This document shows, piece after piece, positions 1 through 64,000 of a stretch of 64,000 nt of DNA. Position 1 is the stretch's first letter; every line of letters begins with the position of its first letter. The stretch comes from an uncultured Gammaproteobacteria bacterium. Its GTDB lineage: Bacteria; Patescibacteriota; Patescibacteriia; UBA9934. Position numbers and translations under genes: made by a program. The stretch is taken from positions 3,503 through 67,502 of the forward strand of contig CAZMTL010000001.1 of the NCBI GenBank assembly GCA_964569575.1, given 5' to 3'. The notes under the pieces are model-generated. The model searched no databases and was not told where the DNA came from. It worked only from the letters and a program-made list of their open reading frames with translations.

Positions 1-92
1 CAAGTTCGCTTTCCAGAGTCTCCTTCCGCTCTCTCCAGTCCCTTCCTGCCTCATTCACTCTACCCATCATCTGTTCACGTCGTAGTTCTTTC
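1..92 (-). CDS. Partial CDS, N-terminal fragment only; the gene runs off the left edge. Hypothetical protein
   Basis: Reverse complement of 1..92 starts with ATG at 92..90 and reads MKELRREQMMGRVNEAGRDWRERKETLESEL with no stop before the window edge. Confidence 0.25.
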
Positions 93-251
93 ATATCGGC
101 TATTATAACAATTGTTGGGGAAATGCTGTTTTTTTATCCACATTGTTCTGTGATTTTTTAAGCGTGTTCAGAATTTAAGCGATCATGAATCGTGGCCATA
201 GTATTGATTCATCTGTGTTACACTATCTGTATTATTCTCCAACTTCATTTT

Positions 252-1286
252 ATGCGATTATTACCAGTTCTTGTGGCTACTTCCCTTCTTGTTCCCGCCC
301 AGCTTTTTGCGGCACCGCCTACGACTGTTGGACGGATTTTGCTCGATGTTGAGCAGAGTGGTGAAGCTTGGTATGTGGACCCGGTTGCGGAAGAGCGTTT
401 TTATTTGCGGAATGGGAATGCAGCGTACCAAGCGCTCCGTAATTTTGGGCTTGGGATTACGAATACAGATTTAGCGAAGATTCCGGTTGGGTTCGAGGAT
501 CGGTTTGATGAAGTTGATTCTGACAATGATGGGATTGCGGATAAGTTGGAAGAAGGATTGGGTACAAATCCAAATAACCGAGACTCGGACGGTGACGGAT
601 TTTCGGATCGCGAAGAAGTTGCTGCTGGGTATAATCCGAACGGACCTGGGGCGTTGAGCGTTGATTCTACTTTGGTTAATAAACTGCGAGGGCGCATTTT
701 GTTGCAAGTTGAAGAGCGCGGACAGGCTTGGTATGTGCACCCTGTTGATGGAAGACGTTATTATATGAGCGATGGCGAAGCGGCGTACCAAATTATGCGC
801 TACTTGAGTCTTGGGATTACTTCACAAAACCTAGCAACAATTCCATTGCGATCTCGACAAGTTGATTGCGCCGATAGTCGAGATTGTTTTATCGGAATGG
901 TGCAAACGGGAGTTTCTGCAAAAGTGCGCATGTTTGACGAGTTTACGTTTATTGTAAACCAGAAGGTTCGTTCTACGGCTGAATACATTCCGGGTGAAGA
1001 TGGAGAATTTACTATTGTTACAAACATTTCAGAGCGAACTATTACGTATACCGATTCGCAACGACAGAAATTGAAAGACGAGGAAGGCTTGAATGACGTT
1101 CAGATCGCAGAGCGAGAACGCAAAAATTCACTTGCGCCAAACATGTTTGAAGTTTCTACGTGTGTCTACCAGTCGGATGAGCTCGAGCACGTCTTAGACA
1201 ACATCAAATTCTTCAACGATGAAGAAGAGATACTTCGTATCGACACCAGAGTTGGGCAGTGTGACTTTGAACTGCTTAATAAATAG
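252..1286 (+). CDS. Secreted repeat protein: two copies of a ~50-aa domain (GRILLxVExxGEAWYV..P....RYYL....AY..MR..GLGIT) separated by thrombospondin-type-3-like calcium-binding repeats (DSDNDGIAD, DSDGDGFSD), plus a Cys-containing C-terminal domain
   Basis: ORF 192..1286; probable start is ATG 252, which gives a signal-peptide-like MRLLPVLVATSLLVPAQLFAAP. Internal duplication and DxDxDG motifs read from the translation. It is a paralog of the 58299..59273(-) protein. Confidence 0.65.
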   Translation: MRLLPVLVATSLLVPAQLFAAPPTTVGRILLDVEQSGEAWYVDPVAEERFYLRNGNAAYQALRNFGLGITNTDLAKIPVGFEDRFDEVDSDNDGIADKLEEGLGTNPNNRDSDGDGFSDREEVAAGYNPNGPGALSVDSTLVNKLRGRILLQVEERGQAWYVHPVDGRRYYMSDGEAAYQIMRYLSLGITSQNLATIPLRSRQVDCADSRDCFIGMVQTGVSAKVRMFDEFTFIVNQKVRSTAEYIPGEDGEFTIVTNISERTITYTDSQRQKLKDEEGLNDVQIAERERKNSLAPNMFEVSTCVYQSDELEHVLDNIKFFNDEEEILRIDTRVGQCDFELLNK

Positions 1287-1314
1287 GATTTGATTGTTCA
1301 TTACCTGACCTAAT

Positions 1315-1650
1315 TTGGATATGAAAAAATTACTGACTGCGTTTGTTGTTTGTTTTGTACTCATCGTGCTTGTTGCCTTACTTGCTCCTCATTCTGATCC
1401 TTCGTTTACGGAAGCTACGGGTATTTCTTTCGAAACCCATGAGTCCGGAGCGAATGTGCTTTTGATCGCTTCTGAAAGCTATGCGGAACGTGAAGGCTTG
1501 TTAGATGGGGATGTCGTTGCCGATACAAAAAGTGATGTGACGTTACCGTTATGTAACGGTGTTGGCGATGATGTTGCGCTCACGGTTTTACGAAATGGTG
1601 AAGAGATCGAGGTTGTATTGCGTGATGTTCCTAAAATGGATTGTGCCTAG
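1315..1650 (+). CDS. Small membrane-anchored protein with a PDZ-like C-terminal segment
   Basis: N-terminal TM helix LLTAFVVCFVLIVLVALLA. The C-terminal part (GANVLLIAS..GLLDGDVV...TVLRNGEEIEVVL) resembles a PDZ fold. Confidence 0.45.
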   Translation: MDMKKLLTAFVVCFVLIVLVALLAPHSDPSFTEATGISFETHESGANVLLIASESYAEREGLLDGDVVADTKSDVTLPLCNGVGDDVALTVLRNGEEIEVVLRDVPKMDCA

Positions 1651-1729
1651 ACCTAATAGCCCGTAGGCGTTGGTTGATTTGCTCATTTCTCCTTCTCGTG
1701 TTCTACTAGATAAAACTTCGGGGGTTGAG

Positions 1730-2104
1730 ATGAACGATGAACTACGGAGTTTGACTGCTTCGAGTGCTTCGAAGCGCCCGCGTCGTGTTCGGCCGCGGTG
1801 GTATCGGGTCGATCACGAAGGGTTTTTGGCCATTCGTAAGCCGACCATCCTGTGCTATTCCCCTCCTGTCAACTTGGACGAGACTGATGAGTTCGATCGG
1901 TGGCTTGCAGAACAAATCGCTCGCGACGCGTACGATTTGGAGATGGAGATTCGTTCGGAAGAATCGGCTTGGTCGAAATACCTGCTTGAAGCGGGATCGC
2001 TCGAACCGGCAGTCGAACGAGAACTCGGTCCCGAGCCACAGCCCGCGCACGAGGACACCATCCTCTCGCGATTTTGGCAGTGGGTCCTTCGTCTCATTCC
2101 CTAG
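1730..2104 (+). CDS. Hypothetical protein encoded in a GC-rich cassette
   Basis: ORF 1670..2104. Likely start ATG 1730 preceded by GGGGGTTGAG. High GC and high GC3 codon use contrast with the flanking genes. A hairpin plus T-run follows at about 2131..2158. Confidence 0.4.
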   Translation: MNDELRSLTASSASKRPRRVRPRWYRVDHEGFLAIRKPTILCYSPPVNLDETDEFDRWLAEQIARDAYDLEMEIRSEESAWSKYLLEAGSLEPAVERELGPEPQPAHEDTILSRFWQWVLRLIP

Positions 2105-2130
2105 CGCACTCCAACGATCGTGCTCGGGAC

Positions 2131-2158
2131 GTCACGGTGATCCGTGGCGTTTTTTTCT
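2131..2158 (+). terminator. Rho-independent terminator-like hairpin (cacgg-tgat-ccgtg) followed by a T-run
   Basis: Sequence gtcacggtgatccgtggcgttttttt lies directly after the 1730..2104 ORF. Confidence 0.45.
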
Positions 2159-2238
2159 TTTTGCACACTCTTTAGGTCATTATTGGAATATCGTCGCTGG
2201 TTCGTTATACTGATTCTATTATTCAATCAATCCATTTT

Positions 2239-2652
2239 ATGAAAAGCATTCTAAATCCTTATGTCAGCTTTAAAGACAATGCAAAGGAAGCGATGGAGTT
2301 TTATCATGGGATTTTTGGAGGTGAATTGACCATGAGTACGTTTAAAGAAGGTGGCATGTCGAACGATCCGGCGATCGACAACAATATTATGCATGCCATG
2401 TTGGTGACCGAGAGTGATTTTAAGTTGATGGCTTCGGACACGCCTCCGGGAATGGAATACACGCCTGGTGCAAATATTTCGATTTCGCTCAGCGGTGACG
2501 ACGACGCAGAGCTGCGTGGGTATTGGGAAGCGCTCGTTGAAGGTGGTACCGTTATCCTTCCATTCGAAATGGCTCCTTGGGGTGACTTCTTCGGAATGCT
2601 GACGGATAAGTTTGGCATTTCGTGGATGGTGAATATTTCGCCGAAGAAGTAA
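2239..2652 (+). CDS. VOC/glyoxalase-fold protein, PhnB/YjdN-like (3-demethylubiquinone-9 3-methyltransferase-like domain)
   Basis: 137 aa. Translation (FKDNAKEAMEFY..IFGG...HAMLV...SD.....PW) is typical of the PhnB-like VOC family. Confidence 0.55.
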   Translation: MKSILNPYVSFKDNAKEAMEFYHGIFGGELTMSTFKEGGMSNDPAIDNNIMHAMLVTESDFKLMASDTPPGMEYTPGANISISLSGDDDAELRGYWEALVEGGTVILPFEMAPWGDFFGMLTDKFGISWMVNISPKK

Positions 2653-2673
2653 CTTTGTAAATTCGTTTAATCT

Positions 2674-3084
2674 ATGTCAAAAATCACTCTACAAACTACC
2701 ATCAACTCACCTATCGAAACCGTCTGGCGAACGTGGACGTTGCCGGAACATATTACGAAATGGGCTTTTGCTTCGGATGAATGGGAATCACCTTGGGCAG
2801 AGAATGACGTGCGCGAAGGTGGAAAATTTGTCACACGCATGCAAGCGAAGGACGGAAGTGCTGGATTTAATTTTGGTGGAACTTATACGGCTGTAAAAAA
2901 TCACGAATTAATCGAGTACACGATGGACGATGGACGTACGGTTTCGATTCGCTTTGCGCCGACCGATAGCGGAACCGAACTTGTGCAAACATTTGATGCA
3001 GAAAAAGAAAATCCCGAAGAGATGCAACGACAAGGATGGCAGGCTATTTTGGACAATTATAAAAAGTATGTCGAAGCTCTTTAA
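2674..3084 (+). CDS. SRPBCC-superfamily protein (AHSA1/START/polyketide-cyclase-like)
   Basis: 136 aa. Motifs TINSPIETVWRTWT..P..ITKW are typical of the Aha1/YndB-like SRPBCC fold. Confidence 0.55.
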   Translation: MSKITLQTTINSPIETVWRTWTLPEHITKWAFASDEWESPWAENDVREGGKFVTRMQAKDGSAGFNFGGTYTAVKNHELIEYTMDDGRTVSIRFAPTDSGTELVQTFDAEKENPEEMQRQGWQAILDNYKKYVEAL

Positions 3085-3169
3085 TTCTGCTAGGTTAGTA
3101 ATTTTAAAGAGTTCCGTCGCAGAACTGTATGAGGCACGTTCGTCAGAACGCTCTCCGTGGGCAGACTGG

Positions 3170-3673
3170 ATGTATCAGCACCATATTTTTCTTGTTGCAG
3201 ACGAGGCGGCCAGGTTAGCTGAACGCTTCTCTGCTGATTCCGAGATTGTTCAGGCAGCTGCTTTATTACACGACATCGCAGACGCAGTGATGAGTAGGTT
3301 TGATTCTGATCATGCATCGGTTACTGATAAAATCGCGAATGATCTTTTGACTAAAGCGGGTTTTAGCATTGATGAAATCTCAACTATTGTTGGCGATGCG
3401 ATTCGATTTCATAGTTGTCGAGACGGTCTGGTTCCTCGGAGCTTGGAAGGTCGAGTAATGGCTACCGCTGATGCGGTCATCCATATTACTTCTGATTTTT
3501 ATCCGCACGGACTTCAATCCATGCGAGAAGACGGCGCTTCGAATGAAGAACTTCTGACATGGGCTTTACCGAAGCTTGAACGCGATTTTCGCGATAAGAT
3601 ACTTTTTCCTGCGGTCCGAAACGAAGTTGAAGTAGATTATCGACGTGCAAAACAATTCATTACTACGTTTTAG
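3170..3673 (+). CDS. HD-domain phosphohydrolase-like protein
   Basis: ORF 2930..3673 overlaps the previous gene, so the start was moved to the in-frame ATG 3170 (MYQHHIF). H..HD motif in AALLHDIADAV, further His/Asp downstream. The start is uncertain; TTG or GTG alternatives exist. Confidence 0.5.
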   Translation: MYQHHIFLVADEAARLAERFSADSEIVQAAALLHDIADAVMSRFDSDHASVTDKIANDLLTKAGFSIDEISTIVGDAIRFHSCRDGLVPRSLEGRVMATADAVIHITSDFYPHGLQSMREDGASNEELLTWALPKLERDFRDKILFPAVRNEVEVDYRRAKQFITTF

Positions 3674-3674
3674 T

Positions 3675-3959
3675 ATGAAGAAAACCTGCTCTCGCGGACA
3701 CGAGTATGTTAAGACCAGCGATTGTCCGGTTTGTCCGAAGTGTTGGTCGGGTTACTACAAGAAGAAGGCTGAGGAGCGTTTTCCGGTAAAGCTCAGCGCG
3801 CCGGCGCTCCGCGCGTTGTTGCACGAAGGGATTGATTCGGTGAAGAAGTTGTCGAAGTATTCTGAGAAGGAAATTCTCGCATTACATGGAATGGGCCCAG
3901 GATCGTTGCCGGCTTTGCGGAAGGCGCTGAAGGAGGTTGGGATGAGTTTCAAAAAGTAG
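3675..3959 (+). CDS. Small protein with an N-terminal zinc ribbon (C..H...CPVCPKC) and a C-terminal helix-hairpin-helix resembling the RNA polymerase alpha-subunit CTD
   Basis: ATG 3675 (MKKTCSRGHEY). C-terminal LSAPALRALLHEGIDSVKKLSKYSEKEILALHGMGPGSLPALRKAL matches the alpha-CTD/HhH pattern. Confidence 0.5.
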   Translation: MKKTCSRGHEYVKTSDCPVCPKCWSGYYKKKAEERFPVKLSAPALRALLHEGIDSVKKLSKYSEKEILALHGMGPGSLPALRKALKEVGMSFKK

Positions 3960-3973
3960 TCTCTAAACAGAGA

Positions 3974-4228
3974 CTACTTTTTCTTTCGATCGATTAAATG
4001 TTGCTTTTCATTCTTGGGCAGTTTCTTGATGCGACTTTCTTCTTTACTCGCCTCACTCCTCCCTTTCACTTCCTGGTTCCATACTATTTTCACCGGCAAC
4101 CGAGCACGAGTGTACTTGGATGCCTTGCCCGAATTATGCAAGGCTAGTCGCTTTGCTAAATCGTTCGTAATGCCCGTGTACAGTGTACCGTCGGCGCATT
4201 TTAGGATGTAGACGTGCCAGGGATTCAT
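3974..4228 (-). CDS. GIY-YIG nuclease-domain protein (small stand-alone UPF0213/YhbQ-like)
   Basis: 84 aa. The N-terminal segment [31 protein letters not shown] matches the GIY-YIG motif. Confidence 0.6.
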
Positions 4229-4258
4229 GAAAGTAGTTTATCATGATAGTCTATTGCC

Positions 4259-6052
4259 ATGTCTAAACCTCTTCTTTCGGTAAAAAATGTCAGTAAATCG
4301 TTTGATCGGCAGGTGGTGCTGGATCGGGTTTCTTTTCAGGTTTCGGAAGGTCAGAAGATTGCGTTGATTGGGCGGAATGGGGCTGGGAAATCGACATTGT
4401 TGAAGATTTTGATGGATCAATTGGCGGCCGATGAAGGCGAGGTTCAGTTTTATGATTGGACGCATGTTGGGATGATTGCGCAGAATGAAGTGTTGCCGGG
4501 CGATGTTTCGACGCAGGCTTTTTTGGAACAGCGAAGTGGAAAGCCGGAATGGACGGTGAAGAAGATGGCGTCGAAGTTTGGGTTGCGGGATGAGTATTTG
4601 GAGAAAGCTCCGGATCAACTTTCGGGTGGGTATCAGATGCGCGTGAAGTTAGTGGCGATGTTTTTGCTCGAACCGAACTTGTTGTTTTTGGACGAACCGG
4701 TGAACTATCTGGATTTGCAAACGTTGCTATTACTCGAATCTGTACTGCATGATTACCGTGGCAGTTTCGTACTGGTGGCGCACGACAGAACATTCTTGCA
4801 GAACACATGTGATATTACGTACGAAATTGAGCGAGGAAAATTGACGACGTTTCCGCAGAAGGTTGAAGAATTTCTTGCGTGGAAAGCGGAACAGATTCAG
4901 TTTGCGCAGCGCACGAATAAACGGTTGGCGAAAGAGATTAAGCATACGCAAAAATTCGTGGATCGGTTTCGGTTTAAAGCGAGCTTGGCTTCTCGCGCGC
5001 AAAATAAGATTAAACATATTGGTCGTTTGCGGGGTCAGATTATGGACGTGCAGGCGGATTTGGCAAAAACACGCATCACTATTCCCTGCCCTGTTTCGCA
5101 TGCGGGTATTGCGATTCGTGTTGAAGGACTCGCGATTGGGTACGCAACGCCGATTGCGAAGAACATTTCACTTACACTTAATCGGGGTGAAAAAGTGGTG
5201 ATCGCTGGCGAGAACGGGCGTGGGAAATCGACGTTTTTAAAAACGCTTGTCGAGAAAATTCCTGCGCTCGACGGCACGGTAAAGTGGTGGAAGCATGCGA
5301 AGATTGGGTATTATGACCAGTTAACGAGTAAGGCATTGAAGGATTCGGACACCGTCCTTAGTCACCTGACTCAATCTGCTCCGCACGAAACTTCTGCTCA
5401 ACAGATTTTGATGATGGCGGGAAATTTTCTGTTTCGTGGAGATGATTTAGATAAGAAGGTTGTTGTGCTGTCTGGTGGTGAGCGCGCGCGGTTGGCGTTG
5501 GCGGGCATTCTTCTTCAAAACGCAAACGTGTTGATTTTGGACGAACCAACAAACCACTTGGATGTTGAAACTGCCGATGCGCTCGCACTTGCGTTGAAGG
5601 AATATGCGGGAACGATCTTGTTTGTTTCGCATGCTCGTACATTCGTTTCTGCTATTGCGGATCGCGTGTTTGAAGTGAAGGAAGGTGGCGTGAAAGAGTA
5701 TTTGGGTGACTATGGCGCGTATGTTGAATACTTGGCGGATTTGGCCGAAGTCGAGGCGCGTGAAGAGGTAAGCGGAGAGCCGAGCGCCGCGACAACAAAT
5801 GAAGCAAGACGCGAAACGCACGCGTTGATTCGTGAATGTCAGCGAAATGTGACACGAGTTGAAAAACGGATGGCGGAGCTGGAAAAAGAAAAGAGCTCCA
5901 TCTTGCAATACTTTTTTGACAATCCAACCGATTACGCACCCGCAAAAGCTCAACGAATGGAAGAAGTGAAGGACGAATTAGCGGAAGTGGAAAATGAATG
6001 GATGAAATTGCAGGAGAAGATTTTGGAATATCGAAAAGAATTAGAAACCTAG
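4259..6052 (+). CDS. ABC-F family ATPase (two ABC domains, no TMD; EttA/Uup-like translation-associated type)
   Basis: 597 aa. Two Walker A motifs (GRNGAGKST, GENGRGKST), two signature motifs (LSGGYQMR, LSGGERARL) and a C-terminal coiled coil. Confidence 0.85.
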   Translation: MSKPLLSVKNVSKSFDRQVVLDRVSFQVSEGQKIALIGRNGAGKSTLLKILMDQLAADEGEVQFYDWTHVGMIAQNEVLPGDVSTQAFLEQRSGKPEWTVKKMASKFGLRDEYLEKAPDQLSGGYQMRVKLVAMFLLEPNLLFLDEPVNYLDLQTLLLLESVLHDYRGSFVLVAHDRTFLQNTCDITYEIERGKLTTFPQKVEEFLAWKAEQIQFAQRTNKRLAKEIKHTQKFVDRFRFKASLASRAQNKIKHIGRLRGQIMDVQADLAKTRITIPCPVSHAGIAIRVEGLAIGYATPIAKNISLTLNRGEKVVIAGENGRGKSTFLKTLVEKIPALDGTVKWWKHAKIGYYDQLTSKALKDSDTVLSHLTQSAPHETSAQQILMMAGNFLFRGDDLDKKVVVLSGGERARLALAGILLQNANVLILDEPTNHLDVETADALALALKEYAGTILFVSHARTFVSAIADRVFEVKEGGVKEYLGDYGAYVEYLADLAEVEAREEVSGEPSAATTNEARRETHALIRECQRNVTRVEKRMAELEKEKSSILQYFFDNPTDYAPAKAQRMEEVKDELAEVENEWMKLQEKILEYRKELET

Positions 6053-6128
6053 CCCCGCTAGGTCTCTTTTTTGCTCTACTGATTACATTGACAAATCAGC
6101 TTAAATTAGCTATATTTGTAACTTGCTT

Positions 6129-7343
6129 ATGAATGCTTCTGACATCATCTTTTATTTCTTCCTGTTTTTCCAAATCTTCGTTCAGATGACGTTTTTACTG
6201 TACCTTCTCGAAAGTATTGAACAGGATTCTTCAACTGTAAATCCAATTTGGTTGCCAACTGTTTCGATTATTGTTCCTGGGTTTAATGAACAGAACACCA
6301 TCCGCAAAACGATTCTTTCGTTGCTTGCGCTCGAATATCCAAAAAATCTTCTTCAAATTATCGCTGTTGATGACGGAAGCACCGATGCGACTTGGCAGGT
6401 TTTGCAAGAATTCAGTCAGAATCCACGAGTCCTTTTGTTGCAGAAACCAAACGAAGGAAGTAAGTATCGCGCGCTTAATTTTGGACTTCAACATGTGACT
6501 GGCGAAATTGTAGGATGCTTGGATGCGGATTCTCGAGTCGACAGCCACGCGCTTACACATTCGGTTGCGCAATTTTCGGACAAATCCGTTGGTGCGGTTG
6601 TTCCCACAATTATTATTGATCACCCAAAAGGCTTTTATCAACGCATGCAGAAAGTTGAGTACGAAATCGGTGCCGCGTTGCGACGTGCGTTTGCTCAGAT
6701 GAATGCACTTTATATTACACCTGGTCCTTTTTCGCTTTTTCGATCTTCTATTTTGAAAGAACTGAATGGCTACGCATTTGCGCATCATACCGAAGATCTC
6801 GACATCGCCTTACGATTACACCAGCACGGTTGGCGCATTGTTCATTCGAGAAATTCGTTTGTGTATACCGTTGCTCCAAACACATTCAACACGTTGTTAA
6901 AACAACGTGTTCGATGGCTTACTGGTTTTTTGCGTAACATGATGGATTACAAACAGATGTTGTTTGCGAAAAAGCATGGATCACTTGGTTTTTTTGTTCT
7001 GCCTTACGCCCTTTTTAGCATTGTGTCGTTTTTGTATCTCGCTCCAACTTCCGTGTACCAGCTTCTTCAAATCAGTATTTGGGAACGGCAGATTCAAAAT
7101 TTTCTGAACTTTATTAACGGCGCAGCGCCGGCGCTCTATTTTAGTCCTTCGATGTTGACTGTGTTGTTTTCTGGTCCATTCGTTTTCCTTCTTCTCTTTT
7201 TGTCGATCGGTAGAACGATGACAGGCAAACGACTGCTTAGCTTAGATATTGTTACAATTGTCGTTTACCCTGTGTTTGCTGCAATTTGGTCGATTAAATC
7301 GATTGCAGACGTTGTTTTTTCTCGTAAAACACCATGGAGATAA
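6129..7343 (+). CDS. Family 2 glycosyltransferase, membrane-embedded processive type (PNAG/cellulose-synthase-like)
   Basis: ATG 6129. Motifs IAVDDGSTD, DADS and Q(R)VRW are present, with multiple C-terminal TM helices. Confidence 0.8.
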   Translation: MNASDIIFYFFLFFQIFVQMTFLLYLLESIEQDSSTVNPIWLPTVSIIVPGFNEQNTIRKTILSLLALEYPKNLLQIIAVDDGSTDATWQVLQEFSQNPRVLLLQKPNEGSKYRALNFGLQHVTGEIVGCLDADSRVDSHALTHSVAQFSDKSVGAVVPTIIIDHPKGFYQRMQKVEYEIGAALRRAFAQMNALYITPGPFSLFRSSILKELNGYAFAHHTEDLDIALRLHQHGWRIVHSRNSFVYTVAPNTFNTLLKQRVRWLTGFLRNMMDYKQMLFAKKHGSLGFFVLPYALFSIVSFLYLAPTSVYQLLQISIWERQIQNFLNFINGAAPALYFSPSMLTVLFSGPFVFLLLFLSIGRTMTGKRLLSLDIVTIVVYPVFAAIWSIKSIADVVFSRKTPWR

Positions 7344-7344
7344 T

Positions 7345-8010
7345 ATGAAAATTCAAAATTACATTTTTGCGGGCGTGATCACTTCGCTGATGTTTTTAGC
7401 GGCTTTTGTTCTTACTGACGAATTGCATGAACAACAAGTCATTGATATTTCGGGTATTCGAACCGATTTATCACTCTCGCTTGTGGATCAAGAAATGCAG
7501 GCGGATTTACTTAGCGCTGCTTCTTGCGACAACCATGCGTTGTTCGACGAACAGTTGAACGAACTTGGTTCGCGTATTTCGGTTTTGGAATCGCAGCGCG
7601 GGTGGAGTGACGAAGGTGTCCAACAATTAAAGAAAGATTACACCCTGCTCCAGATGCGCGACTACCTTGCATTGCTTGAACGCAATGAACGGTGTTCAGT
7701 TACAGATCCGGTTGAGTATTTTGTTGCCTTTGTTCGACATGACGAATGCGAAGATTGTTCAGACACTTGGCAGATGCTTTGGACTTACAAACAACTCAAG
7801 CCGACGACCAAGGTGTATATTTTTGATGTGGACGTGTCGCTTGCCTCTATGCAAACGTTGATGAATTCATTTGCCGTTACAAAAGATCAAACCCCCGTTA
7901 TTTTGCAAAATGGAGAAATCATTTCTAACGACGAGCTACTTGCACTGATACGCACTGCCGAAAATCCACCAACAGAAGCGCCGATTGAATCAGACGATTC
8001 AACGCGTTAG
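7345..8010 (+). CDS. Hypothetical membrane-anchored protein, probably co-transcribed with the GT2 gene
   Basis: ATG 7345, two nucleotides after the GT2 stop. N-terminal TM helix. No recognised domain. Confidence 0.45.
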   Translation: MKIQNYIFAGVITSLMFLAAFVLTDELHEQQVIDISGIRTDLSLSLVDQEMQADLLSAASCDNHALFDEQLNELGSRISVLESQRGWSDEGVQQLKKDYTLLQMRDYLALLERNERCSVTDPVEYFVAFVRHDECEDCSDTWQMLWTYKQLKPTTKVYIFDVDVSLASMQTLMNSFAVTKDQTPVILQNGEIISNDELLALIRTAENPPTEAPIESDDSTR

Positions 8011-8115
8011 TTATCCACTTTACACGTACCGGAAACGACCGTACAATTCATCTACACACATTCAATAAAATGCACGTATTCATTGTTTGAATTCGTGTAT
8101 TTTTTTCTCTTTATT

Positions 8116-9900
8116 ATGAAAGATTTGCTCAAAACATACTTTGGCTACGACGAATTTCGTCCGTTGCAAGAAAAGATTATTCGCCGCGTTGTGGGCGGTG
8201 AAGATGCTTTGGTTTTGATGCCGACCGGTGGCGGAAAATCACTCTGCTATCAATTGCCTGCGCTTCAGCTGCCAGGCATGACTATTGTGGTGTCGCCGCT
8301 TATTTCTTTAATGAAAGATCAGGTGGACGCTCTTCGACAGAATGGAATTGATGCGGCGTATTTGAATAGCACACTCGACGAGCAGGAGGCGTGGGATATT
8401 CGACGTCACTGTAAGGAGGGTCATATTAAGTTGCTGTATGTTTCTCCAGAACGTTTAGCGAATGAAGGGTTTCGACAATTTTTGCTTCAACTAGACATTA
8501 GCCTGATCGCGATCGACGAAGCGCATTGTATTTCGGAATGGGGTCACGATTTTCGGCCAGATTATCGAAATTTGAAGCAAGTTCGCGCACTATTCCCCGG
8601 CGTTCCGCTAGTGGCATTGACCGCAACGGCTACACCGCGCGTTCAACGCGACATCCAGGCACAACTTCGTTTGGATGATGCAAGTGTTTTTCTTTCTAGT
8701 TTTAACCGGCCAAATTTGAAATACAGCGTTATCCCACGCGAGTCCGGAATTAAGCAGGTGGTTCGTCTTCTTGATAGCTACAAAGATCAACCTGTGATCA
8801 TTTACGCATTTTCACGAAAACAAACCGAGAAGTTAACCGAAGATCTGCGCGCGAATGGATTTGATGCACTTTCGTATCATGCAGGGCTTTCAGCAAAGGC
8901 GCGACAGGACGCTCAGGAAAAGTTTTTGCGTGACAAGGTAGACATTATTGTGGCAACCATTGCGTTCGGCATGGGAATCGATAAGCCCGATGTACGCTTG
9001 GTCATTCATTATAATTTACCGAAATCGGTTGAGTCGTACTACCAGGAAACTGGGCGTGCAGGTCGCGACGGATTGGCGAGCGAATGCGTTTTACTTTACT
9101 CATACGGCGACAAAAGTAAGCAGGATTATTTTATTGGTTTGATGAATTCGGAAGAAGAACAGCAGCATGCGAAGCAGAAGCTTGGTCAGATTGTTGAGTT
9201 TGCCGAACATTCACGTTGTCGACGACGGTACTTGTTAGAATATTTTAACGAGAAGTGGACTGAAGAAAATTGTAAGAATTGCGACGTGTGTTTAACCGGG
9301 AAGGAATCGCACGATGCAACTGCGGAAGCACGCGAAATTGTGAATGCGGTTTTGCAAACGGGTGAACGATTTGGTGCAACGCATATTGTTCATGTGTTAC
9401 GTGGCTCGCAGGCAAAGAAAATTGTCGAATGGAAACACAATACACTTCCCTTCCATGGCGCGCTGAAGAAGCATTCTGATAAAGCTATTCAGCATATTAT
9501 TCGACAACTATTGTTCAAGAATATTTTACAAAAATCACCAGGTGATTACCCGGTACTTGGCGTTACTTACGAAGGAAAACGGTTGATCGATTCAGGTCTG
9601 CAGATTTTGATTTCGGAACCACCTCGCGTTTCCGAACATCGTTCAGCCAAGCAGTACAGCAGTGTTTCGTATAATGAAGTGTTGTTTAACGTTCTTCGAG
9701 ATTTGCGAAAAGAGTTAGCGGATGAACGGCGAGTGCCTCCGTTTATGATTTTTGGAAATAAAGCATTGCAAGAAATGGCGGCGCAGTTACCTACTACCGA
9801 ACAGGAGTTTTTGGATATTTCTGGGGTTGGGAAGAAAAAGTTGGAAGAATTTGGAGACGTGTTCCTCTCTACCATTTCACGACATGTGCAGAGTGGGTAA
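8116..9900 (+). CDS. recQ: ATP-dependent DNA helicase RecQ
   Basis: ATG 8116 (MKDLLKTYFGYDEFRPLQ). Carries DEAH box (IDEAHCISEWGHDFRPDY), zinc-binding Cys cluster, RQC region and C-terminal HRDC. Confidence 0.9.
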   Translation: MKDLLKTYFGYDEFRPLQEKIIRRVVGGEDALVLMPTGGGKSLCYQLPALQLPGMTIVVSPLISLMKDQVDALRQNGIDAAYLNSTLDEQEAWDIRRHCKEGHIKLLYVSPERLANEGFRQFLLQLDISLIAIDEAHCISEWGHDFRPDYRNLKQVRALFPGVPLVALTATATPRVQRDIQAQLRLDDASVFLSSFNRPNLKYSVIPRESGIKQVVRLLDSYKDQPVIIYAFSRKQTEKLTEDLRANGFDALSYHAGLSAKARQDAQEKFLRDKVDIIVATIAFGMGIDKPDVRLVIHYNLPKSVESYYQETGRAGRDGLASECVLLYSYGDKSKQDYFIGLMNSEEEQQHAKQKLGQIVEFAEHSRCRRRYLLEYFNEKWTEENCKNCDVCLTGKESHDATAEAREIVNAVLQTGERFGATHIVHVLRGSQAKKIVEWKHNTLPFHGALKKHSDKAIQHIIRQLLFKNILQKSPGDYPVLGVTYEGKRLIDSGLQILISEPPRVSEHRSAKQYSSVSYNEVLFNVLRDLRKELADERRVPPFMIFGNKALQEMAAQLPTTEQEFLDISGVGKKKLEEFGDVFLSTISRHVQSG

Positions 9901-9923
9901 TTTGAATATACGACCTCTCACCC

Positions 9924-9983
9924 TCGTCATCCCGAACTTGATCCCCGGCGCTGAAGGCCGGACAGGCTGGGATCCATCGATTT
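9924..9983. repeat. Copy of palindromic intergenic repeat family B (cgtcatcccg...ggatccatcg core)
   Basis: The sequence cgtcatcccgaacttgatccccggcgctgaaggccggacaggctgggatccatcg is related to elements at 22168..22194, 51729..51760 and 57166..57192. Confidence 0.55.
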
Positions 9984-10009
9984 TCGAATACTCTTTCCCA
10001 TTCTTCAAA

Positions 10010-10036
10010 CAAAAAATCGCCCGAAGGCGATGTTTT
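10010..10036. terminator. Bidirectional terminator hairpin (atcgcc-cgaa-ggcgat) flanked by an A-run and a T-run
   Basis: Lies between the convergent recQ (+) and the 10039..10416 (-) gene. Confidence 0.5.
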
Positions 10037-10038
10037 TG

Positions 10039-10416
10039 TTACTTGGCTGCCATCATTGCGTCGATAGCGTCCAGTAGTTCGTCCATTTTTTCATTTAGCA
10101 TTCGAAGTTGCTTTACAACATCTTCGTTACCACCACCGTGACTTGGTCGTGATGATCGTTCGAAACGATCGTCTCCACCGAACGAACGAGCTGAATCGTT
10201 TCCTTCTCGTCGGAAGCAGTCGCTGCAGTGAACTGGCTTTCGACCATTTGGCTTGAATGGTACTCGGCAATCTGCTCCACATGCTGCACAAACAGCTTCG
10301 AACATTTCCGAACGTCGGTCGTCTCGCTTGTCTTGACCGTATCCACCTTCAAAACGCTTATTAAATCCGCCTTTCTTCTTTCCAAACCCACCCTTCTTCT
10401 TAAAATCGAACGCCAT
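10039..10416 (-). CDS. Small basic RGG/G-rich protein with a CxxC...HCxxC zinc ribbon and a C-terminal helix
   Basis: ORF 10039..10428; likely start MAFDFKKKGGFGKKKGGF at 10416. Motif VCAACGADCRVPFKPNGRKPVHCSDCF. Confidence 0.45.
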   Translation of the reverse strand: MAFDFKKKGGFGKKKGGFNKRFEGGYGQDKRDDRRSEMFEAVCAACGADCRVPFKPNGRKPVHCSDCFRREGNDSARSFGGDDRFERSSRPSHGGGNEDVVKQLRMLNEKMDELLDAIDAMMAAK

Positions 10417-10586
10417 ATAAATAAACACTCGTTAATCGCGCGACAACGCCACGCACCTCCTTAATTCGTTGCCTGTCATCAGGCGCGAGAGGAAGCAGAA
10501 TGTATACCATGCTTTTCAAAAAATAGCTAGTGCTAGACATTATTGCCATTCGCTTACGCCGTCATTTCTGATACACTGTTTCTATT

Positions 10587-10994
10587 ATGAAATATCTTCC
10601 CGTTCGATTGCTCTTGATTGTTGGCGCAGGCTTCTTTCTTTTTGAGGCAGCACTGCACCTGCTTGGTCTGCCTATTTTGCAGCACGACAAAATCTTTCTC
10701 TTCACCCACGATCGATATATCGGTATCTACGCATTAACCATGTGCGCCATAATGTCACTGACTGCTTTCGATATTGAACGTTATCGTGTATTTTTTTGGG
10801 TAATCATGACCAGCGTCTTGCTCGGCATCGGTAATGCTATGTTTATCGCGCGCGCCGGTGGTTATAGAGTTCTTTTTCCTCCAGCACAAACTGTTGACGG
10901 ACAACTTTCTCTTCTCGGCGTTGGAGCCATTGTATGGTACCTGCTTCTGCTTATCAGCTACTTTGTACTTCGTCCAACATCCAAAACAGACTAG
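10587..10994 (+). CDS. Hypothetical integral membrane protein (4 predicted TM helices)
   Basis: 135 aa with hydrophobic segments throughout. No known motif. Confidence 0.4.
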   Translation: MKYLPVRLLLIVGAGFFLFEAALHLLGLPILQHDKIFLFTHDRYIGIYALTMCAIMSLTAFDIERYRVFFWVIMTSVLLGIGNAMFIARAGGYRVLFPPAQTVDGQLSLLGVGAIVWYLLLLISYFVLRPTSKTD

Positions 10995-11009
10995 CGCATT
11001 TTGACCAAA

Positions 11010-11207
11010 TTACTTTAGCCGCCCTGTTTTTTTATCGACATTTTTATTAATGAATTTTTGCAAATCCTTGTCATCTTCTTTTAACGGCACCAACATCACC
11101 CACGGTTTTCCGTGCCGTGATAGGATGACATTTTCCTGGCGATAGTGGATTTGGTCGATTACATCACTTACTACTTTTCTAAACTCGGACACGCTGAATA
11201 CTTTCAT
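11010..11207 (-). CDS. Phd/YefM-family antitoxin-like protein; appears orphan, with no adjacent toxin ORF
   Basis: 65 aa. Segment VILSRHGKPWVMLVP is typical of the Phd/YefM fold. No toxin ORF downstream on the minus strand. Confidence 0.45.
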   Translation of the reverse strand: MKVFSVSEFRKVVSDVIDQIHYRQENVILSRHGKPWVMLVPLKEDDKDLQKFINKNVDKKTGRLK

Positions 11208-11315
11208 ATTTTTGTTTTATATTAGCAGTATATTAAAGTTATACACTTTGTCAAATTTGTACAAATTGTAAATTTAGTATATAATTTATTTGTAACTTAC
11301 ATAACCATACTATTT

Positions 11316-11522
11316 ATGAATAACCAATCAGGGACATCTCAAAAATGGGAAGGGCGATGGGATCAGCTTACCGGTAAAGTGAAGCAGGTTTGGTCGGATA
11401 TTACTGACGACGATCTCAAAAAAGCCGAGGGTAAGTACGAAGAAACAATCGGGATGATTAAAGAGAAGACTGGCAAAACCCGAGAAGAGATCGAACAAAA
11501 ACTAAACGAAATGGAGAGTTAG
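11316..11522 (+). CDS. CsbD-family general stress protein
   Basis: 68 aa. Segment GKVKQVWSDITDDDLKKAEGKYEETIGMIKEKTGKTREEIEQKL is the CsbD pattern. A strong terminator follows. Confidence 0.6.
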   Translation: MNNQSGTSQKWEGRWDQLTGKVKQVWSDITDDDLKKAEGKYEETIGMIKEKTGKTREEIEQKLNEMES

Positions 11523-11537
11523 TCACTCCCTATTTAA

Positions 11538-11577
11538 AACAGAAGCTGTCTTTTTCAAGACGGCTTCTGTTTTTTTG
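11538..11577 (+). terminator. Rho-independent terminator (11-bp stem cagaagctgtc / gacggcttctg plus T7)
   Basis: Read directly downstream of the CsbD-like gene. Confidence 0.7.
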
Positions 11578-11605
11578 TAGATTATTACTGCAAACGAATC
11601 AATCA

Positions 11606-11965
11606 CTACTTGTCTGTAAATAGTTCTTTGATAAAGATAGCTACACTTTGCTTGTATTCGGCTTGCTTTGCTCGCACAGCAGCATTGTAGTCTTCTTCAC
11701 TTTCTCCTTCTTCTCTTTCGACGCGAATGTTCTGGTCAATCCAAGTACTTGCCCTTTCCATCAATTCATCGGGAGAATAATTTCGTTCTCCGCTATTTGG
11801 GAACACTTCTTTGTACATTTCCGTAGCGTCGTTGGTGGGATGGTCGACAATGCTCGATACCACCAAAGTCCCGCGCTCTGCAACTTTTCCAGGCAGTTTC
11901 TTGATTCGATCAAAAAAGTCAGCTTCCGGTCTAATGATCCTTGGAGATTCGTGGCTTTTTACCAT
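11606..11965 (-). CDS. Hypothetical protein
   Basis: 119 aa, acidic, no recognised motif. Confidence 0.4.
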   Translation of the reverse strand: MVKSHESPRIIRPEADFFDRIKKLPGKVAERGTLVVSSIVDHPTNDATEMYKEVFPNSGERNYSPDELMERASTWIDQNIRVEREEGESEEDYNAAVRAKQAEYKQSVAIFIKELFTDK

Positions 11966-12013
11966 AGAGTTTGATTATACTATTGTTCTTTCTTTGATAT
12001 ACTAACATAGAGT

Positions 12014-12685
12014 ATGAAATCTTCCGATTCCTCGAGCATTAACCGTGTTAGAAGACTGGTTGCAGTGCTGTTTCCACTTGGAATGGCGCTCGTCTTTTTA
12101 CAAGCATTAATATTTCCGACCCAGCGTGCTGAATGGATTTATTCTGGAGCATTTTTGATTTTTCTTTTTGAGTTTCTTGCCGTGTTTGCTGCCGTTGTGC
12201 CATATCGCCTGCGTGCTCGACTTCAGCATTCACGCGCATCACTCTTTTCTCGACTGTACGTTTCTCAGTCAGAACTTATCATGCTTTTTATCGTTTGTGC
12301 TTTGGCGATTCTTGTTGCCGTTGCTCTTGATGGACCAATTATTCTTCTCTTTTTCTTTCTTTCGCTGTTTCAAAAATTGTTTTCTTCGAAACGCACCGAA
12401 TCGGCTGAAGTTGATTGGATTGTTCCAGCGCTTCTCTACATCCTCACCATCTTCGTCGTCTCCTCAATTTCGAGTGAGTTCATCGCTTCGCTATTTCCTT
12501 TGCCCGATTCGGTTATCGCTCAGCGACCAGTGAATCAGGGCGGGACTTTCACCGATACGCCTCAATTAATTTTGACTTGGGGAATTCTGTATTTTTCACT
12601 CATGACTCTGTACCAATGTTTTAAAGTTTCCGTAGATGCATTTTTGATGCGTGAAAAGCGGACAACTTTAACATCCGGCGTATAA
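12014..12685 (+). CDS. Hypothetical integral membrane protein
   Basis: 223 aa with about 6 hydrophobic helices. Confidence 0.4.
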   Translation: MKSSDSSSINRVRRLVAVLFPLGMALVFLQALIFPTQRAEWIYSGAFLIFLFEFLAVFAAVVPYRLRARLQHSRASLFSRLYVSQSELIMLFIVCALAILVAVALDGPIILLFFFLSLFQKLFSSKRTESAEVDWIVPALLYILTIFVVSSISSEFIASLFPLPDSVIAQRPVNQGGTFTDTPQLILTWGILYFSLMTLYQCFKVSVDAFLMREKRTTLTSGV

Positions 12686-12700
12686 GTATTTACCAATTAT

Positions 12701-13504
12701 ATGAAGAAGAAACTGAAATTGATCTCTTGGAACGTAAATGGTTTGCGGGCTGTGATGCGGAAGAATGCATTTGTACCGTTTGTAACGGAGCACGATCCGG
12801 ATATTTTGTGCCTGCAAGAAACGAAAGCGATGCAAGGTCAGGCCGAGATTGATTTACCGCAATACGAAGAGATTTGGAATTCGGCGGAGAAGAAGGGATA
12901 TTCAGGGACAGCTATTTTTACAAAGATCAAGCCGTTGTCGATTATTTATGGCATTCCGGATGCGGATGAAACTTTTCTGGATTCGTTTGGTGATTCGCGA
13001 ACCGAAGGCCGTGTTATTTCTGCCGAGTTTGAGGATTTTTATTTAGTAAACGTGTACACGCCTAATTCGAAACGAGCGCTCGAGCGTTTGGATTATCGTC
13101 ACAGCGTTTGGGATGCTGCATTTTTGCAGCATATTAAAAATCTGGAGAAAAAGAAACCGGTGATTTTTTGTGGAGACTTGAATGTGGCGCACAAGGAAAT
13201 TGATCTTGCGCGGCCGGATGATAATCATCGTAACGCAGGATTCACTGACGAAGAACGTGAAGGAGCGGATAATATTGTTGCTGCTGGTTATATTGATTCG
13301 TTTAGACATTTTTATCCGGACAAAACAGATGAATACACGTGGTGGAGCAACTTCAATAAAGCACGTGAACGGAATGTTGGATGGAGAATTGATTACTTTT
13401 TTGTTAGTCCCAAATTGAAGAAACGGTTGAAATCGGCGGCAATTCATCAATCCGTGATGGGTTCGGATCACTGCCCTGTCGAAATTCAATTGAATCTTTC
13501 TTAA
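12701..13504 (+). CDS. xth: Exodeoxyribonuclease III (AP endonuclease, EEP family)
   Basis: 267 aa. Motifs LCLQETK, GDLNVAH and SDHCPV are present. Confidence 0.9.
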   Translation: MKKKLKLISWNVNGLRAVMRKNAFVPFVTEHDPDILCLQETKAMQGQAEIDLPQYEEIWNSAEKKGYSGTAIFTKIKPLSIIYGIPDADETFLDSFGDSRTEGRVISAEFEDFYLVNVYTPNSKRALERLDYRHSVWDAAFLQHIKNLEKKKPVIFCGDLNVAHKEIDLARPDDNHRNAGFTDEEREGADNIVAAGYIDSFRHFYPDKTDEYTWWSNFNKARERNVGWRIDYFFVSPKLKKRLKSAAIHQSVMGSDHCPVEIQLNLS

Positions 13505-13621
13505 TCTATTCTTGCCTTATGCCGCAACAGAAGAGGACTTCACTCGTTCCTGAATTCACCATCAAGTACCGTGCGAACGGCAAAGACAGAAAGAGGTATA
13601 AAAAAACGATTAACAATTAGT

Positions 13622-14347
13622 ATGCGGTATATTCTGCTTTTTGCTTGCCTTGTGTTAGTCGTCTACGTTGCTTCGCAATATGTTCGAACGCAGCAGTTTA
13701 TTTCTAAAGGAAGACAGATGTCTTTAGGAGCAGTTCGGTTTGAACGCGCACTCGAAAACGCACCGCTCCGAATTTTGATTATCGGCGACAGTACCGGTGT
13801 AGGAACAGGTGCAAGCGCCCCCGAATACTCGCTTGCGGGATTAGTTGGTGCTCGCTATCCAGCCGCTTCTATTCAGAATATCTCTGTAAACGGTGCACGA
13901 ATCGCAGGTACGATCGAACAGCTCGAGACCGCAGACGAACGATATGATCTTATCCTGATTCACACCGGCGGAAATGATGTGGTCAGATTTACGCCCTACA
14001 AAAAAATTCAAACCGATTTTGATGACTTGCTCGCACTCGCCGTTCAGAAATCTGATCGTGTCTTGATTACTTCGACGGGAAATATTGGAACCGTTCGACT
14101 CTTCCCTGCCCCTCTACGACCTGTGTTCGAGCGTCGATTTTTACACGTGCGCGACATGATGATTGCCAGTATCGAGACCGCTGGTGGTTCTGTTCGGTAT
14201 ACGGATTTGTACCGCACAAAGGAGAATGATCCATTTTATTTACAACCCGATCTCTATTTTGCCGAAGATCAATTTCATCCGAGTGATACGGGGTACGCTG
14301 ACTGGTTTCAGTTTATGAAAAAGGAATTGGAAGCGTTTGGGGTTTAA
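13622..14347 (+). CDS. SGNH/GDSL-family hydrolase, membrane-anchored
   Basis: ORF 13571..14347; ATG 13622 gives a signal-anchor MRYILLFACLVLVVYV. Block I ILIIGDSTGVG and block III GGNDV are present. Confidence 0.65.
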   Translation: MRYILLFACLVLVVYVASQYVRTQQFISKGRQMSLGAVRFERALENAPLRILIIGDSTGVGTGASAPEYSLAGLVGARYPAASIQNISVNGARIAGTIEQLETADERYDLILIHTGGNDVVRFTPYKKIQTDFDDLLALAVQKSDRVLITSTGNIGTVRLFPAPLRPVFERRFLHVRDMMIASIETAGGSVRYTDLYRTKENDPFYLQPDLYFAEDQFHPSDTGYADWFQFMKKELEAFGV

Positions 14348-14399
14348 ACAGCCTTACAATTATATTGACTTTTTTTGCTAACATGACTAGTATGCGGGG

Positions 14400-15842
14400 T
14401 TGCTTGGCAACAGCGCGTCATTCCGATGCGCTTACGAGAGGTGTCCATTGATTCGTATTAGCGAAGAAGTTCGTTCTGCCTGGACGGGCAACCACGATTG
14501 CCGGTATTCGTACGGCAATCTTCCTCCGGACTTTCTGGAGATTCTTGCCATGATGCGGGAAGCGTACATGGAGCGCATCACCTTCCCGAGCAAGGGTGAG
14601 ATGATGTCGTTCCTGCGTACCCGCGCGTACAACGACATTCGAGGTTCCCTCGATGAGCTCTTCCGGTTCCTCGAGAATCTTCGCTGCATCTACCGAGTCC
14701 GTGGCAAGTTCGCGTTCGACGGATCGCGTGCTACGACGGTTTCGATGTGTATTCGAGGCGATATCGAGCTGCCCGCGGTGAGCGCTGAACAGCTCTTGAA
14801 CCTGGAACGAAGCCTGGCCGTTCATTACGGCCTCGTACCTTCCTCGCGCAATCGCGTCGAGGACGCGAAGTTCGACCCGTTCAGCGAGATGGTTCAGCCG
14901 GATGGCGAAGGACTTGAGCTGGTTGCAGCGCTTTCGTTGCTGCCGGACGAGCTGCGTCAGTTCAACGTGATTCTGTCGCGTCTTTCGATCGACGGAGACG
15001 GTGTGCACGTATGGACGAAATCCGGCGAGCGCAGTCCGATCCTCGGTCAGCTCTGCGAGATGGGAATCGCTGTGGATTCTGGCGAGACGCGTGGCGACTG
15101 GTGTCGTTTCGATTTCGCTCAACGTCCTGATGCCCTTCATATCGTCGCGATTGATCAGCGCCTGCTCTTCGGGGTTTCGCAGCGATTGCACGACATGCTG
15201 AGCCGCTTCGTTGCGAGTTCTGACCCATTCGAATTGGAGCTCGCGCTTCTCGACGCGTTCGTGTACGACGAAGCAGTCGAGTGCGGACTGCTCGCCGCCC
15301 ATCCGTCGAACTCGAGCTGCCTGCCGGTGCTCGCGCCATTTCAGCCCTACGACTACTATGCGATCGAGCCGGTTTCGCTCGAAGTGCCTGTGATCGAGGA
15401 TGTTGCACCAATCGAGGTCGCTGCGCCGCCAACCATCACGAGCAATCGTCCAGCAGACGTAGATCGTGAGCGCCTGGCCCTTCGAGCACAGCTGCAGACC
15501 GAAGTAGCTGCAACTATCGCAGACATGAAGGAGACGACCTCCCGGATCACCGACTTCAAGGCCGAGCACGAGCGTGTGCGCCAGAAGTTCACCGAACAAT
15601 GCATTCTTCTTGCCGCACTGATTCGTGCAAACACCGAGTACACCGAGTACATCTGTTCAGATTTCGGCATCATCGTGCCCGAAGTGCGATTCGACTCTCA
15701 AGCCCGTAGTGCGCTCGAGGAACGCGAAATCCTACTAGAGCAGCTGCACGCCATTCCGCTCGTTCTCAAGTCCCTTGAAACGGATTTGGCGGCACTGAAG
15801 CTGCACCGAGCTGATCTGAAGGCGAAGCTCCGCAGGCTGTAG
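14400..15842 (+). CDS. Hypothetical 430-480 aa protein encoded by a GC-rich cassette, with a C-terminal coiled coil
   Basis: Strong GC3 codon bias on the + strand. The overlapping - strand ORF reads as antisense. A TTGACT-17-TAGTAT promoter lies at about 14366..14394. The real start may be ATG 14550, preceded by GGAG. No known domain. Confidence 0.45.
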   Translation: MLGNSASFRCAYERCPLIRISEEVRSAWTGNHDCRYSYGNLPPDFLEILAMMREAYMERITFPSKGEMMSFLRTRAYNDIRGSLDELFRFLENLRCIYRVRGKFAFDGSRATTVSMCIRGDIELPAVSAEQLLNLERSLAVHYGLVPSSRNRVEDAKFDPFSEMVQPDGEGLELVAALSLLPDELRQFNVILSRLSIDGDGVHVWTKSGERSPILGQLCEMGIAVDSGETRGDWCRFDFAQRPDALHIVAIDQRLLFGVSQRLHDMLSRFVASSDPFELELALLDAFVYDEAVECGLLAAHPSNSSCLPVLAPFQPYDYYAIEPVSLEVPVIEDVAPIEVAAPPTITSNRPADVDRERLALRAQLQTEVAATIADMKETTSRITDFKAEHERVRQKFTEQCILLAALIRANTEYTEYICSDFGIIVPEVRFDSQARSALEEREILLEQLHAIPLVLKSLETDLAALKLHRADLKAKLRRL

Positions 15843-15920
15843 CCCTGCAAACACACGAGCGCCCGCAACCACTTTCACGGTGGTCGCGGGCGCTGTTACT
15901 TTTATGGTGAATTTTTCTAT

Positions 15921-17081
15921 TTATTGTGCTCTTTTTGCTTTCCATTCCTTTGCAGCAAGCGTGTATCCGCCACCAGCGCCGTCGAGGAAGTGATGATGGC
16001 CGCGGTGTAGTCTTTCAACGTAGCACGTCATGATTGACGCCGGGCATTCAGCGAGGCCGTATAAAATCTTTCCTTTTGATTCGTATTCGTCTAGCACCTC
16101 GCGCATCTTCTTTCGTTGCTCTTTTGTGCCTGATACGATGGTGTACATCGTTCCTCCGCTCACGTGCAGAGTGTCGGTTGCTTCAACTACTTCTTGCAGG
16201 TATTCGTTTGGAGAAAATCCGACTTTTAACTTGAGTCGGAAAATAAGTGCGTGCATGACGGCCCCGTAGGCCTCGCGAAGGATTGGTTTAAAACCGGCGC
16301 TTCCCTGTTCTAATTTTTCTCTTCGCGAGAAGTTTTTTGAATTGATACTCGGTACCATTGCATCTTTTTCTACCGGGTGTCGCATGGTGTATTCGCCATA
16401 GACCTGTTCGATGTCGTCCAAAATGTCGGCGTATAGATTGGCTTCGTTTTTATGATCTTTTGCTTCAATAATCATGCAGACGATTTCTTCCTTTGGTTTC
16501 TTTGGAGGAATTTGATTCCATCGGCACATCATTCCGTTCAAGCTGACCATTTCTGGCATGGCTGATTGTGGAATGTCACCTGTCGACGGATCGGCTTTTA
16601 CTACGCGGTCTGCTTCAAGTAGCCCTTCACCGAGGAAAAGTGCTTGGTCGTATCCTTCCGAAACACGCCATTTACAGATTCGAAGAGAATCGCGCGTCTT
16701 CAACTTGTTCACTTCTACCGAGCCGACGCGCAGACGTAGCCCGTACGCTTGATGTGCGTTTGAACGAAGGGATTTTAGCGATTTCACCATTGCGTCAGCT
16801 AACTGGTTTGGAGCTAGAATTGTTGCGCCGTCCCCGCCGTAGAGAAATGGAATCTCTATCTTTGCGTTCTTTGCAATGTTGATACAGGCGATTACGCATG
16901 CTGCTGCAAGAATGTTGATGTCTTTCCCTCTTCCTTCCATCGTTGCTTTTGTTGATCCTTGGATGTCTGCCACAATCACTGACCAATCGGCTGGAATACT
17001 CACAAACGCACTTTTGTTTCGAAGTACTTCCTGCAATGTCCCTGTTGTCGCAGCTACGTTTGCGTAGAATTGTTGATTCAT
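15921..17081 (-). CDS. Class-III nucleotidyl-cyclase-like protein (possibly DUF3095-type)
   Basis: 386 aa. VIVADIQGST resembles the F-x-DI-x-G-F/S-T metal-binding motif of adenylyl/guanylyl cyclases, and YGGDGATIL resembles the second Asp motif. Assignment is by motif only. Confidence 0.4.
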   Translation of the reverse strand: MNQQFYANVAATTGTLQEVLRNKSAFVSIPADWSVIVADIQGSTKATMEGRGKDINILAAACVIACINIAKNAKIEIPFLYGGDGATILAPNQLADAMVKSLKSLRSNAHQAYGLRLRVGSVEVNKLKTRDSLRICKWRVSEGYDQALFLGEGLLEADRVVKADPSTGDIPQSAMPEMVSLNGMMCRWNQIPPKKPKEEIVCMIIEAKDHKNEANLYADILDDIEQVYGEYTMRHPVEKDAMVPSINSKNFSRREKLEQGSAGFKPILREAYGAVMHALIFRLKLKVGFSPNEYLQEVVEATDTLHVSGGTMYTIVSGTKEQRKKMREVLDEYESKGKILYGLAECPASIMTCYVERLHRGHHHFLDGAGGGYTLAAKEWKAKRAQ

Positions 17082-17093
17082 ATTGCACGCATT

Positions 17094-17918
17094 CTACTCC
17101 CGGCGGCCGGTTCTCGCAATTGCTTTTTGCTCTTTCCTTCTCTCTTTCAGCTCTTTTAAATCTGCTACTAAAATAAAACTAATAATGACAAGCAATGCCC
17201 ACGAACTGATCTTGCTTAAATGGACCAATTGCCATCCGTCAGCTTGGTTTGGATACTCCCAGGCGTTGAAGAGGGTTGAAATGTTTTCAGCAATCCAGAT
17301 AAAAAATCCAATAAGAAGGAATGTGAGGACGAGACTTATTTTTCTTGGCTTGGTTGTTACTGTGAAGATTACTTTTGATTTCCAGAAAAGAATGATCACT
17401 GCCGCAGCTAGGTACCATCGAAAATCTGGAATATAGTGATGCGTGAAGAAGTTGAGATAGATTAAAAATGCGAGCGGAAGACTGAGCCAGTAGGAAGGGT
17501 AATTCTCTAGTTTAAGATCTAGTTCACGCCATGCTTGCATCATAAAGCTAGCGATGGCTGAATACATAAATCCGCTATAAAGCGGGACGCCGCCTATTTT
17601 GAAGAATGCTGGCTCTGGATACGACCACGAGCCGATTTCGGGTAAGGTCTTGAAATACTCGAGCGCGAATCCGATCAGATGGAAGACCATGATTGTCTTC
17701 AACTCATCTTTTGTTTCTAGCTTTGTAGCAACCAGAATGATCTGCAGCAATATGGTTGAGATAAAGAGGAAATCATATCGAGCTAGTCCTCCAAGAGGAA
17801 TGTAGTTCGAAAGAAACAAAAGCACGAAAAACGTTCCTGCAAAGATGCAGGCTTTTGCGTGCTTCCAAATCCAGGTCGCCGCTTCTTTTGTCCAGTAGCG
17901 CAGAACCGCTTTATTCAT
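17094..17918 (-). CDS. Integral membrane protein, possibly DUF817-like
   Basis: 274 aa with about 7 TM helices and a basic C-terminus. The family guess is weak. Confidence 0.4.
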   Translation of the reverse strand: MNKAVLRYWTKEAATWIWKHAKACIFAGTFFVLLFLSNYIPLGGLARYDFLFISTILLQIILVATKLETKDELKTIMVFHLIGFALEYFKTLPEIGSWSYPEPAFFKIGGVPLYSGFMYSAIASFMMQAWRELDLKLENYPSYWLSLPLAFLIYLNFFTHHYIPDFRWYLAAAVIILFWKSKVIFTVTTKPRKISLVLTFLLIGFFIWIAENISTLFNAWEYPNQADGWQLVHLSKISSWALLVIISFILVADLKELKERRKEQKAIARTGRRE

Positions 17919-18017
17919 TCATTAGTTATAGCCTGTTTTATTACTTTTCACAATTGACCCTCCCTTCTCTTGACAATAGTTAAGTTTCTAATATACTTAG
18001 CCACTTAACTACTCTCT

Positions 18018-18458
18018 ATGTCCCGCGAACAACTTATTTCACAGGCGTTTTTGCACAGCACTACCATGCATCGCCTTATTTCTAAACGACATTTGGAAGA
18101 CGCAAAAAGCCATCACGTCCCTTCCAAGGCGCAGATGGGCATTCTTCTTATGCTCGCAGATAATTCGAGAAATGTGGCAGAACTCGCTCATTGCTTTGGC
18201 ATTACACCAAGCGCCGTTACACAGCTGATCAACGGTTTACACGATGATGGTTTACTTTCCCGGACAGTTGACACCGAAGATCGTAGAAAAGTTTCGCTTC
18301 GTCTCACTAAGAAAGGAGTAACTGCCGTAAAGAAAATCCAGCAGCAGCGCGAAGCGTTTTTTGGCGAGATTCTTGCTCCGTTAACAGACAAAGAGCTTGC
18401 ACAGCTGAATGCGATTCAACAAAAAATCTTGTCTCATTTTGAACCCTATGAAAAATAA
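18018..18458 (+). CDS. MarR-family transcriptional regulator
   Basis: 146 aa. Winged-helix pattern (VPSKAQMGILLMLAD..RNVAELAHCFGITPSAVTQLINGLHDDGLLSR..DTEDRRKV.L.LTKKG). It precedes the ABC exporter pair. Confidence 0.75.
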   Translation: MSREQLISQAFLHSTTMHRLISKRHLEDAKSHHVPSKAQMGILLMLADNSRNVAELAHCFGITPSAVTQLINGLHDDGLLSRTVDTEDRRKVSLRLTKKGVTAVKKIQQQREAFFGEILAPLTDKELAQLNAIQQKILSHFEPYEK

Positions 18459-20196
18459 TACAACTCCATCAGTCGCACCAAAAACGGCTACTCCAAGCAT
18501 CTTTGGATTACTCAAGCCGTATTCCGGTTTAGTTATTTCGCTTGTCGCGCTTGCTATCTCGACAAACCTTCTTACATTGGTAGTCCCGAAATTGATTTCG
18601 CGCTCAATTGATACGTATATTCTTGGCACGTTTTCGCTTCAATCGACTATTGTTGTCTTTTCTGTCGTTGCGCTTGCGATCTTTTTTCTTACTTACGCTC
18701 AAAACGTTTTACAAACCTATGCTTCCGAAAAAGTTGCACGTGATTTGCGGAATACGCTTTCGGCGAAGATTTCGAATCAATCTTACGCGTCGATTCAACA
18801 AATAACTCCTTCTGCGTTGTTAACGAACCTTACTTCGGACATCGACGGGATTAAGCTGTTTGTTTCGCAGGCGATTGTGTCGCTTATTTCGTCTGCGTTA
18901 CTTGTACTCGGGTCTGGAATCATTCTCCTTTCAATTAACTGGAAACTCGCACTACCGGTTTTGGCGATTTTTCCGATCATTATGATTACGTTCTTTACCG
19001 TGCTTGCAAAGGTGCGCGTTCAATTTACGCGTGCGCAGGCGGTGATTGATCGTCTTAATAGCGTGATTAGCGAAAGTATTCTTGGGTCTGCGCTTATTCG
19101 TGTGCTTAATTCTCAGCATCCGGAATACGCTAAATTCCTTTCTGCTAATGGCGAAGCGCGCGACATCGGACTGACTATTTTACGATTCTTTGCCCTGTTG
19201 ATTCCAATTATTTCTTTTGTCGCAAACCTCGGCATGCTGATCATTCTAACGCTTGGAGGAAAGTTTGTGATCGACGGGAATATGACGCTAGGAGATTTTG
19301 CTGCGTTTTCTAGTTACGTTACATTAATGATTTTCCCTATCTTTGTTCTTGGATTTATGAGTAACGTTATCGCGCGTGCGACGGCTTCGTATGCCAGAAT
19401 TAACGAAGTATTATTGAAAAAAGATGAAGACGAATTTGGGAAAGACACGTCTCCGCTTCAGGGTTCGGTGAAAATTGATGCTGTTCAGCTTTCCTTTGAA
19501 GAGAGGCCTGCGCTTCGCAATATTTCTCTCGAATTGAAGCCTGGAACGAAAACGGCGATTATCGGTCCAACAGCTGCTGGAAAAACTCAGCTACTCCATC
19601 TACTTACTGGTTTGGTTCGTCCGGATTCTGGAGTGATTTTATACGATCATAAACCCTTGGCAGACTTCGAATTAACCTCACTGCACGAACAAATTGGGTT
19701 TGTGTTTCAGGATAGCGTTCTTTTCAACCTAACTATTCGTGAAAATATTGCGTTCAACACTTCTGTAACTGAAGAGAATCTACAAAAGGCCATAGATGCG
19801 GCTGAGCTGCGAGAATTTGTAAATGCATTGCCGGATGGACTAGAGACGATTGTTTCTGAACGCGGACTGAGCCTTTCAGGCGGACAGAAGCAGCGTATTA
19901 TGCTTGCCCGTGCCCTGTCGCTTAATCCAAAAATTCTTCTACTCGACGATTTTACAGCTCGAGTTGATGCGCAGACTGAAGCGGCTATCTTGAGTAATGT
20001 CGAGCGTCTTTACCCTGGCATCACTCTTCTTTCTGTGACGCAAAAGATTTCTTCCGTACTCCTTTACGATCAAATCATTTTGTTGATGGAAGGCGAAGTG
20101 GTTGCGCGCGGAACGCACGAAGACCTGTTGAAGACATCGCCAGAATACAACCAAATTTATCAAACGCAACGAAGTACCAATACGTATGAACTATAA
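18448..20196 (+). CDS. ABC exporter, fused permease-ATPase (MsbA/multidrug type), subunit 1
   Basis: Six N-terminal TM helices. Walker A GPTAAGKT, signature LSGGQKQR, Walker B LLLDD. Start taken at ATG 18448, overlapping the MarR stop. Confidence 0.85.
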   Translation: MKNNTTPSVAPKTATPSIFGLLKPYSGLVISLVALAISTNLLTLVVPKLISRSIDTYILGTFSLQSTIVVFSVVALAIFFLTYAQNVLQTYASEKVARDLRNTLSAKISNQSYASIQQITPSALLTNLTSDIDGIKLFVSQAIVSLISSALLVLGSGIILLSINWKLALPVLAIFPIIMITFFTVLAKVRVQFTRAQAVIDRLNSVISESILGSALIRVLNSQHPEYAKFLSANGEARDIGLTILRFFALLIPIISFVANLGMLIILTLGGKFVIDGNMTLGDFAAFSSYVTLMIFPIFVLGFMSNVIARATASYARINEVLLKKDEDEFGKDTSPLQGSVKIDAVQLSFEERPALRNISLELKPGTKTAIIGPTAAGKTQLLHLLTGLVRPDSGVILYDHKPLADFELTSLHEQIGFVFQDSVLFNLTIRENIAFNTSVTEENLQKAIDAAELREFVNALPDGLETIVSERGLSLSGGQKQRIMLARALSLNPKILLLDDFTARVDAQTEAAILSNVERLYPGITLLSVTQKISSVLLYDQIILLMEGEVVARGTHEDLLKTSPEYNQIYQTQRSTNTYEL

Positions 20197-21946
20197 TCTA
20201 CAAAAATCAGATACCGACCTTTCTTCCATTCCGGTTTGGCGTGGACTAAAGAACTTTGTTCCGTTGCTTGCTGGTGAAAAGTGGAAATTGGTTGTTTCGC
20301 TGTTCGCCATCTTCGTGAACTCTGGTTTGAATTTGGTCGCTCCTATTCTTATTGGGTACACCATCGACACGTACATTGTTTCGCTCGATTTTAACGGCGT
20401 CCTTCTGTTTTCGGGAATCCTGCTCGCGATCTATGCCGTTGCTTCGCTTGCAAGCTATGTCCAGACAATTGTGATGGGTGCGGTTAGTCAGCGTTTGTTG
20501 TTCAGTTTGCGAAATGTGATCTTTTCGAAGCTGCAAGAACTTCCAGTGGCATTTTTTAACGAGAACAAGGCTGGTGATTTGATTTCGCGTATTAATAACG
20601 ATACGGAAAAGTTGAATCAATTCTTTTCGCAGGCATTGATGCAATTTGTTGGAAATTTGTTCATGATTATTGGAACGGGCATTGCTGTCATCATCATTAA
20701 TCCACGACTTGGACTTGCGGCGCTTGCGCCAGCAGTGTTCCTTCTCGTTCTGACGCGAATTGTGTCTTCTTGGATTCAACGAAAGAATAAGAAAAGCTTG
20801 CAGTCGCTTGGAAGTTTGAGCGCGAACATTCAGGAAAGTTTGAATAACTTCAAAGTCATTATTGCATTTCATCGACAAGATTATTTCCGCACACGTTTCC
20901 AAGAAGTGAACGAGAAGAACTATAAGGCATCGTTAACAGCTGGGATAGCAAATACGATTTTTACGCCAATCTATGGTCTTTGTTCAAATATCGCGCTTCT
21001 GATCGTGATCGCCTACGGAACGCACTTGATTAGTCGTGATCTTTTAACGATTGGTTTGCTGATCAGTTTTATTACGTATGTAAATCGTTTTTATGACCCC
21101 CTTCGCCACCTAGCGTCGCTGTGGGCGTCTTTTCAAGGCGCTCTTGCCGGATGGGATCGTATTACCGAAATTCTTTCACTACACACAACTCTTAAAACGG
21201 TCGATGCGGATGGATCAGCGAAATCTACCGCACTTCTCGAATTCCGAAATGTGGATTTTGGTTACCAGAACGGCAAGTCTGTTTTGAGCAACATTAATCT
21301 TTCTCTCGAGGCCGGAAAAACCTACGCACTTGTTGGCCCAACGGGAGGAGGGAAAACAACTACTGCTTCACTTATGGCGCGCTTGTACGATCCGACAGAA
21401 GGGACTGTGTTCTTTCAAGGAAAAGATTTGCGTTCGTACTCTGCCGAAGAACGTTCACAGAAAATTGGATTTATTCTTCAGGAACCATTTCTGTTTTCGG
21501 GAACAGTGCACGAAAATCTTCTCTACGGAAATGAGGAGTTGAAAGACTACAGCGAATCGGAGTTGAAAACATTGCTCGACGAGAAGCAACTCACTTCCCT
21601 GCTTTCGCGATTCGATCAAGGCTTGAGTACTACCATCTCTTCCAACGGAGAAGCAATCAGCCTTGGCCAACGACAATTACTCGCCTTTATCCGCGCCGTA
21701 TTGCGCAAGCCGGATCTTCTTATTCTCGACGAAGCGACAGCGAACATCGACACCGTCACAGAACAGCTACTCGAACTCGCCCTGCGCGCCCTTCCGAAGA
21801 CGACTACACGTGTGATTATCGCCCACAGATTAAATACGATCGAAAACGCGGATCAGATTTTCTTTGTGAATAGCGGGTCAATCACCCTCGCCGGATCAAT
21901 GGAGCATGCGGTTGATCTATTACTACACCAGTCAAAGAATAGCTAG
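20186..21946 (+). CDS. ABC exporter, fused permease-ATPase, subunit 2 (heterodimer partner)
   Basis: 586 aa. Walker A GPTGGGKTT, signature-like LSLGQRQL, Walker B LILDEAT. Overlaps the upstream gene by 11 nt. Confidence 0.85.
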   Translation: MNYNLQKSDTDLSSIPVWRGLKNFVPLLAGEKWKLVVSLFAIFVNSGLNLVAPILIGYTIDTYIVSLDFNGVLLFSGILLAIYAVASLASYVQTIVMGAVSQRLLFSLRNVIFSKLQELPVAFFNENKAGDLISRINNDTEKLNQFFSQALMQFVGNLFMIIGTGIAVIIINPRLGLAALAPAVFLLVLTRIVSSWIQRKNKKSLQSLGSLSANIQESLNNFKVIIAFHRQDYFRTRFQEVNEKNYKASLTAGIANTIFTPIYGLCSNIALLIVIAYGTHLISRDLLTIGLLISFITYVNRFYDPLRHLASLWASFQGALAGWDRITEILSLHTTLKTVDADGSAKSTALLEFRNVDFGYQNGKSVLSNINLSLEAGKTYALVGPTGGGKTTTASLMARLYDPTEGTVFFQGKDLRSYSAEERSQKIGFILQEPFLFSGTVHENLLYGNEELKDYSESELKTLLDEKQLTSLLSRFDQGLSTTISSNGEAISLGQRQLLAFIRAVLRKPDLLILDEATANIDTVTEQLLELALRALPKTTTRVIIAHRLNTIENADQIFFVNSGSITLAGSMEHAVDLLLHQSKNS

Positions 21947-21984
21947 TTAAAACACTCCGCCTTTATGGTGGAGTGTTTTTTTGG

Positions 21985-22215
21985 AACCGAGGTTCGTTAT
22001 CGATTGACGCTCGACTTTCGCCGAGAGATCTCTCGAGAATGCTCAAGACGAAATATTGCCGCGCTTCGCTCGCAATGACAAGGTCGAAGTGCGCAACATG
22101 TCTCTCGCCGCTAACCACCCCTAGCCCCTCCTTGAAAAGGAGGGGGAAGCGCGTACGAAAAGCGATAGATCCCGGGTCGGAGCCCGGGATGACGAGGATT
22201 TGGCAATGCGCTATA
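21985..22215. repeat. Composite intergenic block of palindromic repeats (families D cgccgagagatctctc, A-variant cccctccttgaaaaggaggggg, and B gatcccgggtcggagcccgggatgacg)
   Basis: Shares about 40-bp blocks with 56920..57195. The ORF-track hit 21973..22233 is a translation of these repeats. Confidence 0.6.
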
Positions 22216-22243
22216 CTGAATTATATTCACTAACTTTCATTTT

Positions 22244-22702
22244 ATGAAACCACATGACGTGATCATTGCCCTGCTTGTGCTTCTTTTGATTATTTCGGGC
22301 GCTCAACTTGCTCTTTCGCTTTCTGATCGGCCTGATCTTTTGAATAACGTGAATTCGAACCAAGATTCTGAAGATGTTTCAGCGCAAATCGATGGACAAA
22401 GTTACACGCTTGTTGCGCACAATGATACTGAAATTCCACGATCGGGTAACCATCAGCTTTTGTTCGAAGATGGACGTGTTTCACTTCGACTTTGCAACAC
22501 GCCTTCGGGAGAATATACGGTGACCGGCGACCGCGTTCAAGGCATGTTGATTTCTACGTTAATGTACTGCGAAGATCCGGCTTATTTGATGTCGGCAGAG
22601 ATTGCTTTTGGCGAGATGCTGGATGCAGGCGCGACGGTTTCTTGGGAAGGTGAAACGTTGGTGCTCAAACAAGGTGAGCATACGATGAAATTCGAGAAAT
22701 AA
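22244..22702 (+). CDS. META/HslJ-like domain secreted protein
   Basis: Signal anchor, then LRLCNTPSGEYTVTGDRV....LMYC...AFGEML......WEGETLVLK, which matches the META domain pattern. A terminator follows. Confidence 0.5.
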   Translation: MKPHDVIIALLVLLLIISGAQLALSLSDRPDLLNNVNSNQDSEDVSAQIDGQSYTLVAHNDTEIPRSGNHQLLFEDGRVSLRLCNTPSGEYTVTGDRVQGMLISTLMYCEDPAYLMSAEIAFGEMLDAGATVSWEGETLVLKQGEHTMKFEK

Positions 22703-22706
22703 CGAA

Positions 22707-22737
22707 AAGGTCCCGCAAATGCGGGATTTTTTCTTTG
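22707..22737 (+). terminator. Rho-independent terminator (tcccgcaaatgcggga plus T-run)
   Basis: Directly after the META-like gene. Confidence 0.65.
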
Positions 22738-22783
22738 AATATTAAAATTTTGTTTACAATTAGCCAAAATTCTGCTAGATTGG

Positions 22784-23698
22784 ATGGCTATGAAGATACT
22801 TACCATCGGCTTCAGTAAAGCTGTCTATATTTACGAAAACGTACGCGATGAAGCGGTGCGCAGAGGTCATACATTCGAATCACGCTCGGTGCGTTCAGTT
22901 AACTCTTCGATGGGTTCGGAAAACGTGCAATTTCGTGCAGCTGAATTGGATATGTCGGAGTTTGATCTTATTCATGTCGGATCACTCGAGCGCAACCGGT
23001 GGTCTACCATGACGGCGCTTGGATACCTACGCAAAAATCACAATTGCACCATTGTTGATGGTCGACTTGTAAACACGTACCAGGATGAGCTTTCGGCGCT
23101 TAATCGGTACCTCCTTCAACACGAGAACGGTATTCGATTTCCATTCTCGGTTTCATTTAAAGACACTGGTTCGATCGCAGATTTGCTTCCCTCGCTACAA
23201 TTCCCCGTTGTTGTAAAAACGAGCGACAGCAAAAAAGGACGCGGCGTTTATTTGGCGAAAGACTTTGATGCTGTGTGTGATTTTGTAAAAGAACAGAACC
23301 TTCGTGATCCAAATATTGGCTTTATTCTTCGTGAATTTATTCCAAATGATGGAGACTTCCGAGTGAATGTGATTGACGGACGCGCGATTGGCACATTGAA
23401 ACGCACGCCTCAAAAGGGCGAGTTTCGCGCGAACGCTTCACTTGGCGGCACGATGACCAATGCTTCGGATGCGGAACGAGCGATTGTCGACGATGTCGCT
23501 GTAAAGATTGCAGGGCTTGGAAAGTATGACATTGCTGGCGTGGATGTGATGATTCACAAACATACGTGTCAACCGTACATTCTGGAAGTTAATCGTGCGC
23601 CCGGTGCACTGGAAGAAGATGCGGAAATTACGGGAGTTGATTTTGCAAAGTTGATTGTCGATTTGTACGAAAAACGATTTGAAGCAAATCAGAAATAA
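22784..23698 (+). CDS. RimK-family ATP-grasp ligase (alpha-L-glutamate ligase-like)
   Basis: 304 aa. Segment FPVVVKTSDSKKGRGVYLAKD.....EFIPNDG.DFRVNVIDGRAIG..KR....EFRAN.SLGG matches the ATP-grasp RimK pattern. Confidence 0.7.
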   Translation: MAMKILTIGFSKAVYIYENVRDEAVRRGHTFESRSVRSVNSSMGSENVQFRAAELDMSEFDLIHVGSLERNRWSTMTALGYLRKNHNCTIVDGRLVNTYQDELSALNRYLLQHENGIRFPFSVSFKDTGSIADLLPSLQFPVVVKTSDSKKGRGVYLAKDFDAVCDFVKEQNLRDPNIGFILREFIPNDGDFRVNVIDGRAIGTLKRTPQKGEFRANASLGGTMTNASDAERAIVDDVAVKIAGLGKYDIAGVDVMIHKHTCQPYILEVNRAPGALEEDAEITGVDFAKLIVDLYEKRFEANQK

Positions 23699-23700
23699 AA

Positions 23701-23731
23701 AAAGAGACCTCGATGAGGTCTCTTTTTTTTC
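23701..23731. terminator. Terminator hairpin (agagacctcgatgaggtctct) flanked by an A-run and a T8 run
   Basis: Downstream of the RimK-like gene. Confidence 0.65.
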
Positions 23732-23964
23732 TATTTCAGGATATCTCCCCGAATCACTCGGATCAACAGTACAATGATCGCAATGACGAGCAAGATGTGA
23801 ATGAAATTTCCTAACACATCGAAGGCGATAAAGCCTAGTAGCCAAAGAATAAATAACACGGCCGCGATAATGTAAAGCATAAATTGATCTTTATGAATTA
23901 TCTTCTAATGGTAGCGGATTTTTGCGAATGTAACAATAGAGTTCGGATAATTTCTCTTCTAAGA

Positions 23965-24255
23965 TCAAACCTCCTCGCCCTCTGCCCACGCCTTTAATGT
24001 TTTGTAGTCGGTTGCTCCGCAGATGAATTGATTTGATTCTGTGTTGATGAAAAATGGGACGCCGCCGCACATGCCTTTGTCGAGCTCTTTCATCGCTTCT
24101 GCGTTTGATGGATCATTCCAGACTTCGCGTTTTTCTATTTCGATTCCTAATTCTTTTTCTAACCGTTCCACCTTTGGCTTCATCGCGATGCAATGCGGGC
24201 AAGTTTCGCCGTAGAATTCCATGAGTGCCATATTGAGCAATTTAATCTTTAACAA
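23965..24255 (-). CDS. Thioredoxin-fold protein (glutaredoxin-like, CPHC active site)
   Basis: 96 aa. EFYGETCPHCIAMKP followed by a GGVPFF-type cis-Pro region. Confidence 0.55.
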   Translation of the reverse strand: MLKIKLLNMALMEFYGETCPHCIAMKPKVERLEKELGIEIEKREVWNDPSNAEAMKELDKGMCGGVPFFINTESNQFICGATDYKTLKAWAEGEEV

Positions 24256-24260
24256 ACATC

Positions 24261-24875
24261 GTGTACTATAGACACATGTACAGACATTATAACATATTTT
24301 TAGCCGTTTTTATTGGGATGTTGGGTGTATTACTTCTTGTTGCTCATCATTTCTCTGCCCCATGGGCGGGAGGTGATGGATTTTCGGAGCCTGTGGAAGT
24401 TGTTGTAGAACACCCGACTGGAAATGAGCTCTTTAGACGTGGCGACGTTATCAGCACGCTTCCACAATCACCTCTGCTCGAACGTCATTCCACTCCCCTG
24501 CCCGTTCGTTTCGATGAAACGATTATTTGGATGGATTCTGGAACAGAACTTCGGATTATTGAATCGAGTACAAAGCGTATTGAAGTCCAAGTCATTCAAG
24601 GACGTGTGGTTGTTGATGGTACTGCTCAAATTTCGACCCGCGATGTAAAAACCGACATTAATGGCGTCGCTAGTTTTGTTCATTATTCGTGGTTGAACGA
24701 AATTGATGTTGCCGGAATCGAAGGATCAACGATCGTACGTTTTGAAGAAACGAGCTTGGATCTTTCAGATCATGCCACGAAGATTTCGACACTTCCACCG
24801 TACACGCAGACCGAACTTGAGTTTGATCCAGCAAGCTCTTCTGCGAGCGAGTTTTATTTGGAAGTGTTGAGATAA
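24261..24875 (+). CDS. Hypothetical membrane-anchored protein
   Basis: 204 aa with an N-terminal TM helix and beta-rich remainder. No known motif. Confidence 0.35.
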   Translation: MYYRHMYRHYNIFLAVFIGMLGVLLLVAHHFSAPWAGGDGFSEPVEVVVEHPTGNELFRRGDVISTLPQSPLLERHSTPLPVRFDETIIWMDSGTELRIIESSTKRIEVQVIQGRVVVDGTAQISTRDVKTDINGVASFVHYSWLNEIDVAGIEGSTIVRFEETSLDLSDHATKISTLPPYTQTELEFDPASSSASEFYLEVLR

Positions 24876-24928
24876 TAAACACTTTTACTGTTATAAAAAT
24901 CACCCAAATTGCTTGAGTGATTTTTATT

Positions 24929-26305
24929 TTATACCTCAAACTCCTGCTGCACTTCTGGGATAATAATCGTACTTCCCTTGATTCGTTCTTCTAAGAATAT
25001 TTTGAAGTTTTTCTTCGTTTCGGTATCGCCGTGGACGAGGAAGATTTGTTTGGCTGGGGCTTTTTCCGGTTGGAGCCATTTTGCTAGCTTGTTGCGGTCG
25101 GCATGGGCGGAGAAGGCGCTGATTTTTTTAATTTCTGCTTTTACTTCCACTGTTTGATCGTAAATTTTCACCTGCTTTGCGCCGTCTTCGATTTGTCGTC
25201 CTAGCGTTTCTTCTGCTTGGTAGCCGATGATGAGAACGCCGTTCTTTTCGTCGCTCAGGTACCTCAACAAATGATGCATGACGCGCCCACCGGTCATCAT
25301 GCCGCTGCCGGCGATGATGATTTTTGGACTGTGGTCGTCGTTGATTCTTTTCGATTCGTCGCGTGAAAGGGTTTCACGAAGGCCGCGGAACGAAAAGAAA
25401 TCCATGTCTTTGCTGGCGTGGATTTTGCGGTCGAAGCGTAGATAGTGCTTGAAATCTCGATAGATTCCTGTGGCACGAATCGCGAGCGGGCTGTCGAGGT
25501 AAATTGATACAAGAGGGATTTCGCCTTGGTCAATCAGCTGGTCGATTTCGTAAAGTAGTTCTTGCGTTCGCTCGATCGAAAAGGCTGGAATAATCAGCGT
25601 ACCCCTTCGATTAATCACTTTGTTTACCATTTCTTTCAACCCTGCTTGTCGTGCTTCGACGGGTTCGTGATCGCGATCGCCGTAGGTTGATTCTGTCACA
25701 ATAACGTCAGCATGACTGATTTCTTCTGTCTTTGGAAGAATCGGCACATCTTCGTTTCCGACATCACCTGTAAAAACAATACGCTTCGCCGTTCCGTCTT
25801 TTGTCAGTTCGGCATCTACATCAACTGTAATGAACGCTGATCCTAGAATGTGACCAGCGTCGTGGAAAAGTATTCTTACTCCTTTGATCGGCTCGATTTG
25901 CGTGTGATAACCGATGCCTTCGGTGTTCGCGAACATCTTTGTCAGATCAGCTTCTTGATAAAGCACCGGGTCGCCGCATTTTTTCGCGTTTTCGCCCATC
26001 ACGTGCAGCGCGTCTTCGAGCACGATACGCGAAAGCGCTTTCGCTGGCGCTGTCATGAAGACTTTTCCGGTAAATCCTCGTTTGAAGAGCAGTGGGATTC
26101 GACCCGTGTGGTCGAAGTGCGCATGTGTTACGCAGACGGCGGTAATTTCTTTGGCATCAAATCCAAAGTCTTCAAAGTTGGTTGTACTGCACATGCGCTC
26201 ACCTTGATACATTCCGCAGTCGATCAATATTTTTCCCTGTTCGGTTTCTAATAAAAAACAAGAGCCTGTCACGCCCTTGATTCCTCCATGAAATGACAAT
26301 TTCAT
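24929..26305 (-). CDS. Metallo-beta-lactamase-fold beta-CASP ribonuclease (RNase J/CPSF-like)
   Basis: 458 aa. HxHxDH motif (VTHAHFDHTGRIP), a downstream HDAGHILG, and the beta-CASP region. Confidence 0.75.
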   Translation of the reverse strand: MKLSFHGGIKGVTGSCFLLETEQGKILIDCGMYQGERMCSTTNFEDFGFDAKEITAVCVTHAHFDHTGRIPLLFKRGFTGKVFMTAPAKALSRIVLEDALHVMGENAKKCGDPVLYQEADLTKMFANTEGIGYHTQIEPIKGVRILFHDAGHILGSAFITVDVDAELTKDGTAKRIVFTGDVGNEDVPILPKTEEISHADVIVTESTYGDRDHEPVEARQAGLKEMVNKVINRRGTLIIPAFSIERTQELLYEIDQLIDQGEIPLVSIYLDSPLAIRATGIYRDFKHYLRFDRKIHASKDMDFFSFRGLRETLSRDESKRINDDHSPKIIIAGSGMMTGGRVMHHLLRYLSDEKNGVLIIGYQAEETLGRQIEDGAKQVKIYDQTVEVKAEIKKISAFSAHADRNKLAKWLQPEKAPAKQIFLVHGDTETKKNFKIFLEERIKGSTIIIPEVQQEFEV

Positions 26306-26306
26306 A

Positions 26307-26540
26307 CTAAACAGCCTTTTCGTTCAAAGCCACTTCGTAGTCTGGCCATCTGTTTTGTAAAGCCGAGATAAGATTCTCTAGATTCTGGTCGTCGTCCAGT
26401 TCCGCCACGCGACGGTGATCTTCTACGACCTGTTCTACCATTTCGTTATATGCCTCTTGATTGTTCACGCCTTCCGCCAGAGAAACTTCAACGACTTCTT
26501 CGTAGAGTTCTTGTGCTGAAATGTTCATTCCTTCCTCCAT
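26307..26540 (-). CDS. Small acidic hypothetical protein
   Basis: 77 aa. The stop is adjacent to the start of the MBL gene. Confidence 0.3.
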   Translation of the reverse strand: MEEGMNISAQELYEEVVEVSLAEGVNNQEAYNEMVEQVVEDHRRVAELDDDQNLENLISALQNRWPDYEVALNEKAV

Positions 26541-26546
26541 ATTCGT

Positions 26547-27008
26547 TTAGCTTTTGTTTTTTAAGTAGTTCAATCCAAATACAGCAATATTCACCAGTAC
26601 AGTTGCAAGCAACGAAGCAAGACAGATCATGCACCAGGTGAAAAGTACGAATGCTTCGATATAGGTAAGATACAAGCTGAAGAGCATTGAAAACACTGCA
26701 CCAAAGATCATGACTTGCATCAATAGTTCACTTGGTCGTTTTGCGTAGACTAGAGCCGACAAGAAGAAGAATACGTACGCGAAGATTCCGAGAAGCGCTA
26801 CAGGAATTCCTAGAATTTTTGAGTATTTACTTTTATTTACTAGATCGCAGTCGAATGTGTCGCTTACGCTACAAAACTCTGTAGACGTCACGTCGTAGTG
26901 AGCTAGCAACGCATACACAGAAGCAACGACTCCTAGAATCGCTGCTCCTGCTAATAACGAAATAAATCCGGTTCGCCATTTATTCATACTTATTGTGGTA
27001 ATTCGCAT
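26547..27008 (-). CDS. Vitamin K epoxide reductase (VKOR) family membrane protein
   Basis: 153 aa. CSVSDTFDCDLV, then YSKILGIPVALLG and CMIC (CxxC) in the last TM, which is the VKOR pattern. Confidence 0.65.
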   Translation of the reverse strand: MRITTISMNKWRTGFISLLAGAAILGVVASVYALLAHYDVTSTEFCSVSDTFDCDLVNKSKYSKILGIPVALLGIFAYVFFFLSALVYAKRPSELLMQVMIFGAVFSMLFSLYLTYIEAFVLFTWCMICLASLLATVLVNIAVFGLNYLKNKS

Positions 27009-27367
27009 CCGTACCGTTCAGAAAGCTGTGCGAGTGTTTGTGTTCCTGTTGTTCGTGTTCCATCCGCATCTTCCCACGTTGGAGTGCTTTGAATGTCTGG
27101 GCAGAGATCGAATGTGCGTGATCCTTGTGAAGAACATTCTACATAATCAATATGTCTAAATGCGCTACCAAACATCTCTTCCTGATCTTGGCAGTGAGGG
27201 CACCAATATGCACCGTACATCTTTCCACCTGCGTCATCGATACATTGAGCAAATTCGTCGTACTTAGAAGGGGCGTTATTTTTGATCACCGCAACGGCGA
27301 TTAGCGCGATAAATACACCTAGCGCAAGAAGTAGCATCAGAAGCGTAGAATTCTTTCTCATAATCAA
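26990..27367 (-). CDS. Periplasmic/extracytoplasmic thioredoxin-like protein (WCPHC); likely redox partner of VKOR
   Basis: 125 aa. Signal anchor, then GAYWCPHCQDQ. Overlaps the VKOR start. Confidence 0.55.
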   Translation of the reverse strand: MIMRKNSTLLMLLLALGVFIALIAVAVIKNNAPSKYDEFAQCIDDAGGKMYGAYWCPHCQDQEEMFGSAFRHIDYVECSSQGSRTFDLCPDIQSTPTWEDADGTRTTGTQTLAQLSERYGCELPQ

Positions 27368-27446
27368 TATAGGTAAATAGTAGGTCTATTATACGCATCT
27401 AAGATCAAATTGACAACCGCTGTTTTTTCTGCGATACTTGGCGCTT

Positions 27447-28397
27447 ATGTTACTTGATTGGAAACAAGAAAAACGACCTATTATTGCTCTCTCACCCATG
27501 GCAGACATGACCGATTCTTCGTTTTGCCAAATTGTGAAATCGGTGGCGTCACCAATCGTTTTCCGCGAAATGGTTTCGGCGGAAGCGGTTGTGCGCGGAA
27601 ACGAAAAAACTATCGAGATGACCGATATTCACGAAGCGGAACGGCCACTAGTACAGCAGATTTTTGGTGCGCGTCCGAGCACGATGGCAGAAGCTGCGCG
27701 AATTATTGAAGAACAGCATCACCCGGAAGGCATCGATATCAACATGGGTTGTCCGGTGTATAAAATCACTTCAAACTTTAACGGCTCGGCATTGATGAAA
27801 GATCCTGTTACTGCCACAAAAATCGTGCGCGAGATGAAAGCCGCGATCACTGTTCCACTTTCAGTGAAAATTCGTGCTGGATGGTCGCAGTACGATGAAT
27901 GTGTTGAATTTTCCAAACGACTGGAAGATGCCGGAGCGGACTTGATTACCGTTCATGGACGAACAAAAGAACAGGGTTATGCCGGACTTTCGAATAAAGC
28001 GGCTGTCGCCGAAGTGAAGAAAGCCGTTTCTATTCCTGTTTTGTACAACGGTGATGTGTTTACTTGGCAAGATTTTTTTAGCTCACTCGACGTTACCGGG
28101 TGCGATGGAGTTTTGATTGCACGTGGAGCACTTGGGAATCCATGGATTTTCGAACAGATCGAATCGAAGCTTGCAGGCAAGGAACCGCGAGAAATTACAC
28201 TTGCAGAGCGAGTCGATGTCGCGCTGAAGCATTTTGATCTTCATTTACAGCAATACGGACAGGACAAGGTTGCTACGTTCCGCAAGCATCTTTCTTGGTA
28301 CTTTAAAGGACAGCCACATTTTAAACAGTATCGCGAAAAGTTGATGACAGCTCCCGACCGCGCAACTGTGGAGGCGATTTTACGAAGCGTCGTGTAA
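27447..28397 (+). CDS. dus: tRNA-dihydrouridine synthase
   Basis: SPMADMTD, NMGCPV and KIRAGW motifs. Start set at ATG 27447 (ORF track starts at TTG 27438). Confidence 0.8.
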   Translation: MLLDWKQEKRPIIALSPMADMTDSSFCQIVKSVASPIVFREMVSAEAVVRGNEKTIEMTDIHEAERPLVQQIFGARPSTMAEAARIIEEQHHPEGIDINMGCPVYKITSNFNGSALMKDPVTATKIVREMKAAITVPLSVKIRAGWSQYDECVEFSKRLEDAGADLITVHGRTKEQGYAGLSNKAAVAEVKKAVSIPVLYNGDVFTWQDFFSSLDVTGCDGVLIARGALGNPWIFEQIESKLAGKEPREITLAERVDVALKHFDLHLQQYGQDKVATFRKHLSWYFKGQPHFKQYREKLMTAPDRATVEAILRSVV

Positions 28398-30575
28398 GTC
28401 GCTTCGTTTTTTCATAATAGAAGCGTCGAATTGGTAATTTGGCGCGATCTCTGCCCCGTTCACAAATCTTGCATAGAGCGTTGGCTCAACATCTATTACG
28501 TAATCCCCCCAGTCTGATCCATATACCGCCGTTGCGACAGCTTCGTTCGGTATTTTTCGTTTTACTACTTCACCGTTCATTTCTTCGATCGCATACACAC
28601 TTGGGTCGCTTTGAATTTTCATCAATACAACTCCCGCCTTTGGAAGCACCGGCGCGCCTAACGGCAATACCGCAAGCGTCGCGTCCGTAACTGTCTTCAC
28701 CTGTGAAAAATCACTGTAATGCGTGAAGAACGTCTGTTCACTAAAGAACGGGCGACGACCACCTTCTTTTGTAACAAGATAAATTGTGTCGTACGAGTAT
28801 CCACGGATCAAATCACCTGGTTCGACGATCGAGATCGACTCTAGCTCACCCGTTGCGGGACTGATTCCGGTAGACGGCAGGTCGATTTCTGGTGACTCCT
28901 CTTCACTCTCTTCCTCTTCGGGCTGACCAAAGCAGCTTGCTTCGAACGTTGAAAACGAATAGTGCATGACTGACGACTGTACTCCATCTACACTTATAAA
29001 TATTGCGTACAGATCGCTACTTTCTGCGAAAGACCAGGTCGTTTCTGTTTGATCATTAAAGTAAACAACTTGAGCATCTACAAACTCGGGGTTACTACTT
29101 AAAACGACTCGGTTGGCGTTTTCTGCCTGAATCGTAAGCCCAACTTGCATTACGCACTCAGGATTTGATTCAATCACAATAGACATGTTGGACGGCACTT
29201 GCACCGAGCCTCCTCCTTCACTGGAAATATACAACTCTTGTAGGAAAAGAACGTATACGGCGCCACTGTTGAGCGCCCCTCCTCCGTCATCTTCGTAGGC
29301 TCCTGAAATAAGATCAACAACACCATCACCATTAATGTCGCCTCCGGATGCAATTGCATAAGCAAAAAAATCGTCGTTGTCTAACACGGCTTCAAATCCG
29401 CCTTGCGTATCACTAATTTTTGTTTGCGACTTTACGGTTCCATCTGCATTTAAAAATAAGACATAGATCGCTCCACGGTTCGGTCCTCCGTCATCGTCCG
29501 CAAACGTTCCCACGGCAATGTCCATGACTCCATCCTCGTTTGCGTCACCTATTGCTGTTACCGCTGAAAATAAATCGACGTCTTCTAATCCCTCTACCCG
29601 TCCAACAGTGGAGCTGATTTTTTTATGCTCCTTCACCGTTCCGTCAGGATTTAAAAAAAGTAAGAATACCGCTCCTCGCGCATATCCTCCGTCATTATCA
29701 CGACCTGCTCCAACAGCAATGTCTGGTGTACCGTCATTATCGAAATCTCCAATAGATGTGATCGAGGCTCCAAAAATATGCAGATCATGAAGTTGACCCG
29801 CAAAATTTCCGTCAGAATTTCCTATCTTCTGTTCATCCTTTACCGTTCCATCTGTGTTTAGAAATAAGATATAGATTGCACCCATTCTGTCACTTGCAAC
29901 ATCGTCATCTCCCGTTGCGCTTACAGCAATATCTTGTACACCATCACCGTCAACGTCTCCGATTAATGCCGCTGCGATTCCGAAATTATCTTGCGCGCGT
30001 AAAACTGACTGCAATCCCCCTTCGAGCATACTGATTTTTTGCTCGGCCTTTACCGTTCCGTTTGTGTTCATAAACAAAACGTAAACAGCTCCCGTATTCG
30101 AAGCTACGTCATCGTCGCCAATAGCACCAGTCACAATGTCTTCGACGCCATCACCGTCCAAATCTCCGATTCCGGCAATTGAAGACCCAAGTGAATCGTT
30201 GTTTGTTAATTCAGTTTGAAACCCTCCGTTTAATTCGTTGATTTCTTGCTCGGCCTTGACTGTACCGTCAGCATTTAGAAATAGAATATAAACGGCACCT
30301 TTGTGATTCCCTCCGTCATCGTTACTCACAGCTCCAACCGCAATGTCATTTATGCCGTCATCATCTAGATCGCCGATATTAGCAACGGCTCCACCAAATC
30401 CGTAATCCCCTCCAATTCTTTCTATCTTTCCTCCTTCGTCGTTATTGATTAACTGAAAATCGCTCACTCTTCCCGTTGTTTTTGCCGCAAATACCGGAGA
30501 CGTTATTGAGAACAAAATTCCCAATGTTAAAAACGTCAACATCAGATTTTTTTTCTTTGCAATATATTGAATCAT
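28380..30575 (-). CDS. Large secreted protein with about 7 tandem FG-GAP/integrin-alpha-type beta-propeller repeats and a C-terminal domain
   Basis: 731 aa with a signal peptide. The repeat GDLDGDGVEDIV.GA..DD.....GAVYVLF.N.DGTVK recurs about every 58 aa. Confidence 0.7.
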   Translation of the reverse strand: MIQYIAKKKNLMLTFLTLGILFSITSPVFAAKTTGRVSDFQLINNDEGGKIERIGGDYGFGGAVANIGDLDDDGINDIAVGAVSNDDGGNHKGAVYILFLNADGTVKAEQEINELNGGFQTELTNNDSLGSSIAGIGDLDGDGVEDIVTGAIGDDDVASNTGAVYVLFMNTNGTVKAEQKISMLEGGLQSVLRAQDNFGIAAALIGDVDGDGVQDIAVSATGDDDVASDRMGAIYILFLNTDGTVKDEQKIGNSDGNFAGQLHDLHIFGASITSIGDFDNDGTPDIAVGAGRDNDGGYARGAVFLLFLNPDGTVKEHKKISSTVGRVEGLEDVDLFSAVTAIGDANEDGVMDIAVGTFADDDGGPNRGAIYVLFLNADGTVKSQTKISDTQGGFEAVLDNDDFFAYAIASGGDINGDGVVDLISGAYEDDGGGALNSGAVYVLFLQELYISSEGGGSVQVPSNMSIVIESNPECVMQVGLTIQAENANRVVLSSNPEFVDAQVVYFNDQTETTWSFAESSDLYAIFISVDGVQSSVMHYSFSTFEASCFGQPEEEESEEESPEIDLPSTGISPATGELESISIVEPGDLIRGYSYDTIYLVTKEGGRRPFFSEQTFFTHYSDFSQVKTVTDATLAVLPLGAPVLPKAGVVLMKIQSDPSVYAIEEMNGEVVKRKIPNEAVATAVYGSDWGDYVIDVEPTLYARFVNGAEIAPNYQFDASIMKKRSDLHDAS

Positions 30576-30614
30576 ACTCGTGTTTCCTTTATTATAACAT
30601 GCGTTATAGCAATT

Positions 30615-30645
30615 AAAAAAACTACCTCTTGGGTAGTTTTTTTTC
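30615..30645. terminator. Hairpin (ctacc-tcttg-ggtag) flanked by an A-run and a T-run; terminator for the minus-strand RimK-like gene
   Basis: Read between the 30645 stop and the 30575 start. Confidence 0.5.
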
Positions 30646-31589
30646 TATTCGATCATTTTTCGCTTTGGGAGCGGTCGTTTTCGTTTCTTTCCAAACTTCT
30701 TTACACGGAATTCGATAAAGTCGACGATCTTTCCTGCCACGTACACGCCAGAGGCAAGACTGATTCCTTCTAGACCCGGGTTTGAATTGACTTCAATAAT
30801 CTTTGGACCTGTTTTTGTTCGCAAGATATCTACTCCCGAAACATCCAATCCCATTACCTGCGATGCCCGGATGGCAATCTTCTTTTCTTCAGGCGATAGA
30901 TCCGCAACGTTTACCGAACCTCCTTTATGGAAGTTCGCTCGGAATTCACCGCTCTTTGCTACGCGCGACATTGCTGCCACGACCTTGTTTCCAAGAACGA
31001 ATACACGCAAATCCTGACCTTTTGCTTCTTTAATATATTCTTGCAACGAAATCGGACCCTTTTCTCGCGAAATAAGATATTCCACAATCGGCGCAAGTGA
31101 ACGCATTGATTCAGCAAGGAAGACTCCTCGGCCGTGTGTTCCGTAGATTGTTTTAATAATCACCGGGAATCGGAATTCGGTCGCGGCCTGTTCTAGGATC
31201 TTGAGGTCTTCTACTACCAATGTTTTTGGTACCGGGATCTTGAAGTGATTCAGCATCTGCAACGTTCGAATCTTGTTCTTTGCTCGAAACACACCAATGT
31301 ATCCGTTTATCACGTAAAATCCTGCGAGCTGGAATTGCTTGATGATCGATGCGTTAATGCTTGGATCGGCGTTAAATCCTGGGCGAACAAAAAGAACATC
31401 GTAGTCATCAGGGTTAATTTCGACCCCTTTGTACGTTAATGTTTTTCCATTTCCGAATACTAAGCCAACGTTTGGCGCGAAGAATACCTTTACCTTGTGA
31501 CCGCGCTCTCGTGCTTCAGCGATGATTTGTTTCGTTCCTTTTGCAACCGTTTTAATATTTGCACTGAACGTAAGAATGGCAATATTCAT
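30645..31589 (-). CDS. RimK-family ATP-grasp ligase, second paralog
   Basis: 314 aa. Segment FPVIIKTIYGTHGRGVFLAES....QEYI.EAKGQDLRVFVLGNKVVAAMSRVAKSGEFRANFHKGG. Confidence 0.7.
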   Translation of the reverse strand: MNIAILTFSANIKTVAKGTKQIIAEARERGHKVKVFFAPNVGLVFGNGKTLTYKGVEINPDDYDVLFVRPGFNADPSINASIIKQFQLAGFYVINGYIGVFRAKNKIRTLQMLNHFKIPVPKTLVVEDLKILEQAATEFRFPVIIKTIYGTHGRGVFLAESMRSLAPIVEYLISREKGPISLQEYIKEAKGQDLRVFVLGNKVVAAMSRVAKSGEFRANFHKGGSVNVADLSPEEKKIAIRASQVMGLDVSGVDILRTKTGPKIIEVNSNPGLEGISLASGVYVAGKIVDFIEFRVKKFGKKRKRPLPKRKMIE

Positions 31590-31664
31590 AGCCTCGATTT
31601 ATGAGGTTGTTTACGTCGGTATTCTACGACCGCAATTAAAGCGAGTCAAGTAAAATCTGCCCGT

Positions 31665-32036
31665 TTATTTTTTTCCTTTTTCCAACTGAATAAATCGTTC
31701 CTGGGCCTGCATGTGATCGTGCAGAATCTTTTGACGCATTCTTTCGACAGATTCCCACGGGACAAGATCGCTTATTTTTTCGAGAATGTTCACATCCAGC
31801 TCTTTTCCCAGCAAATCACCATCAAAATGGAAGAGGTGAACTTCAAATTTGTTTGAAGCACTCGCTCCGTAACACACAAGTGAACGATACTTTTTTCCTT
31901 CAAAAAACGTGTACGCAATGTACACGGCTGGCTCCAAATCGATTTCCGTCAAATCCAAATTTGCCGTCGGCATGTTCAAATCACGCCCTGCGACACCATC
32001 TCCTTTTACCACCAGTCCTTTGTACTCGTGTTTCAT
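31665..32036 (-). CDS. Stand-alone riboflavin kinase-domain protein (RibF C-terminal-like)
   Basis: 123 aa. GLVVKGDGVAGRDLNMPTANLDL matches the riboflavin-kinase flavin-binding motif. Confidence 0.55.
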   Translation of the reverse strand: MKHEYKGLVVKGDGVAGRDLNMPTANLDLTEIDLEPAVYIAYTFFEGKKYRSLVCYGASASNKFEVHLFHFDGDLLGKELDVNILEKISDLVPWESVERMRQKILHDHMQAQERFIQLEKGKK

Positions 32037-32139
32037 GTCTTTTTATTAGTCGCCGGGATTATATCACACTCTTAAATCCTTGACTTTTTCGCTAATTATA
32101 GATATATATTCGTTGCACACAAACAACCCTGGAGGGGTT

Positions 32140-33081
32140 ATGAGCCGTCTTTCTTACGATGACTTGTCCTTCCGGGGACGATCGACGATCATCTTTGATC
32201 TGATGTTCTCGGTACTTACTCCGACGGTCGGGACTCGCCGAGCCCTAATCGCGGAGGCCTACCGGCGGTACGGAAACTTCGACGTCAACCCGAGCGATGA
32301 GCTTCTTGAGCAACTGATCCTGAAGCACCGTGGTGACATCGAGCCGATCAAGGACGACGAAGAGTACTGGAAGGTCGTCAACCTACTTGTGCTCTTCGAA
32401 CTCCGTGGATTCAGTACTCAGATCAAGTTCGGTCACCGCGCTCTAACGACTGCGCGTAAACGACTGAACGATCGCTTCGATGCGATTCGGGATCACGAGC
32501 AGATTTCGAATGTCAGCTTCCTTCTTGCTCTCGACTCACTGTTGAAGGGCGGAATCGACTACCTGGCTGCCGCGAAGAACATCCACGAGGAAATCGTGGC
32601 GACTCCTGCGAAGTACCAGCTGTCCGACGACATGCGTCAGCTGCTCGAGGACTTGCGCAGCTCGGGTCACCGACTGATCATTCTCTCGAACCAACGAGAC
32701 GATGCGGCGAATGAGCTCCTTCGTGCAACCGATGCACGCCAATACTTTGACGCGATCTACACGTCCGAAGCCCTTGGTGACCGCAAGCCTCATCGCAGCA
32801 TGTGGGACAAGCTTCTCGCGCTCGAAGACTGCACGTCCCAGGACTGTGTTCATATCGGGAACTCGCTCAACAGCGACAGCGGTGCGGCTGCGCTCGGCAT
32901 ACCTGTCCTGCTTCTCGACTTCGAGAACCGGTTCAAGCACGTATTCGGGTCCACTCGCGCTCGCGTACCACAATCCATCATCCCGGACCACAAGCCGCGC
33001 GTCATCAACGCGCGCATCCGTTCCGGACTCATCCGCCCAGCGTACAACGTTCCTCAGGTTCGTTCGCTCCTGCTCGGCTGA
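32140..33081 (+). CDS. HAD-superfamily hydrolase-like protein with an N-terminal extension, encoded by a GC-rich cassette
   Basis: ATG 32140 after GGAGGGG, with a TTGACT-17-TATATA promoter at about 32083..32111. Motif I is IIFDLMFSV (second Asp absent, dehalogenase-like). Also ILSNQ, GDRKP and GNSLNSD. Confidence 0.5.
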   Translation: MSRLSYDDLSFRGRSTIIFDLMFSVLTPTVGTRRALIAEAYRRYGNFDVNPSDELLEQLILKHRGDIEPIKDDEEYWKVVNLLVLFELRGFSTQIKFGHRALTTARKRLNDRFDAIRDHEQISNVSFLLALDSLLKGGIDYLAAAKNIHEEIVATPAKYQLSDDMRQLLEDLRSSGHRLIILSNQRDDAANELLRATDARQYFDAIYTSEALGDRKPHRSMWDKLLALEDCTSQDCVHIGNSLNSDSGAAALGIPVLLLDFENRFKHVFGSTRARVPQSIIPDHKPRVINARIRSGLIRPAYNVPQVRSLLLG

Positions 33082-33149
33082 TGCACCCACAGGGGACCTT
33101 GCAAGGGGTCCTCTTTCCTTTTAAGCTAAAAGTACTTAACCAAACGTGT

Positions 33150-34973
33150 ATGTGTGGAATTGTTGGATTTATTGGGAAAGAACCGGCGGTGCCGTTTTTG
33201 CTTGAAGGGTTAACCATTTTGGAGAATCGAGGATACGACTCGGCCGGGATCAGCACCGTGCATCAGAATGCGCTCGAAACGACTAAGTTTGCGAGTACTT
33301 CTAGCGAAGATGCTATTTCGCGTCTTAAACACAGCACCAGTCATCATGCTGCGGATTTTGTTGGTATCGCGCACACGCGTTGGGCCACGCATGGCGGAAA
33401 AACAGACGCGAATGCTCACCCGCATCATGATGCGAAAGATCGAATTGCACTCGTTCATAACGGTGTTATCGAAAATGCGCACGTTTTGCGAGAGGAATTA
33501 AAAACGTACGGTATTTCGTTTTTGTCTGAAACCGATACCGAGGTGATTGCGCAACTTGTTGGCTACTATCTTGATCAAAACCTCGAACTTACTGACGCGA
33601 TTAAAAAAGCGGTTCAGCGACTGGAAGGAACTTGGGGATTAGCAATCTTGTCCGTTGCGCATCCAGATCAGATTATTGCGGTACGAAACGGAAGTCCGAT
33701 CGTGATTGGCCTTGGAAAGAACCAACTATTCATCGCGTCGGAACCTGCAGCGTTTTCGCGACATACCAAGGATTTTATTTCGCTTGAAAATAACGAGGTA
33801 GCGGTCGTGAAGCTGAATAATCATACGCTTGATCTTTCGCGCGTCGAGAAAGCTCCAGATCAGGAAATTGCGCTTTCACCAGAACCATTTCCACATTGGA
33901 CAATTAAGGAAATCAGCGAACAGCCCGAAGCGATTTCGCGTGCGCTCAATTACGGAGGTCGTATTTTGAATCAAACGGATGTAAAGCTTGGCGGATTGGA
34001 TAGCGCAGAGGCGGATTTGCTTGGTATTAAACATCTTTTAATCGCGGCCTGCGGAACGAGTTACCACGCAGCACTTTACGCTGCACACTTGATGCGCGAA
34101 TTACGAGCCTTTGAAACGATTCAAGTGATCGACGCAGCAGAATTTTTCCCTGAGAATATTCCATCAAAAGACGGAGGCCTGCTTGTTATTTCGCAATCTG
34201 GTGAAACCAAAGACGTGCACCGGGCGGTTCAGCATGCACAAAATGCTGGCATTCCTGTTTTTTCGGTTATCAACGCCGTTGGCTCGTTGATTGCACGCTC
34301 AACCAAGTGTGGCGTGTATATTAACGCTGGGCGCGAACATGCGGTTGCCTCTACAAAAGCGTTTACGACGCAAATCACTGTTCTTGCTCTGATCGCAACG
34401 TGGTTTGCGCAACATCGATCAACTGGCTCATCGCAAAATCGAGCTTCGCTCATTGAATCGCTCCATCGATTTGCAACTAATTGTGGCATGACGCTTCGAA
34501 CGCAGGAACAGTGTGCTCGCATCGCCGAGAAGCTGGTTGGAAAAGATCATTGCTTCTTATTAGGAAAAGGTGTTTCGGAATCGATCGCACGTGAAGGAGC
34601 GCTCAAGATCAAAGAAATCACCTATTTACACGCCGAAGGTTACCCGGGTGGAGCATTGAAACACGGGCCATTTGCGTTGATCGAAAAAGGCACACCAATC
34701 TTTCTGCTGATCCTCGACGACAAGCACGCGCCGTTCATGCGCACGGCTGCCGAAGAAGTACGCGCACGCGGAGCCTATACCGTTGTCATTACAGACAAGC
34801 CGGAATTGGCTGAGGGAGTTGCGGACGACATCGTTATTGTTCCATCAAACGGCCACCTTACCGCCGCGCTTGCGAATATCCCGCTTCAAATTATTGCGTA
34901 TGAATTGGCGGTAAAGAAAGGAATCAATCCTGACAAGCCACGCAATCTAGCGAAGGCCGTGACGGTGGATTGA
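33150..34973 (+). CDS. glmS: Glutamine--fructose-6-phosphate aminotransferase (isomerising)
   Basis: Starts MCGIVGFIG (N-terminal nucleophile Cys). Two SIS domains and a C-terminal ...KAVTVD-type end. The upstream part of ORF 32802..34973 is a spurious extension. Confidence 0.9.
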   Translation: MCGIVGFIGKEPAVPFLLEGLTILENRGYDSAGISTVHQNALETTKFASTSSEDAISRLKHSTSHHAADFVGIAHTRWATHGGKTDANAHPHHDAKDRIALVHNGVIENAHVLREELKTYGISFLSETDTEVIAQLVGYYLDQNLELTDAIKKAVQRLEGTWGLAILSVAHPDQIIAVRNGSPIVIGLGKNQLFIASEPAAFSRHTKDFISLENNEVAVVKLNNHTLDLSRVEKAPDQEIALSPEPFPHWTIKEISEQPEAISRALNYGGRILNQTDVKLGGLDSAEADLLGIKHLLIAACGTSYHAALYAAHLMRELRAFETIQVIDAAEFFPENIPSKDGGLLVISQSGETKDVHRAVQHAQNAGIPVFSVINAVGSLIARSTKCGVYINAGREHAVASTKAFTTQITVLALIATWFAQHRSTGSSQNRASLIESLHRFATNCGMTLRTQEQCARIAEKLVGKDHCFLLGKGVSESIAREGALKIKEITYLHAEGYPGGALKHGPFALIEKGTPIFLLILDDKHAPFMRTAAEEVRARGAYTVVITDKPELAEGVADDIVIVPSNGHLTAALANIPLQIIAYELAVKKGINPDKPRNLAKAVTVD

Positions 34974-35040
34974 ACTAGTGTTTTGACCAATACCTGAATT
35001 ATTGATTAATCGAAGCTTTTACAATATTCACATCAAAAAA

Positions 35041-35078
35041 CCACCAAAGTAATCAGTATTACTTTGGTGGTTTTAAAT
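35041..35078. terminator. Hairpin (ccaccaaagtaat..attactttggtgg) plus T-run, between convergent glmS and murF
   Basis: Read directly in the sequence. Confidence 0.6.
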
Positions 35079-35106
35079 TACTAACGACTGCATCTACCTC
35101 TTGTCT

Positions 35107-36390
35107 TTACTCCTCCAGCCACGCGTCTTCCTGCCGAACGAGCAGTTGTTTTGCTCGAAGGGGTTCCGCCATGACGTCTTTTACAACACGCTCCATTCTG
35201 GTTGATTGTGATCCTTTTACGTACACGATGTCGCCTTTTTGCAAGCCTTGATCGAGGTGTCGTCCGGCTTCACGCGAAGTCGCAAACCAATGGATGTTGG
35301 TTTTTGGCATTCCGGCTTCGATTGCTGCGTTTACGGCTACTTGCATTGCTTCGCCGACGGCGATGAATACATCTGCTACTTCTGCTACTTTCAATCCAAC
35401 TAGACGGTGTTCGTCTTCGGAATATCTTCCTAGTTCCGCCATCGCACCTAGTACAGCAATTCGGCGATCGGTTTCGTCGCCTGGCGTGAAGATTTTGAGG
35501 ACATCAAGTCCGTTTCGCATCGCGGCTGGAGCGGCATTGTAAGTGTCGTCAATGATGAGTGTGCCTTTGATGCCCGGAATCGGTCGCAGGCGCCCTGGGG
35601 TTGGAATGAGGTGCTTCTGAAGACGGTCGATGGCAGTAGACGGGTCAACTCCCAACAACTTTCCTACCGAAATCGCTGCGGCAGCGGACATCGCTGGCGC
35701 ATAACCGATCACGTCGCGTAGTCGCAGTTCGTATTTTGCACGGTCGATTTTTAATTCTGTTAGCGTTTCTGCTAGCTGTTCGCCTGGTTCGAAGCTTTCT
35801 TCTAGTCGTCCGGCGATGGAAATGTTTTTAATTGCTACATCCATTGACCGCATTCCGTAGGTAGAGACCGTTGCCCTTGTCCGCGACCGCATTTCCATTA
35901 CGTGATCATCGTCAGCATTTAAAATGGCATGTCCATCCTCTGGCAGTGCTTCGATTAATTTTGCTTTTTCACTCACGAGCGCGGTGATGTCGGTGAAATA
36001 TTCTACGTGCACACTCGAAATGCCGGTAACAATTCCAATCGTTGGTGGCGCGATTTTGCAAAGTGCCTCGATGTCGCCTGGGTGATCTGCTCCAAATTCG
36101 AGCAGAATCACTTCTGGCATTTTCTTTATTGGCGAAAGTAAAAGATGGATCCACTTCAGCGGTGAACGTCCCGGGCTTTTCTTTCCGAGGATTGTAAGAG
36201 GAACGCCTATTTCGTTGTTGAAGTTTTTTTCCGATGTTCGAAAATTTACCGATCCATCGAGTACGGTTGCGATGGCGTTTTTGGTGGATGTTTTACCGAT
36301 CGATCCAGTTACTGCAATCACCTTTGGCTTATGTTTCCGGATGGCTTTTTGCGCTTTCTTCTGAAGAGCGTTGATGAGGAATTTTTTCAT
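35107..36390 (-). CDS. murF: UDP-N-acetylmuramoyl-tripeptide--D-alanyl-D-alanine ligase (Mur ligase family)
   Basis: 427 aa. Mur-ligase P-loop GSIGKTSTK. Position immediately downstream of the PBP gene fits murF, though murE cannot be excluded. Confidence 0.7.
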   Translation of the reverse strand: MKKFLINALQKKAQKAIRKHKPKVIAVTGSIGKTSTKNAIATVLDGSVNFRTSEKNFNNEIGVPLTILGKKSPGRSPLKWIHLLLSPIKKMPEVILLEFGADHPGDIEALCKIAPPTIGIVTGISSVHVEYFTDITALVSEKAKLIEALPEDGHAILNADDDHVMEMRSRTRATVSTYGMRSMDVAIKNISIAGRLEESFEPGEQLAETLTELKIDRAKYELRLRDVIGYAPAMSAAAAISVGKLLGVDPSTAIDRLQKHLIPTPGRLRPIPGIKGTLIIDDTYNAAPAAMRNGLDVLKIFTPGDETDRRIAVLGAMAELGRYSEDEHRLVGLKVAEVADVFIAVGEAMQVAVNAAIEAGMPKTNIHWFATSREAGRHLDQGLQKGDIVYVKGSQSTRMERVVKDVMAEPLRAKQLLVRQEDAWLEE

Positions 36391-36391
36391 A

Positions 36392-38359
36392 TTATTCGAT
36401 TGAACGTCGTGGAGCTATTTCTAAATAGTGAAGGATGAAGTCGGCCACTTCGCCGAATACGTACGCAGATGTTTCGGCTGCCCATTGCGAAGTCGTTGGG
36501 TGATCGAGCCAGACCACCATGACGAATGCAGGGTCTTCGATTGGTCCGTATCCGACAAATGTCGCGTTCGTGACTCCCACCTGGTAACCAGCGCCGTCGG
36601 TTCGTGCTACCTGCGCTGTCCCTGTCTTTCCTGCCATGTAGTATCCCGGAACGGCGGCGCCACCGGCATGACCTTCTTCTACCACCGATACAAGCATCGC
36701 TCCTGTCGTCGTTGCTGCTTTACTCGAAATCACTCGGCGCAACAGGTGTGGTTTTGATTTTTCGATACTGCCGTCTTGGTGTCTTATTTCGTCAACAATA
36801 TATGGCTGCATCAATTCCCCGCCGTTTGCGATTGCCCCGTATGCCATAGCGAGCTGAAGCACGGTTGTGGTAATTCCCTGCCCATAACTAGCTGTCGCGT
36901 AGTAGAGTTCGTGATTGTTTTCGAGCGATGCAATCGTTCCAGGTGATTCTGTTTTCAGTTCGATGCCAGCCACTTGTCCAAAGCCGAAGTTTTGCAAATA
37001 TTTTTTCATGTCTGGCATGCCTAGTTGCCGCATGGTGAAGATCATTCCGGTGTTGAGCGAGTTTTGAAGCACGTACGTCATGTCTACCAATCCGTGCGCT
37101 TTCAAATCTGAGTTTCGAATGGTGTACTGGTCGATTTTTTCTTCCCCATAATCAGTGAACAACGTGTTTGGCGTTACTTTTCCTTTGTCGATCGCTGCTG
37201 CCATGACGATTGGTTTGAATACTGATCCTGGTTCGTATGCCTCGAAAATCGCTCGATTATTGTACGCAGAAATGTCTTCTACCTCACTGTACGTGTTTGG
37301 ATCGAAGTCTGGCGCATTGCACATCGCCATGATTCGCCCCGTTTTTGGCTCTACGATTAGGATCGACCCGCCATCTGCTTTGTAACGCTCAACCGCTCGA
37401 TAAAGAGCGTCGCAAGCGGTGTATTGAATGGTGCGGTCGATGGTGAGCACGATGTCACTGCCGTTTTCTGCGGCTTTGAATGTACGCGAACCAACACCTA
37501 TCCACGTTCCTGATTGGTCTGTTTTTGTATCTAAAAATCCGGCCTGTCCTGTAAGCATTTCGTTGAAGTATCCTTCAATTCCGTAACTTCCTACTTTTGC
37601 ACCGTCGCCATTAGAACCCAAAAATCCGAAGACATGTCCGCCAAGGCTTTTCTCGGGGTAGGCGCGGCCGTCTTCTAGAATATATCGAATGCCCGTAATA
37701 TCGAGATCGAGGATTTTTTCGAGTGTTTCTTCCGGAATATTTCTTGCGATTGGTTCGTACGGGTCATCTACTTTCGAAAATCGTTCAATTAAATCGCGCA
37801 TGTCGTCTTGTCGACGTTTTATTTCTGCTTCTTCTTCCGAAAGTGGCGTTTCGGCTAGTTCTTGGATCACTTCTTCGACTACCGGCTCTTCCACCACTTC
37901 AACAACCTCTTCTGTCACAACTTCCGGCGGTATAGGTTCAAGGATTCCTTCCAAGATAGTCTCTGCAGGTTCTTCAGCGACAATTTCTTCTGCAGCGATT
38001 TCTGCCTCGGTTTCCGGCGGAAGTAAATAACCAAGGATTTCGCCAACTGCAATCGCTGCTTCGCGCGGATTTTCGATTCTACGTGGTTCAGCATACAAAA
38101 AAGCACGCGGCTCGTTGGTCGCAGCAAAAAATTCTTGGCCGGTTTTCCAGTCACGCACCAAAATAGAACCTCTCTCCGGAAATAATTCTCGATAAAGCGA
38201 GTGCTGTTTTGTCGCAACAGTATTGTAGTGCGCAGCCTTTACAACTTGCAGGTGGAACAAACGAACAGCGATCGCGGCTATAAACACCGCAAAAATAACC
38301 TTCAACCAAAAAAGCCGTTTTTCGCCTTGGCTGGTCATTTTTGATCGCGCACGTTGCAT
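36392..38359 (-). CDS. Penicillin-binding protein 2 / peptidoglycan D,D-transpeptidase (FtsI-like) with an acidic E/V-rich insertion
   Basis: N-terminal TM. Motifs SVFKP, SLN and KTGTAQ. Insert EVVTEEVVEVVEEPVVEEVIQE. Confidence 0.85.
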   Translation of the reverse strand: MQRARSKMTSQGEKRLFWLKVIFAVFIAAIAVRLFHLQVVKAAHYNTVATKQHSLYRELFPERGSILVRDWKTGQEFFAATNEPRAFLYAEPRRIENPREAAIAVGEILGYLLPPETEAEIAAEEIVAEEPAETILEGILEPIPPEVVTEEVVEVVEEPVVEEVIQELAETPLSEEEAEIKRRQDDMRDLIERFSKVDDPYEPIARNIPEETLEKILDLDITGIRYILEDGRAYPEKSLGGHVFGFLGSNGDGAKVGSYGIEGYFNEMLTGQAGFLDTKTDQSGTWIGVGSRTFKAAENGSDIVLTIDRTIQYTACDALYRAVERYKADGGSILIVEPKTGRIMAMCNAPDFDPNTYSEVEDISAYNNRAIFEAYEPGSVFKPIVMAAAIDKGKVTPNTLFTDYGEEKIDQYTIRNSDLKAHGLVDMTYVLQNSLNTGMIFTMRQLGMPDMKKYLQNFGFGQVAGIELKTESPGTIASLENNHELYYATASYGQGITTTVLQLAMAYGAIANGGELMQPYIVDEIRHQDGSIEKSKPHLLRRVISSKAATTTGAMLVSVVEEGHAGGAAVPGYYMAGKTGTAQVARTDGAGYQVGVTNATFVGYGPIEDPAFVMVVWLDHPTTSQWAAETSAYVFGEVADFILHYLEIAPRRSIE

Positions 38360-38431
38360 ACTGCTTCTATTTTACCTTATTGCCGGTAAGATGACTACCG
38401 GTAAAAAATCAAAAAAGAGCACATGGCTCTT

Positions 38432-38866
38432 TTATGAATTTCGAATTTCTTCTTCCGACACGGTCCACCCAAGCAGTGTGATAATTTCGCTGTTTACCTC
38501 GTATTCCAGCGCGCGCAATACTTGTCCGTCGCCTCGGGCGTAATCCTTGAATGTGACCGTATCTTCTTCTACACCGTCTTCGTCGATCACTTTTGCCACG
38601 GCTTCGAATGTCAATTCGTAATCGTCGCCGGCATGAAACACCGATTCTTGCATCAAATCGATTTCCGCTTCTACTTCATTAAACAGCATCACCTCCTCCG
38701 ACTCCTCATCGATACTTAACCACGCATGCGTTTCGTCGCGCATTAAGTACATCTTTTCTCCTGTTTCGAGTTGAAGTACATCGAATGTGCGTGGTGTAAA
38801 TGTCTTGTCTCGCACTACAACTCCCTCACCGTCTTTCATTTTTTGTAGTAAATCTTCAATTGTCAT
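38432..38866 (-). CDS. Hypothetical acidic protein
   Basis: 144 aa, no recognised motif. A terminator hairpin follows at 38405..38431 on the minus strand. Confidence 0.4.
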   Translation of the reverse strand: MTIEDLLQKMKDGEGVVVRDKTFTPRTFDVLQLETGEKMYLMRDETHAWLSIDEESEEVMLFNEVEAEIDLMQESVFHAGDDYELTFEAVAKVIDEDGVEEDTVTFKDYARGDGQVLRALEYEVNSEIITLLGWTVSEEEIRNS

Positions 38867-38968
38867 AAGGTCATTTTTGTTTTCTCGATAATAACGTATA
38901 TTGAGAAAAATGGAAGGGTTTTGGGGATAGAATTTTTCTCACGACATCATAGGCTGTAAATAGAGTCG

Positions 38969-39967
38969 TTAATAATCCAATCCTTCTCGTGCTGGAACTC
39001 CTGAATAAAAGTAATGACGTTCCAATTTCATTTCGGTAATGATGTGAGCGGCTTCTAGGAAGGCCGGGTGAGGGTTGCGGCCGGTGAGTATAAGTTCGGT
39101 TTCGGGGTGTTTGTTTTTGATAAGATCGAGGATGTCGTCTGCGTTCATCATTCCAAGGGCGCAGGTGGAGTTTACTTCGTCTAGAATGACTAAATTATGT
39201 TCACCGCTCGCGAGCGCTTCTTTTGCGATTTGAAGTCCTCGTGCCGCTTCGGTTTTGTCGGTTTCGTTTATGGAGAAATCAAATCTGCCGGTTACTGGGT
39301 CAATACGGTCGCGCCCGGTTGGTTCGTAGTCGATCAATTCGATTTGGTCGAGCAAGTTACGTTCGTTGTAGTGGGTGTTCCCGCCTTTGTCGAAGTAAAT
39401 AATCTTCACGCGCTTCCCTGCCCCAGCGGCGCGGATTGCTTGGCCTAGAGCTGCGGTCGTTTTTCCTTTTCCGTTTCCGTAAATAAGCTGGACAAGCCCG
39501 TAGCCTTTTTTCCCAAGAATCCGATCGTCGCGACCAGAGATGCGTTCGAATTTTATGTAGGCTTCAACCACGCTGCGGACATATCCTTGCAGGTCTTCGG
39601 GAAGCGGCTGACGTGGATCGAGCCAAATGGATTCACTGTGTTCCCACGAAAGCACGATGTCGCCCGCTGGCATTGGAGCGATGTAGAAATTTTTAATTAC
39701 ACGTTCGTGCGCCATTTCACCAAATCCACTCGCAGCCATTGTGTGAAATAGTTGAGCACGCGATACGTCGATGGCAAGGCCGATTTCTTCCTTCACCTCA
39801 CGCGCAAGAGCTTCGAGAGGTTCTTCACCCAATTCCATCTGCCCACCCGGCAAATCCCAAGCACTTCCGTATTTGTCAGGAGTGGAGCTTTTAAGAAGGA
39901 GAATTTTTCCTTGTTCATTTACAAGAACGGCTTTGTGGGCGATGTAGTGTTTTCGAGAGGGGTTCAT
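38969..39967 (-). CDS. Fusion protein: N-terminal NUDIX hydrolase plus C-terminal ATP:cob(I)alamin adenosyltransferase (CobO/CobA/BtuR family)
   Basis: Nudix box GGQMELGEEPLEALAREVKEEIGL. The C-terminal half has P-loop GNGKGKTTAALG and the CobA-like motifs NLVILDEV, GRNPHPAFLEAAHIITEM. Confidence 0.65.
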   Translation of the reverse strand: MNPSRKHYIAHKAVLVNEQGKILLLKSSTPDKYGSAWDLPGGQMELGEEPLEALAREVKEEIGLAIDVSRAQLFHTMAASGFGEMAHERVIKNFYIAPMPAGDIVLSWEHSESIWLDPRQPLPEDLQGYVRSVVEAYIKFERISGRDDRILGKKGYGLVQLIYGNGKGKTTAALGQAIRAAGAGKRVKIIYFDKGGNTHYNERNLLDQIELIDYEPTGRDRIDPVTGRFDFSINETDKTEAARGLQIAKEALASGEHNLVILDEVNSTCALGMMNADDILDLIKNKHPETELILTGRNPHPAFLEAAHIITEMKLERHYFYSGVPAREGLDY

Positions 39968-39983
39968 ATCGATGATTATTTCT

Positions 39984-40076
39984 GGTCATTGCGAGGAACA
40001 GGGTGACGAAGCAATCTTTCGTCGTGCAATTGAATCGCGAGATTGCTTCGTCGGCTGCGCCTCCTCGCAAGGACGA
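39984..40076. repeat. Palindromic repeat family C (gtcattgcgagga...gacgaagcaatc / gattgcttcgtc...cctcgcaa)
   Basis: Long inverted repeat. A second copy in the same orientation lies at 50226..50287. Confidence 0.65.
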
Positions 40077-40174
40077 TAACAAGTTGACTTTTGGTTGATT
40101 TTAGTATAGAGTAATCGGTCGTTTTGGCAATGTGTTGAACACGAAACTGTGCCCTGCGGGGCGAAGGAGATCAC

Positions 40175-40543
40175 GTGACAAAGACTGCTGCTCCGGAGAT
40201 CAATGCTACTCAAGAGGCAATCAAGCACACGATGACGCATGCGCTGACCAATGGAGGGATCGACGAGTGGAACGAGCTCAGGTACGAGTACTCTCACATC
40301 AAGCTCGAGTTCTGCAACCACGATTTCTCAGGCCTGGACCTCCCCTTCCGGAACCTTTCGGGGTTGAATTTCTTCGGATCCAAGTTCTCAGGAACTGATC
40401 TCGACGGCGCTGATCTCACCGGCTGTACCGGCCTCACTGCTCACCAGCTCGCGCAGGCTCGCAATCTCGAGCATGCGTTGCTCGACCCCAATCGCTACGC
40501 GGATGCGGTGGCGGCGGGGTACAAGCGCGCTAACGAGAAGTGA
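40175..40543 (+). CDS. Pentapeptide-repeat protein (short), encoded by a GC-rich cassette
   Basis: GTG 40175 after GAAGGAG. A(D/N)LxG pentapeptide units. C-terminal tail RYADAVAAGYKRANEK is shared with the next gene. Confidence 0.65.
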   Translation: MTKTAAPEINATQEAIKHTMTHALTNGGIDEWNELRYEYSHIKLEFCNHDFSGLDLPFRNLSGLNFFGSKFSGTDLDGADLTGCTGLTAHQLAQARNLEHALLDPNRYADAVAAGYKRANEK

Positions 40544-40625
40544 ACTCTCTCGAGCGAGCGCGTCAAGGCGCGCTCGCTCGCTGACCCAGGTTTTCGGACC
40601 TGGGTCTTGCTTTTCCAAACCCAGC
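40544..40625 (+). terminator. Twin-hairpin 3' module (gagcgagcgcg..cgcgctcgctc and gacccaggttttcggacctgggtc), directly repeated after each pentapeptide gene
   Basis: Nearly identical copy at 41548..41630. Confidence 0.5.
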
Positions 40626-40725
40626 GAAACCTTGACTTTGTATTAATTTTCGTGCAGAATAATCAGTCGTTTTGGCAATGTGCTGAACGCGTTCACGGCC
40701 TTTCGGGGCAAAGGGGTCAGATACT

Positions 40726-41547
40726 ATGATGAAGGTTCAGATGGTCGCAATGCTGCGCAAGGGACGAATCGAGGAATGGGACGCATGGCGGACGGTGAAT
40801 CCGGGAGTGCGTATCGACCTTTCGATGACTGATCTCTCAGAGGCAAATCTCGAAGGGGTGAATCTGGCATCCGCAAACCTTAAAGGGGTGAATCTTAAAG
40901 GGGCAAACCTGAAGCGAGCGAACTTCTGGAAGGCGGATCTCGCAAGGGCGGATCTTCAGAACGCAAAGCTCTCAGATGCGTATCTCGGATCTGCAAACTT
41001 GTCGGGAGCCGATCTGCGAGAGGCAGATCTGACAGAAGCATATCTCTCACGAGCGAACTGCTGGAAGACGGATCTGCGGGGTGCAAATCTCTCGGACGCA
41101 TATCTCGAACGCACAAACCTCTCAGAAGCAGACCTACGTGGCGCACACCTTCACGCAGCAGTTATCGATGACGCGGATCTGTCGGGAGCGAATCTCGAAA
41201 AGGCCAACTGCGCGGATGCTGATTTCGAGGGCACGCATCTTTCGGGAGCAAACCTTCGTTCAGCGAACCTGTCGCATACAAATCTGTCGGCGACGGATCT
41301 CTCAGGAACGTGTCTCGCGGATGCGAACCTTCAAGATGCTGATCTTGCGGGAGCAGATCTTCGAGGGGCGATTCTGTCGGGAGCAGATCTTCGAGGGGCG
41401 ATTCTCTTGGCAGCCGACCTTTCAGCAGCAGTCCAACTGATCGCTGCCCAGCTTGCGCAAGCTGGAAACCTCGAGGACACCAACCTAGATCCTGACCTCT
41501 ACGCGGATGCGGTGGCGGCAGGGTACAAGCGCGCTGACGAGAAGTGA
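40726..41547 (+). CDS. Pentapeptide-repeat protein (273 aa, about 40 consecutive pentapeptide units), paralog of the upstream gene
   Basis: ANLxxADL repeats throughout. Same C-terminal tail and a conserved about-60-bp 5' leader (aatcagtcgttttggcaatgtg..gaac). Confidence 0.75.
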   Translation: MMKVQMVAMLRKGRIEEWDAWRTVNPGVRIDLSMTDLSEANLEGVNLASANLKGVNLKGANLKRANFWKADLARADLQNAKLSDAYLGSANLSGADLREADLTEAYLSRANCWKTDLRGANLSDAYLERTNLSEADLRGAHLHAAVIDDADLSGANLEKANCADADFEGTHLSGANLRSANLSHTNLSATDLSGTCLADANLQDADLAGADLRGAILSGADLRGAILLAADLSAAVQLIAAQLAQAGNLEDTNLDPDLYADAVAAGYKRADEK

Positions 41548-41655
41548 ACTCTCTCGAGCAAGCGCGTTAAGGCGCGTTTGCTCGCTGACCCAGGTTTTCG
41601 GACCTGGGTCTTGCTTTTGGAGTGGAGTGATTGGTTTTGTGCGTGATGTTATGCA

Positions 41656-41690
41656 AAAGAACGGCGTTGTGCCGTTCTTTTGTTTGCGCG
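41656..41690. terminator. Bidirectional terminator hairpin (agaacggc-gttgt-gccgttct) between the pentapeptide cassette and the nrdJ 3' end
   Basis: Read directly in the sequence. Confidence 0.5.
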
Positions 41691-41739
41691 AGACCCTTCC
41701 TCTCTTCCACTTACCAAGGGGTCGTGCTTTATCGATCTC

Positions 41740-44700
41740 TTAGCTGCACCCTGATGTTGAACCGCAGTTCAAGCATTTGTAGCAGGCGGCGTTGCGGACC
41801 ATGATGGAACCGCAGGTGTCGCAGGCTGGGGCGTCAGCAGAGTTGTCAAAAGTGTTTGTAAGAGCCGCTTTTGCCTCTACTTGTTCAGCTACTTCTGGCT
41901 TTGCCTCGATTTTCTTCACAGGTTCGCTTTGGCTTGCTTGCGCAGACTGAGAAGGCTGAGGAACGATAGCTTCTTCCACCTCAATTCGATCGTCCAAGTC
42001 TTCTGTGTTCGCAGGTGCTGTGCCGTGGGTCATTTTGTTTTCACCTGTCACTTCCAAGTTGTTCAATCCTACTTTTGATTGATCTTCTGGTGAAAGGAAT
42101 TTGAGCGCCATCCATCGGAAGATGTAGTCGACGATTGATTTTGCCATTCGAATGTTTGGATTATTTGTAAATCCAGATGGTTCGAATCGCTTGTGAACGT
42201 ACTTGTTTACCAAGACTGGCAATGGAACTCCGTACTGCAATCCGATCGATACGGCTGTTGCAAAACTGTCCATCAAACCACTAATCACCGAACCTTCTTT
42301 TGCCATGGTGATAAAGATTTCTCCCGGCTTTCCGTCGTCGTACAATCCAACCGTTAGGTACCCTTTGTGACTCGCGATACTGAATCGGTGCGTAATCGAA
42401 CGTCGTTCGTCGGGCAAGCGTCGTCGTTGTGGAGCGCCAGCGTACGAAATTGTTTTTGTTGGAATCGACATTTGCACCTGTGTCTGTTCCGATAGACCCC
42501 TCCTAGCCTCCCCTTGTGAAGGGGAGGAAGCGCTCGCGAGTGGAGTTGCTTCTTTCTTCACTTCATCTTTCTTCGATGCGTCTTTTTCTTTTGATGTTGT
42601 AAGAGCTTGTTGTCGCTTTGAACCGTCGCGGTAGATCGCGATCGCTTTCAATCCCATCTTCCATCCTTCCATGTATACATGTTCTACGTCTTCTACCGTT
42701 GCTTCTTTTGGCATGTTTACCGTTTTACTAATTGCTCCCGAAATAAACGGTTGCACAGCGGCCATCATACGAACGTGTCCCATGTAGTGGATTGTTCGTG
42801 TTCCATTCTTTGCTTTGAACGCACAGTCGAATACCGACAAGTGTTCTTCGGAAATGTGTGGCGCACCTTCGATGGTGTCGTTTGCGTCGATGAATGCAAT
42901 GATCGCATCAACCTGTTCTTTCGTGTAGCCCAATCGTGCAAGTGCTTCTGGAACGGTTCCGTTGACGATCTTGAGCATACCACCGCCAACGAGCCATTTG
43001 TATTTTACGAGCGCGATGTCTGGTTCCACTCCTGTTGTGTCGCAGTCCATCAAGAATCCAATCGTTCCTGTTGGAGCAAGTACCGAAATTTGCGCGTTGC
43101 GAATTCCGTGCTTCACTCCCCCATCGATCACGTTGTCCCAAGATTTTCGGGCTTCGAACAACAGTTCCGCTGGAACACCGTTTGGATCGATTTCGTAGGC
43201 GGCCTTTCGGTGCATTTGCATTACTTCCATCATTGGTTCGGCGTTCTTTTTGAATCCAGCGAATGGACCAATTTTTTCTGCCGCTTTTGTTGATTGGAAG
43301 TAGCTTTGACCAGATAGCAATGCCATGATCGCTCCTGCCATGTTTCGACCTTCGTCTGAATCGTAGGCAACTCCTCGGCTCATCAAAAGTGCTCCTAGGT
43401 TTGCGAATCCGATTCCAAGCGGTCGGTAATCGTGGCTGTTCTTTTCGATTGCTGGTGTTGGGTAACTAGAATTTCCAACAAGGATTTCCATCGCTGTAAT
43501 CACGACTTCAGCAGCCTTTTTGAATGCTTCAACGTCAAATTCCATCACGCCGTTTACTTCCTTTCGGTACTTCATCAAGTTGAGTGAAGCCAAGTTACAT
43601 GCCGAGTCGTCTAGGAACATGTATTCCGAACACGGGTTCGATCCGTTGATGCGATCGGTGTTTTTACTTGTGTGCCAATTATTGATGGTTGTGTCGTACT
43701 GAATTCCAGGATCTCCACATTCCCATGCCGATTGCGCCATTTCGCGGAACAATTCTTTTGCATCGTATTCAACCGACGGGTTTCCTGTTGTTACTTCCTT
43801 TGTTGTCCATCGCGCGCCGTTTTCCACCGCCTTCATAAATTCGTCGCTTACGCGTACCGAATTGTTTGCGTTTTGGAAGAAGATTGAGCTGTATGCTTCT
43901 CCGTCCATCGAAGAATCGTATCCAGCGTCAACAAGTGCCCATGCCTTCTTTTCTTCTCTTACTTTACAGTGAATGAATTCCAAAATATCTGGGTGATCGA
44001 TATTTAGCATCACCATCTTTGCCGCACGTCGTGTTTTTCCGCCTGACTTTACCGTTCCAGCGAATGCGTCAAATCCTTTCATGAACGAAACTGGTCCGGA
44101 TGATTTGTTGTTCGATCCACCGATAAATTCTTTACTTGAACGGAGTTTTGAGAGGTTTGACCCTGTACCTGATCCGCCCTTGAAAAGCATGCTTTCTGTT
44201 GTGGCAAGTTGCATGATTGAACGCATGTCGTCTTCCACGGCGTTGATGAAGCAGGCTGAACACTGTGGATGTGGTTCTGTTCCTAGGTTGAACCAAACTG
44301 GACTGTTGAATGCTGCGTATTGGTTGATCAAAATGAAAGTCAATTCTTCTTCGAACGTTGTTGCGCTGCGAGCGTCTTGGAAGTATCCATCTTTTCGTCC
44401 CCATTGCGCGATTGTTTGCGCCACGCGGTCGATCAATTGCTTCATCGATGTTTCGCGATCTGCATCGCCTACTTTTCCTCGGAAGTATTTTTGAGCCACG
44501 ATGTTTGTGGCAGTTTGCGACCACGTTTTTGGTGTTTCGATGTTGTTTTGTTCAAAAATGACCGCGTTCTTTTCGTTGGTAATTTTTGCTGTACGCATTT
44601 CCCATTCAATCTTCTTGTACGGGTGAATCCCTTCTTCGGTAAAATATCGGTCGAATACCAATCCCTTTCCGTACTTTGGTTCGGCTGTTGTAGAAGGTGC

Positions 44701-45048
44701 CAACTGCTGACGGAATGAAGAATACTTTTTCGCCACGTGCGTTAAGTTGTTGTCGATCAATGTCATCGAAACAACTTCTCGCACATCGGCACTGCTTGGT
44801 TCGGTGTGACCGTTGTAAATACGGTGCAAGCGATCGCCGACCTGTTCGGTAATTTTGCGGGCGCGGTCTTGCTCTCGCATGCCGGCAATTTCCATCGCCT
44901 TCACGACCGAAGCGTGCAGTTTGTCGTACTGAAATGATTGCGATTCACCATTTCGTTTTTTGATGCTTTTTACAGCAGTCATGTAATCCCACACAATGTC
45001 ACCGACGTTGCCGGTTTTTTGTTGTGTGTTTGTTGCGGACTGGTTCAT
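41740..45048 (-). CDS. nrdJ: Ribonucleotide reductase, monomeric class II (adenosylcobalamin-dependent, NrdJ-like) with N-terminal ATP-cone and C-terminal zinc ribbon
   Basis: 1102 aa. ATP-cone VKSIKKRNGESQSFQYDKL, active-site NPCSEYMFLDDSACNLASLNL, C-terminal CDTCGS...CYKCLNCGS. An in-frame repeat-derived segment SPSQGEARRGL sits in a linker. Confidence 0.8.
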   Translation of the reverse strand: MNQSATNTQQKTGNVGDIVWDYMTAVKSIKKRNGESQSFQYDKLHASVVKAMEIAGMREQDRARKITEQVGDRLHRIYNGHTEPSSADVREVVSMTLIDNNLTHVAKKYSSFRQQLAPSTTAEPKYGKGLVFDRYFTEEGIHPYKKIEWEMRTAKITNEKNAVIFEQNNIETPKTWSQTATNIVAQKYFRGKVGDADRETSMKQLIDRVAQTIAQWGRKDGYFQDARSATTFEEELTFILINQYAAFNSPVWFNLGTEPHPQCSACFINAVEDDMRSIMQLATTESMLFKGGSGTGSNLSKLRSSKEFIGGSNNKSSGPVSFMKGFDAFAGTVKSGGKTRRAAKMVMLNIDHPDILEFIHCKVREEKKAWALVDAGYDSSMDGEAYSSIFFQNANNSVRVSDEFMKAVENGARWTTKEVTTGNPSVEYDAKELFREMAQSAWECGDPGIQYDTTINNWHTSKNTDRINGSNPCSEYMFLDDSACNLASLNLMKYRKEVNGVMEFDVEAFKKAAEVVITAMEILVGNSSYPTPAIEKNSHDYRPLGIGFANLGALLMSRGVAYDSDEGRNMAGAIMALLSGQSYFQSTKAAEKIGPFAGFKKNAEPMMEVMQMHRKAAYEIDPNGVPAELLFEARKSWDNVIDGGVKHGIRNAQISVLAPTGTIGFLMDCDTTGVEPDIALVKYKWLVGGGMLKIVNGTVPEALARLGYTKEQVDAIIAFIDANDTIEGAPHISEEHLSVFDCAFKAKNGTRTIHYMGHVRMMAAVQPFISGAISKTVNMPKEATVEDVEHVYMEGWKMGLKAIAIYRDGSKRQQALTTSKEKDASKKDEVKKEATPLASASSPSQGEARRGLSEQTQVQMSIPTKTISYAGAPQRRRLPDERRSITHRFSIASHKGYLTVGLYDDGKPGEIFITMAKEGSVISGLMDSFATAVSIGLQYGVPLPVLVNKYVHKRFEPSGFTNNPNIRMAKSIVDYIFRWMALKFLSPEDQSKVGLNNLEVTGENKMTHGTAPANTEDLDDRIEVEEAIVPQPSQSAQASQSEPVKKIEAKPEVAEQVEAKAALTNTFDNSADAPACDTCGSIMVRNAACYKCLNCGSTSGCS

Positions 45049-45209
45049 AGCCTAGAAGAATTTTATTAATAAAAGGTCTGGTGAAGAATGCTCTCCAAAA
45101 AGGTGCTATCGCTTTTTTTGCGATTAAAAAGATCCCTTCCTTTGGGATCCCACTGATCGAACCTGGTCTAACATGTACGTTAGGGCGAGTTCTCACTCTT
45201 TCGAGCGCA

Positions 45210-45257
45210 ACACAAGATGTTGTGTTGATGACTACATTGTAGCACAAGATGTTGTGT
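45210..45257 (-). promoter_or_regulatory. Two NrdR-box-like 16-bp palindromes (acacaacatcttgtgY on the minus strand), 32 bp centre-to-centre, about 160-210 bp upstream of nrdJ
   Basis: ACACAAGATGTTGTGT at 45210..45225 and GCACAAGATGTTGTGT at 45242..45257. ACAC-N8-GTGT geometry and tandem spacing match NrdR operators. Confidence 0.5.
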
Positions 45258-45299
45258 TTGGTTTTGGGTTTTGTGGATAAAATTTCTGTAACTTTTTTT

Positions 45300-45840
45300 G
45301 GCGAGAGTTGGCGCTGAAACAAAAGAGCCCCCTCGGAACACATCGGCAGGCGAACCTGCAAATGTGCCCGAGAGGGCGAGAGACCAGTGTATCTGTGCCG
45401 CCCCGTTGTTCTTCGCCTGGTCGGTATCGTGCGAAGAGGGCTCTGGTTGGCGGTGTCATGCGGAGGAAAACCAGAAAATCTTTTCCGCATGGTGACGCTG
45501 TTTACGGGTCACTCCGTTTGCCACCTGGTTCTCCCAGGGCTGGTTGGCTGTATTCGTGGTCTTCGTACTTGTGAACTACCAGCATTCACAAGCATATAGC
45601 GTCCTATTTCCCGGTCCGCGCAGGTCTGGTTGTTTTTTTACTTTTCCGCCTACTGGAGTACCAGCACTTCCTAGGCGCACCGACCAACAATTCACGGTGT
45701 CGGGACGTGGTCTCTCGATCTCGAGCTCGAGTCTGGGTGACTCTTTTCGTGCGGGCTTTACCAGTTTCATCCCCGCATATATCGACCAAACTCCTGGGTC
45801 GAACAGGTGTCCACCGCATCAACTATAGCGGCATGGACCG
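45300..45840 (-). ncRNA. Candidate structured non-coding RNA of about 540 nt (GC-rich, no ORF, own promoter); identity unknown
   Basis: Minus-strand promoter TTGACG-17-TACATT at + coordinates 45873..45845. No ORF over 95 aa with coding character. Many GNRA-type GAAA loops and a UUCG loop (GGCAGGUUCGCCUGCC), with stem-forming complementarity. Confidence 0.25.
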
Positions 45841-45965
45841 AAAGAATGTACTACATTTTTAACCGGTCGTCAAGTGCGAAGCCTACTTTCGCCTTGAATT
45901 ACTTGGCTTTTCTTGCGTAAATCAAATAGGCCCTATAGGTCGAATATGACCTATGGGACCTATTT

Positions 45966-47021
45966 TTACTCTTCTCGTAAATCCAGTTCTTCTAATAACT
46001 TTTTCTGCGCTTTCGATAGCTTCTTTGGGGTTTGTACTTTTAACACAACGTATTGATCGCCGCGCCAGCTGCCTTCTGGGACTCCTTTGCCTTTCATGCG
46101 TAGGCGGTCGCCGGATTGCGACCCTGCGGGGATTTTTAGTTTTACTAGGCCGTCGACGGTATCTACCTGTACTTCGTCACCAAGTGCCGCTTGTGTGAAG
46201 CCGATGGTTTTCTTTACGTAAATGTCTTTTCCGTCGCGCTGGAATCGTGGGTCGCTCTTTACATGCAGCTGCAAGAACAAATCCCCCGACTCGCCGCCGC
46301 GTCCAATCGATTCCCCTTCACCGCGCACACGGATGCGCATGCCGTCTTCTACTCCTGCCGGGATGTCGATGCGTAACGTCTTTTTTCCGTATGTAAATCC
46401 GTCGCCGTCACAATCTTTACATTTCGTTTCCGGAATTTCGCCTGCGCCGTTGCAGTCTTCACAATTCACGCGCGTCTGCATGTTTCCTAACATGGTGCGT
46501 GCAATTTTCACCTGGTAACCCTGTCCTTTACACGTGTCACACGTCTTCATGCTCGACCCAGGTTCTGCACCGATTCCTGCACATCGTTCGCAAGCGTTGT
46601 TTTTGCTAAGTGACACTTCTTTTTCCACGCCGAAGATGGATTCGTTGAACGTAAGTTGAACATCGATCAACGCATCGCCTCCACGCGGAGCTCGCGCACC
46701 GCCTCCGCCACCGAAACCACTTCCAAACATGCTGCCAAAAATATCACCCAAATCCTCGAAGTGCATTCCCTGCCCTCCAAATCCACCAAATCCACCCGCT
46801 CCCGGACCAGCGCCGTCGAATGTTTGCCCGTACTGGTCGTACTGCTTCCGTTTCGTTTCATCACCAAGCACCTGGTAGGCTTCATTCACCTCCTTAAACT
46901 TCGCTTCGTCTCCACCCTTGTCCGGATGAAACTGATGCGCTTTCGCTCGAAACGCTTTTTTGATTTCGTCCTTCGACGCAGATTTGTCGACGCCTAGTGT
47001 GTTGTAATAGTCTTTGGGCAT
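45966..47021 (-). CDS. dnaJ: Chaperone DnaJ (J domain, G/F region, four CxxCxGxG zinc-finger repeats)
   Basis: 351 aa. DYYNTLGV...HPDK, then [32 protein letters not shown]. Confidence 0.9.
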
Positions 47022-47022
47022 A

Positions 47023-47469
47023 TTAAATAAAATTTTTGAGCAGTATAATAAAACTACCTAACAATACAAAGATTCCTGATATTCCTGAAATAGATATGGC
47101 AATTATCTTGTTACGTCCCTCCTCTACCAAACTAACTGCGATAATGATTGAAATTATTAATAACGTGCATCCGAACAAAAACATACACATAGTAAATCCG
47201 ACTAATGCGCCTATCCCTGAGTCGATAGAAGCTAGCGCACCTATTCCTATACCTAACAAGGATATTATTAAAGCAGTTCGTATTTCGACCGCACTCACCA
47301 TTGTAACTATTTCTTTTTTATAATCTTTAAAGTCATTTTTAGATTCTTCCCGCTCTTTTTTTATCTCTTCTCTTAACTCTTTATACCTATCCATCACCGT
47401 ATTAGTAATTACGCTTCCAGTCGTTCCTGTTTCTTCCTTCACACCACTTGAAAAGATAGGAGTACTCAT
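47023..47469 (-). CDS. Hypothetical membrane protein, AT-rich
   Basis: 148 aa with 3 TM helices. GC is lower than the neighbours. Confidence 0.4.
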
Positions 47470-47471
47470 AA

Positions 47472-47852
47472 CTAAGCTTGTCCGACATCTAGAATCGCTA
47501 TATTATCAATCTTCTCTTGACCAAATTGAATGTTGAACCTATATCTTCCTACTTGATCAAAATTAAACTCAAATCCAAAGTAAAAATTCGCATCGCCCTT
47601 CCCATTAGTCATTTCAGGAATACTTCCATCCAATTCTCCCAACCGCCTCTCCTCTCCGGCGGGATTCTGAACAAAAAAAATCGCTCTGTTCTTTCCAGAT
47701 GGCAAGTTATTTAATTTACATACCAAGAATAGCTTCATCGTTGAGACACCGGTTAATGCCCCAATTACATCAACAAAAGACTGCTGTGGTGTGCCAAGGC
47801 CTCCTATCCATTGGCAAAGTAATCCGTATTGTTTCTCGATATTATTTTTCAT
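47472..47852 (-). CDS. Hypothetical protein, AT-rich
   Basis: 126 aa. Adjacent to the previous gene and likely co-transcribed with it. No known motif. Confidence 0.4.
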   Translation of the reverse strand: MKNNIEKQYGLLCQWIGGLGTPQQSFVDVIGALTGVSTMKLFLVCKLNNLPSGKNRAIFFVQNPAGEERRLGELDGSIPEMTNGKGDANFYFGFEFNFDQVGRYRFNIQFGQEKIDNIAILDVGQA

Positions 47853-48187
47853 ATTTTTGCCCTTCCCCCTTCACCACCTTCGCGCGGGCGTCGATTACTT
47901 TTTTCTTGGATTTGCCTACGATCTTTCCCCAGATCCAGTCGCGTACTCGTGGAATCGAAAGGATCCAGAGGAGTCCGGAGAGGAGTGCGAGGAAGCCGCG
48001 GACGAAGAGGGCGAAGAGTTTTTTCATAGAGGAATGGTTGGTGATTTTCTTTCATTATCGCACAGAATCACATTCTGCACATGTCACCGTAGGCGAAGCG
48101 AATAGATCCCCGGCACTAAAGGCCGGGCAGGCTTTCACTTTGTTCAGGATGACAAGGTGAGGCGTGTTGAGTTGAATCGCGATGCCG

Positions 48188-48270
48188 CGACCCCCTGTCG
48201 TCCCCCTTGGTAAGGGGGACACAGGCTTGCGGCGTTTCCTCCCCTTACCAAGGGGAGGCTAGGAGGGGTC
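48188..48270. repeat. Palindromic repeat family A (twin hairpins cccccttggtaaggggg and cctccccttaccaaggggagg)
   Basis: A near-identical inverted copy lies at 56809..56893. A half-copy sits inside nrdJ at 42495..42543. ORF 48207..48473 is a translation artefact (SPYQGEARRGL). Confidence 0.7.
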
Positions 48271-48312
48271 TTCTTGGAGAAAATGTTCGCAAGAGTCTGC
48301 ATTGCGCAAACC

Positions 48313-50205
48313 TTATTTCTCGTCGTCCTTCTTTACTTCTTCGAATTCTGCATCTTTTGTTCCTTCGTCTTTCTTTTCTTCACCACCGGCTGCTGCGGCT
48401 TGTTGTTCTTGTTGGTAGATTTTTGCGCCTACAGCTTGAGCGGCTTGCGAGAGTTCTTCTGACGCTTTTTTGATGGCTTCGATGTCGTCGCCGTCTTTTA
48501 GCTTTTTAAGAGCTTCTACTTTTTCCTCGATTGGTTTCTTTTCTTCGTCGGTGATTTTGTCCTTATGTTCTGTGAACATTTTTTCTACGGTGTACACCAT
48601 GGTGTCGGCCGTGTTTCGGACTTCGATCATTTCGCGCTTCTTCTTATCTTCTTCTGCGTGTGTTTCGGCGTCCTGTTTCATCTTTTCGATTTCATCTTTT
48701 GAAAGTCCAGATGACGCGGTGATCGTAATCTTTTGTTCCTTGTTCGTTCCCTTGTCCTTTGCTTTTACGTTTAGGATTCCGTTTGCGTCGATGTCGAAAC
48801 TTACTTCGATTTGCGGAACTCCGCGTGGAGCTGGTGGGATTCCAGTTAGGCTGAATTGTCCGAGTAGTTTGTTGTCGGCCGCCATTTCGCGTTCACCTTG
48901 GAAGACTTTGATGTCTACCGAAGGCTGGTTGTCGGCTGCAGTTGAGAAGACTTGAGATTTCGACGCTGGGATTGTTGTGTTCTTTTCGATCAACTTGGTC
49001 ATAATTCCTCCCATCGTTTCGATTCCGAACGAAAGCGGAGTTACGTCCAAAAGAAGAACGTCCTTTACGTCACCTTGAAGTACTCCGGCCTGAACAGCGG
49101 CACCAAGCGCCACTACTTCGTCTGGGTTTACCGTTACGTTTGGCTTTTTGCCGAAAAATTCTTCTACTTTCTTCTGGATCAATGGCATTCGGGTCATTCC
49201 TCCTACCATCACGATTTCTTCGATCGCTTTCGATTCTAGCTTCGCATCTTTCAATGCCTGTCGTACTGGGCCAAATGTTTTTTCTACCAACGGCATCACC
49301 AATTCTTCCAACTTCGCTCGTGTCAATTTCATCACCAAGTGCTTTGGACCTTCTGCGCCCGAAGTGATGAACGGTTGGTTGATTTCTGTTTCTTGAGCCG
49401 TTGAAAGTTCGATTTTTGCGCGTTCTGCTGCGTCCTTAATTCGTTGAAGCGCAAGAGAATCTTTGCTCAAATCCACGCCTTCGAGGTTTTTGAATTCGGT
49501 AATAATCCAGTCGATCACCACTTTGTCGAAGTCGTCTCCTCCAAGGTGCGTGTCACCGTGCGTTGAAATTACTTCTACCGTGTTATCTGAAACGTCGAGC
49601 ACAGACACGTCGAATGTTCCTCCTCCTAGATCGTACACAAGAATTTGCTGACCGGCTTTCTTTTCGAATCCGTACGCAAGTGCTGCCGCCGTAGGTTCGT
49701 TAATAATTCGAAGAACCTTTAGTCCTGCGATTTCACCTGCGTCTTTTGTTGCTTGGCGTTGTGCGTCGTCGAAGTAAGCTGGAACGGTAATGACCGCTTC
49801 GGTAATTGTTTCACCTAGCTTTTCTTCGGCGTCTGCTTTCATCTTTTGCAACACCATCGCGCCGATCTGCTGTGGAGTGAATTCTTCACCACCCATTTTT
49901 ACCGCTACACCTTCACCGCGTTTGATGATTTCGTACGGCATCAATTTTACGTCTTCGGTAACTTCGTCATCTTCAAAACGTCGGCCGATAAGTCGTTTTA
50001 CTGAATAAAGAGTGTCTTTTGGATTCGTAACCGCCTGTCGCTTTGCTGGAAGTCCAACAAGGCGTTCACCTGTTTTTGAAGTCGAAATCATCGAAGGAGT
50101 TGTTCGGTTTCCTTCCTTGTTTTCGATAATCTTCGGCGATCCACCCTCCATAATCGCCATCGCACTGTTTGTTGTTCCTAAATCGATTCCTAGAATTTTT
50201 GCCAT
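48313..50205 (-). CDS. dnaK: Chaperone DnaK (Hsp70)
   Basis: 630 aa. Motifs [27 protein letters not shown], plus the C-terminal acidic EEVD-like tail. Confidence 0.95.
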
Positions 50206-50225
50206 ATGATTAGTTTAAGTTTATT

Positions 50226-50287
50226 TGGTCATTGCGAGGAGTGCTGCGACGAAGCAATCTTTTACTTCGCTGCGCTCGCAATGACGG
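50226..50287. repeat. Palindromic repeat family C copy (ggtcattgcgaggagtgctgcgacgaagcaatc ... ctcgcaatgac)
   Basis: Same orientation as 39984..40076. Lies between dnaK and grpE. Confidence 0.65.
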
Positions 50288-50300
50288 ATTGAAATGAAGT

Positions 50301-50843
50301 CTAAGCTTTACTCACCACCACCTTCGCTGGACGGATAACTAGGTCGCCCATTTTCCAGCCGGATTGCATTACTTTTATGATGGAACCTGGTTCTTTTGAT
50401 TCGTCTTGTTCTTCGCTGACCGCTTCGTGTTGAAGTGGGTCGAGCTTGCCAGCTGTTTCGATTGGTTCGATGCCTAGCGAGGCAAAAACTTCTTCAAATT
50501 GTTTTTTGATGAATGTAACGCCCATCATCCAGTTGTCGAACTTTTTCTGATCTTCTTCTGCAAGCGTCACTGCTGGTGTGTGGTGAACGGCTTGTTCGAA
50601 GTTGTCGGCGACTGGGAGAAGCTGGTGCGCGAGCCCGATTTTGATTCGGTTGCGATCTTGTTCTTTTTCGTTCGCCAAGTTTTTCTTCAAGTTTTCGTAG
50701 TCCGCAAGCGCGCGCTTCCATCCGCCTAGGTATTCATCACATTTCTCTTCCAGCGTTGGTTCTTTTGCCACTTCTTCTCGAGCGTCTTCGGGCGGTTGCG
50801 TGATTGATTCTTTTTCTTCGTTGTTTACATCGTCTTTTTTCAT
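50301..50843 (-). CDS. grpE: Nucleotide exchange factor GrpE
   Basis: 180 aa. Coiled-coil N-terminus. C-terminal ..[10 protein letters not shown]..., ..[24 protein letters not shown] pattern. Confidence 0.85.
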
Positions 50844-51550
50844 ATCATTCTTGATTCAAGCATTTCCCTTGCATCGGAAAGCAGTTTTATATTTTTTGCG
50901 TAGTTCATGCGCTGTGGGCCCAGGAAGCCGATCACTCCCGGAACGTTTTTTGGACTTGTGTAGCGCATCATCACCGTTGCCATTGCGTCGCCGAATGGGT
51001 TTTCGCTTCCGATCCAGACGTGGATTTGGTTGTCCATGCGACTGCGGAAGGTTTTGATCGCTTCGTCGAATTGATCGATCGTGGCCGACAGCGCGCGCAT
51101 CGATTCGACGTCGCCGAATTCCGGCTTGGAGAACAGTGTGGAAACGCCAGTGTAGTAATGCCAGCCGTCTTCTTGTGTTACGAACGCCGCATCGCCGGAC
51201 AGCTTCACCATGCTTTTCGTCATGGCTCGCAGGAAATCTTTGAACTGATCTGTTTGTGGTGCAATTTGCTTAATGGTGAGCCGGACTCGAACGCGTGGAG
51301 CTTCTTTTTTTCGGACAAAGCGATCGAGATAATACCTGTACCCTTCTTCGGTTGGAATGCGTCCAGCGGATGTATGTGGCTGACGAAGCAATCCCGTTTC
51401 TTCTAATACGGCCATGTCGTTTCGCACCGTTGCGGGTGAAACATCGATGCCGTATTTTTCGACCAATATTTTGGACGAAACCGGTTGAGCTGTTTCGACA
51501 TATTCTTGCACAATGGCTGCCAGAATACGTTCTTGCCTTGGGTTTAACAT
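50840..51550 (-). CDS. hrcA: Heat-inducible transcription repressor HrcA (short form)
   Basis: 236 aa. N-terminal w[67 protein letters not shown]. Overlaps the grpE start by 4 nt. A CIRCE element lies upstream. Confidence 0.75.
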
Positions 51551-51584
51551 AACTTTTGACCTTTAGAGAAAGACATAACGTCTT

Positions 51585-51611
51585 TTAGCACTCAGTATTG
51601 TAGAGTGCTAA
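51585..51611. promoter_or_regulatory. CIRCE operator (TTAGCACTC-N9-GAGTGCTAA), perfect consensus, 35 bp upstream of hrcA
   Basis: ttagcactcagtattgtagagtgctaa read directly in the sequence. Confidence 0.9.
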
Positions 51612-51928
51612 TTTTGATTCGTCAAGAGTCTAAAAAGGGTTGTGAGTGGATGGTTTTTGAAGAGCTGGAATTTTGAGGGGTTGAGGCCTGTGTTACGCAG
51701 AATAGTGCTTACGCTTGAGTTACTTATTCCGTCATCCCGGACTCGATCCTGGATCCATCGGTCTTCACTTTCGCTTCCCCCTCCTTTTCAAGGAGGGGTT
51801 AGGGGTGGTTACGCGCTGTTTGAGCGCAATCTTGAGCGCATATTGTGGTTGACTTTTTATCTAAAATCTGTTACTCTTTTCTGTTTCCGGACGGCCTTGA
51901 AATGGTGATTTCCCGGAAAGGAGGAGAT

Positions 51929-52399
51929 ATGGTTCAGACCACTGTTCGTAACCCGCTTGTGACTGCCGTCACGAACAAGCTGCTTCGAATCGTCGAGATT
52001 CGTGAAGACAATCGAGGACACGAAAAGATCGAGGTCCTATGGCGATATCTCGGCACAAGTCGTCACGATCGAGAGCAGCTCGCCGGGCTCGGCCTGATCA
52101 TCGAGGGATCGTGCCTGATGGTGCGGCTTCCGCCAAGGCCGGGTGCCTACGAGGGGTGGAACGGTGACGAATTCATCTTGACTCGTCTTTCGCTCCCGCT
52201 CGAGCGCGCCGTGACTTCGAGTGGCGGAGCAACCTTCCTCCACACCTACTGCCCGCAGAACGATTCCCGTGCCATCAATGCTCGGCTTCCGCGGGGAGTG
52301 GCCCGATTGGTTCAGCCGGATCGTCAGGAATTCGAGATCCGCAACATCGAGTGGCAAGGGCTTCCGCGAAGCGCCGCTGACCTGGGGTTGCGGCGCTAG
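51929..52399 (+). CDS. Hypothetical protein encoded by a GC-rich cassette
   Basis: ATG 51929 after AAAGGAGGAG, with TTGACT-17-TACTCT upstream. ORF track 51845..52399. High GC3. No known domain. Confidence 0.45.
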   Translation: MVQTTVRNPLVTAVTNKLLRIVEIREDNRGHEKIEVLWRYLGTSRHDREQLAGLGLIIEGSCLMVRLPPRPGAYEGWNGDEFILTRLSLPLERAVTSSGGATFLHTYCPQNDSRAINARLPRGVARLVQPDRQEFEIRNIEWQGLPRSAADLGLRR

Positions 52400-52492
52400 A
52401 TGACTGGATATTTCAGAACAGGGCACGCGCGAGGGGCTTGGAAACAAGCCCCTCTTTTTGTATCGAAAAAAGAGCCCGCAGGCTCTTTTTTG

Positions 52493-54640
52493 CTACGTCA
52501 CTCCTTTGATCACTCTTCCCGGTCCAGAGTTTCGCTTCGCTCTCGAAAGGCCTTTTGGCGCTTCGTCGGCTGCTTTTTCGCGTTTACTGTCTTCTTTTGT
52601 GCGCCATCCCTTCGCACCTTGCGCTTCCATGTAGCCATGAATGTACCCAAGTACCCTTTCGCTCTTCGCTAAATCGGACTCTAGCTTGAGCAACTTCTTG
52701 CTTGCCTCTTTGTATCCCGGCGTTTTCATGACTCGGTTCCAGTAACCCTGTAAACCGCCACCACCCTTCAGTGAAGGATACTGTTTATAGAGAGCTTCCA
52801 AATCTTCTTCCAACATTTCCAGCTGAATTTTCTCGGCCTGATATTCTTCGTAGCTATATCCTGTTACCTTTTCGGCACCCAGCTTGTCGTAAAATTCAGG
52901 ACCTTCGATTTCTAAATTCTGCATCGCTTGTTCCGACAATTTTGCTTCTCCAAACCATTCGTCGGTTAAATCATCCGTTTCATCAAGTACATCTGCACTA
53001 GAACCATCTCCATCGCCAGAGTCGCGGTTACTTGCTTCGTTTTTTGATGGCTTGATTGCATTTGTCTCACTCAACTTTTGAAGCACCTCTTCGTTCGAAC
53101 GATTGTCGCTCGGCATGTTTGCCTCTGGAGTTTTTACGGAGGCGAATTCTTGCTTTAGAACTGAGTCGGGATCCGTGATCGGCATCGGATCAGAACCAGT
53201 GGCATATGAAGCGCTCAAATCTTCAAAATCCGCTTTAACTTCTTTTAATAACCTACTTCGCAGCTCTGGTGTTAGTTTCATTGCATAACGCTTGTCCGGA
53301 TCCAGAAGCTTTGGCTCCCCACTTTCGAAAACTAATTCGCCCTTACCATCACGTTCGTAATAATTTATATACTCGCTACCCTCACTCAATGCCTGAAGTT
53401 TTTTATTGTATCCGCTTATTTCACTCATCATCAACGACTCCATCTGGCCAGGAGTTTTCTTTTCTTGAGACTTCTTTCTGTCTTTAATATTCTTATAATT
53501 CTCTGCCGTGAAAGTCTTCGTATATACTTCATCTTTTCTAAACGGATCGTTTTTCGCCTTATATTCTTGTTCGCTAAAACTTGACGAAACAATACCTGTT
53601 TCTGTCTTTAAATGATCTACAAACTCTCGTCGCTTCGCTTCAATCTTCTGCGCCGAATCATCGTCGCCGCGCTGCTTAAAGTTGTCGCGCGCGCGTCCCA
53701 AGTCCATTATGACTGCCTGATATTTTGGCAACTTATAACTTTCTTTAATCGATTTGATTTCGTTGTTAAAATTTCTGTGTGCCGTTTTTAAATTTTCGTC
53801 ATCGATCCCTTGCTCTAATTTCTTATTATACTGAACTCGAACGCCTTCACGTTTTTCTTCAAGCATCTCTAGCTGGTCTTCGATGCGATCAATCTCTTCT
53901 TTGGAATCCAATTTGTAATCCTCAGGCTTAAGTTTTTCTAAATCTTCCAATAACTGCCTATCTCCTTCCAGAGCTAGATCACCTTCAGTAATCTCTGCAG
54001 ACCTGTTCACCTGATTATTTGAGACTAATTCCAAATCACTTTTTGGCAGAAGTGTCGTGTCTGCCTCTTCTTCTCGATTTGACGCTGTATTCATCGGTTC
54101 GGTGACATCTGTTTCGGCTAATCTATTTTCTAGGTTCATCGGCTCAGTCTGCTCGTCAGCAATCTTGTTCGCAGCATTTTCATCTGCAATTGATAATCCA
54201 GAAGACTCTAAATCATCAAAAATACCTTCCTCTTTTTGAAAGGCGTCCAGCTTATTCAACCCATCCACATCTACATCCGGTTCAATTATTTCCGAAATGT
54301 GCCCAACGTCATCCATTGCAAGAACATCTTTTTCGATAATTTTCTCTGACTGGATGTCCAACGCTTTTAGTTCTGCTCGTATCTTGTCTAGCGCCTCGGC
54401 ATCGGTACCGGATTCGAAGGTGCGCTGAAGGAGATCGGCGAATTGGTTTAGGATTTCGTTTTTGCCTTCGTACTTTCGGGAAATATCAACGATGTTGGTC
54501 GCCAAAATACTCTCCGCTTCTGTCATTTCGTCTGCCGGTCGCTTTTCTCCAACACCTACATCCGGCGTAAGTGGCTTTCTTGGAGCTCGGTCTTGTTTCG
54601 AGATTTGGGTTGGTTCTTGATTTGGGCTGTCCATGTTCAT
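52493..54640 (-). CDS. Large (715 aa) highly acidic coiled-coil protein, hypothetical
   Basis: Long open frame rich in E/D/K with heptad-like segments. No enzymatic motif found. Confidence 0.5.
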   Translation of the reverse strand: MNMDSPNQEPTQISKQDRAPRKPLTPDVGVGEKRPADEMTEAESILATNIVDISRKYEGKNEILNQFADLLQRTFESGTDAEALDKIRAELKALDIQSEKIIEKDVLAMDDVGHISEIIEPDVDVDGLNKLDAFQKEEGIFDDLESSGLSIADENAANKIADEQTEPMNLENRLAETDVTEPMNTASNREEEADTTLLPKSDLELVSNNQVNRSAEITEGDLALEGDRQLLEDLEKLKPEDYKLDSKEEIDRIEDQLEMLEEKREGVRVQYNKKLEQGIDDENLKTAHRNFNNEIKSIKESYKLPKYQAVIMDLGRARDNFKQRGDDDSAQKIEAKRREFVDHLKTETGIVSSSFSEQEYKAKNDPFRKDEVYTKTFTAENYKNIKDRKKSQEKKTPGQMESLMMSEISGYNKKLQALSEGSEYINYYERDGKGELVFESGEPKLLDPDKRYAMKLTPELRSRLLKEVKADFEDLSASYATGSDPMPITDPDSVLKQEFASVKTPEANMPSDNRSNEEVLQKLSETNAIKPSKNEASNRDSGDGDGSSADVLDETDDLTDEWFGEAKLSEQAMQNLEIEGPEFYDKLGAEKVTGYSYEEYQAEKIQLEMLEEDLEALYKQYPSLKGGGGLQGYWNRVMKTPGYKEASKKLLKLESDLAKSERVLGYIHGYMEAQGAKGWRTKEDSKREKAADEAPKGLSRAKRNSGPGRVIKGVT

Positions 54641-54678
54641 ACGCGAAGGTTAGTTGAGGTCATTATATCGCACCGGTG

Positions 54679-56352
54679 CTAGAAACCGAAGGATTTCTTT
54701 TGGGATTTGGCGGCGGATGTCCACACCATCTTTTTGTCTTTGCGGCGTTTGAGGAGTTCTGCGAAATGCTCTCCGCCTAAAATGGTTGGAACGATGACGA
54801 AATGAGCTCCAAGTTCGTACATCTCTTTTGCGCGATCGGCGGATTTTACCGTTACGATGATGGTGGCTTTTGTGCGCTTTACTCCCTTGAGGAATTCGAT
54901 GATGTCGGCGCTGACTGCGTCGTCGGGGATGGTGGAGATGATGATTTTTGCTTTGTGCGCTTGGACGGCTTGGAGTAGATCTTGGTTCCCCGCGTCTCCG
55001 TACATGTGCGGAATGCGTTTTTGTTTGAGTTGTTCAATGGCTTTCGGATCGATGTCGACGACTAGATAGTCTTTTTTGAGGGATTTTACGGCCGGCAAAA
55101 TGCGCTCGCCTAGGCGGTGGTAGCCAAACATAATTACTTCTGGTGCATGCTCCACTTTTGTGCGTTTCTCCTTCCCTGCTAGTTCTAGTGGATAGAACAA
55201 AAATTCCATCTTGTCGTAAATGGCTTCGTTGTAGTTGATCATGTACGTCGAAATTGCGATCGTAATGAGGGCGACGATGGTGGTGAGTGGAAGAATGGAC
55301 GAGTCGACAAATCCTGCGGTGACACCGGCGGCGAGGAAGATGAATGAGAATTCCGAAATTTGCGCCATGGTGACGCCGACCAAAAATCCGGTTCGGGGGT
55401 GATAGCCGAATGCGCGTAGGATGATGAGGAGGATGATTGGGTTCCCGATTAGAATGAATGCGCTAAAGGCGATTCCCATTGGGAGAGATGCGGCAACGGA
55501 AGAAAGACTAAGGGTTGTACCGAGGTAGATGAAGAAGAGAATCAGGAAGAAGTCCCGCAGAGGGCGGACTTTGGCTTCGACTTCGCGGTGGAAGGCTAGG
55601 CCGGCGAGTGAAATTCCGGCTAGAAGCGCCCCGATTTCTATTCCGAATCCTAGGAAATGCAATCCGCTTGCAACCGCAAAACACCACGACAGCGATGTCA
55701 TGAACAGGAGTTCGTGCGAAGACGCCACAAACGCAAACAATTTTGGCAGAACATATTTCGCTAGCAGCCAAAGGATGAATACCACGGCGATTAATTTTGC
55801 GGCAGACATTAGCAGTACTACTTCGAGAGCTCCTTCTTGTGCGCGCAAAGAACCCACGACTAGTAGCAACATCATTGCGACTAGGTCTTGCACGATCAAC
55901 ACACCAATACTTACTCGCCCGTAAAAACGCTCGATGTCTTCTTTGTCACTCAACAGCTTTACAATAATGATCGTGCTCGAAAACGCGAATGCGGTGGCGA
56001 TGAATAAGCTAGTCATCAGATCGAAACCGAACGCTTGGCCGACAAAAATTCCGATTCCTGTTGTAAATATAATTTGGCCGAGCCCTGCGAAGAACGCGAT
56101 CATTCCAACATCCTTAACGCTGCGCCAGTTTAGATTTAATCCCACTAAAAATAATAAGAACGCAATACCGATTTCGGCAAGCGCCTTGAAGACTTCGGCT
56201 GATTCGGTAAGTCCAAGCACGCCCGGACCAACAATCAAGCCAGTAATAATGTAGGCAATGATGAGCGGTTGACGGAACAAGCGCGCCACAAGGGAAAGAA
56301 CTCCTGCCGTCAAAATAACGGCCCCGATTTCGATAAAGAGCGTGTCGATCAT
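54679..56352 (-). CDS. Monovalent cation:proton antiporter (CPA2/Kef-type) with C-terminal RCK/TrkA-N domain
   Basis: 557 aa. About 12 TM helices, then a Rossmann GxGxxG-like segment (IMFGYHRLGERI) and RCK features. Confidence 0.8.
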   Translation of the reverse strand: MIDTLFIEIGAVILTAGVLSLVARLFRQPLIIAYIITGLIVGPGVLGLTESAEVFKALAEIGIAFLLFLVGLNLNWRSVKDVGMIAFFAGLGQIIFTTGIGIFVGQAFGFDLMTSLFIATAFAFSSTIIIVKLLSDKEDIERFYGRVSIGVLIVQDLVAMMLLLVVGSLRAQEGALEVVLLMSAAKLIAVVFILWLLAKYVLPKLFAFVASSHELLFMTSLSWCFAVASGLHFLGFGIEIGALLAGISLAGLAFHREVEAKVRPLRDFFLILFFIYLGTTLSLSSVAASLPMGIAFSAFILIGNPIILLIILRAFGYHPRTGFLVGVTMAQISEFSFIFLAAGVTAGFVDSSILPLTTIVALITIAISTYMINYNEAIYDKMEFLFYPLELAGKEKRTKVEHAPEVIMFGYHRLGERILPAVKSLKKDYLVVDIDPKAIEQLKQKRIPHMYGDAGNQDLLQAVQAHKAKIIISTIPDDAVSADIIEFLKGVKRTKATIIVTVKSADRAKEMYELGAHFVIVPTILGGEHFAELLKRRKDKKMVWTSAAKSQKKSFGF

Positions 56353-56353
56353 A

Positions 56354-56680
56354 CTATTTCGCTAGTACGCGCTTTTTGATGCGCTTGATTGGATGCGGTT
56401 TTCGTTCTTGGCGAATCACATCAGTCACCATTCCGATGGTAATCAAAATCAACGGGATAGTGAGCAACATGAAAAGTGACGCGGCGATTTTTGAGACGTC
56501 GTTTGATGGCGTAAGGTGTTGACCGGTACCGGTGGTCATCATGGTCGCGACTGTGAAATAAAACGAGTCAATCAACGTCCAGCCTTCTAGGTACGAAAAA
56601 AGAAGCGTACCGCCGAATAAAAATGTAACCACAAACAGCAGAACCGAACGCAAACGTGGGTGAAGTAAAAAATCGATCAT
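56354..56680 (-). CDS. Small 2-TM potassium-channel-like pore protein with a divergent selectivity filter (TTGTGQ)
   Basis: 108 aa in a TM1, pore helix, filter, TM2 arrangement. DSFYFTVATMMTTGTGQ compares with the K-channel SFYFxxVTxTTVGYGD. Translationally coupled to the CPA2 gene, 1-nt gap. Confidence 0.5.
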   Translation of the reverse strand: MIDFLLHPRLRSVLLFVVTFLFGGTLLFSYLEGWTLIDSFYFTVATMMTTGTGQHLTPSNDVSKIAASLFMLLTIPLILITIGMVTDVIRQERKPHPIKRIKKRVLAK

Positions 56681-56689
56681 ATCCTCCTA

Positions 56690-57240
56690 TTAATTGTTGT
56701 AAGTATAACACAATTGATTTTTGTAATGCGATGCTCGCCGTCGCGTGTTGTACTTGGATGGTCGTTGGTTGTATTGATGAAGAAAAGTGGATCGCTGTTT
56801 TTCGAGAAGACCCCTCCTAGCCTCCCATTGGTAAGGGGAGGAAGCGCTGCAGGCTCGTGTCCCCCTTACCAAGGGGGACGACAGGGGGTCGCGTGACGCA
56901 TTCGCGTTCGATTATCGCGGAACCTCCCCTCCGTCCTTCGCTAAAGCTTCGGAGGACCCACCCGTAGCCTTGGCGAAGGAGGGGAAGCGCGTTTTGATCT
57001 TCGCCGAGAGATCTCTCCACTTCGCTCGGCTTCGCCTCACTTCGGTCGAGATGGTGATGTTTTAATTATGTTCCTACTACTTAGAGCATCTTTTTTTCTT
57101 ACCATCTCGACCGAACGAAGTGAGCGGAGAGATCTCTCGTGTGCGCTCGAAGCGAAATAAGCGATGGATCCCGGGTCGGGGCCCGGGATGACGGAGATGA
57201 TAGAGGCGCGTCGTGAGTAGGGATTGTTAGATCATTCGAG
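56690..57240. repeat. 550-bp cluster of nested palindromic repeats (families A, D and B plus a large inverted repeat 57030..57135)
   Basis: The family A copy at 56809..56893 is inverted relative to 48188..48270. Family D cgccgagagatctctc occurs twice, 56995-57025 and 57116-57140. Family B is at 57166..57192. Confidence 0.7.
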
Positions 57241-57293
57241 TCACTATATATCAAAACAAAAGACCCGCTCCTGAGAGCGGGTCGTGGGTTGCG

Positions 57294-57902
57294 TTACAGG
57301 GGTACGCATGGGTGCCTCGGTGAGAAGAAGATCATGCCCGTTCGGCGTGTAATCTTCCCTTCTGGTGGGCCGAAGGACTGACCTGGGTACAGGTAGGCTA
57401 CCTGTACAAGCCAACCTTCGTTCGAAAAACTGACGCGATAACCGATCGTGACCGTGCTGGTCGGATTGACCGGCTCCTTCACTTCGTCCGTTCGAAACAT
57501 GAGTGCTTGCGCGCTCCAGAACGGATTCGATTCCATCAACTCCCGATTCTTGAAGACGCCTTCCCGCAGGTACGTCGCGAGATCGAACGGCACCGTTCCG
57601 TGTCGAGGTACCGCCATCGGCCACCCCACCGGATGATCAAATGCCATCTCGATCTCTGCCCTTGCCGCGTGACGCTTCGCGTTGTCAGCGAGCGTTGCGT
57701 CGATCACCTTCTGCACGTGTCGCAGCAACTTGCCGAGCACGGCTTCGGACTCGAGCATTCCCATTACCGAACGCCACTTGGTGATTCGTCCCGGTCCCGG
57801 CCCTTCCATGCTGAACACGGCATTGGCCAGCCATCGACGAAGTTCTTCGCCGACAGCGATTACCACCGGAGCACCGTCCGGCAAACGCGTGATGACGGGC
57901 AT
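57294..57902 (-). CDS. Hypothetical 202-aa protein, second gene of a GC-rich two-gene operon
   Basis: ATG preceded by GGAGG 5 nt upstream, 19 nt after the stop of 57922..58215. A terminator hairpin gacccgctcctgagagcgggtc lies at about 57250..57275. High GC3. Confidence 0.45.
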   Translation of the reverse strand: MPVITRLPDGAPVVIAVGEELRRWLANAVFSMEGPGPGRITKWRSVMGMLESEAVLGKLLRHVQKVIDATLADNAKRHAARAEIEMAFDHPVGWPMAVPRHGTVPFDLATYLREGVFKNRELMESNPFWSAQALMFRTDEVKEPVNPTSTVTIGYRVSFSNEGWLVQVAYLYPGQSFGPPEGKITRRTGMIFFSPRHPCVPL

Positions 57903-57921
57903 GCCGCCTCCATTGCACTTG

Positions 57922-58215
57922 CTAGTGCTCGGTGTAGAGTTCTACTTCCCTACGGTCACTTGGAAAATCCCAGGCGCCGGTGTCGCAGAAGATGTGTACG
58001 CTGTAGCTCTGTGCTTCGGTGAAGACCTTCACCATCTCGAAGAGCACGCTGTACACCTCCAGAACTCGCAACAAGTCAGCCTTCGAGACCTGCACCTCGA
58101 GCACAAATATTCCTACCTTCACCGCCCACTTCACACTCAGACTCTCCGGCTCGTTGATCAGACAGCTGAGCATCTCATGAACCGATGCGATTTGTTCTGG
58201 CCGTGGTGCATTCAT
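57922..58215 (-). CDS. Hypothetical 97-aa protein, first gene of a GC-rich two-gene operon
   Basis: ATG preceded by AAAGGAGAAGCA and a TTGACA-17-TAGAAA promoter (minus strand, about 58230..58260). Confidence 0.4.
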   Translation of the reverse strand: MNAPRPEQIASVHEMLSCLINEPESLSVKWAVKVGIFVLEVQVSKADLLRVLEVYSVLFEMVKVFTEAQSYSVHIFCDTGAWDFPSDRREVELYTEH

Positions 58216-58298
58216 TGCTTCTCCTTTGACGACCGCTATTTCTACCAGTTCACACGGTTTTTGTCAATCAAAAATCCACCGGTAAGGGTGGATTTTTG

Positions 58299-59273
58299 CT
58301 ACTTATCAATACACGTACCTAGTAGCTCCGCAGATGGATATTGCTTTATGTGCCATTCACTTTCCGAAATTCGATCGCCCATGAATAGCAACTGATAGAT
58401 GTTTCCTGCCCGCAGTTCTTCAATCGTCGTCTGAACCTTGTCTTTATTTTCAAAACGGCATGTTCCTTCGTCTTTTTCGTAACTTCTATCATTTACGAAA
58501 TAATGCAGAAGGTACGCATCACCGTCTTTCTCGGTCGAGATATCTATGACTTGCTGGTAGCCGCTAGTTACTGAATTATCTATCTTTCCAGAAATCATTT
58601 GATCAACTTCTACAGCGCTATAAAAGCACTCCGTGTCCTGTTCGCAGTTCATCAACGTTTCGCTTACAGGTATTGATCCCAAATTCGTATTTGTGATCCC
58701 TAATCCCTTTGCACGCATTAGTTCGTACGCGTCCTGAGCGCGACCCAAGTAATAGCGACGATTGTCTTCGGGATTTACCCACCAAGCTTCTCCGCGGCTT
58801 TCGACTTGAAGGAAAATTTTTCCAGATTGCTGACGAGCGAATGAATGGTCGAATTTTGATCGCTGTGCTTGAACGAGTGGATTGTAGTCGTTTTGAACTT
58901 CGACGCCGTCGTTGTAACCATCGTTATCGCTATCTGAATCATTTGGATTTGTTCCGATCGCCTGTTCCATCGCGTCAGTTAAGCCATCATTGTCCGCATC
59001 CCAGTTACTTAATTTATAGTAGCCGATTGGGATCCGTTCTAAATTTGCATTTGTGATTCCGACTCCTTGTCCGCGCATAATTTGATACGCGCTGTCTGCT
59101 CGGTAAAGAAAGTGACGTTCTTTTGTTTCGGGATTTACGTACCAAGCTTCACCGTTCTGCTCGACCTGAAGCAAGATCTTTCCCGCAACGTTGTCGCGCA
59201 CCGAAGCGGCTTGCGCATTAGCAAACGGCACGAGTGCGGAGGCAATTAATAAAACGGCGGCTACTTTTTTCAT
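58299..59273 (-). CDS. Secreted repeat protein, paralog of 252..1286 (two GKILLQVE..GEAW(Y/W)VNP...YYL domains separated by TSP3-like DxDxDG repeats, plus a Cys-containing C-terminal domain)
   Basis: Signal peptide MKKVAAVLLIASALVPFANAQA. The same domain order as the left-edge gene. Confidence 0.65.
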   Translation of the reverse strand: MKKVAAVLLIASALVPFANAQAASVRDNVAGKILLQVEQNGEAWYVNPETKERHFLYRADSAYQIMRGQGVGITNANLERIPIGYYKLSNWDADNDGLTDAMEQAIGTNPNDSDSDNDGYNDGVEVQNDYNPLVQAQRSKFDHSFARQQSGKIFLQVESRGEAWWVNPEDNRRYYLGRAQDAYELMRAKGLGITNTNLGSIPVSETLMNCEQDTECFYSAVEVDQMISGKIDNSVTSGYQQVIDISTEKDGDAYLLHYFVNDRSYEKDEGTCRFENKDKVQTTIEELRAGNIYQLLFMGDRISESEWHIKQYPSAELLGTCIDK

Positions 59274-59401
59274 AGAAAACTATTTTTTATATTCTATCAC
59301 GATCACCTCAATCGATCATACGCTCGACTTCGAGTATCTGGATAACTTTTTAAACAAAGAACGCCCCGAGCCGAGAGCAGGACGCTCTTCGGCTGTGGGC
59401 G

Positions 59402-59966
59402 CTAGGGTTCGGACGCTTCGTTCAGCTTCAGCCCGAACTGGTGCAGGAAGTAGAAGACTTCGTCACACTCTGCCTTCGGCATGTTGCGGGAGGTGAGGTC
59501 CCACTCGCGCGCGTTGAGCAGATCGGCCATCGTGCTGATGCCGAACTCGATCAGTCGTGCGTGCGCGGATGTGCTCAACGTGCAGCGCGGGCGCAGGCTG
59601 GAGTCCCGCAGAACTTCCAGGATGGTCTTGGTTCGCAGGTCGGCGATGCGCGAGGCGCTTGGCACTCCGCTCTTCCATCCCATGATCTGCATCACTGGGC
59701 ACAGCTCGGTGACCGCCTTCAGCACTTCGGGCGTGTTCGGCAGGTAGAAGATGTGCTCGACGCGCTGCGTTCGTCCTTGTGGCGTGTGGACCATGATCAC
59801 GTCCGCGAACCGTGACGGATCGTCGTCGCGAATGCGTCCCTCGATGATGGCATGCCGCTCCTGTCGGTAGGCCAGGTCGGCAACAAGACGGTACGCAGCA
59901 GACTGTTCATCCACTTGATCGGTGTGGCAACCGTGGTATCCATCGACGTAAAACGTCCACTTGATC
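59402..59966 (-). CDS. Hypothetical protein encoded by a GC-rich cassette, with a C-terminal RNA-polymerase-alpha-CTD-like HhH domain
   Basis: ORF 59402..60127 trimmed to ATG 59966 (MIKWTFYVDGY), which has AGGAGG upstream and a TTGACC-17-TAGAGT promoter. C-terminal LSTSAHARLIEFGISTMADLLNAREWDLTSRNMPKAECDEVFYFLHQFGLKL. Confidence 0.45.
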
Positions 59967-60129
59967 ATGTCGTCCTCCTGTCGCAAGCGACAATTGACTC
60001 TAGCGAATTTACTCAAGCCGGTCAAACGAAAGAGCATTCTAATTGTAATCGCATTCAGCTTTTTCGCCTGTATTTTCCCGTTGACACTCCCCTCTTTTTC
60101 CCCTATTCTATCGACACAATTCGCCACAC

Positions 60130-60204
60130 GGTCCCATCGTCTAACGGTTAGGACGCCAGGTTCTCATCCTGGTAATCGGGGTTCGATTCCCCGTGGGATC
60201 ACCA
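60130..60204 (+). tRNA. tRNA-Glu (anticodon CUC)
   Basis: Cloverleaf read by hand. Acceptor GGTCCCA/TGGGATC, D-arm GTC..GAC, anticodon stem CCAGG/CCTGG with loop TTCTCAT, T-arm CGGGG-TTCGATT-CCCCG, discriminator A, encoded CCA. A terminator-like hairpin lies at 60209..60234. Confidence 0.85.
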
Positions 60205-60341
60205 GAAAAAGTCCGAGCTTACCTCGGGTTTTTTCATTGCATAAAACGCTACGAATAAGGATATGACCTCTTTACAAAATCTTGTACACACCTTTAATTT
60301 ATCACTAAAGGTAGGTCATCGATTAAATCAATAAAATATAA

Positions 60342-60926
60342 CTAAATAACATGAAGAGTTCCGATAACACCGTTCCGTATTCTGGACTGTAGTAACTTCT
60401 TCACAAGCAGACTCCAATCATCCCCATGATCAGGAAATTTAACAGTAACACATCCCTGGCTTATTGTTCCGAAATGTATATATCTCTGCGTACGAGCACC
60501 GTTCTCTTTTAATAACGGGAACCACACATTAGCCGCCTTGCTACCACCAGCCTTTTCATCTAAGTAGTTTTCTTTTATTAAGTCATTAACAGGATGTTCC
60601 GGCAAAAGCACATAATACGTCCCTGATTTAATACGTCGTGACGAACATACGACATTAATTGCCCCAAAACCATCGATAAGTAATTGATTATTATTTTGCA
60701 TGTATTTGATATCCACTCCGTCAGAATAATCAAATAAACCAAACTCTAATGATTCTGTAATATTTAATCTTTGTCCACTATAGCGACCCTCACTAATTAT
60801 ATATTCATTGTTTCGGTGAATTATTTTTGTATAATTCGGAATATAAAAATTGGTACCATCCGACAATTTTAATCTGCACCAATTAGAATCATTTACCCGT
60901 CTGAATACTCCTTCCTGAAGGCTCAT
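60342..60926 (-). CDS. Hypothetical protein with an L,D-transpeptidase/Tlde1-like His...Ser-x-Gly-Cys motif (YIHFGTISQGCVTV), encoded in an AT-rich islet
   Basis: 194 aa. About 33 % GC, against 42-47 % in neighbours. Motif resemblance only. Confidence 0.35.
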   Translation of the reverse strand: MSLQEGVFRRVNDSNWCRLKLSDGTNFYIPNYTKIIHRNNEYIISEGRYSGQRLNITESLEFGLFDYSDGVDIKYMQNNNQLLIDGFGAINVVCSSRRIKSGTYYVLLPEHPVNDLIKENYLDEKAGGSKAANVWFPLLKENGARTQRYIHFGTISQGCVTVKFPDHGDDWSLLVKKLLQSRIRNGVIGTLHVI

Positions 60927-61918
60927 ACCGAATCTTCAATGTAAGAATATGCTGATTGAACCAGTTGAATGAAATTTTCGTCAGAATTATATCGCTGAAT
61001 TAGCTCCATTCTCTCTGGCCAAGTCAAGAGCATAGAATCCATAAAATATTCTTCAACTGCCATGCGAATCGACTCTTTATCACTAATATATTTGGGAGAA
61101 TTGACCTGCATAACGCCATACGTACCCTGTTTGACGATAAACGATTTTAACCACTCTACCTTACGAAGCCAAGCTGGTCGCTGTAATGACTCAACTAAAC
61201 AGACTGCAAGTACGAGTTTTTTGTCAGCCCGATTAGCAATCGAAAATTCGTCAATATATTGTTTTATCCGGATACTTATTTTGTTTGACAATTTTTCGAA
61301 AATGTCTGATTCATCAACGTGATTCGCACGATACTGCCTGTATCCATAAACAGCTATTAGCGCAGCTAATGCTGCTGACCAGGTATTGTCAACTACATTG
61401 CTAAAGTCAGGCGCGATTGCTTGTCCGAAAGATGAAACTCCTAGAATCGCAGCCATTAAACCACCAAGAAGACAAATTAGGATTATGAAAAAATGGTAAA
61501 TGATTTGATTTGGCTTATTAAAATACGTCTTTACCCCGTCTTCTCCGAAAAATAATTTTTTTAAGGAAAGACCGTTTGTAGATATTGCGTGTACAAGCGC
61601 TGTCAATAATCCCAAATAAATAACGTCCCGTTGTGGTTTATCCTCTGCCACAACAGCCAAAATTGGCGTTAATATGATCATTATTGGGAGTAAACGAAAA
61701 CTAATAAATCGAAAAGGCGAGACCGATACATAGATACTAGTTTGATCCGATAGTGAAAAATAAAATGTAGGCCATTTTATTTTAACTAGTTCATACACAA
61801 GTCTGAGCAAGTAGCATGCCAGAGCACCAGCAAAGATATAATGCGCATAGTGATTAGCGGTCAGTCGATCAAGAAGTGAAAGCATGAATTGATAAGCTTG
61901 TAATACGAAATCTGGCAT
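60923..61918 (-). CDS. Membrane-anchored protein with a C-terminal lytic-transglycosylase-like (SLT family 1) motif
   Basis: 331 aa. About 5 TM helices, then LVESLQRP....GTYGVMQVNSPKY (E-S...G-hydrophobic-MQ-V pattern). Overlaps the downstream gene by 4 nt. Confidence 0.45.
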   Translation of the reverse strand: MPDFVLQAYQFMLSLLDRLTANHYAHYIFAGALACYLLRLVYELVKIKWPTFYFSLSDQTSIYVSVSPFRFISFRLLPIMIILTPILAVVAEDKPQRDVIYLGLLTALVHAISTNGLSLKKLFFGEDGVKTYFNKPNQIIYHFFIILICLLGGLMAAILGVSSFGQAIAPDFSNVVDNTWSAALAALIAVYGYRQYRANHVDESDIFEKLSNKISIRIKQYIDEFSIANRADKKLVLAVCLVESLQRPAWLRKVEWLKSFIVKQGTYGVMQVNSPKYISDKESIRMAVEEYFMDSMLLTWPERMELIQRYNSDENFIQLVQSAYSYIEDSV

Positions 61919-62101
61919 ACATATCTAGTCTATCATCTCTTTGCCCGAGTCTCTATATCTCTGCATTGGCATCGCGTCAGTGCTGTGCAAGAGCCAGCCC
62001 TGTTTGTTTACTTCAGTCATAAATCCCTTCCAACCAAATTCCAAACAAAGAACCGCCCCACAAGAGGCGCCGAGGGGCGGTTCGTGGTGGCGGTTGAGTT
62101 G

Positions 62102-62434
62102 TTACGTTTGGCCGTGCGTCTGTGTGGCCTTCAGGAAGAGTTCGCGGGTCTTTCCCACGAACGGCGCGTCTTGGAACGAGGCGTGCTTTGGCCACGGGAT
62201 TGCGATCAGGCCAATCAGCCAGCTGCGCTCGCTTTCGCTCGAGGTCGCGTAGCGCTCTTCGAGCTCGTGCGCGTACTGGCTTCGGAATTCAGGCCGCATG
62301 CGCGAATCCACAACGATCCAGAGCAGCACATGCATGTAGAATTGATAGTCTGAGTCGACCATCTCTTCGACCAACTCGGTGTAGTTGGGATGTTCGCCAA
62401 CAAATCGCTCATCAACGGAATAATCCAGCATCAC
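62102..62434 (-). CDS. Hypothetical 110-aa protein, GC-rich cassette
   Basis: ATG after AGGATAGGTG. Divergent from the 62615 gene, with a shared TTGACA-containing intergenic region. Terminator hairpin gaaccgcccc...ggggcggttc at 62049..62085. Confidence 0.4.
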   Translation of the reverse strand: MMLDYSVDERFVGEHPNYTELVEEMVDSDYQFYMHVLLWIVVDSRMRPEFRSQYAHELEERYATSSESERSWLIGLIAIPWPKHASFQDAPFVGKTRELFLKATQTHGQT

Positions 62435-62614
62435 CTATCCTTGCATGTTAGTCATTCAGCACGACGACTCACAATATCACGATTTAAGTATTTGTCAATT
62501 TAGCTCAGCTTAACTCCGCCCCCCCCCTGCGACATTGACAAAGCGCTCAAAAATGGCTATTATTCGCGCCGAATGGTGACGATTTTGTTGCCTTCTGAAC
62601 GCCCGAGGTTCTTC

Positions 62615-63079
62615 ATGATCGCTTCTCTTCTGCTGATGTTCGGCGCCAACGCCAACCCTGTGACGGACGCGCCCGTGAAGTGGGATCCAATCGTGGAGCC
62701 GGCCCCGACCGTCAAGCCGAACCCGCACGTCTCCCCTGCCACCAGTCGGCTGGAAGCGCCGCAGATCGAGCTGATGGCGGCGGCTGAGATGCGTTACGGT
62801 CGGAAGTACGACCTGGTGCTGGTGAACGTCGACGCGACCAATCCCGGGAAGGACGGCTGGCGGACCTGTGGTCGTATGACCATCGAGCAGTTCGGCATCC
62901 TGCCCGAGGTTCCGGCCGTCTTACTCAACAAGCAGAACGAGCCGTGCGGCGATCACCCCAATGATCCCCTCGCGCTCGTGATGGTGGTGGGACCGACCGG
63001 TTTCCACGAAGCCATCATGCTCCCGAGCAAAGGATCGGAATACACCAAAGTCGAGCTGGCGATCATTCAGCTCGACTAG
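62615..63079 (+). CDS. Hypothetical secreted 154-aa protein, GC-rich cassette
   Basis: ORF 62573..63079. Preferred start ATG 62615 (GAGG 8 nt upstream) gives signal-peptide MIASLLLMFGANANP. Promoter TTGACA-17-TATTAT at about 62537..62565. Confidence 0.45.
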   Translation: MIASLLLMFGANANPVTDAPVKWDPIVEPAPTVKPNPHVSPATSRLEAPQIELMAAAEMRYGRKYDLVLVNVDATNPGKDGWRTCGRMTIEQFGILPEVPAVLLNKQNEPCGDHPNDPLALVMVVGPTGFHEAIMLPSKGSEYTKVELAIIQLD

Positions 63080-63273
63080 CTCACACACCCACGACACAAG
63101 AGCCACTCAGCTTTTGCCTCGCCGGGTGTGTTCTTGTTTTTATTAAATAAGCTTGTTTTAAGGCTTTTGGCTTGATTTTTCTTTCAAACTGTGTTAGTCT
63201 GTGATGTTGGCTTTTTTGGTGGTTCGCTTGGTTTATTGATGGTAAATCGCGCGAAACACCGTAGGAGTCACTC

Positions 63274-63804
63274 ATGTTCTTCTTCATTTCTACCTTCGCC
63301 TTGGCCACCGAACCCGACCTCATCGAGGTCGAGAAGCACGATCCCGAACCGAACACCGCATATTTCTTGCGGGTGCTCGGGGGCGGGCACATGCAGCCCG
63401 ACTACGGACCGATCCGCAAGGGCGTCAGCCCTTCGATCAGCCTCGGAGCAGGAGTCGAGTTCCGCGAGCCTGGACTCGCCATGGTGCAGGTCGCTCTCGA
63501 CCTCACCTACTTCCCCATCACGAAGGGTTACGGAGGACGGCACACGGCCGTTCTCGGGTACCCCTGGCAGCACTTCTCCATTTACGGAGGGGTTGGCCAC
63601 CAGCTCGAGACGCATCTTGGGCCTCTGTGGCTCGATGCGTACTCGGCGCTCGCCGTCGTGGGCGCCGACGCGCGCGCGGGTGATCGACTGGCCGTCTCCA
63701 TCGAAGGATGGTGTTCGGCTGGTAGCGCCTCCAAGCGCGAAGAAGGGTCGTTCGTCGCGTCTTGCGGCGGGAATGTGGGACTGAAGGTCCTGCTTCCGAA
63801 GTAA
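63274..63804 (+). CDS. Hypothetical 176-aa protein, beta-rich and possibly outer-membrane-barrel-like, GC-rich cassette
   Basis: ATG after GTAGGAG. Promoter TTGATT-17-TAGTCT. Alternating hydrophobic beta-strand patterns. A GC-rich hairpin plus T-run lies at about 63806..63860. Confidence 0.4.
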   Translation: MFFFISTFALATEPDLIEVEKHDPEPNTAYFLRVLGGGHMQPDYGPIRKGVSPSISLGAGVEFREPGLAMVQVALDLTYFPITKGYGGRHTAVLGYPWQHFSIYGGVGHQLETHLGPLWLDAYSALAVVGADARAGDRLAVSIEGWCSAGSASKREEGSFVASCGGNVGLKVLLPK

Positions 63805-63899
63805 CGCGCACTCGCGCGGCAAAGAGCACTCGCTCTCGCCGCTCGGGTGCTTCTTTGTTTTTACTCTACATTCTTCGCAACATTTGCTACACTTTTTGC

Positions 63900-64000
63900 A
63901 TGACACAGGTGATCGCGACTATTTGGAAGAAACCGTACAATGCCGAAAAGAACCAAGCGATGATCGATGCTGGGGTGAATGTTTTTCGTATTAAGTGTTC
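63900..64000 (+). CDS. pyk: Pyruvate kinase, N-terminal fragment; the gene runs off the right edge
   Basis: ATG 63900. MTQVIATIWKKPYNAEKNQAMIDAGVNVFRIK resembles the PK N-terminus (KIVATIGP...L..AGMNVARLNFSHG). Confidence 0.4.
   Translation, partial: MTQVIATIWKKPYNAEKNQAMIDAGVNVFRIKC

Follow-up and report, generated by a model that had tools for sequence, protein, structure and literature searches.

Phage morons are 'more DNA' elements of the HK97/HK022 type (PMC3594210). The GC-rich gene cassettes described here resemble them in being independent units of one or two genes with an intrinsic terminator and, in most cases, a sigma70-type promoter, in having a GC content unlike that of their neighbours, and in lying between genes that adjoin each other in related genomes. 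Unlike morons, they lie in a housekeeping region of a chromosome with no prophage and no phage genes nearby; searches of phage databases gave no homolog of their orphan proteins, their GC exceeds that of the host, and one of them, encoding a HAD-like protein, occupies a conserved position among distant relatives. They also share features with the 'alien genes' or genomic islets of Lawrence and Ochman, namely atypical GC, GC3 and oligonucleotide usage, a patchy distribution among relatives, and a position in variable slots between operons, one of them beside a tRNA gene. Unlike alien genes, they have no donor homologs and show no amelioration, although at least one unit is probably ancient. A GC content of ~55–65% moreover recurs in islets of relatives with differing host GC, a recurrence that favours a common pool or process over donors drawn at random.

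Integron gene cassettes are likewise small, each with about one gene, and their cargo is mixed and mostly without known function. The units in this study differ in lacking attC, intI, attI and Pc, in forming no array, in lying on both strands and in carrying their own promoters. Streamlined free-living bacteria such as Pelagibacter and Prochlorococcus have hypervariable regions or flexible genomic islands, in which, as here, conserved core synteny is broken at fixed slots by fast-evolving genes specific to a strain or species and without known function. Those islands span tens of kb, whereas the slots described here hold single transcription units of 0.5–2 kb that are strongly enriched in GC.

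The window, the whole stretch of 64,000 nucleotides that was analysed, is a piece of the chromosome of an Uhrbacteria-like member of the CPR (Patescibacteria), an ultra-small bacterium. Its DnaK, GrpE, HrcA and Kef proteins share 41–82% identity with those of Uhrbacteria and Patescibacteria MAGs; no close relative with a Kef of >59% identity was present in the collections searched. The gene order ion channel, Kef, variable slot, hrcA, grpE, dnaK, variable slot, dnaJ is conserved with relatives. Eight cassette loci, comprising 11 transcription units and 12 genes (8.7 kb, 13.6% of the window), are scattered across 62 kb on both strands, in gaps between conserved operons. Their setting is one of housekeeping genes (the dnaK operon, RNR, glmS, murein genes and recQ), and they are mutually unrelated apart from one tandem duplication.

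Anatomy and cargo of the cassettes

Promoters and terminators of the cassettes are predictions. Cassette 1 (1670–2160, plus strand) has no clear promoter; its gene (1730–2104; GC 0.57, GC3 0.60) encodes an orphan of 124 aa whose N-terminus is basic and is followed by a terminator at 2130–2156 (dG -21 kcal/mol). A 16-nt inverted repeat (15/16) flanks it at 1628 and 2228. Cassette 2 (14365–15894, plus strand) consists of the promoter TTGACT-17-TAGTAT (14365–14393), a gene at 14550–15842 (GC 0.58, GC3 0.69) for a 430-aa orphan, whose C-terminus, read by eye, appears coiled-coil-like, and a terminator at 15857–15894 (dG -31.6 kcal/mol, z -5.0). Cassette 3 (32080–33122, plus strand) lies between a minus-strand flavokinase gene (31665–32036) and glmS (33150–34973). 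The promoter TTGACT-17-TATATA (32080–32108) and a GGAGG Shine-Dalgarno site precede the gene for the HAD-like protein (32140–33081; GC 0.57, GC3 0.70), which ends at a terminator (33092–33122).

The tandem duplication is found in cassette 4 (40084–41618, plus strand), where two pentapeptide-repeat genes, 40175–40543 (122 aa) and 40726–41547 (273 aa), both of GC 0.56–0.57, each have a promoter (40084–40112 and 40632–40660) and a terminator (40583–40614 and 41587–41618). The two copies are 82% identical in the promoter repeat and 85% identical in the 176-nt 3′ repeat. Cassette 5 (51849–52461, plus strand) occupies the slot between Kef and hrcA and has a promoter-like TTGACT-17-TACTCT (51849–51877), an AAGGAGG site, a gene for a 156-aa orphan (51929–52399; GC 0.60, GC3 0.68) and a terminator (52431–52461). 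Two genes, 57922–58215 (97 aa) and 57294–57902 (202 aa), share the promoter TTGACA-17-TAGAAA (58239–58267) and the terminator (57253–57283) of cassette 6 (57253–58267, minus strand); their GC is 0.53 and 0.59 and their GC3 0.69 and 0.68, respectively, and the host gene upstream ends in a terminator that directly abuts the promoter. Cassette 7 (59352–60025, minus strand) is divergent from tRNA-Glu (60130–60204); its promoter TTGACC-17-TAGAGT (59997–60025) and AGGAGG site are followed by a gene for a 188-aa protein (59402–59968; GC 0.61, GC3 0.79) and a terminator (59352–59401).

The eighth segment, taken for one cassette in the earlier note, resolves into three units, among them a minus-strand gene (62102–62431) absent from that account. 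This gene (109-aa orphan; GC 0.56, GC3 0.73) belongs to cassette 8a (62043–62498, minus strand), with an extended-TG promoter TTGACA-16-TATTGT (62471–62498) and a terminator at 62043–62080 (dG -26.3 kcal/mol). Cassette 8b (62535–63141, plus strand) has the promoter TTGACA-17-TATTAT (62535–62563, 11/12 match), a gene for a 168-aa orphan (62573–63079; GC 0.61, GC3 0.80) and a terminator (63084–63141); read by eye, the protein has a putative signal-peptide-like N-terminus, FFMIASLLLMFGANA|NP. Cassette 8c (63185–63862, plus strand), with a weak or indistinct promoter, has an AGGAG site, a gene for a 176-aa orphan (63274–63804; GC 0.63, GC3 0.77) and a terminator (63808–63862; dG -30.5 kcal/mol, z -5.5). 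The host pyruvate kinase gene lies downstream, the next called gene carrying the Pfam PK domain.

The sigma70-like promoter and Shine-Dalgarno site proposed earlier as a common build are thus predicted in most units, and the three promoters quoted then (those of cassettes 2, 3 and 8b) are indeed present. Near-consensus promoters are no hallmark of the cassettes, however, as matches of at least 10/12 also precede the host genes recQ, hrcA, tRNA-Glu and a glycosyltransferase gene. The strong Shine-Dalgarno site claimed for every cassette was found, as an AGGAGG-type motif, upstream of at least seven of the 12 starts. Hairpin terminators were confirmed in all 11 units, with a hairpin and T-tract no more than 70 nt from the stop codon (dG -18.5 to -45 kcal/mol, z -2.1 to -7.5). 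The picture of self-contained units of foreign-looking composition holds.

Family searches confirmed the two pentapeptide-repeat proteins (PF00805, E 3e-5 and E 2e-57), beta-helix proteins whose matches in the PDB include designed proteins of this repeat type, Nostoc Np275/276 and Qnr. They likewise confirmed the HAD-like protein (313 aa; PF00702 E 4e-15, PF13419 E 3e-14), in which motif I is without the second Asp. An RpoA alpha-CTD-like domain at the C-terminus of the 188-aa protein was weakly borne out: the PDB phmmer E-value is about 0.07, nine of the 13 matches are alpha-CTDs, and a model of pLDDT 59 aligns with 1z3e_B in Foldseek at a target-normalised TM-score of 0.88 (rmsd 1.4 Å). The protein is putatively DNA- or RNA-polymerase-interacting. 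The cargo otherwise comprises one or two secreted-looking small proteins and six further proteins without assigned function.

Nine cassette proteins were orphan in every search, the search being exhaustive for the 430-aa protein only. No match to Pfam, PHROG, PADLOC or NCBIfam was obtained for the 430-aa, 156-aa and 168-aa proteins, no family match for the 97-aa and 202-aa proteins, and no Pfam match at E<=1 for the 124-aa and 109-aa proteins. For the 202-aa protein, AF2 gave an uninformative model (pLDDT 38), and the 90%-identity cluster of the 124-aa protein has two members, both from this DNA. The suggestion that these proteins are defence candidates found no backing: none of the nine proteins scanned (the HAD-like protein and eight orphans, with the products of 40175–40543, 40726–41547 and 62102–62431 outside the scan) matched PADLOC.

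Composition of the cassettes

The eight segments reported earlier as GC-rich have 54.6–58.2% GC, against 45.4% in the remaining window. With gene starts refined before counting, the 12 cassette genes have GC 0.53–0.63 and GC3 0.54–0.80, whereas the 43 host genes of the window, which formed the comparison set, have GC 0.449 ± 0.035 (maximum 0.514) and GC3 0.446 ± 0.064; the GC ranges do not overlap (Mann-Whitney p = 1.5e-7). The difference persists after GC normalisation, both in dinucleotide delta* between cassettes and host (108; null 28 ± 9, maximum 51) and in tetranucleotide-usage correlation (0.78; null 0.93 ± 0.016). The pooled codon positions (GC1 63.7, GC2 42.2, GC3 69.2) show the periodicity of real coding sequence, so that the cassettes are genuine protein-coding DNA with the codon-position GC expected of a ~60% GC genome. 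Ala, Arg, Gly and Pro together make up 0.26–0.34 of 10 of the 12 cassette proteins. A single common source is supported by the dinucleotide measure alone (delta* 49 between cassette halves, 107–120 to host) and not by tetranucleotide coherence, which among cassettes (r 0.74) is no better than to host (0.69–0.76). Further GC spikes at 21970–22230, 48150–48300 and 56700–57250 are non-coding palindromic repeats, not cassettes.

Relatives and the origin of the cassettes

The Kef-hrcA gap, 3.1 kb here, measures 45–67 bp in two relatives (loci L008 and L009), and cassettes 5–8 have no counterpart in the syntenic loci of relatives. The HAD-like protein has a single homolog among 5.8 billion clusters (P0011, 29% identity), which a distant relative (GCA_964415145.1) carries in the same slot, between flavokinase and Mur ligase-PBP genes. 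The homolog comes with a TTGACA promoter, an AAGGAGG site and a terminator of its own, and its GC is 0.55 against 0.45–0.48 in the flanks, whose orthologs in the two lineages are 36–50% identical. Since the gene is GC-rich there too, its GC-richness is not simply a mark of recent import; at least the HAD unit appears to be old rather than recent, and could equally reflect vertical inheritance with GC kept high by some force. The repeated foreign acquisition proposed in the earlier note accordingly stands in part: the absence of cassettes 5–8 from relatives agrees with it, but for the HAD cassette the same GC-rich gene sits at a relative's homologous locus, as that note had expected of vertically inherited genes. 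In a sister genus (core proteins 85–99% identical), between 2 and ~12 GC-rich genes fill the slot upstream of Kef; among them is a tandem paralog family (21–56% identity) with dN/dS of 0.24–0.42, against 0.02–0.03 in core genes. One GC-rich pair has a dS of 0.43, compared with 1.27 for the core, suggesting that genes were exchanged once the lineages had diverged.

The suspicion of an assembly or binning chimera rests on the abrupt GC changes along a metagenome-assembled contig. Independent per-run Logan contigs (SRR15237806) instead cross both junctions of cassettes 1 (L095, 1576–3462), 5 (L046, 50958–54198) and 6 (L001, 57197–58306), the left junction of cassette 4 (L096) and the right junction of cassette 8 (L097, 62945–64000 and beyond), all at 100% identity. 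The GC steps also fall at promoter and terminator boundaries, and the pattern recurs in relatives that come from other studies. The cassettes are therefore real, contiguous DNA, and chimerism is close to inconceivable. The earlier note had entertained an unusual cassette-capturing mechanism. An equally minute chance is left to integron-like or other dedicated site-specific capture, supported by nothing beyond the number of small gene units with a foreign composition. The units are spread over 62 kb on both strands, each with its own promoter; the window holds no integrase, transposase, phage gene or other recombinase, and the cassettes show no attC-like shared 3′ element, no common boundary motif, no target-site duplication and, except for the pair around cassette 1, no flanking inverted repeats. 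Together with the equally good host promoters, this leaves an integron-like capture device unsupported and, for this window, effectively refuted. Remnants of a decayed prophage or integrated mobile element, that is, true morons left behind, would explain the exactly moron-like anatomy (own promoter and terminator, GC unlike neighbours; PMC3594210), and pentapeptide-repeat genes do appear on viral contigs. This origin is nonetheless very improbable, given the same lack of phage, integrase and transposase genes, the absence of tblastn matches for the nine orphans in 50,697 phage and 72,556 plasmid records, and the empty PHROG (eight of the nine orphans) and IMG/VR (202-aa and 430-aa proteins) scans. 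Mobile DNA is, in addition, usually more AT-rich than its host, whereas the cassettes are 13 points more GC-rich.

Recent, independent transfers from an unrelated ~60% GC bacterium, possibly the physical host of the episymbiont and perhaps Planctomycetota-like, are conceivable but unlikely. Codon positions 1, 2 and 3 imply donor genomes of 59.9, 57.5 and 60.0% GC by the Lawrence-Ochman/Muto-Osawa regressions, an agreement that shows no sign of amelioration. Cassettes 5–8 are missing from the syntenic loci of relatives, and a Planctomycetaceae MAG locus (L041; delta* 58, next best 94; tetranucleotide r 0.86) comes closest in signature out of 56 reference loci, a tiny panel, mostly of CPR, in which high-GC coding DNA generally scored 0.76–0.86. 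Recent transfer should, however, leave recognisable homologs, yet a phmmer search of 1.84 billion representative proteins with the 430-aa protein and a word-index search with the 188-aa protein each returned only the query itself, and the sole match of the HAD-like protein is the 29% homolog in a relative's syntenic slot. Still less likely is that the cassettes are native genes, vertically inherited and fast-evolving, with an active force keeping their GC high; GC-biased gene conversion in recombination-prone accessory slots, or codon or mRNA selection, could provide it. Two lineages carry the HAD unit, GC-rich in both, at this slot, and their flanking orthologs are so diverged that synonymous sites must have turned over many times, and GC-rich genes of the sister genus persist at dS ~1.3–1.4, similar to core genes. 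Most cassettes nevertheless lack a counterpart in relatives' syntenic slots, and GC1 and amino-acid composition are shifted as well as GC3. A gene-specific effect as large as 25 points in GC3 is not known in bacteria.

We prefer, at about an even chance of being right, the reading that the cassettes are moron-like accessory islets of the flexible genome of Uhrbacteria-like CPR, drawn from a clade-restricted, GC-rich accessory gene pool that would circulate within the clade or be repeatedly sampled by it. We infer the pool rather than observe it, because the searches run revealed no donor, vector or recombination signature. Entry into permissive inter-operon slots may have occurred through ordinary recombination, either illegitimate or directed by homology in the flanks; under the strong deletion bias of a streamlined genome, only the minimal self-expressing unit would survive, and each would then be expressed independently of its neighbours, like a phage moron. 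GC islands make up 9–31% of six of the eight Uhrbacteria-like loci of at least 9 kb, and 0–5% of most other CPR loci. The islets of relatives, of 55–65% GC, sit in variable inter-operon slots of hosts with 43–54% GC; most of the GC-rich ORFs flagged there have GC3 of 0.62–0.85, and nine of the 10 tested had no Pfam match. Their pooled tetranucleotide signature correlates with that of the window cassettes at r 0.80, and with that of the window host DNA at 0.57.

Composition and anatomy of the GC-rich units

The eight GC-rich segments described in the earlier note are real: they have GC contents of 54.6–58.2%, against 45.4% for the remainder of the window and a window mean of 47.0%. They do consist of GC-rich genes, to which we added a minus-strand gene at 62102–62431 that had been overlooked. 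After refinement of gene starts based on Shine-Dalgarno sites, the segments (cassettes 1–8) comprise 12 genes, organised as 11 transcription units at eight loci. The units are 0.5–1.8 kb in size and together span 8,685 bp (13.6% of the window). The cassette genes have a GC content of 0.53–0.63 and a GC3 of 0.54–0.80, compared with 0.449 ± 0.035 (maximum 0.514) and 0.446 ± 0.064, respectively, for the 43 host genes, with no overlap in GC between the two sets (p = 1.5e-7). Once normalised for GC, the dinucleotide distance (delta*) that separates the pooled cassettes from the host DNA is 108, where host subsets of the same size give 28 ± 9 (maximum 51). Tetranucleotide usage likewise separates the cassettes from their flanks beyond the null (r = 0.78 against 0.93 ± 0.016). 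The cassettes therefore combine the atypical base composition and oligonucleotide signature by which horizontally acquired ‘alien’ genes are compositionally defined. Their pooled GC1, GC2 and GC3 values (63.7, 42.2 and 69.2) display a strong coding periodicity. Under the Muto–Osawa and Lawrence–Ochman regressions, all three fit a genome of ~60% GC, and the host genes fit one of ~46%.

The description of these segments as self-contained cassettes proved correct, because a strong hairpin and T-tract end every one of the 11 units. These predicted terminators lie no more than 70 nt past the stop codon, with hairpin dG values of −18.5 to −45 kcal/mol (z −2.1 to −7.5). A −35/−10 pair is predicted 5′ of nine of the 11 units, including the promoters cited in the earlier note (14365–14393, 32080–32108 and 62535–62563), and an AGGAGG-type ribosome-binding site precedes at least seven of the 12 starts. 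Near-consensus promoters were rejected as a special mark of the cassettes, since host genes carry equal ones: matches of at least 10/12 are also present 5′ of recQ, a glycosyltransferase gene, hrcA and the tRNA-Glu gene. The cassettes are monocistronic units in the style of the host's own genes, and their anatomy is not distinctive. Rfam matched tRNA-Glu and nothing else in the window, whether gathering thresholds or E ≤ 0.05 were applied; the GC-rich segments are therefore not known RNAs.

Cassette 4 is a tandem duplicate of a pentapeptide-repeat gene, with promoter copies that are 82% identical and 3′-ends that are 85% identical. These two genes are the only related ones, and the idea that the cassettes are mutual paralogs was rejected. 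Segment 8 comprises three separate units (8a, 8b and 8c), two of which have a common divergent promoter region, the third lying beyond an AT-rich spacer. A terminator tail of the form GGG(C/G/T)(G)..TTCTTTGTTT is common only to cassettes 7 (59352–59367, minus strand), 8a (62043–62058, minus strand) and 8c (63845–63860, plus strand), with a near variant in cassette 8b; the three matches compare with 0.32 expected for a pattern derived from these very sites. As neighbours with like terminator tails, units 7, 8a and 8c may be of one origin.

Protein products and homolog searches

Pfam confirmed the two pentapeptide-repeat proteins and the HAD-fold protein named in the earlier note. Both pentapeptide proteins have tandem A(D/N)LXX repeats and score above the Pfam threshold of PF00805 (cut-off 20.2), that encoded at 40726–41547 with 190.8 bits and that encoded at 40175–40543 with 23.7 bits. 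These proteins have relatives elsewhere, and the larger one matches solved pentapeptide beta-helices in the PDB (down to E 2e-44), including Qnr. The HAD protein of cassette 3 matches PF00702 and PF13419 above threshold (57.1 and 53.8 bits). Its motif I, expected to take the form DxD, reads FDLMF in the sequence, and that of its homolog P0011 reads VDMGH in a by-eye translation. Phosphatase activity of the HAD protein seems doubtful because the second Asp of the motif is missing in both proteins.

The RpoA alpha-CTD-like domain proposed in the earlier note would lie in the 188-aa protein of cassette 7, which is not a member of PF03118, Pfam giving no match even at E ≤ 1. Nine of the 13 phmmer matches of this protein in the PDB are alpha-CTDs, all aligned to residues 130–185 (E 0.07–0.8). 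Alpha-CTDs were also the top Foldseek matches of its model (1z3e_B, TM-score normalised to the target 0.88, rmsd 1.4 Å; 1lb2_E, 0.82), at E-values of only ~0.02–0.08. The model was built by single-sequence AF2 and has a mean pLDDT of 59, with ~67–84 in four 10-residue blocks over residues 131–170. The predicted resemblance of the C-terminal domain to the RpoA alpha-CTD is weak but consistent. For the 202-aa protein of cassette 6, AF2 yielded an uninformative model (pLDDT 38).

The eight other proteins had no match in Pfam (even at E ≤ 1), PHROGs, PADLOC or NCBIfam, the 109-aa protein of cassette 8a having been scanned against Pfam alone. A defence role, for which the earlier note had considered such proteins prime candidates, drew no evidence from the PADLOC scan of nine cassette proteins (HAD and eight orphans). 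The 430-aa protein of cassette 2 matched only itself in an exhaustive phmmer search of 1.84 billion sequences representing about 15 billion proteins, and the 188-aa protein likewise returned only itself from a large protein collection. No foreign homolog of the 430-aa, HAD or 188-aa proteins was found in large protein collections; searches for the remaining orphans were confined to family libraries such as Pfam, to records of phages and plasmids, and to the loci retrieved. The nine orphans (the 188-aa protein and the eight others) gave zero tblastn matches in 50,697 phage and 72,556 plasmid records, scans of viral contigs with the 202-aa and 430-aa proteins gave nothing, and the 90%-identity clusters of the orphans contain copies from this genome only. 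Judged by these sequence searches, orphan status is strong where tested.

Variable slots in related genomes

The window is drawn from a 159,002-bp NCBI contig. The cassettes' neighbours are housekeeping genes, including the hrcA-grpE-dnaK-dnaJ region and genes for class II ribonucleotide reductase, glmS, Mur ligase, a penicillin-binding protein (PBP), recQ, ABC transporters and Dus. The Kef-type transporter encoded beside the cassette 5 slot (Kef) has best matches at 52–59% identity that, together with a syntenic dnaK region, belong mostly to Candidatus Uhrbacteria/Patescibacteria MAGs; scans of genome and metagenome contig collections gave no relative with a Kef more than 59% identical. Four relatives' loci (L003, L005, L007 and L009) are titled ‘uncultured Gammaproteobacteria bacterium’ yet have CPR-type Kef, hrcA, grpE and dnaK synteny, with Kef 52–59% identical to the window and to Uhrbacteria-labelled MAGs. 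These labels look wrong.

The relatives have a conserved order of ion channel, Kef, slot, hrcA, grpE, dnaK, slot and dnaJ, in which the slots are variable. The gap between Kef and hrcA is 45–67 bp in relatives L008 and L009, compared with 3.1 kb in the window, where cassette 5 lies between them. Cassette 5 would therefore be an insertion at a site where the two genes adjoin in distant relatives (Kef 52–59% identical); for cassette 3, a homolog occupies the corresponding slot of a relative. Cassettes 5–8 have no counterpart in the relatives' syntenic loci, the 12 cassette proteins had zero matches in 89 relatives' loci, and an unfiltered phmmer search against the eight closest loci (144 ORFs) again gave none.

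GC islands nevertheless recur in the clade. Of the eight Uhrbacteria-like loci at least 9 kb long, six have 9–31% of their length in GC islands, versus 0–5% in most other CPR loci. Their ORFs have a GC content of 0.54–0.65 and mostly a GC3 of 0.62–0.85, in genomes of 43–54% GC, and nine of the 10 tested lack a Pfam domain. The proposition that island GC tracks host GC was rejected, as the islands are ~54–65% GC at any host value. The pooled tetranucleotide signature of the relatives' islands correlates with the window's cassettes at r = 0.80 and with its host DNA at r = 0.57.

Four closely related sister-genus genomes, with core proteins 85–99% identical, carry between two and ~12 GC-rich genes in the slot 5′ of the ion-channel and Kef genes (L006, 4885–9437; L007, 1–9378; L008, 5540–7028; L011, 4068–6782). 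The slot includes a tandem paralog family of ~250–310 aa with 21–56% identity and no Pfam domain, for which a profile comparison found no similarity to the 430-aa protein. The dN/dS values of these GC-rich paralogs (0.24–0.42, versus 0.02–0.03 in core genes) indicate real, fast-evolving genes. One small GC-rich gene pair has a dS of 0.43 against 1.27 for the core, which suggests that it was exchanged after the genomes split.

For the HAD cassette alone, the repeated acquisition of foreign cassettes put forward in the earlier note runs into the kind of counter-evidence that the note itself had named, as a GC-rich homolog lies in the same slot of a relative. Among 5.8 billion protein clusters, the HAD protein has a single detectable homolog, P0011 (29% identity, E 1e-20), encoded by the MAG GCA_964415145.1, to which relative L009 also belongs. 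P0011 lies in the same slot as the HAD gene of the window, in the order flavokinase (minus strand), 2OG-Fe(II) oxygenase (GC 0.60), HAD (plus strand), Mur ligase (minus strand) and PBP (minus strand), with flanking orthologs 36–50% identical between the two genomes. The P0011 gene has a GC content of 0.55 and a GC3 of 0.60 between flanks of 0.45–0.48, and its unit has its own predicted TTGACA promoter, AAGGAGG site and terminator. Given this same-slot, GC-rich homolog, the high GC of the HAD unit is not the fading trace of a recent import. On sequence grounds, either the unit would be old or the slot would have been refilled repeatedly from one pool. The 2OG-Fe(II) oxygenase gene beside P0011 (L108, 2475–3368, and L109, 115–1008; GC 0.60, GC3 0.69) is absent from the window. 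As this GC-rich islet has a known domain, the clade's GC-rich islets are not all orphans.

Origin of the cassettes and other features of the window

We give about even chances to the reading that the cassettes are moron-like accessory islets from a pool of GC-rich genes confined to this CPR clade. Units would enter, or be swapped at, permissive inter-operon slots, they would be trimmed down to a minimal self-expressing form, and the islet genes would evolve fast. The cassettes resemble phage morons in that their gene or genes lie between a predicted promoter (9/11 units) and terminator (11/11) of their own, and in a GC content (0.53–0.63) unlike that of the surrounding genes (0.449 ± 0.035). 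They differ from morons in sitting among housekeeping genes and not inside a phage or prophage. A recent transfer, with an unrelated bacterium of ~60% GC as the donor, is unlikely. The nearest signature, that of a Planctomycetaceae locus (delta* 58, r = 0.86), comes from a very small panel and is a lead only; the lack of homologs of the orphan proteins in the searches above and the GC-rich homolog of the HAD unit in a relative's same slot speak against such a transfer. We consider it rather improbable that these are native genes held GC-rich by a gene-specific process, and more improbable still that they are the morons of decayed prophages: integrase, transposase, other recombinase and phage domains are absent from the 64-kb window, and a PHROG scan of eight of the nine orphans and the HAD protein matched only the generic HAD family.

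Integron cassettes carry a 3′ attC site, depend on IntI with attI and Pc, and form co-oriented tandem arrays that are mostly promoterless. In contrast, the 3′-ends described here are ordinary terminators with no shared imperfect-palindrome or core-site pattern, there is no IntI in the 64 kb, and the units are scattered on both strands, 9/11 with a predicted promoter. The cassette ends have no common motif beyond generic promoter and terminator features. Target-site duplications and flanking direct or inverted repeats did not exceed shuffled controls, and transposon-like ends were rejected accordingly, the exception being a 16-nt inverted repeat (15/16) around cassette 1 (1628–1643 and 2228–2243; TTCCTAAAATGGATTG and CAATCCATTTTATGAA). 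It outscores 60 of 60 shuffles and has no equivalent at any other cassette; one arm falls within the final codons of the gene 5′ of the cassette, and the second overlaps the start codon of the gene 3′ of it. Without a recombinase, end motif or duplications, the unusual cassette-capturing mechanism envisaged in the earlier note, whether integron- or transposon-like, is unsupported, and we regard integron-like capture as extremely unlikely. The units (0.5–1.8 kb) also differ from a classical genomic island (>10 kb, with tRNA, integrase and direct repeats), only cassette 7 abutting a tRNA gene (tRNA-Glu). We attach an equally slight probability to an assembly artefact. Independent contigs assembled by Logan from run SRR15237806 are 100% identical to the window over 1576–3462 (both cassette 1 junctions), 39105–40939 (left junction of cassette 4), 50958–54198 (both cassette 5 junctions), 57197–58306 (both cassette 6 junctions) and from 62945 to 64000 and on (right junction of cassette 8), which excludes chimerism, also raised earlier, at these junctions. 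It is implausible in general because the GC steps fall on promoters and terminators.

More tentatively, Uhrbacteria-like CPR bacteria could possess a distinct inter-operon compartment of self-expressed, fast-evolving orphans of ~60% GC that stays GC-rich over the very long term in chromosomes of 43–54% GC, as the HAD unit does in the same slot of two lineages with flanking orthologs only 36–50% identical. If so, the compartment would need a clade-specific GC-rich mobile pool or replicon, possibly host-linked, or a mechanism that acts on individual genes to raise their GC, for instance biased conversion linked to recombination. Bacteria of the CPR are ultra-small episymbionts, for the most part uncultured, whose hosts, accessory functions and gene exchange are poorly known. 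The dense set of GC-rich orphans with predicted promoters and terminators of their own (13.6% of the window) would be the part of the genome likeliest to mediate interactions with host, phage or environment, and its ~60% GC composition a measurable tracer by which a donor, vector or host could be sought in the same metagenomes. Bacteria usually acquire foreign DNA that is richer in AT than their own, and GC-rich inserts that apparently persist in one slot would inform base-composition evolution in reduced genomes. The finding would be an ordinary one if the islets reflect no more than sporadic horizontal transfer. Both morons and compositional islets are well known (PMC3594210); nothing relevant was found in the literature on such islets in Uhrbacteria or Patescibacteria, or on the SRA run. 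What is unusual is the combination of a chromosomal, non-phage CPR setting with high density, inserts GC-richer than the recipient and near-total orphan content, as are the clade-wide recurrence and the one long-conserved position at which GC is still high.

AT-rich islets were observed too: two small ORFs between dnaK and dnaJ (47023–47469, GC 0.34, and 47472–47852), and a pair at 60342–61918 by tRNA-Glu, between cassettes 7 and 8, encoding 194- and 331-aa proteins (GC 0.36–0.38) for which Pfam gave nothing. Low-GC ORFs also occur in or beside the dnaK region of relatives. With islets of both kinds present, the variable slots accept inserts of either composition.

Short GC-rich palindromic repeat families (REP/MITE-like; for example, AGACCCCTCCTAGCCTCCCCTTG..AAGGGGAGGAAGCGC, GCCGAGAGATCTCTC, GATCCCGGGTCGGRGCCCGGGATGAC and GGTCATTGCGAGGA...GACGAAGCAATCT) fill intergenic regions at 21970–22230, 39983–40075, 41699–41721, 48186–48281, 50226–50290, 51730–51811 and 56798–57200, and several adjoin cassettes 4, 5 and 6. 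The region 56700–57250 consists of ~550 bp of nested palindromic repeats with no ORF. The GC spikes that these repeats cause are not cassettes. One copy (42494–42534) forms an in-frame part of the class II ribonucleotide reductase gene (41740–45048, minus strand), encoding ...PLASASSPSQGEARRGLSEQ... within the linker that joins the barrel (aa 264–806) to the TSCPD domain (aa 894–981); this is reminiscent of the palindromic elements of Rickettsia, which insert into coding regions. An ORF-poor region of ~400–850 nt with a GC content of 0.52–0.59 is found 5′ of this gene (45491–45900, minus strand). It had no Rfam match, and its folding energy is barely lower than that of shuffled sequences (z −1.9); it may act as a leader or regulatory RNA, or have no role.

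Two paralogous proteins that look secreted and contain bacterial TSP3 repeats are encoded near opposite ends of the window (192–1286, plus strand; 58299–59273, minus strand), and their DNA appears as inverted repeats of 60–69 nt with ~70% identity. A homolog (50% identity) is present in relative L003 at the same position relative to Kef.

Follow-up and report, generated by a model that had tools for sequence, protein, structure and literature searches.

Tandem pentapeptide-repeat genes with diverged bodies and near-identical ends in a Magasanikbacteria-like genome: probable gene conversion between old paralogues

Introduction

Two genes that encode pentapeptide-repeat proteins (PRPs) lie side by side in a Magasanikbacteria-like genome of the candidate phyla radiation, and the conservation of their non-coding ends greatly exceeds that of their coding bodies, as was correctly noticed in an initial annotation of the 64-kb window (the whole stretch of DNA that was analysed). 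The question that this locus raises is how two neighbouring genes came to have near-identical ends around such different bodies. The initial annotation saw in them a recently duplicated mobile or recombinogenic cassette, whose flanks could be either recombination sites or regulatory RNA structures and whose products might be of the Qnr/MfpA type. In this study, which was based on sequence comparison, promoter and terminator scans, RNA folding and profile searches, we attempted to establish the anatomy of the locus and the age of its parts, and gene conversion emerged as the most likely cause of the near-identical ends.

Two members of a small protein family

ORF1 (40175-40543, + strand) starts with GTG and encodes 122 aa, and ORF2 (40726-41547, + strand) encodes 273 aa with approximately 40 pentapeptide repeats. 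Both contain PF00805, for which the Pfam match of ORF1 passes the gathering threshold (23.7 bits with a cut-off of 20.2) and that of ORF2 reaches 190.8 bits, and the genes are paralogous, which confirms that two PRP genes stand in tandem here. The AF2 model of ORF1 (pLDDT 88.9) has two N-terminal helices followed by a beta-helix and a tail helix at residues 105-113; single-residue strands recur regularly between residues 45 and 85, one per 5 residues, and their arrangement in the secondary-structure string suggests about two coils. Judged by this model, ORF1 would have the right-handed quadrilateral beta-helix fold, and the PDB matches that Foldseek found for it were PRPs without exception.

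The two proteins end in a common C-terminal tail, as had been claimed, which reads YADAVAAGYKRANEK in one gene and YADAVAAGYKRADEK in the other. In both, the tail carries the family motif NLE[HY]A.[LM]DPGR[YF]ADAVAAGY[KR], which is located at the C-terminus after the last coil. A profile built from the 39 C-terminal aa retrieved 14 proteins among 1.84e9 representatives, approximately 12 of which were small PRPs with the tail motif, and DPGR[YF]ADAVAAGYK was found only in these approximately 12 clusters. YADAVAAGYK is thereby the hallmark of a rare family of small PRPs. All three genome loci of this family belong to Patescibacteria and two of them to Magasanikbacteria, and a literature search for PRPs in Patescibacteria found nothing relevant. 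The analysis defines a rare family of small patescibacterial PRPs, for which the helix motif at the C-terminus is distinctive. The homologues of ORF1 share 35-47% identity with it. A full-length search with ORF2 returned generic PRPs only, at no more than 50% identity, and its body is 46% identical to PRPs of approximately 430 aa; its N- and C-caps are family-like.

The relatives at the five readable loci (L001 and L004-L007) are single-copy genes, each with its own TTGACA-type promoter and one terminator. The neighbourhoods of the family's PRP genes vary between genomes and their GC3 is raised. In the genome studied here, the neighbours are housekeeping genes (murE-like, ftsI, NUDIX-CobO, nrdJ, dnaJ/K, grpE and hrcA), and neither a PADLOC match nor a gyrase-linked gene context was found at the locus.

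As regards function, both proteins are putative generic PRP scaffolds. The suggestion that they might be of the Qnr/MfpA type was not supported, as scores were far under the NCBIfam equivalog cut-offs, with ORF2 reaching 72.6 bits of the 240 set for Qnr and 67.3 bits of the 360 set for MfpA, and ORF1 having only an 18-bit match to QnrC. MfpA was the top solved match of the ORF1 model in Foldseek, and the match was weak (E = 1.2e-3, TM ~0.46). Moreover, a protein of 122 aa that is modelled with a beta-helix of about two coils would not have nearly the length that is needed to mimic a DNA segment of gyrase size.

Promoters, leaders and 3' ends

The initial annotation described a leader of approximately 60 bp before each gene. 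The conserved block is real (40084-40143 and 40632-40691, 82% identity over 60 nt), but most of it is promoter. A promoter scan placed the -35 and -10 hexamers both within the conserved 60 nt, and by its sequence each block would be a sigma-70-type promoter (TTGACT-17-TAGAGT/CAGAAT) followed by the initial ~30 nt of 5' UTR, the only part that would be transcribed. The predicted promoter of ORF1 (TTGACT-17 nt-TAGAGT, 40084..40112, + strand) shares its -35 hexamer and the surroundings of the latter with the second copy, and that of ORF2 (TTGACT-17 nt-CAGAAT, 40632..40660, + strand) begins 17 nt downstream of the ORF1 terminator. The leader core that follows, GTAATCGGTCGTTTTGGCAATGTGTTGAACACG in copy 1 (40110..40143, + strand) and at 40658..40691 (+ strand) in copy 2, differs between the copies at 4 of 34 positions, in every case by a transition, which gives the pattern GTCGTTTTGGCAATGTG. 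The 64-kb window contains the core sequence AATCRGTCGTTTTGGCAATGTGYTGAAC in exactly two places, compared to 0.00 expected from 100 shuffles. Copy 1 would cover about -3 to +25 of the transcript, and both genes may be co-regulated through the core. A further conserved box lies by the ribosome-binding site, CGGGGCGAAGGAG at 40157..40169 (+ strand), 5 nt upstream of the GTG start, and CGGGGCAAAGGGG at 40704..40716 (+ strand). The conservation of the 5' region is therefore a mosaic, in which the -35 hexamer, the core and the SD-proximal box are kept and the stretches between them have diverged.

At the 3' side, similarity extends over 176 nt (40439-40614 and 41443-41618, 85% identity) and is strongest between the tail's TAC codon and the end of the T tract (40496..40614 and 41500..41618, + strand), where 113 of 119 nt are identical. 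This homogenised block comprises the last 15 codons and the stop codon, hairpin 1, hairpin 2 and the T tract, and the 96-nt modules within it fold much better than shuffled sequences (z = -6.0 and -4.9), in line with the near-identical modules of two hairpins described before. Hairpin 1 (40551..40580, + strand) has a GC-rich stem of 12-13 bp, CGAGCGAGCGCG...CGCGCTCGCTCG, and no U tract; its second copy (41555..41584, + strand) differs by one compensatory change (G-C to A-U), one G-C to G-U change and one change in the loop. Because there is no T tract, hairpin 1 is not a terminator by itself; it probably acts as a 3' stabiliser or represents a REP-like hairpin. Hairpin 2 with TTGCTTTT follows at 40583..40614 for ORF1 and, identical to it, at 41587..41618 for ORF2 (both + strand; stems 40583-40606 and 41587-41610). 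With a 10-bp stem, a 4-nt loop (UUCG) and TTGCTTTT, it has the sequence of a textbook intrinsic terminator and is predicted to act as one for each gene. Hairpins 1 and 2 were each found in two copies in the 64-kb window (0 expected), a count that covers this part of the source genome, so that further copies elsewhere are possible. The other terminators of the window are single hairpins of the A-tract/stem/T-tract type, among which the twin hairpin is unusual. The window also carries other REP-like families (D5, D8, D11 and D12).

A tentative candidate, hairpin H0, lies within the coding end of ORF1 (40485..40520, + strand) and is predicted in equal register in both copies, which differ by one compensatory and two wobble changes; in our own reading of the relatives' sequences, the family as a whole does not preserve its pairing. 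We also considered a family-wide RNA hairpin in the tail-coding sequence. The third positions of the P and A codons pair in the window copies, L001 and L005 and do not pair in L004 and L007, which is approximately the chance level, and the hairpin was therefore rejected. Readthrough of the TGA stop codon before hairpin 1, with or without selenocysteine, was rejected as well, since the relatives have TAG or TAA as their stop codon in the equivalent position and the extended frame would cross the terminator.

Of the two roles that had been suggested for the flanks, the regulatory one is supported in a plain sense, as they consist of a promoter with the start of a 5' UTR and of a 3' stem-loop with a terminator, and that of recombination sites was not borne out. 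The initial annotation had itself named the lack of such modules at other loci, together with plain terminators as 3' hairpins, as what would speak against a cassette, and this is essentially what was found: there are no further modules in the window or at the five relative loci, the leader core has no exact match in viral contigs, and hairpin 2 is a plain terminator.

Old bodies with young ends

Overall, ORF1 and ORF2 are only 33% identical, and a comparison with the family showed that their duplication was not recent, contrary to what had been proposed. For the last 45 residues of ORF1 before the tail, 10 homologues of other genomes outscore ORF2, which ranks 11th of 13 family members against the ORF1 C-cap. 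Between codons -37 and -17, the amino acid is kept at 13 codons and 7 of these differ synonymously, compared to 1 of 14 in the tail, and the shift at codon -16/-17 is sharp (Fisher p = 0.013). On the other hand, the ending KRA(N/D)EK is common to ORF1 and ORF2 alone among the family members. A C-cap that is nearer to homologues of other genomes, combined with an ending and a 119-nt block that are specific to the pair, indicates old paralogues whose ends were homogenised recently; only the ends are young.

We therefore consider it probable (approximately 0.7) that the locus consists of two old paralogues in separate transcription units, the ends of which were homogenised by gene conversion. Each single-gene unit would begin with a near-consensus sigma-70 promoter and a 5' UTR of approximately 55-65 nt, continue with a coding sequence that closes with the C-terminal helix motif DPxxYADAVAAGYK, and end in a very stable GC-rich stem-loop and a canonical intrinsic terminator. 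Conversion between the adjoining copies would have homogenised the last 15 codons and the 3' UTR recently (~5% divergence), and the promoter and early leader (12-18% divergence) would have been homogenised less recently or be held by selection. In the gene bodies, conversion would not be initiated or, if initiated, not be tolerated. As a consequence, both genes would receive a common transcriptional input and share their 3'-end behaviour: hairpin 2 would end transcription, and hairpin 1 would most likely shield the transcript against 3'-5' exonucleases or be another REP-like hairpin of the genome.

Two observations do not align easily with gene conversion. The mosaic of the 5' region resembles the outcome of purifying selection on individual functional elements more than it does a single conversion tract, and the substitutions in the 3' block hint at selection on RNA structure. 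In the paired columns of H0, H1 and H2, all seven substitutions preserve pairing, two of them by compensatory changes; such a pattern could also be produced by template-switch repair within the hairpins. In a control with 500 shuffles, 124 reached the value seen in the pair, and two sequences give the comparison no statistical power. Moreover, conservation within the 3' block is as high at unpaired as at paired positions, as is expected of a conversion tract.

Alternative explanations

The same observations can be read as the work of selection, with the flanks being dedicated cis-regulatory RNA elements under purifying selection that control both PRP genes jointly. The core would then function as an operator, as a riboregulator or as a regulatory stem-loop at the 5' terminus, and H0-H1-H2 would form a structured 3' UTR or give rise to a small RNA derived from the 3' UTR. 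In addition to the 5' mosaic and the pairing-preserving changes, this is favoured by G-U wobbles in H0/H1/H2 that work only in the RNA of the + strand, by the twin hairpin, and by an alternative 5' hairpin that we read from the fold (UCGUUUUGGCA-AUG-UGYUGAA-C-RCGA), in which two core substitutions keep pairing. However, the leader folds no better than shuffled sequences (z = 0.78 and -0.39 for the two copies) and forms no stable structure, and with Rfam 15 only tRNA passed in the whole window, the best local match reaching 23 bits with a gathering score of 100. The relatives in other genomes conserve neither the leader nor hairpin 1: the leader core and the twin hairpin were not found at the five readable loci, and the aligned upstream regions of seven family loci had a promoter and a ribosome-binding site in common and nothing else. 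The equal conservation of unpaired positions and the lack of power of two copies for covariation also count against it. We consider these elements unlikely to be dedicated regulatory RNAs. It is more doubtful still that the core, together with the 3' module of three hairpins, serves post-transcriptional control and is held by selection, and not by conversion alone, in a PRP pair specific to the candidate phyla radiation, for example, a 5'-terminal stem-loop or operator with a 3' UTR that could give rise to a small RNA or bind a protein. To our knowledge, descriptions of RNA regulation are almost absent for bacteria of the candidate phyla radiation; if selected RNA elements were present here, they would be a new lineage-specific cis-regulatory RNA pair and would add to the few such RNAs that are known from these bacteria, a reading that the present evidence does not require.

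Recombination might also have made use of the conserved ends as handles, so that homologous recombination deletes, amplifies or swaps the PRP bodies between them, which predicts short and long PRP variants at the population level or the capture of a foreign PRP body. Direct repeats of 60 nt (82%) and 119 nt (95%) do bracket the divergent bodies, the ORF2 body is closer to generic long PRPs than to the small family, the family's genes stand in differing neighbourhoods with raised GC3, and ORF2 contains a recent in-frame expansion of a 30-nt repeat (26 nt exact with a 30-nt period, 41342-41401). However, the locus was not seen in any other arrangement: one further contig of the source organism, the only one, is identical to the window over 1835 nt, and an exact-protein look-up for strain variants had neither the NUDIX-CobO protein nor ORF2 on record. 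There is no recombinase nearby, the family-like caps identify ORF2 as a paralogue that has diverged rather than as an insert of foreign origin, and recombination between direct repeats would merely delete a gene without creating a switch. We regard this explanation as very improbable.

The cassette of the initial annotation, integron-type or otherwise mobile with the 3' module as an attC-like site, is effectively refuted, since the imperfect palindrome downstream of each ORF and the tandem of similar units stand against the absence of R'' (RYYYAAC) and R' (GTTRRRY) core sites on both strands of both 3' modules, fully paired stems of hairpins 1 and 2 without extrahelical bases in either copy, an own promoter in each unit, a canonical terminator as hairpin 2, no integrase or transposase within ±15 kb (24 neighbouring proteins scanned), no terminal inverted repeats that join the 5' and 3' blocks, and viral contigs without family relatives or an exact match to the leader core. 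A MITE/IS-type element was rejected for the lack of terminal inverted repeats and of a nearby transposase, and a phage origin on account of the viral contigs. The arrangement is tidy but ordinary, and a mobile cassette is not supported.

Comparison with known systems

Adjacent PRP genes are a known arrangement, an example being the paralogues Np275/Np276 of Nostoc punctiforme (PDB 2J8I and 2J8K). Like these, HetL/All3740 and Alr5209, the proteins described here have tandem A(D/N)LXX repeats, and they share with such cyanobacterial-type PRPs a predicted right-handed quadrilateral beta-helix that is capped at both termini. The best solved relatives of ORF2 are generic cyanobacterial-type PRPs such as Np275/Np276, HetL/All3740 and Alr5209. 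Unlike the Np275/Np276 type, the members found here come from Patescibacteria, have 122-273 aa and carry the family-specific DPGR[YF]ADAVAAGYK. With the topoisomerase-protecting PRPs Qnr, MfpA and AlbG, the pair has the fold class in common.

REP elements and the cry retroregulator of Bacillus thuringiensis are very stable GC-rich hairpins without a U tract that are located at the 3' end of the mRNA or shortly before it, and a rho-independent terminator follows them or is combined with them. The 3' stem-loop with a terminator seen here resembles both the REP elements of E. coli operons and this positive retroregulator; REP elements differ by their many dispersed copies, compared to the two copies of hairpin 1 in 64 kb. 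The likeness to integron cassettes with attC sites is superficial and consists of short ORFs with a palindromic element after each; unlike them, the pair lacks core sites, extrahelical bases and an integrase, and has a promoter and a terminator in every unit.

Tandem paralogues that undergo gene conversion offer a parallel for the history of the locus, as a sharp boundary between near-identical and saturated sequence and an ending that is shared with the neighbour only are found in them as they are here. Even though its importance outside annotation is small, the pair would be a clean case of concerted evolution that acts on the regulatory ends of tandem paralogues as their bodies diverge. This is the reverse of the usual concerted evolution: in this pair, it is the ends and the non-coding flanks that have been homogenised, and not the bodies.

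Results and Discussion

The two pentapeptide-repeat protein (PRP) genes, ORF1 (40175-40543, GTG start, 122 aa) and ORF2 (40726-41547, 273 aa), lie on the forward strand and are tandem paralogues whose regulatory ends have been kept alike, most likely by gene conversion. Both passed the Pfam pentapeptide-repeat threshold (23.7 and 190.8 bits, respectively). The repeats that were described in the initial annotation proved to be real: the 60-nt 5' blocks (40084-40143 and 40632-40691) were 82% identical, the 3' blocks (40439-40614 and 41443-41618) were 85% identical, and the leader core, hairpin 1 and hairpin 2 each occurred exactly twice in the 64-kb window, with none expected from dinucleotide-preserving shuffles. 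The 96-nt 3' modules were far more stably folded than their shuffles (z = -6.0 and -4.9); the leaders were no more stable than theirs (z = 0.78 and -0.39). Within ORF2, an exact 26-nt repeat with a 30-nt period (41342-41401; GADLRGAIL twice) is a recent in-frame repeat expansion, which illustrates how rapidly PRP length can change.

According to the promoter scan, most of the conserved 5' block is a promoter, in which TTGACT is separated by 17 nt from a -10 hexamer that reads TAGAGT in copy 1 and CAGAAT in copy 2. Transcription would cover only some 30 nt of its conserved core (AATCRGTCGTTTTGGCAATGTGYTGAAC...). Downstream of the core, a diverged 16-nt stretch precedes a second conserved box, CGGGGCRAAGG, at the ribosome-binding site. 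An 8-nt spacer separates each stop codon from hairpin 1, a GC-rich stem of 12-13 bp; hairpin 2, identical in both copies, consists of a 10-bp stem and a UUCG loop, after which comes TTGCTTTT. The idea that the 3' hairpins are plain terminators was borne out for hairpin 2, a canonical intrinsic terminator, and not for hairpin 1, which lacks a U tract and probably either stabilises the 3' end or belongs to the REP-like hairpins. The ORF1 terminator lies 17 nt upstream of the start of the ORF2 promoter and, because each gene has its own promoter and terminator, the pair forms two self-contained single-gene transcription units. Leader 1 also contains a good promoter-like site on the reverse strand (40130-40103, TTGCCA-16-TATACT, 10/12 matches) that is directed at the NUDIX-CobO gene; since leader 2 lacks a -10 hexamer at the equivalent position, this site does not account for the core being conserved. 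Both leader cores carry a mini-ORF, ATG TGY TGA (Met-Cys-stop; 40130-40138 and 40678-40686), in which the T/C difference is synonymous; as it has no obvious ribosome-binding site, it is probably a coincidence.

Contrary to the initial view, the pair is not a recent duplication; only its ends are young. Overall, ORF1 and ORF2 share 33% identity, and ten homologues from other genomes outscored ORF2 over the last 45 pre-tail residues of ORF1; their divergence therefore predates the split of those lineages. Between codons -37 and -17, 7 of the 13 codons for the same amino acid differ synonymously, compared with only 1 of 14 between codons -16 and -1 (Fisher p = 0.013), and from codon -16 through the end of the T-tract the copies are identical at 113 of 119 nt. 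Unpaired and paired positions within this 119-nt block are equally conserved, and the KRA(N/D)EK ending is common to ORF1 and ORF2 only. The sharp boundary, uniform identity and pair-specific ending look like a recent gene-conversion tract, probably seeded by the family-conserved tail codons. The 5' block is more diverged than the 3' block and mosaic, so its conservation may owe something to selection acting on the promoter, the ribosome-binding site and a possible operator.

The C-terminal tail itself is a family signature and not a by-product of duplication. P0002, the sole word-index homologue of ORF1 apart from ORF1 itself (43% identity), ends in RYADAVAAGYKPADD, for which it uses different codons. 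Scans with back-translated patterns yielded three genome loci, all from Patescibacteria and two of them from Candidatus Magasanikbacteria, as well as one metagenome locus. A profile built on the final 39 residues matched 14 proteins among 1.84 billion representatives, about 12 of which were small PRPs of 122-226 aa that carry NLE[HY]A.[LM]DPGR[YF]ADAVAAGY[KR]; no members were found in viral contigs. In Magasanikbacteria RIFOXYC2_FULL_40_16 (L006, 3100-3165), an in-frame TAA occupies precisely the position of the Pro codon in the LDPGR motif, and the tail beyond it is still in frame, yet degraded (GRHMDAVAAGYKPR); this homologue is probably a fresh pseudogene or a truncation that removed the tail. 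At all five loci that were compared (L001 and L004-L007), the gene is single-copy, is served by a TTGACA-type promoter of its own and by one terminator, and lies in differing neighbourhoods (folD; groEL-like; lepA/murJ; aspS/asnS). The leader core and an equivalent of hairpin 1 are absent from all five, which makes these flanks specific to the ORF1/ORF2 pair.

Alternatively, the conserved flanks could represent a regulatory RNA, which we consider unlikely. Three helices were named on an alignment of the two 3' modules: H0, which falls within the coding sequence, and H1 and H2, which correspond to the two hairpins. All seven substitutions in their paired columns preserve pairing, two of them being compensatory, a hint of constraint at the RNA level. 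However, two sequences provide no statistical power (124 of the 500 control shuffles reached the observed value), the same pattern can arise from template-switch repair in hairpins, and the H0 pairing is not conserved across the small PRP family, for which reasons this explanation was not adopted in preference to gene conversion. A search of Rfam returned nothing relevant.

The proposal of a mobile, integron-like cassette was rejected: attC core sites are absent from both 3' modules, the H1/H2 stems have no extrahelical bases, no terminal inverted repeats joining the ends were found, and the 24 neighbouring proteins that were scanned are housekeeping (Mur ligase, FtsI, DUF4178, NUDIX-CobO, class II RNR, DnaJ/K, GrpE, HrcA and others), with no integrase or transposase among them. 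In several genomes, the PRP genes have GC and GC3 above the host level: GC3 is 0.72 in ORF1 and 0.54 in ORF2 versus 0.45-0.53 in the neighbours (40175-41547), 0.66 in L001 (4527-4952) versus an overall GC of 0.45 in the rest of the contig, and 0.71 in L005 (2770-3225) versus 0.44. These values would fit either lateral transfer or a codon bias specific to the family. Together with the position varying between genomes, they make it plausible that the gene family has moved laterally in the past; no machinery or recombination site for it was evident.

The pair is flanked by a NUDIX-CobO (ATP:corrinoid adenosyltransferase) fusion (38969-39967, reverse strand) and a B12-dependent class II ribonucleotide reductase, nrdJ (41740-45048, reverse strand), an arrangement that suggests a functional connection (supply of adenosylcobalamin to NrdJ) interrupted by the PRP insertion. 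A composite palindrome of about 100 nt (39980-40079), in the interval separating the start of NUDIX-CobO from the ORF1 promoter, is built from a REP-like unit (GGTCATTGCGAGGA...GACGAAGCAATCT) present as two inverted copies, with a further copy between dnaK and grpE (50226-50262) and a related unit 3' of the PRP gene in L001 (5020-5095). REP-like hairpins of several repeat families (D5, D8, D11) crowd the long intergenic stretches at 22000-22200 and 56800-57200, and similar units lie 3' of the PRP gene in L006 (3250-3310). One D5 copy (AGACCCCTCCTAGCCTCCCCTTGTGAAGGGGAGG..., 42494-42534) is within the nrdJ reading frame, apparently in-frame and in a linker. Elsewhere in the window, a 731-aa FG-GAP repeat protein (28380-30575, reverse strand) contains a repeat of about 207 nt in five diverged copies (29414-30299).

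The AF2 model of ORF1 (pLDDT 88.9) comprises two N-terminal helices, a beta-helix, a C-cap and a tail helix; the strand pattern suggests roughly two coils for the predicted beta-helix, and the tail is a confident helix at residues 105-113. Foldseek matched this model to PRPs only. Membership of the Qnr/MfpA type was not upheld, with ORF2 scoring far below the NCBIfam cut-offs (72.6 bits against 240 for Qnr and 67.3 against 360 for MfpA), and PADLOC gave no match. The nearest solved relatives of ORF2 are generic cyanobacterial-type PRPs and designed derivatives (Np275/276, All3740/HetL; E = 1e-27 to 1e-44), and the Qnr proteins are far more distant (E = 1e-11 to 1e-16).

Follow-up and report, generated by a model that had tools for sequence, protein, structure and literature searches.

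The nrdJ gene of a candidate-phyla-radiation (CPR) bacterium, located in the 64-kb stretch of DNA analysed here (the window), carries a palindromic hairpin module within its reading frame. We regard it as very probable that this segment is a neutral passenger, left by the in-frame insertion of a REP/REPIN-like element in a manner akin to the Rickettsia palindromic elements (RPEs). The relevant features of the gene are:

41740..45048, (-) strand: nrdJ, class II (B12-type) ribonucleotide reductase; intact 1102-aa ORF (Pfam, homolog names, PDB)
42433..42615, (-) strand: hypervariable linker of NrdJ, residues 812-872 (ortholog lengths, AlphaFold2, PDB chain ends)
42494..42534, (+) strand, antisense to nrdJ: singlet hairpin module, encoding S839-L852 (SASSPSQGEARRGL) (repeat pairing, covariance model 57 bits)
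42507..42527, (+) strand: hairpin core of this copy, a perfect 9-bp stem CCTCCCCTT/AAGGGGAGG with a 3-nt loop (folding)

An intact class II ribonucleotide reductase gene

For identification of the nrdJ product, a combination of precomputed Pfam matches, homolog names and PDB comparisons was used. Matches to PF02867, PF08471, PF03477 and PF12637 correspond to the large-chain barrel of ribonucleotide reductases (RNRs) and the class II N-terminal domain, and close homologs are annotated as vitamin B12-dependent ribonucleotide reductase. The best PDB match, 7b9q, carries the same name (E = 5.7e-174), and T. maritima 1xje was matched at E = 1.7e-58. On these comparisons the protein is a class II (B12-dependent) RNR, as the initial annotation had proposed. 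The gene had also been called essential, which is plausible on the 64 kb of the genome that were seen. A gene for a NUDIX-CobA/BtuR corrinoid adenosyltransferase lies close to nrdJ in the window (38972-39967), and one is found directly 3' of nrdJ in loci L001 and L056; as genomic context, this would fit the use of adenosylcobalamin.

The sole long ORF over the repeat site is that of nrdJ (41740-45048, (-) strand, 1102 aa). Conserved NrdJ sequence resumes in frame on either flank of the repeat, and residues 1-811 and 875-1000 have the same nearest relatives (P0002-P0006), in keeping with the earlier view that the frame was undisrupted; with its ORF intact, the gene warrants no flag as a disrupted one. 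The nearest other ortholog, from a search of 5.8 billion proteins, is 75% identical. An alternative would be that two nrdJ fragments were misjoined at a common repeat during assembly, given that the window is apparently metagenome-assembled, that the named NrdJ relatives are MAGs, and that repeats can misjoin. Such an artefact is highly improbable when both parts of the protein point to the same relatives, the reading frame is kept, the linker's conserved SIPTKTIS-type motif comes after the repeat in the same way as in orthologs, and the repeat is just 41 nt long.

The linker that holds the repeat

The repeat is situated in a linker joining the catalytic core (...AIYRDGSK) to the C-terminal TSCPD-type domain (RRRLPDER...). 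This had been described as a low-complexity, tolerated linker, and the description agrees with its Ser/Pro/Gly-type composition and with its length, which ranges from 22 to 61 aa (median 43) among about 119 orthologs, the window copy being the longest. AlphaFold2 gave residues 812-874 a pLDDT below 50 and predicted confident strands on both their flanks, in a model that is moderate as a whole (mean 69.8). Solved NrdJ chains in the PDB align up to residue 818-819, the constructs ending at the linker. Variable in length, low in predicted confidence and outside the solved constructs, the repeat site is predicted to be permissive; for hairpin elements of this kind, disordered interdomain linkers may be much like intergenic DNA.

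Alignment of orthologs had been put forward as the check on whether the segment is lineage-specific, and the S839-L852 peptide was absent from all 119 other NrdJ orthologs retrieved. By this comparison the 14 odd residues are evidently repeat-derived and lineage-specific, and, being repeat-derived, they should not be taken for a functional motif.

The nrdJ copy of the module

Positions 42495-42534 read gacccctcctagcctccccttgtgaaggggaggaagcgct, and the nrdJ strand is translated through the repeat as ...PLASASSPSQGEARRGLSEQ.... The element had originally been placed at 42495-42543, of which 42495-42534 stands; 42535-42543 is ordinary linker, because similarity to the other copies stops at 42534. 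The 41-nt copy at 42494-42534 pairs with 56808-56848 (93% identity) and, inverted, with 48232-48271 (93%). With the module covariance model it scored 57 bits (E about 1e-14), rank 2 of the 7 strong copies detected in the window, among which it is the sole intragenic one. The in-frame repeat first reported in nrdJ was thereby confirmed. Folding of either strand gave its 9-bp stem in both the MFE and the centroid structure. For the 61-nt nrdJ mRNA segment, the fold energy was no better than that of shuffles and, because z-values of -0.9 and -0.7 are undistinctive, it was dropped as evidence.

Since the linker is biased in composition and the module is C/T-rich and then G/A-rich, a chance likeness between the two was considered. 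This explanation is effectively refuted. In a search with the hairpin core CCTCCCCTTGTGAAGGGGAGG (42507-42527) and sequences related to it, the window gave 5 matches and 100 dinucleotide shuffles gave none, which, like the covariance-model E value and the absence of the peptide from the orthologs, speaks against chance, and alignment to the other copies showed that identity spans the non-palindromic head and tail as well as the stem.

The module family in the window and across genomes

Other copies in the window are:

48186..48281, (-) strand: inverted doublet, the "family A" repeat of the initial annotation, intergenic; modules 48234-48271 (-) and 48188-48225 (+)
56798..56893, (+) strand: second inverted doublet, intergenic; modules 56808-56845 (+) and 56854-56891 (-); fold z = -2.5
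22112..22149, (+) strand: variant module with compensated stem CCCCTCCTT/AAGGAGGGG, intergenic; 49.7 bits; a different hairpin module comes after it
51774..51811, (-) strand: variant module, second copy, in a divergent intergenic region; 45.7 bits
56955..56988, (+) strand: weak distant relative CCCGTAGCCTTGGCGAAGGAGGGGAAGCGC; 12.2 bits, E = 0.085 (alignment)

Two related ~38-nt modules in inverted arrangement make up the 96-nt intergenic doublet, and its two arms align to each other. The doublet at 48186-48281 lies just past the dnaK stop codon, between convergent genes, and folds at -48.2 kcal/mol (z = -3.65). Doublets in the window terminate in GACCCC...GGGGTC, and the module head is CTAG in nearly all copies, GTAG being found in the weak variant at 56955-56988 alone. 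The nrdJ copy had been termed half of family A, which is right in that it corresponds to one arm of the 96-nt doublet; it is better regarded as one complete unit, singlets being common among module copies at large (59 of 103, against 42 members of inverted pairs). As had been noted, the repeat elsewhere gives rise to artefactual ORFs, namely 48207-48473 (+), which reads ...SSPYQGEARRGLL..., and 56690-56872 (-), which reads ...SSPYQWEARRGLL....

Among the 56 ORFs of the window there was no transposase match in Pfam at E <= 1e-4, RAYT and IS200-like families included, and no parent IS. Searches against Rfam at gathering thresholds returned a tRNA only, so the module is absent from the curated RNA families; at E <= 1, nothing was returned in 45000-46000.

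Across genomes, the module is built of a head ACCCC[T/A]CCTAGCC, a 9-bp hairpin and a GGRA tail, with a length of about 35-38 nt, or about 85-96 nt as a doublet. It was found in 51 genome stretches from the GTDB representatives scanned and in a further 63 metagenome stretches. The ~35-nt unit is near-identical in records titled as Patescibacteria groups, Alpha- and Gammaproteobacteria, cyanobacteria, Nitrospirota and Chloroflexota, and the 5-nt flank beyond the search pattern is likewise conserved. Covariance-model searching of 505 kb of loci gave 117 matches. For 98 distinct copies, in an alignment fitted to the module covariance model, 98.9% of stem cells were paired and 8 of the 9 pairs showed changes on both sides; this covariation was reached by 0 of 500 shuffles, and slid controls paired at 62-80%. 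Taken on these alignments, the module is shown to be a real, structured family of dispersed palindromic repeats whose stem covaries. A scan of viral contigs gave 0 matches, leaving a phage vector without evidence. A literature search on palindromic repeats in Patescibacteria/CPR, or on repeats within the linker of NrdJ, yielded no relevant work.

In-frame copies in other genes and other NrdJ linkers

Besides NrdJ, 11 Pfam-confirmed proteins were found to host the module in frame, the housekeeping cases mostly in Patescibacteria records. Singlets occur in Met aminopeptidase, an HhH-GPD glycosylase, GltX and UvrD; doublets in Dus (L013), ATP synthase gamma (AtpG, L002), MetRS (L035), DHFR (L079) and an EF-type GTPase (L091); and HRDC-XseA and a C39 peptidase complete the set. 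Judged by these domain matches, module copies lie in frame within conserved protein genes that appear to be left intact. The four open frames of the module are all used in hosts (TPPSLPLxRGG, HLASPWKGE, SSPxQGEARRG and PPLxKGRLGG), which argues for a passive filter and against a selected peptide. In metagenome annotation, the same signature peptides could serve for masking insertions that stem from the repeat, as well as artefactual ORFs. One ORF with the module, in L113, was excluded as probable read-through, being upstream of a DUF559 domain, and ORFs through the L026 copies were set aside as artefactual in appearance.

Two further NrdJ orthologs hold independent palindromic modules in the same linker. 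In one (L053/P0100), a related module is present in the opposite orientation (covariance model E = 0.002), and a copy with 92% identity lies 2 kb off; in the other (L055/P0119), the linker holds the CATTGCGAG...GAAGCAAT module, found between genes in the window. A third (L054/P0026) is a weaker case, with a 24-nt match to window positions 56934-56957. Stems of 6 bp in the L056 and L058 linkers were not counted, being within chance for 150 nt by our estimate, and the GAGLVPAH peptide of L057 was rejected as an insertion for want of a clear palindrome. The pattern of modules in NrdJ linkers looks like turnover rather than conservation.

It could be argued that the segment has been put to use, either because the mRNA hairpin or an internal AGGAGG slows ribosomes before the C-terminal domain, or because the added residues adjust how far the C-terminal tail can reach. 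The 9-bp stem of the nrdJ copy is still perfect, its antisense orientation puts GGGGAGG and AGGAGG in the nrdJ mRNA, and the linker connects the core to a C-terminal Cys-rich tail. We consider such exaptation very unlikely, as the closest NrdJ orthologs function without the segment, unrelated modules in either orientation are found in different NrdJ lineages, and other host genes use all four open frames. Furthermore, two NrdJ proteins that are 91% identical overall diverge at exactly the spot of the repeat.

Proposed origin of the nrdJ segment

Under the preferred reading of a neutral in-frame insertion, a small REP/REPIN-like palindromic element would multiply in the host genome and in many others, and one module unit would have been inserted, antisense, into DNA for the disordered, length-tolerant NrdJ linker. 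Coding insertions would survive only on passing three filters, namely a length that is a multiple of three bases, a stop-free frame and a tolerant site in the protein. An insertion of 42 nt would fit the 14 residues added to NrdJ, as compared with the 41 nt that are matched in the nrdJ copy; the CTAG of the head closes one frame per strand, the remaining frames being open. The outcome would be 14 Ser/Pro/Gly/Arg-rich residues, S839-L852, which are translated and carried along passively from the core to the C-terminal domain, with the enzyme presumably unaffected. Mobilisation is probably hairpin-recognising and would act on single-stranded DNA, as for REPs.

It is the distribution of the module that points to its mobility, since no transposase is among the 56 window ORFs. 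From the evidence above we infer the direction of insertion, its neutrality and the mechanism of mobilisation. No empty site was found, the nearest ortholog being only 75% identical, and we likewise infer the boundaries of the insertion, any target duplication and its exact length.

A different route to the same product would begin with a complete doublet of inverted modules (about 85-96 nt), which entered nrdJ by insertion or was recombined or gene-converted from an intergenic copy, after which one arm was lost and an in-frame singlet left. The closest relatives of the nrdJ copy in the window are both doublets, five doublets stand in frame in the other genes listed above, and in the REPIN papers the doublet is the replicating unit, with singlets as its remnants (PMC3337134, PMC3116915). 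On the other hand, singlets form the larger share of the 103 copies, those in frame in Met aminopeptidase, HhH-GPD glycosylase, GltX and UvrD included, and no trace of a second arm was found beside 42494-42534 by sequence, alignment or covariance model. We judge this route to be rather unlikely and favour insertion of a single unit. The CGCG that follows the nrdJ copy was tried as a scar of doublet deletion and dropped, a 4-nt match being no evidence.

Comparison with known elements

REP/REPIN elements resemble the module in being 20-40 nt long, with a short conserved head and then an imperfect palindrome, in lying mostly outside genes, and in forming frequent inverted doublets with long hairpins alongside many singlets (42 of 103 module copies are pair members; z = -2.5 to -3.65 for the window doublets). 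The canonical REP head is GTAG, whereas that of the module is CTAG. REPs are extragenic by definition, but the module is repeatedly intragenic. REP/REPIN systems also have a RAYT (Y1/HUH) transposase gene, by which they are mobilised (PMC3337134, PMC3116915); no RAYT or IS200-like gene is among the 56 ORFs of the 64-kb window. By published description, REPINs are lineage-specific and inherited vertically, a property that the module, near-identical across phyla, does not share. The mobile unit of the REPIN model is the doublet and the nrdJ copy is a singlet, which counts against a REPIN-type insertion.

RPEs, according to the account of Ogata et al. (2000 and 2002) given in PMC10969869, are palindromic repeats found in frame in unrelated housekeeping genes. 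As described there, they are, like the module, dispersed and palindromic, and add a short peptide at fold-compatible positions without destroying the product. The same source gives them as about 100-150 bp long, restricted to Rickettsia and encoding a family-specific conserved peptide, whereas the module is ~38 nt (14 aa), is read in four frames, occurs as a singlet or inverted doublet and is near-identical in many phyla. The module can thus be viewed as an analogue of RPEs and not a member: it falls outside their size range, and it is likened to them by design, with no sequence relationship expected. The nrdJ repeat is most likely a case of "selfish DNA inside protein genes" as in Rickettsia, here in a CPR bacterium.

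The chances seem evenly balanced for a broader proposition, in which CPR genomes would hold a cross-phylum family of ~35-nt modules, repeatedly in frame in essential housekeeping genes (NrdJ, GltX, MetRS, ATP synthase gamma, Met aminopeptidase, UvrD, Dus, DHFR and EF-type GTPase), with the NrdJ linker hit recurrently by several unrelated module families. If true, the short lineage-specific insertions in proteins of reduced CPR genomes would have a source not described before, and the near-identity of the module across phyla would be at odds with the vertically inherited REPIN model. That near-identity raises the testable question of what recognises or spreads the module.

Intragenic MITEs, such as ERIC in enterics, QMITE1 in Coxiella and the MITEs of Anabaena, occasionally form in-frame fusions with host ORFs (PMC10969869, PMC5896051) and, like the module, are small non-autonomous repeats. 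They exceed 100 bp and have terminal inverted repeats, often with target-site duplications tied to a known IS, while the module is smaller, and neither a target-site duplication nor, in the window, a parent IS was identified for it. Within RNR genes, selfish elements are also tolerated in the form of inteins and introns (e.g. PMC2677866). These target catalytic positions of the highest conservation and are self-removing, whereas the module, at 14 aa and with no splicing domain, lies where the protein is least conserved and has to stay in the product.

A repeat module within the nrdJ reading frame

Only one long ORF spans the nrdJ copy of the repeat (41740-45048, minus strand, 1102 aa), and it encodes a class II ribonucleotide reductase. 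Pfam domains of the identical database protein, P0001, are PF02867, PF00317, PF08471, PF03477 and PF12637, and named relatives are annotated as vitamin B12-dependent ribonucleotide reductase in MAGs of Candidatus Uhrbacteria, Parcubacteria and Patescibacteria. Among solved structures the B12-dependent reductase 7b9q matches best (E = 5.7e-174), and Thermotoga maritima NrdJ is next. Read along the coding strand, the repeat is AGC GCT TCC TCC CCT TCA CAA GGG GAG GCT AGG AGG GGT CT, encoding residues S839-L852 (SASSPSQGEARRGL). The sequence quoted in the initial annotation was found at 42495-42534; the interval given there ran to 42543, and since the match to other copies ends at 42534, its last 9 nt are ordinary linker.

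Within the window, 42494-42534 aligned at 93% both to 56808-56848 and, inverted, to 48232-48271, with identity extending past the stem into a non-palindromic head (AGACCCCTCCTAGCC) and tail (GGAAGCGCT). A covariance model built with 30 family members found seven strong copies, of which the nrdJ copy was second best (57 bits, E about 1e-14).

Other strong copies of the module in the window (covariance model)
48234-48271, intergenic
56808-56845, intergenic
22112-22149, intergenic
51774-51811, intergenic
48188-48225, intergenic
56854-56891, intergenic

The hairpin core and its relatives matched five times in the window, against none in 100 dinucleotide-preserving shuffles. The likeness of the nrdJ copy to the family is more than chance, and coincidental resemblance is an exceedingly unlikely reading. 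The artefactual ORFs previously ascribed to the repeat are also present.

Anatomy and distribution of the module

The elements termed family A are inverted doublets of 96 nt, 91% identical to each other:
48186-48281, inverted doublet
56798-56893, inverted doublet

The left arm aligns to the right arm once the latter is reverse-complemented (GACCCCTCCTAGCCTCCCCTTGGTAAGGGGAGG versus GACCCCCTGTCGTCCCCCTTGGTAAGGGGGAC), and complete doublets fold as long hairpins (-45 and -48 kcal/mol; z = -2.5 and -3.65). The nrdJ copy had been described as half of family A; one arm is indeed present, and the description is refined in that family A is an inverted doublet and the nrdJ copy a singlet. Among 103 full-length copies, inverted doublets account for 42 and singlets for 59. 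That a doublet went into nrdJ and later lost an arm, or that an intergenic copy served as donor in a gene conversion, is a minor possibility.

At 22112 and 51774, the stem CCCCTCCTT/AAGGAGGGG replaces CCTCCCCTT/AAGGGGAGG, a set of compensating changes. The module is also joined, in varying orders, by other small palindromic modules (including GATCCCGGGTCGGAGCCCGGGATGACG, GAGAGATCTCTC, TCATTGCGAG...GAAGCAATC and CCTTCGCTAAAGCTTCGGAGG) in intergenic mosaics of the window (56900-57200, 22020-22200, 51744-51811, 39983-40019 and 50226-50262).

An exact scan of GTDB species representatives for CCTAGCCTCCCNTTGNNAAGGGGAGG returned 51 stretches, where our own arithmetic (23 specified bases, 596 Gb, uniform base composition) gives about 0.02 matches by chance. 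Titles of these records named Saccharibacteria, Uhrbacteria, Paceibacteria, Doudnabacteria, Berkelbacteria, Andersenbacteria, Moraniibacteriota, Nitrospirota, Chloroflexota/Dehalococcoidia, SAR324, Devosia, Bradyrhizobium, Vibrio, Marinomonas and cyanobacteria. Metagenome contigs contributed 63 more stretches; a scan of viral contigs gave none. The five bases 5' of the scan pattern and outside it, CCCC[T/A], were kept in nearly all matches. Copies of the ~35-nt module, CCCC[T/A]CCTAGCC-TCCCCTTGnnAAGGGGA-GG, hardly differ among the fetched loci (L002-L052 and L059-L121), whose records bear titles of CPR groups, Alpha- and Gammaproteobacteria, cyanobacteria, Nitrospirota and Chloroflexota.

Over 505 kb of fetched loci the covariance model gave 117 matches. 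Counted on the alignment fitted to this model, the 9-bp stem was paired in 98.9% of cells among 98 distinct module sequences, with both-side changes at eight of the nine pairs (68 cells), values reached by none of 500 shuffles. Sliding the partner by 1-3 columns lowered pairing to 62-80%.

The NrdJ linker as a permissive site

Between ...AIYRDGSK and RRRRLPDER..., flanks that are invariant or almost so, about 119 orthologs have a linker of 22 to 61 aa (median 43), the longest being that of the window NrdJ (61 aa). The repeat-derived peptide proved lineage-specific: QGEARRG, SPSQGE and ARRGL occur in none of 119 other NrdJ proteins, and the five nearest orthologs (75% identical overall) have linkers of 23-45 aa without it. 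An AlphaFold2 model (77-sequence alignment; only moderate overall, mean pLDDT 69.8) fell below pLDDT 50 over exactly residues 812-874, with confident strands at 802-807 and 883-902 on either side, and alignment to solved NrdJ chains stops at residue 818-819. Residues 1-811 and 875-1000 have common nearest relatives (P0002-P0006), which argues against chimeric assembly; misassembly is very unlikely.

The nrdJ copy is very probably a REP/REPIN-like hairpin element that inserted in frame into this disordered linker and is carried as a neutral passenger. The event would have been an insertion of 42 nt, presumably dependent on a mobilising activity. No transposase was found among the 56 window ORFs, no target duplication is visible at the copy, and no empty site was found. 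The initial annotation had read the copy as an in-frame insertion into a tolerated linker; the observation is confirmed, with the frame intact, and the interpretation supported.

DNA was fetched for further NrdJ orthologs with repeat-like linker peptides. The linker at L053, the locus of P0100 (...CACCCCAACCCTCTCCTTTGAAAGGAGAGGGGGAC...), contains a 10-bp stem and fits the covariance model from end to end (E = 0.002), its orientation being the reverse of the window copy's; a 92% copy lies 2 kb off in the same locus. At L055 (P0119), the linker has CATTGCGAG-N-GAAGCAAT flanking a 7-bp GC stem, a pattern with two window occurrences, each between genes (39987-40015 and 50230-50258; 0 expected), and a single one among 58 other loci, namely in that linker. 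A weaker case is L054 (P0026), with a 24-nt, 92% match to window 56934-56957 (E = 0.017). The plain-linker control, L001 (P0003), showed no hairpin.

P0100 and P0088 are 91% identical as proteins, about 89% as DNA and about 90% in flanking DNA, yet wholly different over ~55 nt of linker, where each locus has a different hairpin-like segment (L053 12446-12586 versus L056 12464-12613). This suggests rapid turnover at a single linker spot.

In-frame copies in other genes

The screen for host genes required 50-60 or more open codons to either side of a copy, and each host protein was then checked by Pfam.

Hosts of in-frame module copies among the fetched loci
L007, Met aminopeptidase
L013, Dihydrouridine synthase, doublet
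L017, HhH-GPD glycosylase
L023, HRDC-ExoVII large subunit ORF
L036, Glutamyl-tRNA synthetase
L052, UvrD helicase
L002 2069-3244 (-), Saccharibacteria ATP synthase gamma, two doublet-like insertions
L035 2-1246 (-), Berkelbacteria Methionyl-tRNA synthetase, tandem module pair
L033, C39-like peptidase
L091, EF-Tu-type GTPase, same peptide SSPSQGEARRG
L079, Dihydrofolate reductase

The copies sit inside or between domains, and in every listed host the Pfam match crosses the insertion with more protein residues than profile positions (359 over 285 for ATP-synt of L002); the DHFR match of L079 is broken into two stretches. Nearly all hosts are in records titled as Patescibacteria groups, and two are in MAGs titled Gammaproteobacteria; records such as those of Devosia, Bradyrhizobium, Vibrio and Nitrospirota have their copies between genes. 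Several insertions are possible in a single host gene (L002, L035), and the L035 synthetase also has C-terminal peptides VIPAKAGI and IPDQVRDD, which are typical of other repeat families.

All four open frames of the module are in use (sense TPPSLPLxRGG and HLASPWKGE; antisense SSPxQGEARRG and PPLxKGRLGG), while the third frame of either strand is stopped at the head CTAG. This is as a passive filter predicts, rather than selection for one peptide; exaptation of the NrdJ segment is unlikely.

Comparison with known elements

For Rickettsia palindromic elements (RPE; Ogata and colleagues), a summary in PMC10969869 gives 44 integrations in R. conorii genes, many of them fused in frame in ways that suit the fold of the protein. 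The module is alike in behaviour, although far smaller and in another phylum, and by analogy the nrdJ copy may be regarded as an RPE-like protein-coding palindrome. Its anatomy is nearer to that of REP/REPIN elements, with a short palindrome, a conserved head, and both inverted doublets and singlets (PMC3116915, PMC3337134). However, its head is CTAG rather than GTAG, it has no known RAYT, and it differs from REPINs in being almost the same from phylum to phylum, an outcome not expected under the REPIN model with its vertical inheritance. In the paper library searched, such elements are described neither for CPR/Patescibacteria nor for NrdJ linkers. The more interesting lead is the wider pattern of a cross-phylum mini-hairpin family recurrently colonising essential CPR genes, the NrdJ linker especially.

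Other features of the window

45290-45900, ~600 nt without a convincing ORF, between dnaJ (45966-47021) and the nrdJ start (45048)
45257-45241 and 45225-45209 on the minus strand, a pair of palindromic boxes almost alike in sequence, ACACAACATCTTGTG[C/T]T
40175-41547, two pentapeptide-repeat genes between nrdJ and a NUDIX-CobA/BtuR gene
32037-34970, glmS-like ORF
29414-30299, five tandem repeats of ~207 nt within the gene for a 731-aa FG-GAP repeat protein (28383-30575)

The stretch upstream of nrdJ folds far better than its shuffles (minus strand z = -5.2, plus strand z = -6.3, with 20 shuffles per strand) and may be a large structured RNA. It gave no Rfam match (gathering or E <= 1), tRNA or tmRNA, and no similarity to any fetched locus. 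The palindromic boxes start 32 nt apart, about 160-210 nt 5' of the nrdJ start, and, by resemblance to the NrdR consensus, may be NrdR boxes in tandem. Duplicated sequence, in direct repeats of 176 nt and 60 nt, flanks the pentapeptide-repeat genes. In L001 and L056, nrdJ stands right beside the NUDIX-CobA/BtuR gene, and the window segment looks like a local insertion or duplication. The glmS-like ORF is 723 aa as called, with an amidotransferase domain only from residue 184 and a 609-aa ortholog in L001; the call is probably over-extended. Before it lie 765 gene-free nt (ORF map, ORFs of at least 70 aa), another long non-coding stretch. The tandem repeats of the FG-GAP gene are ordinary domain repeats.
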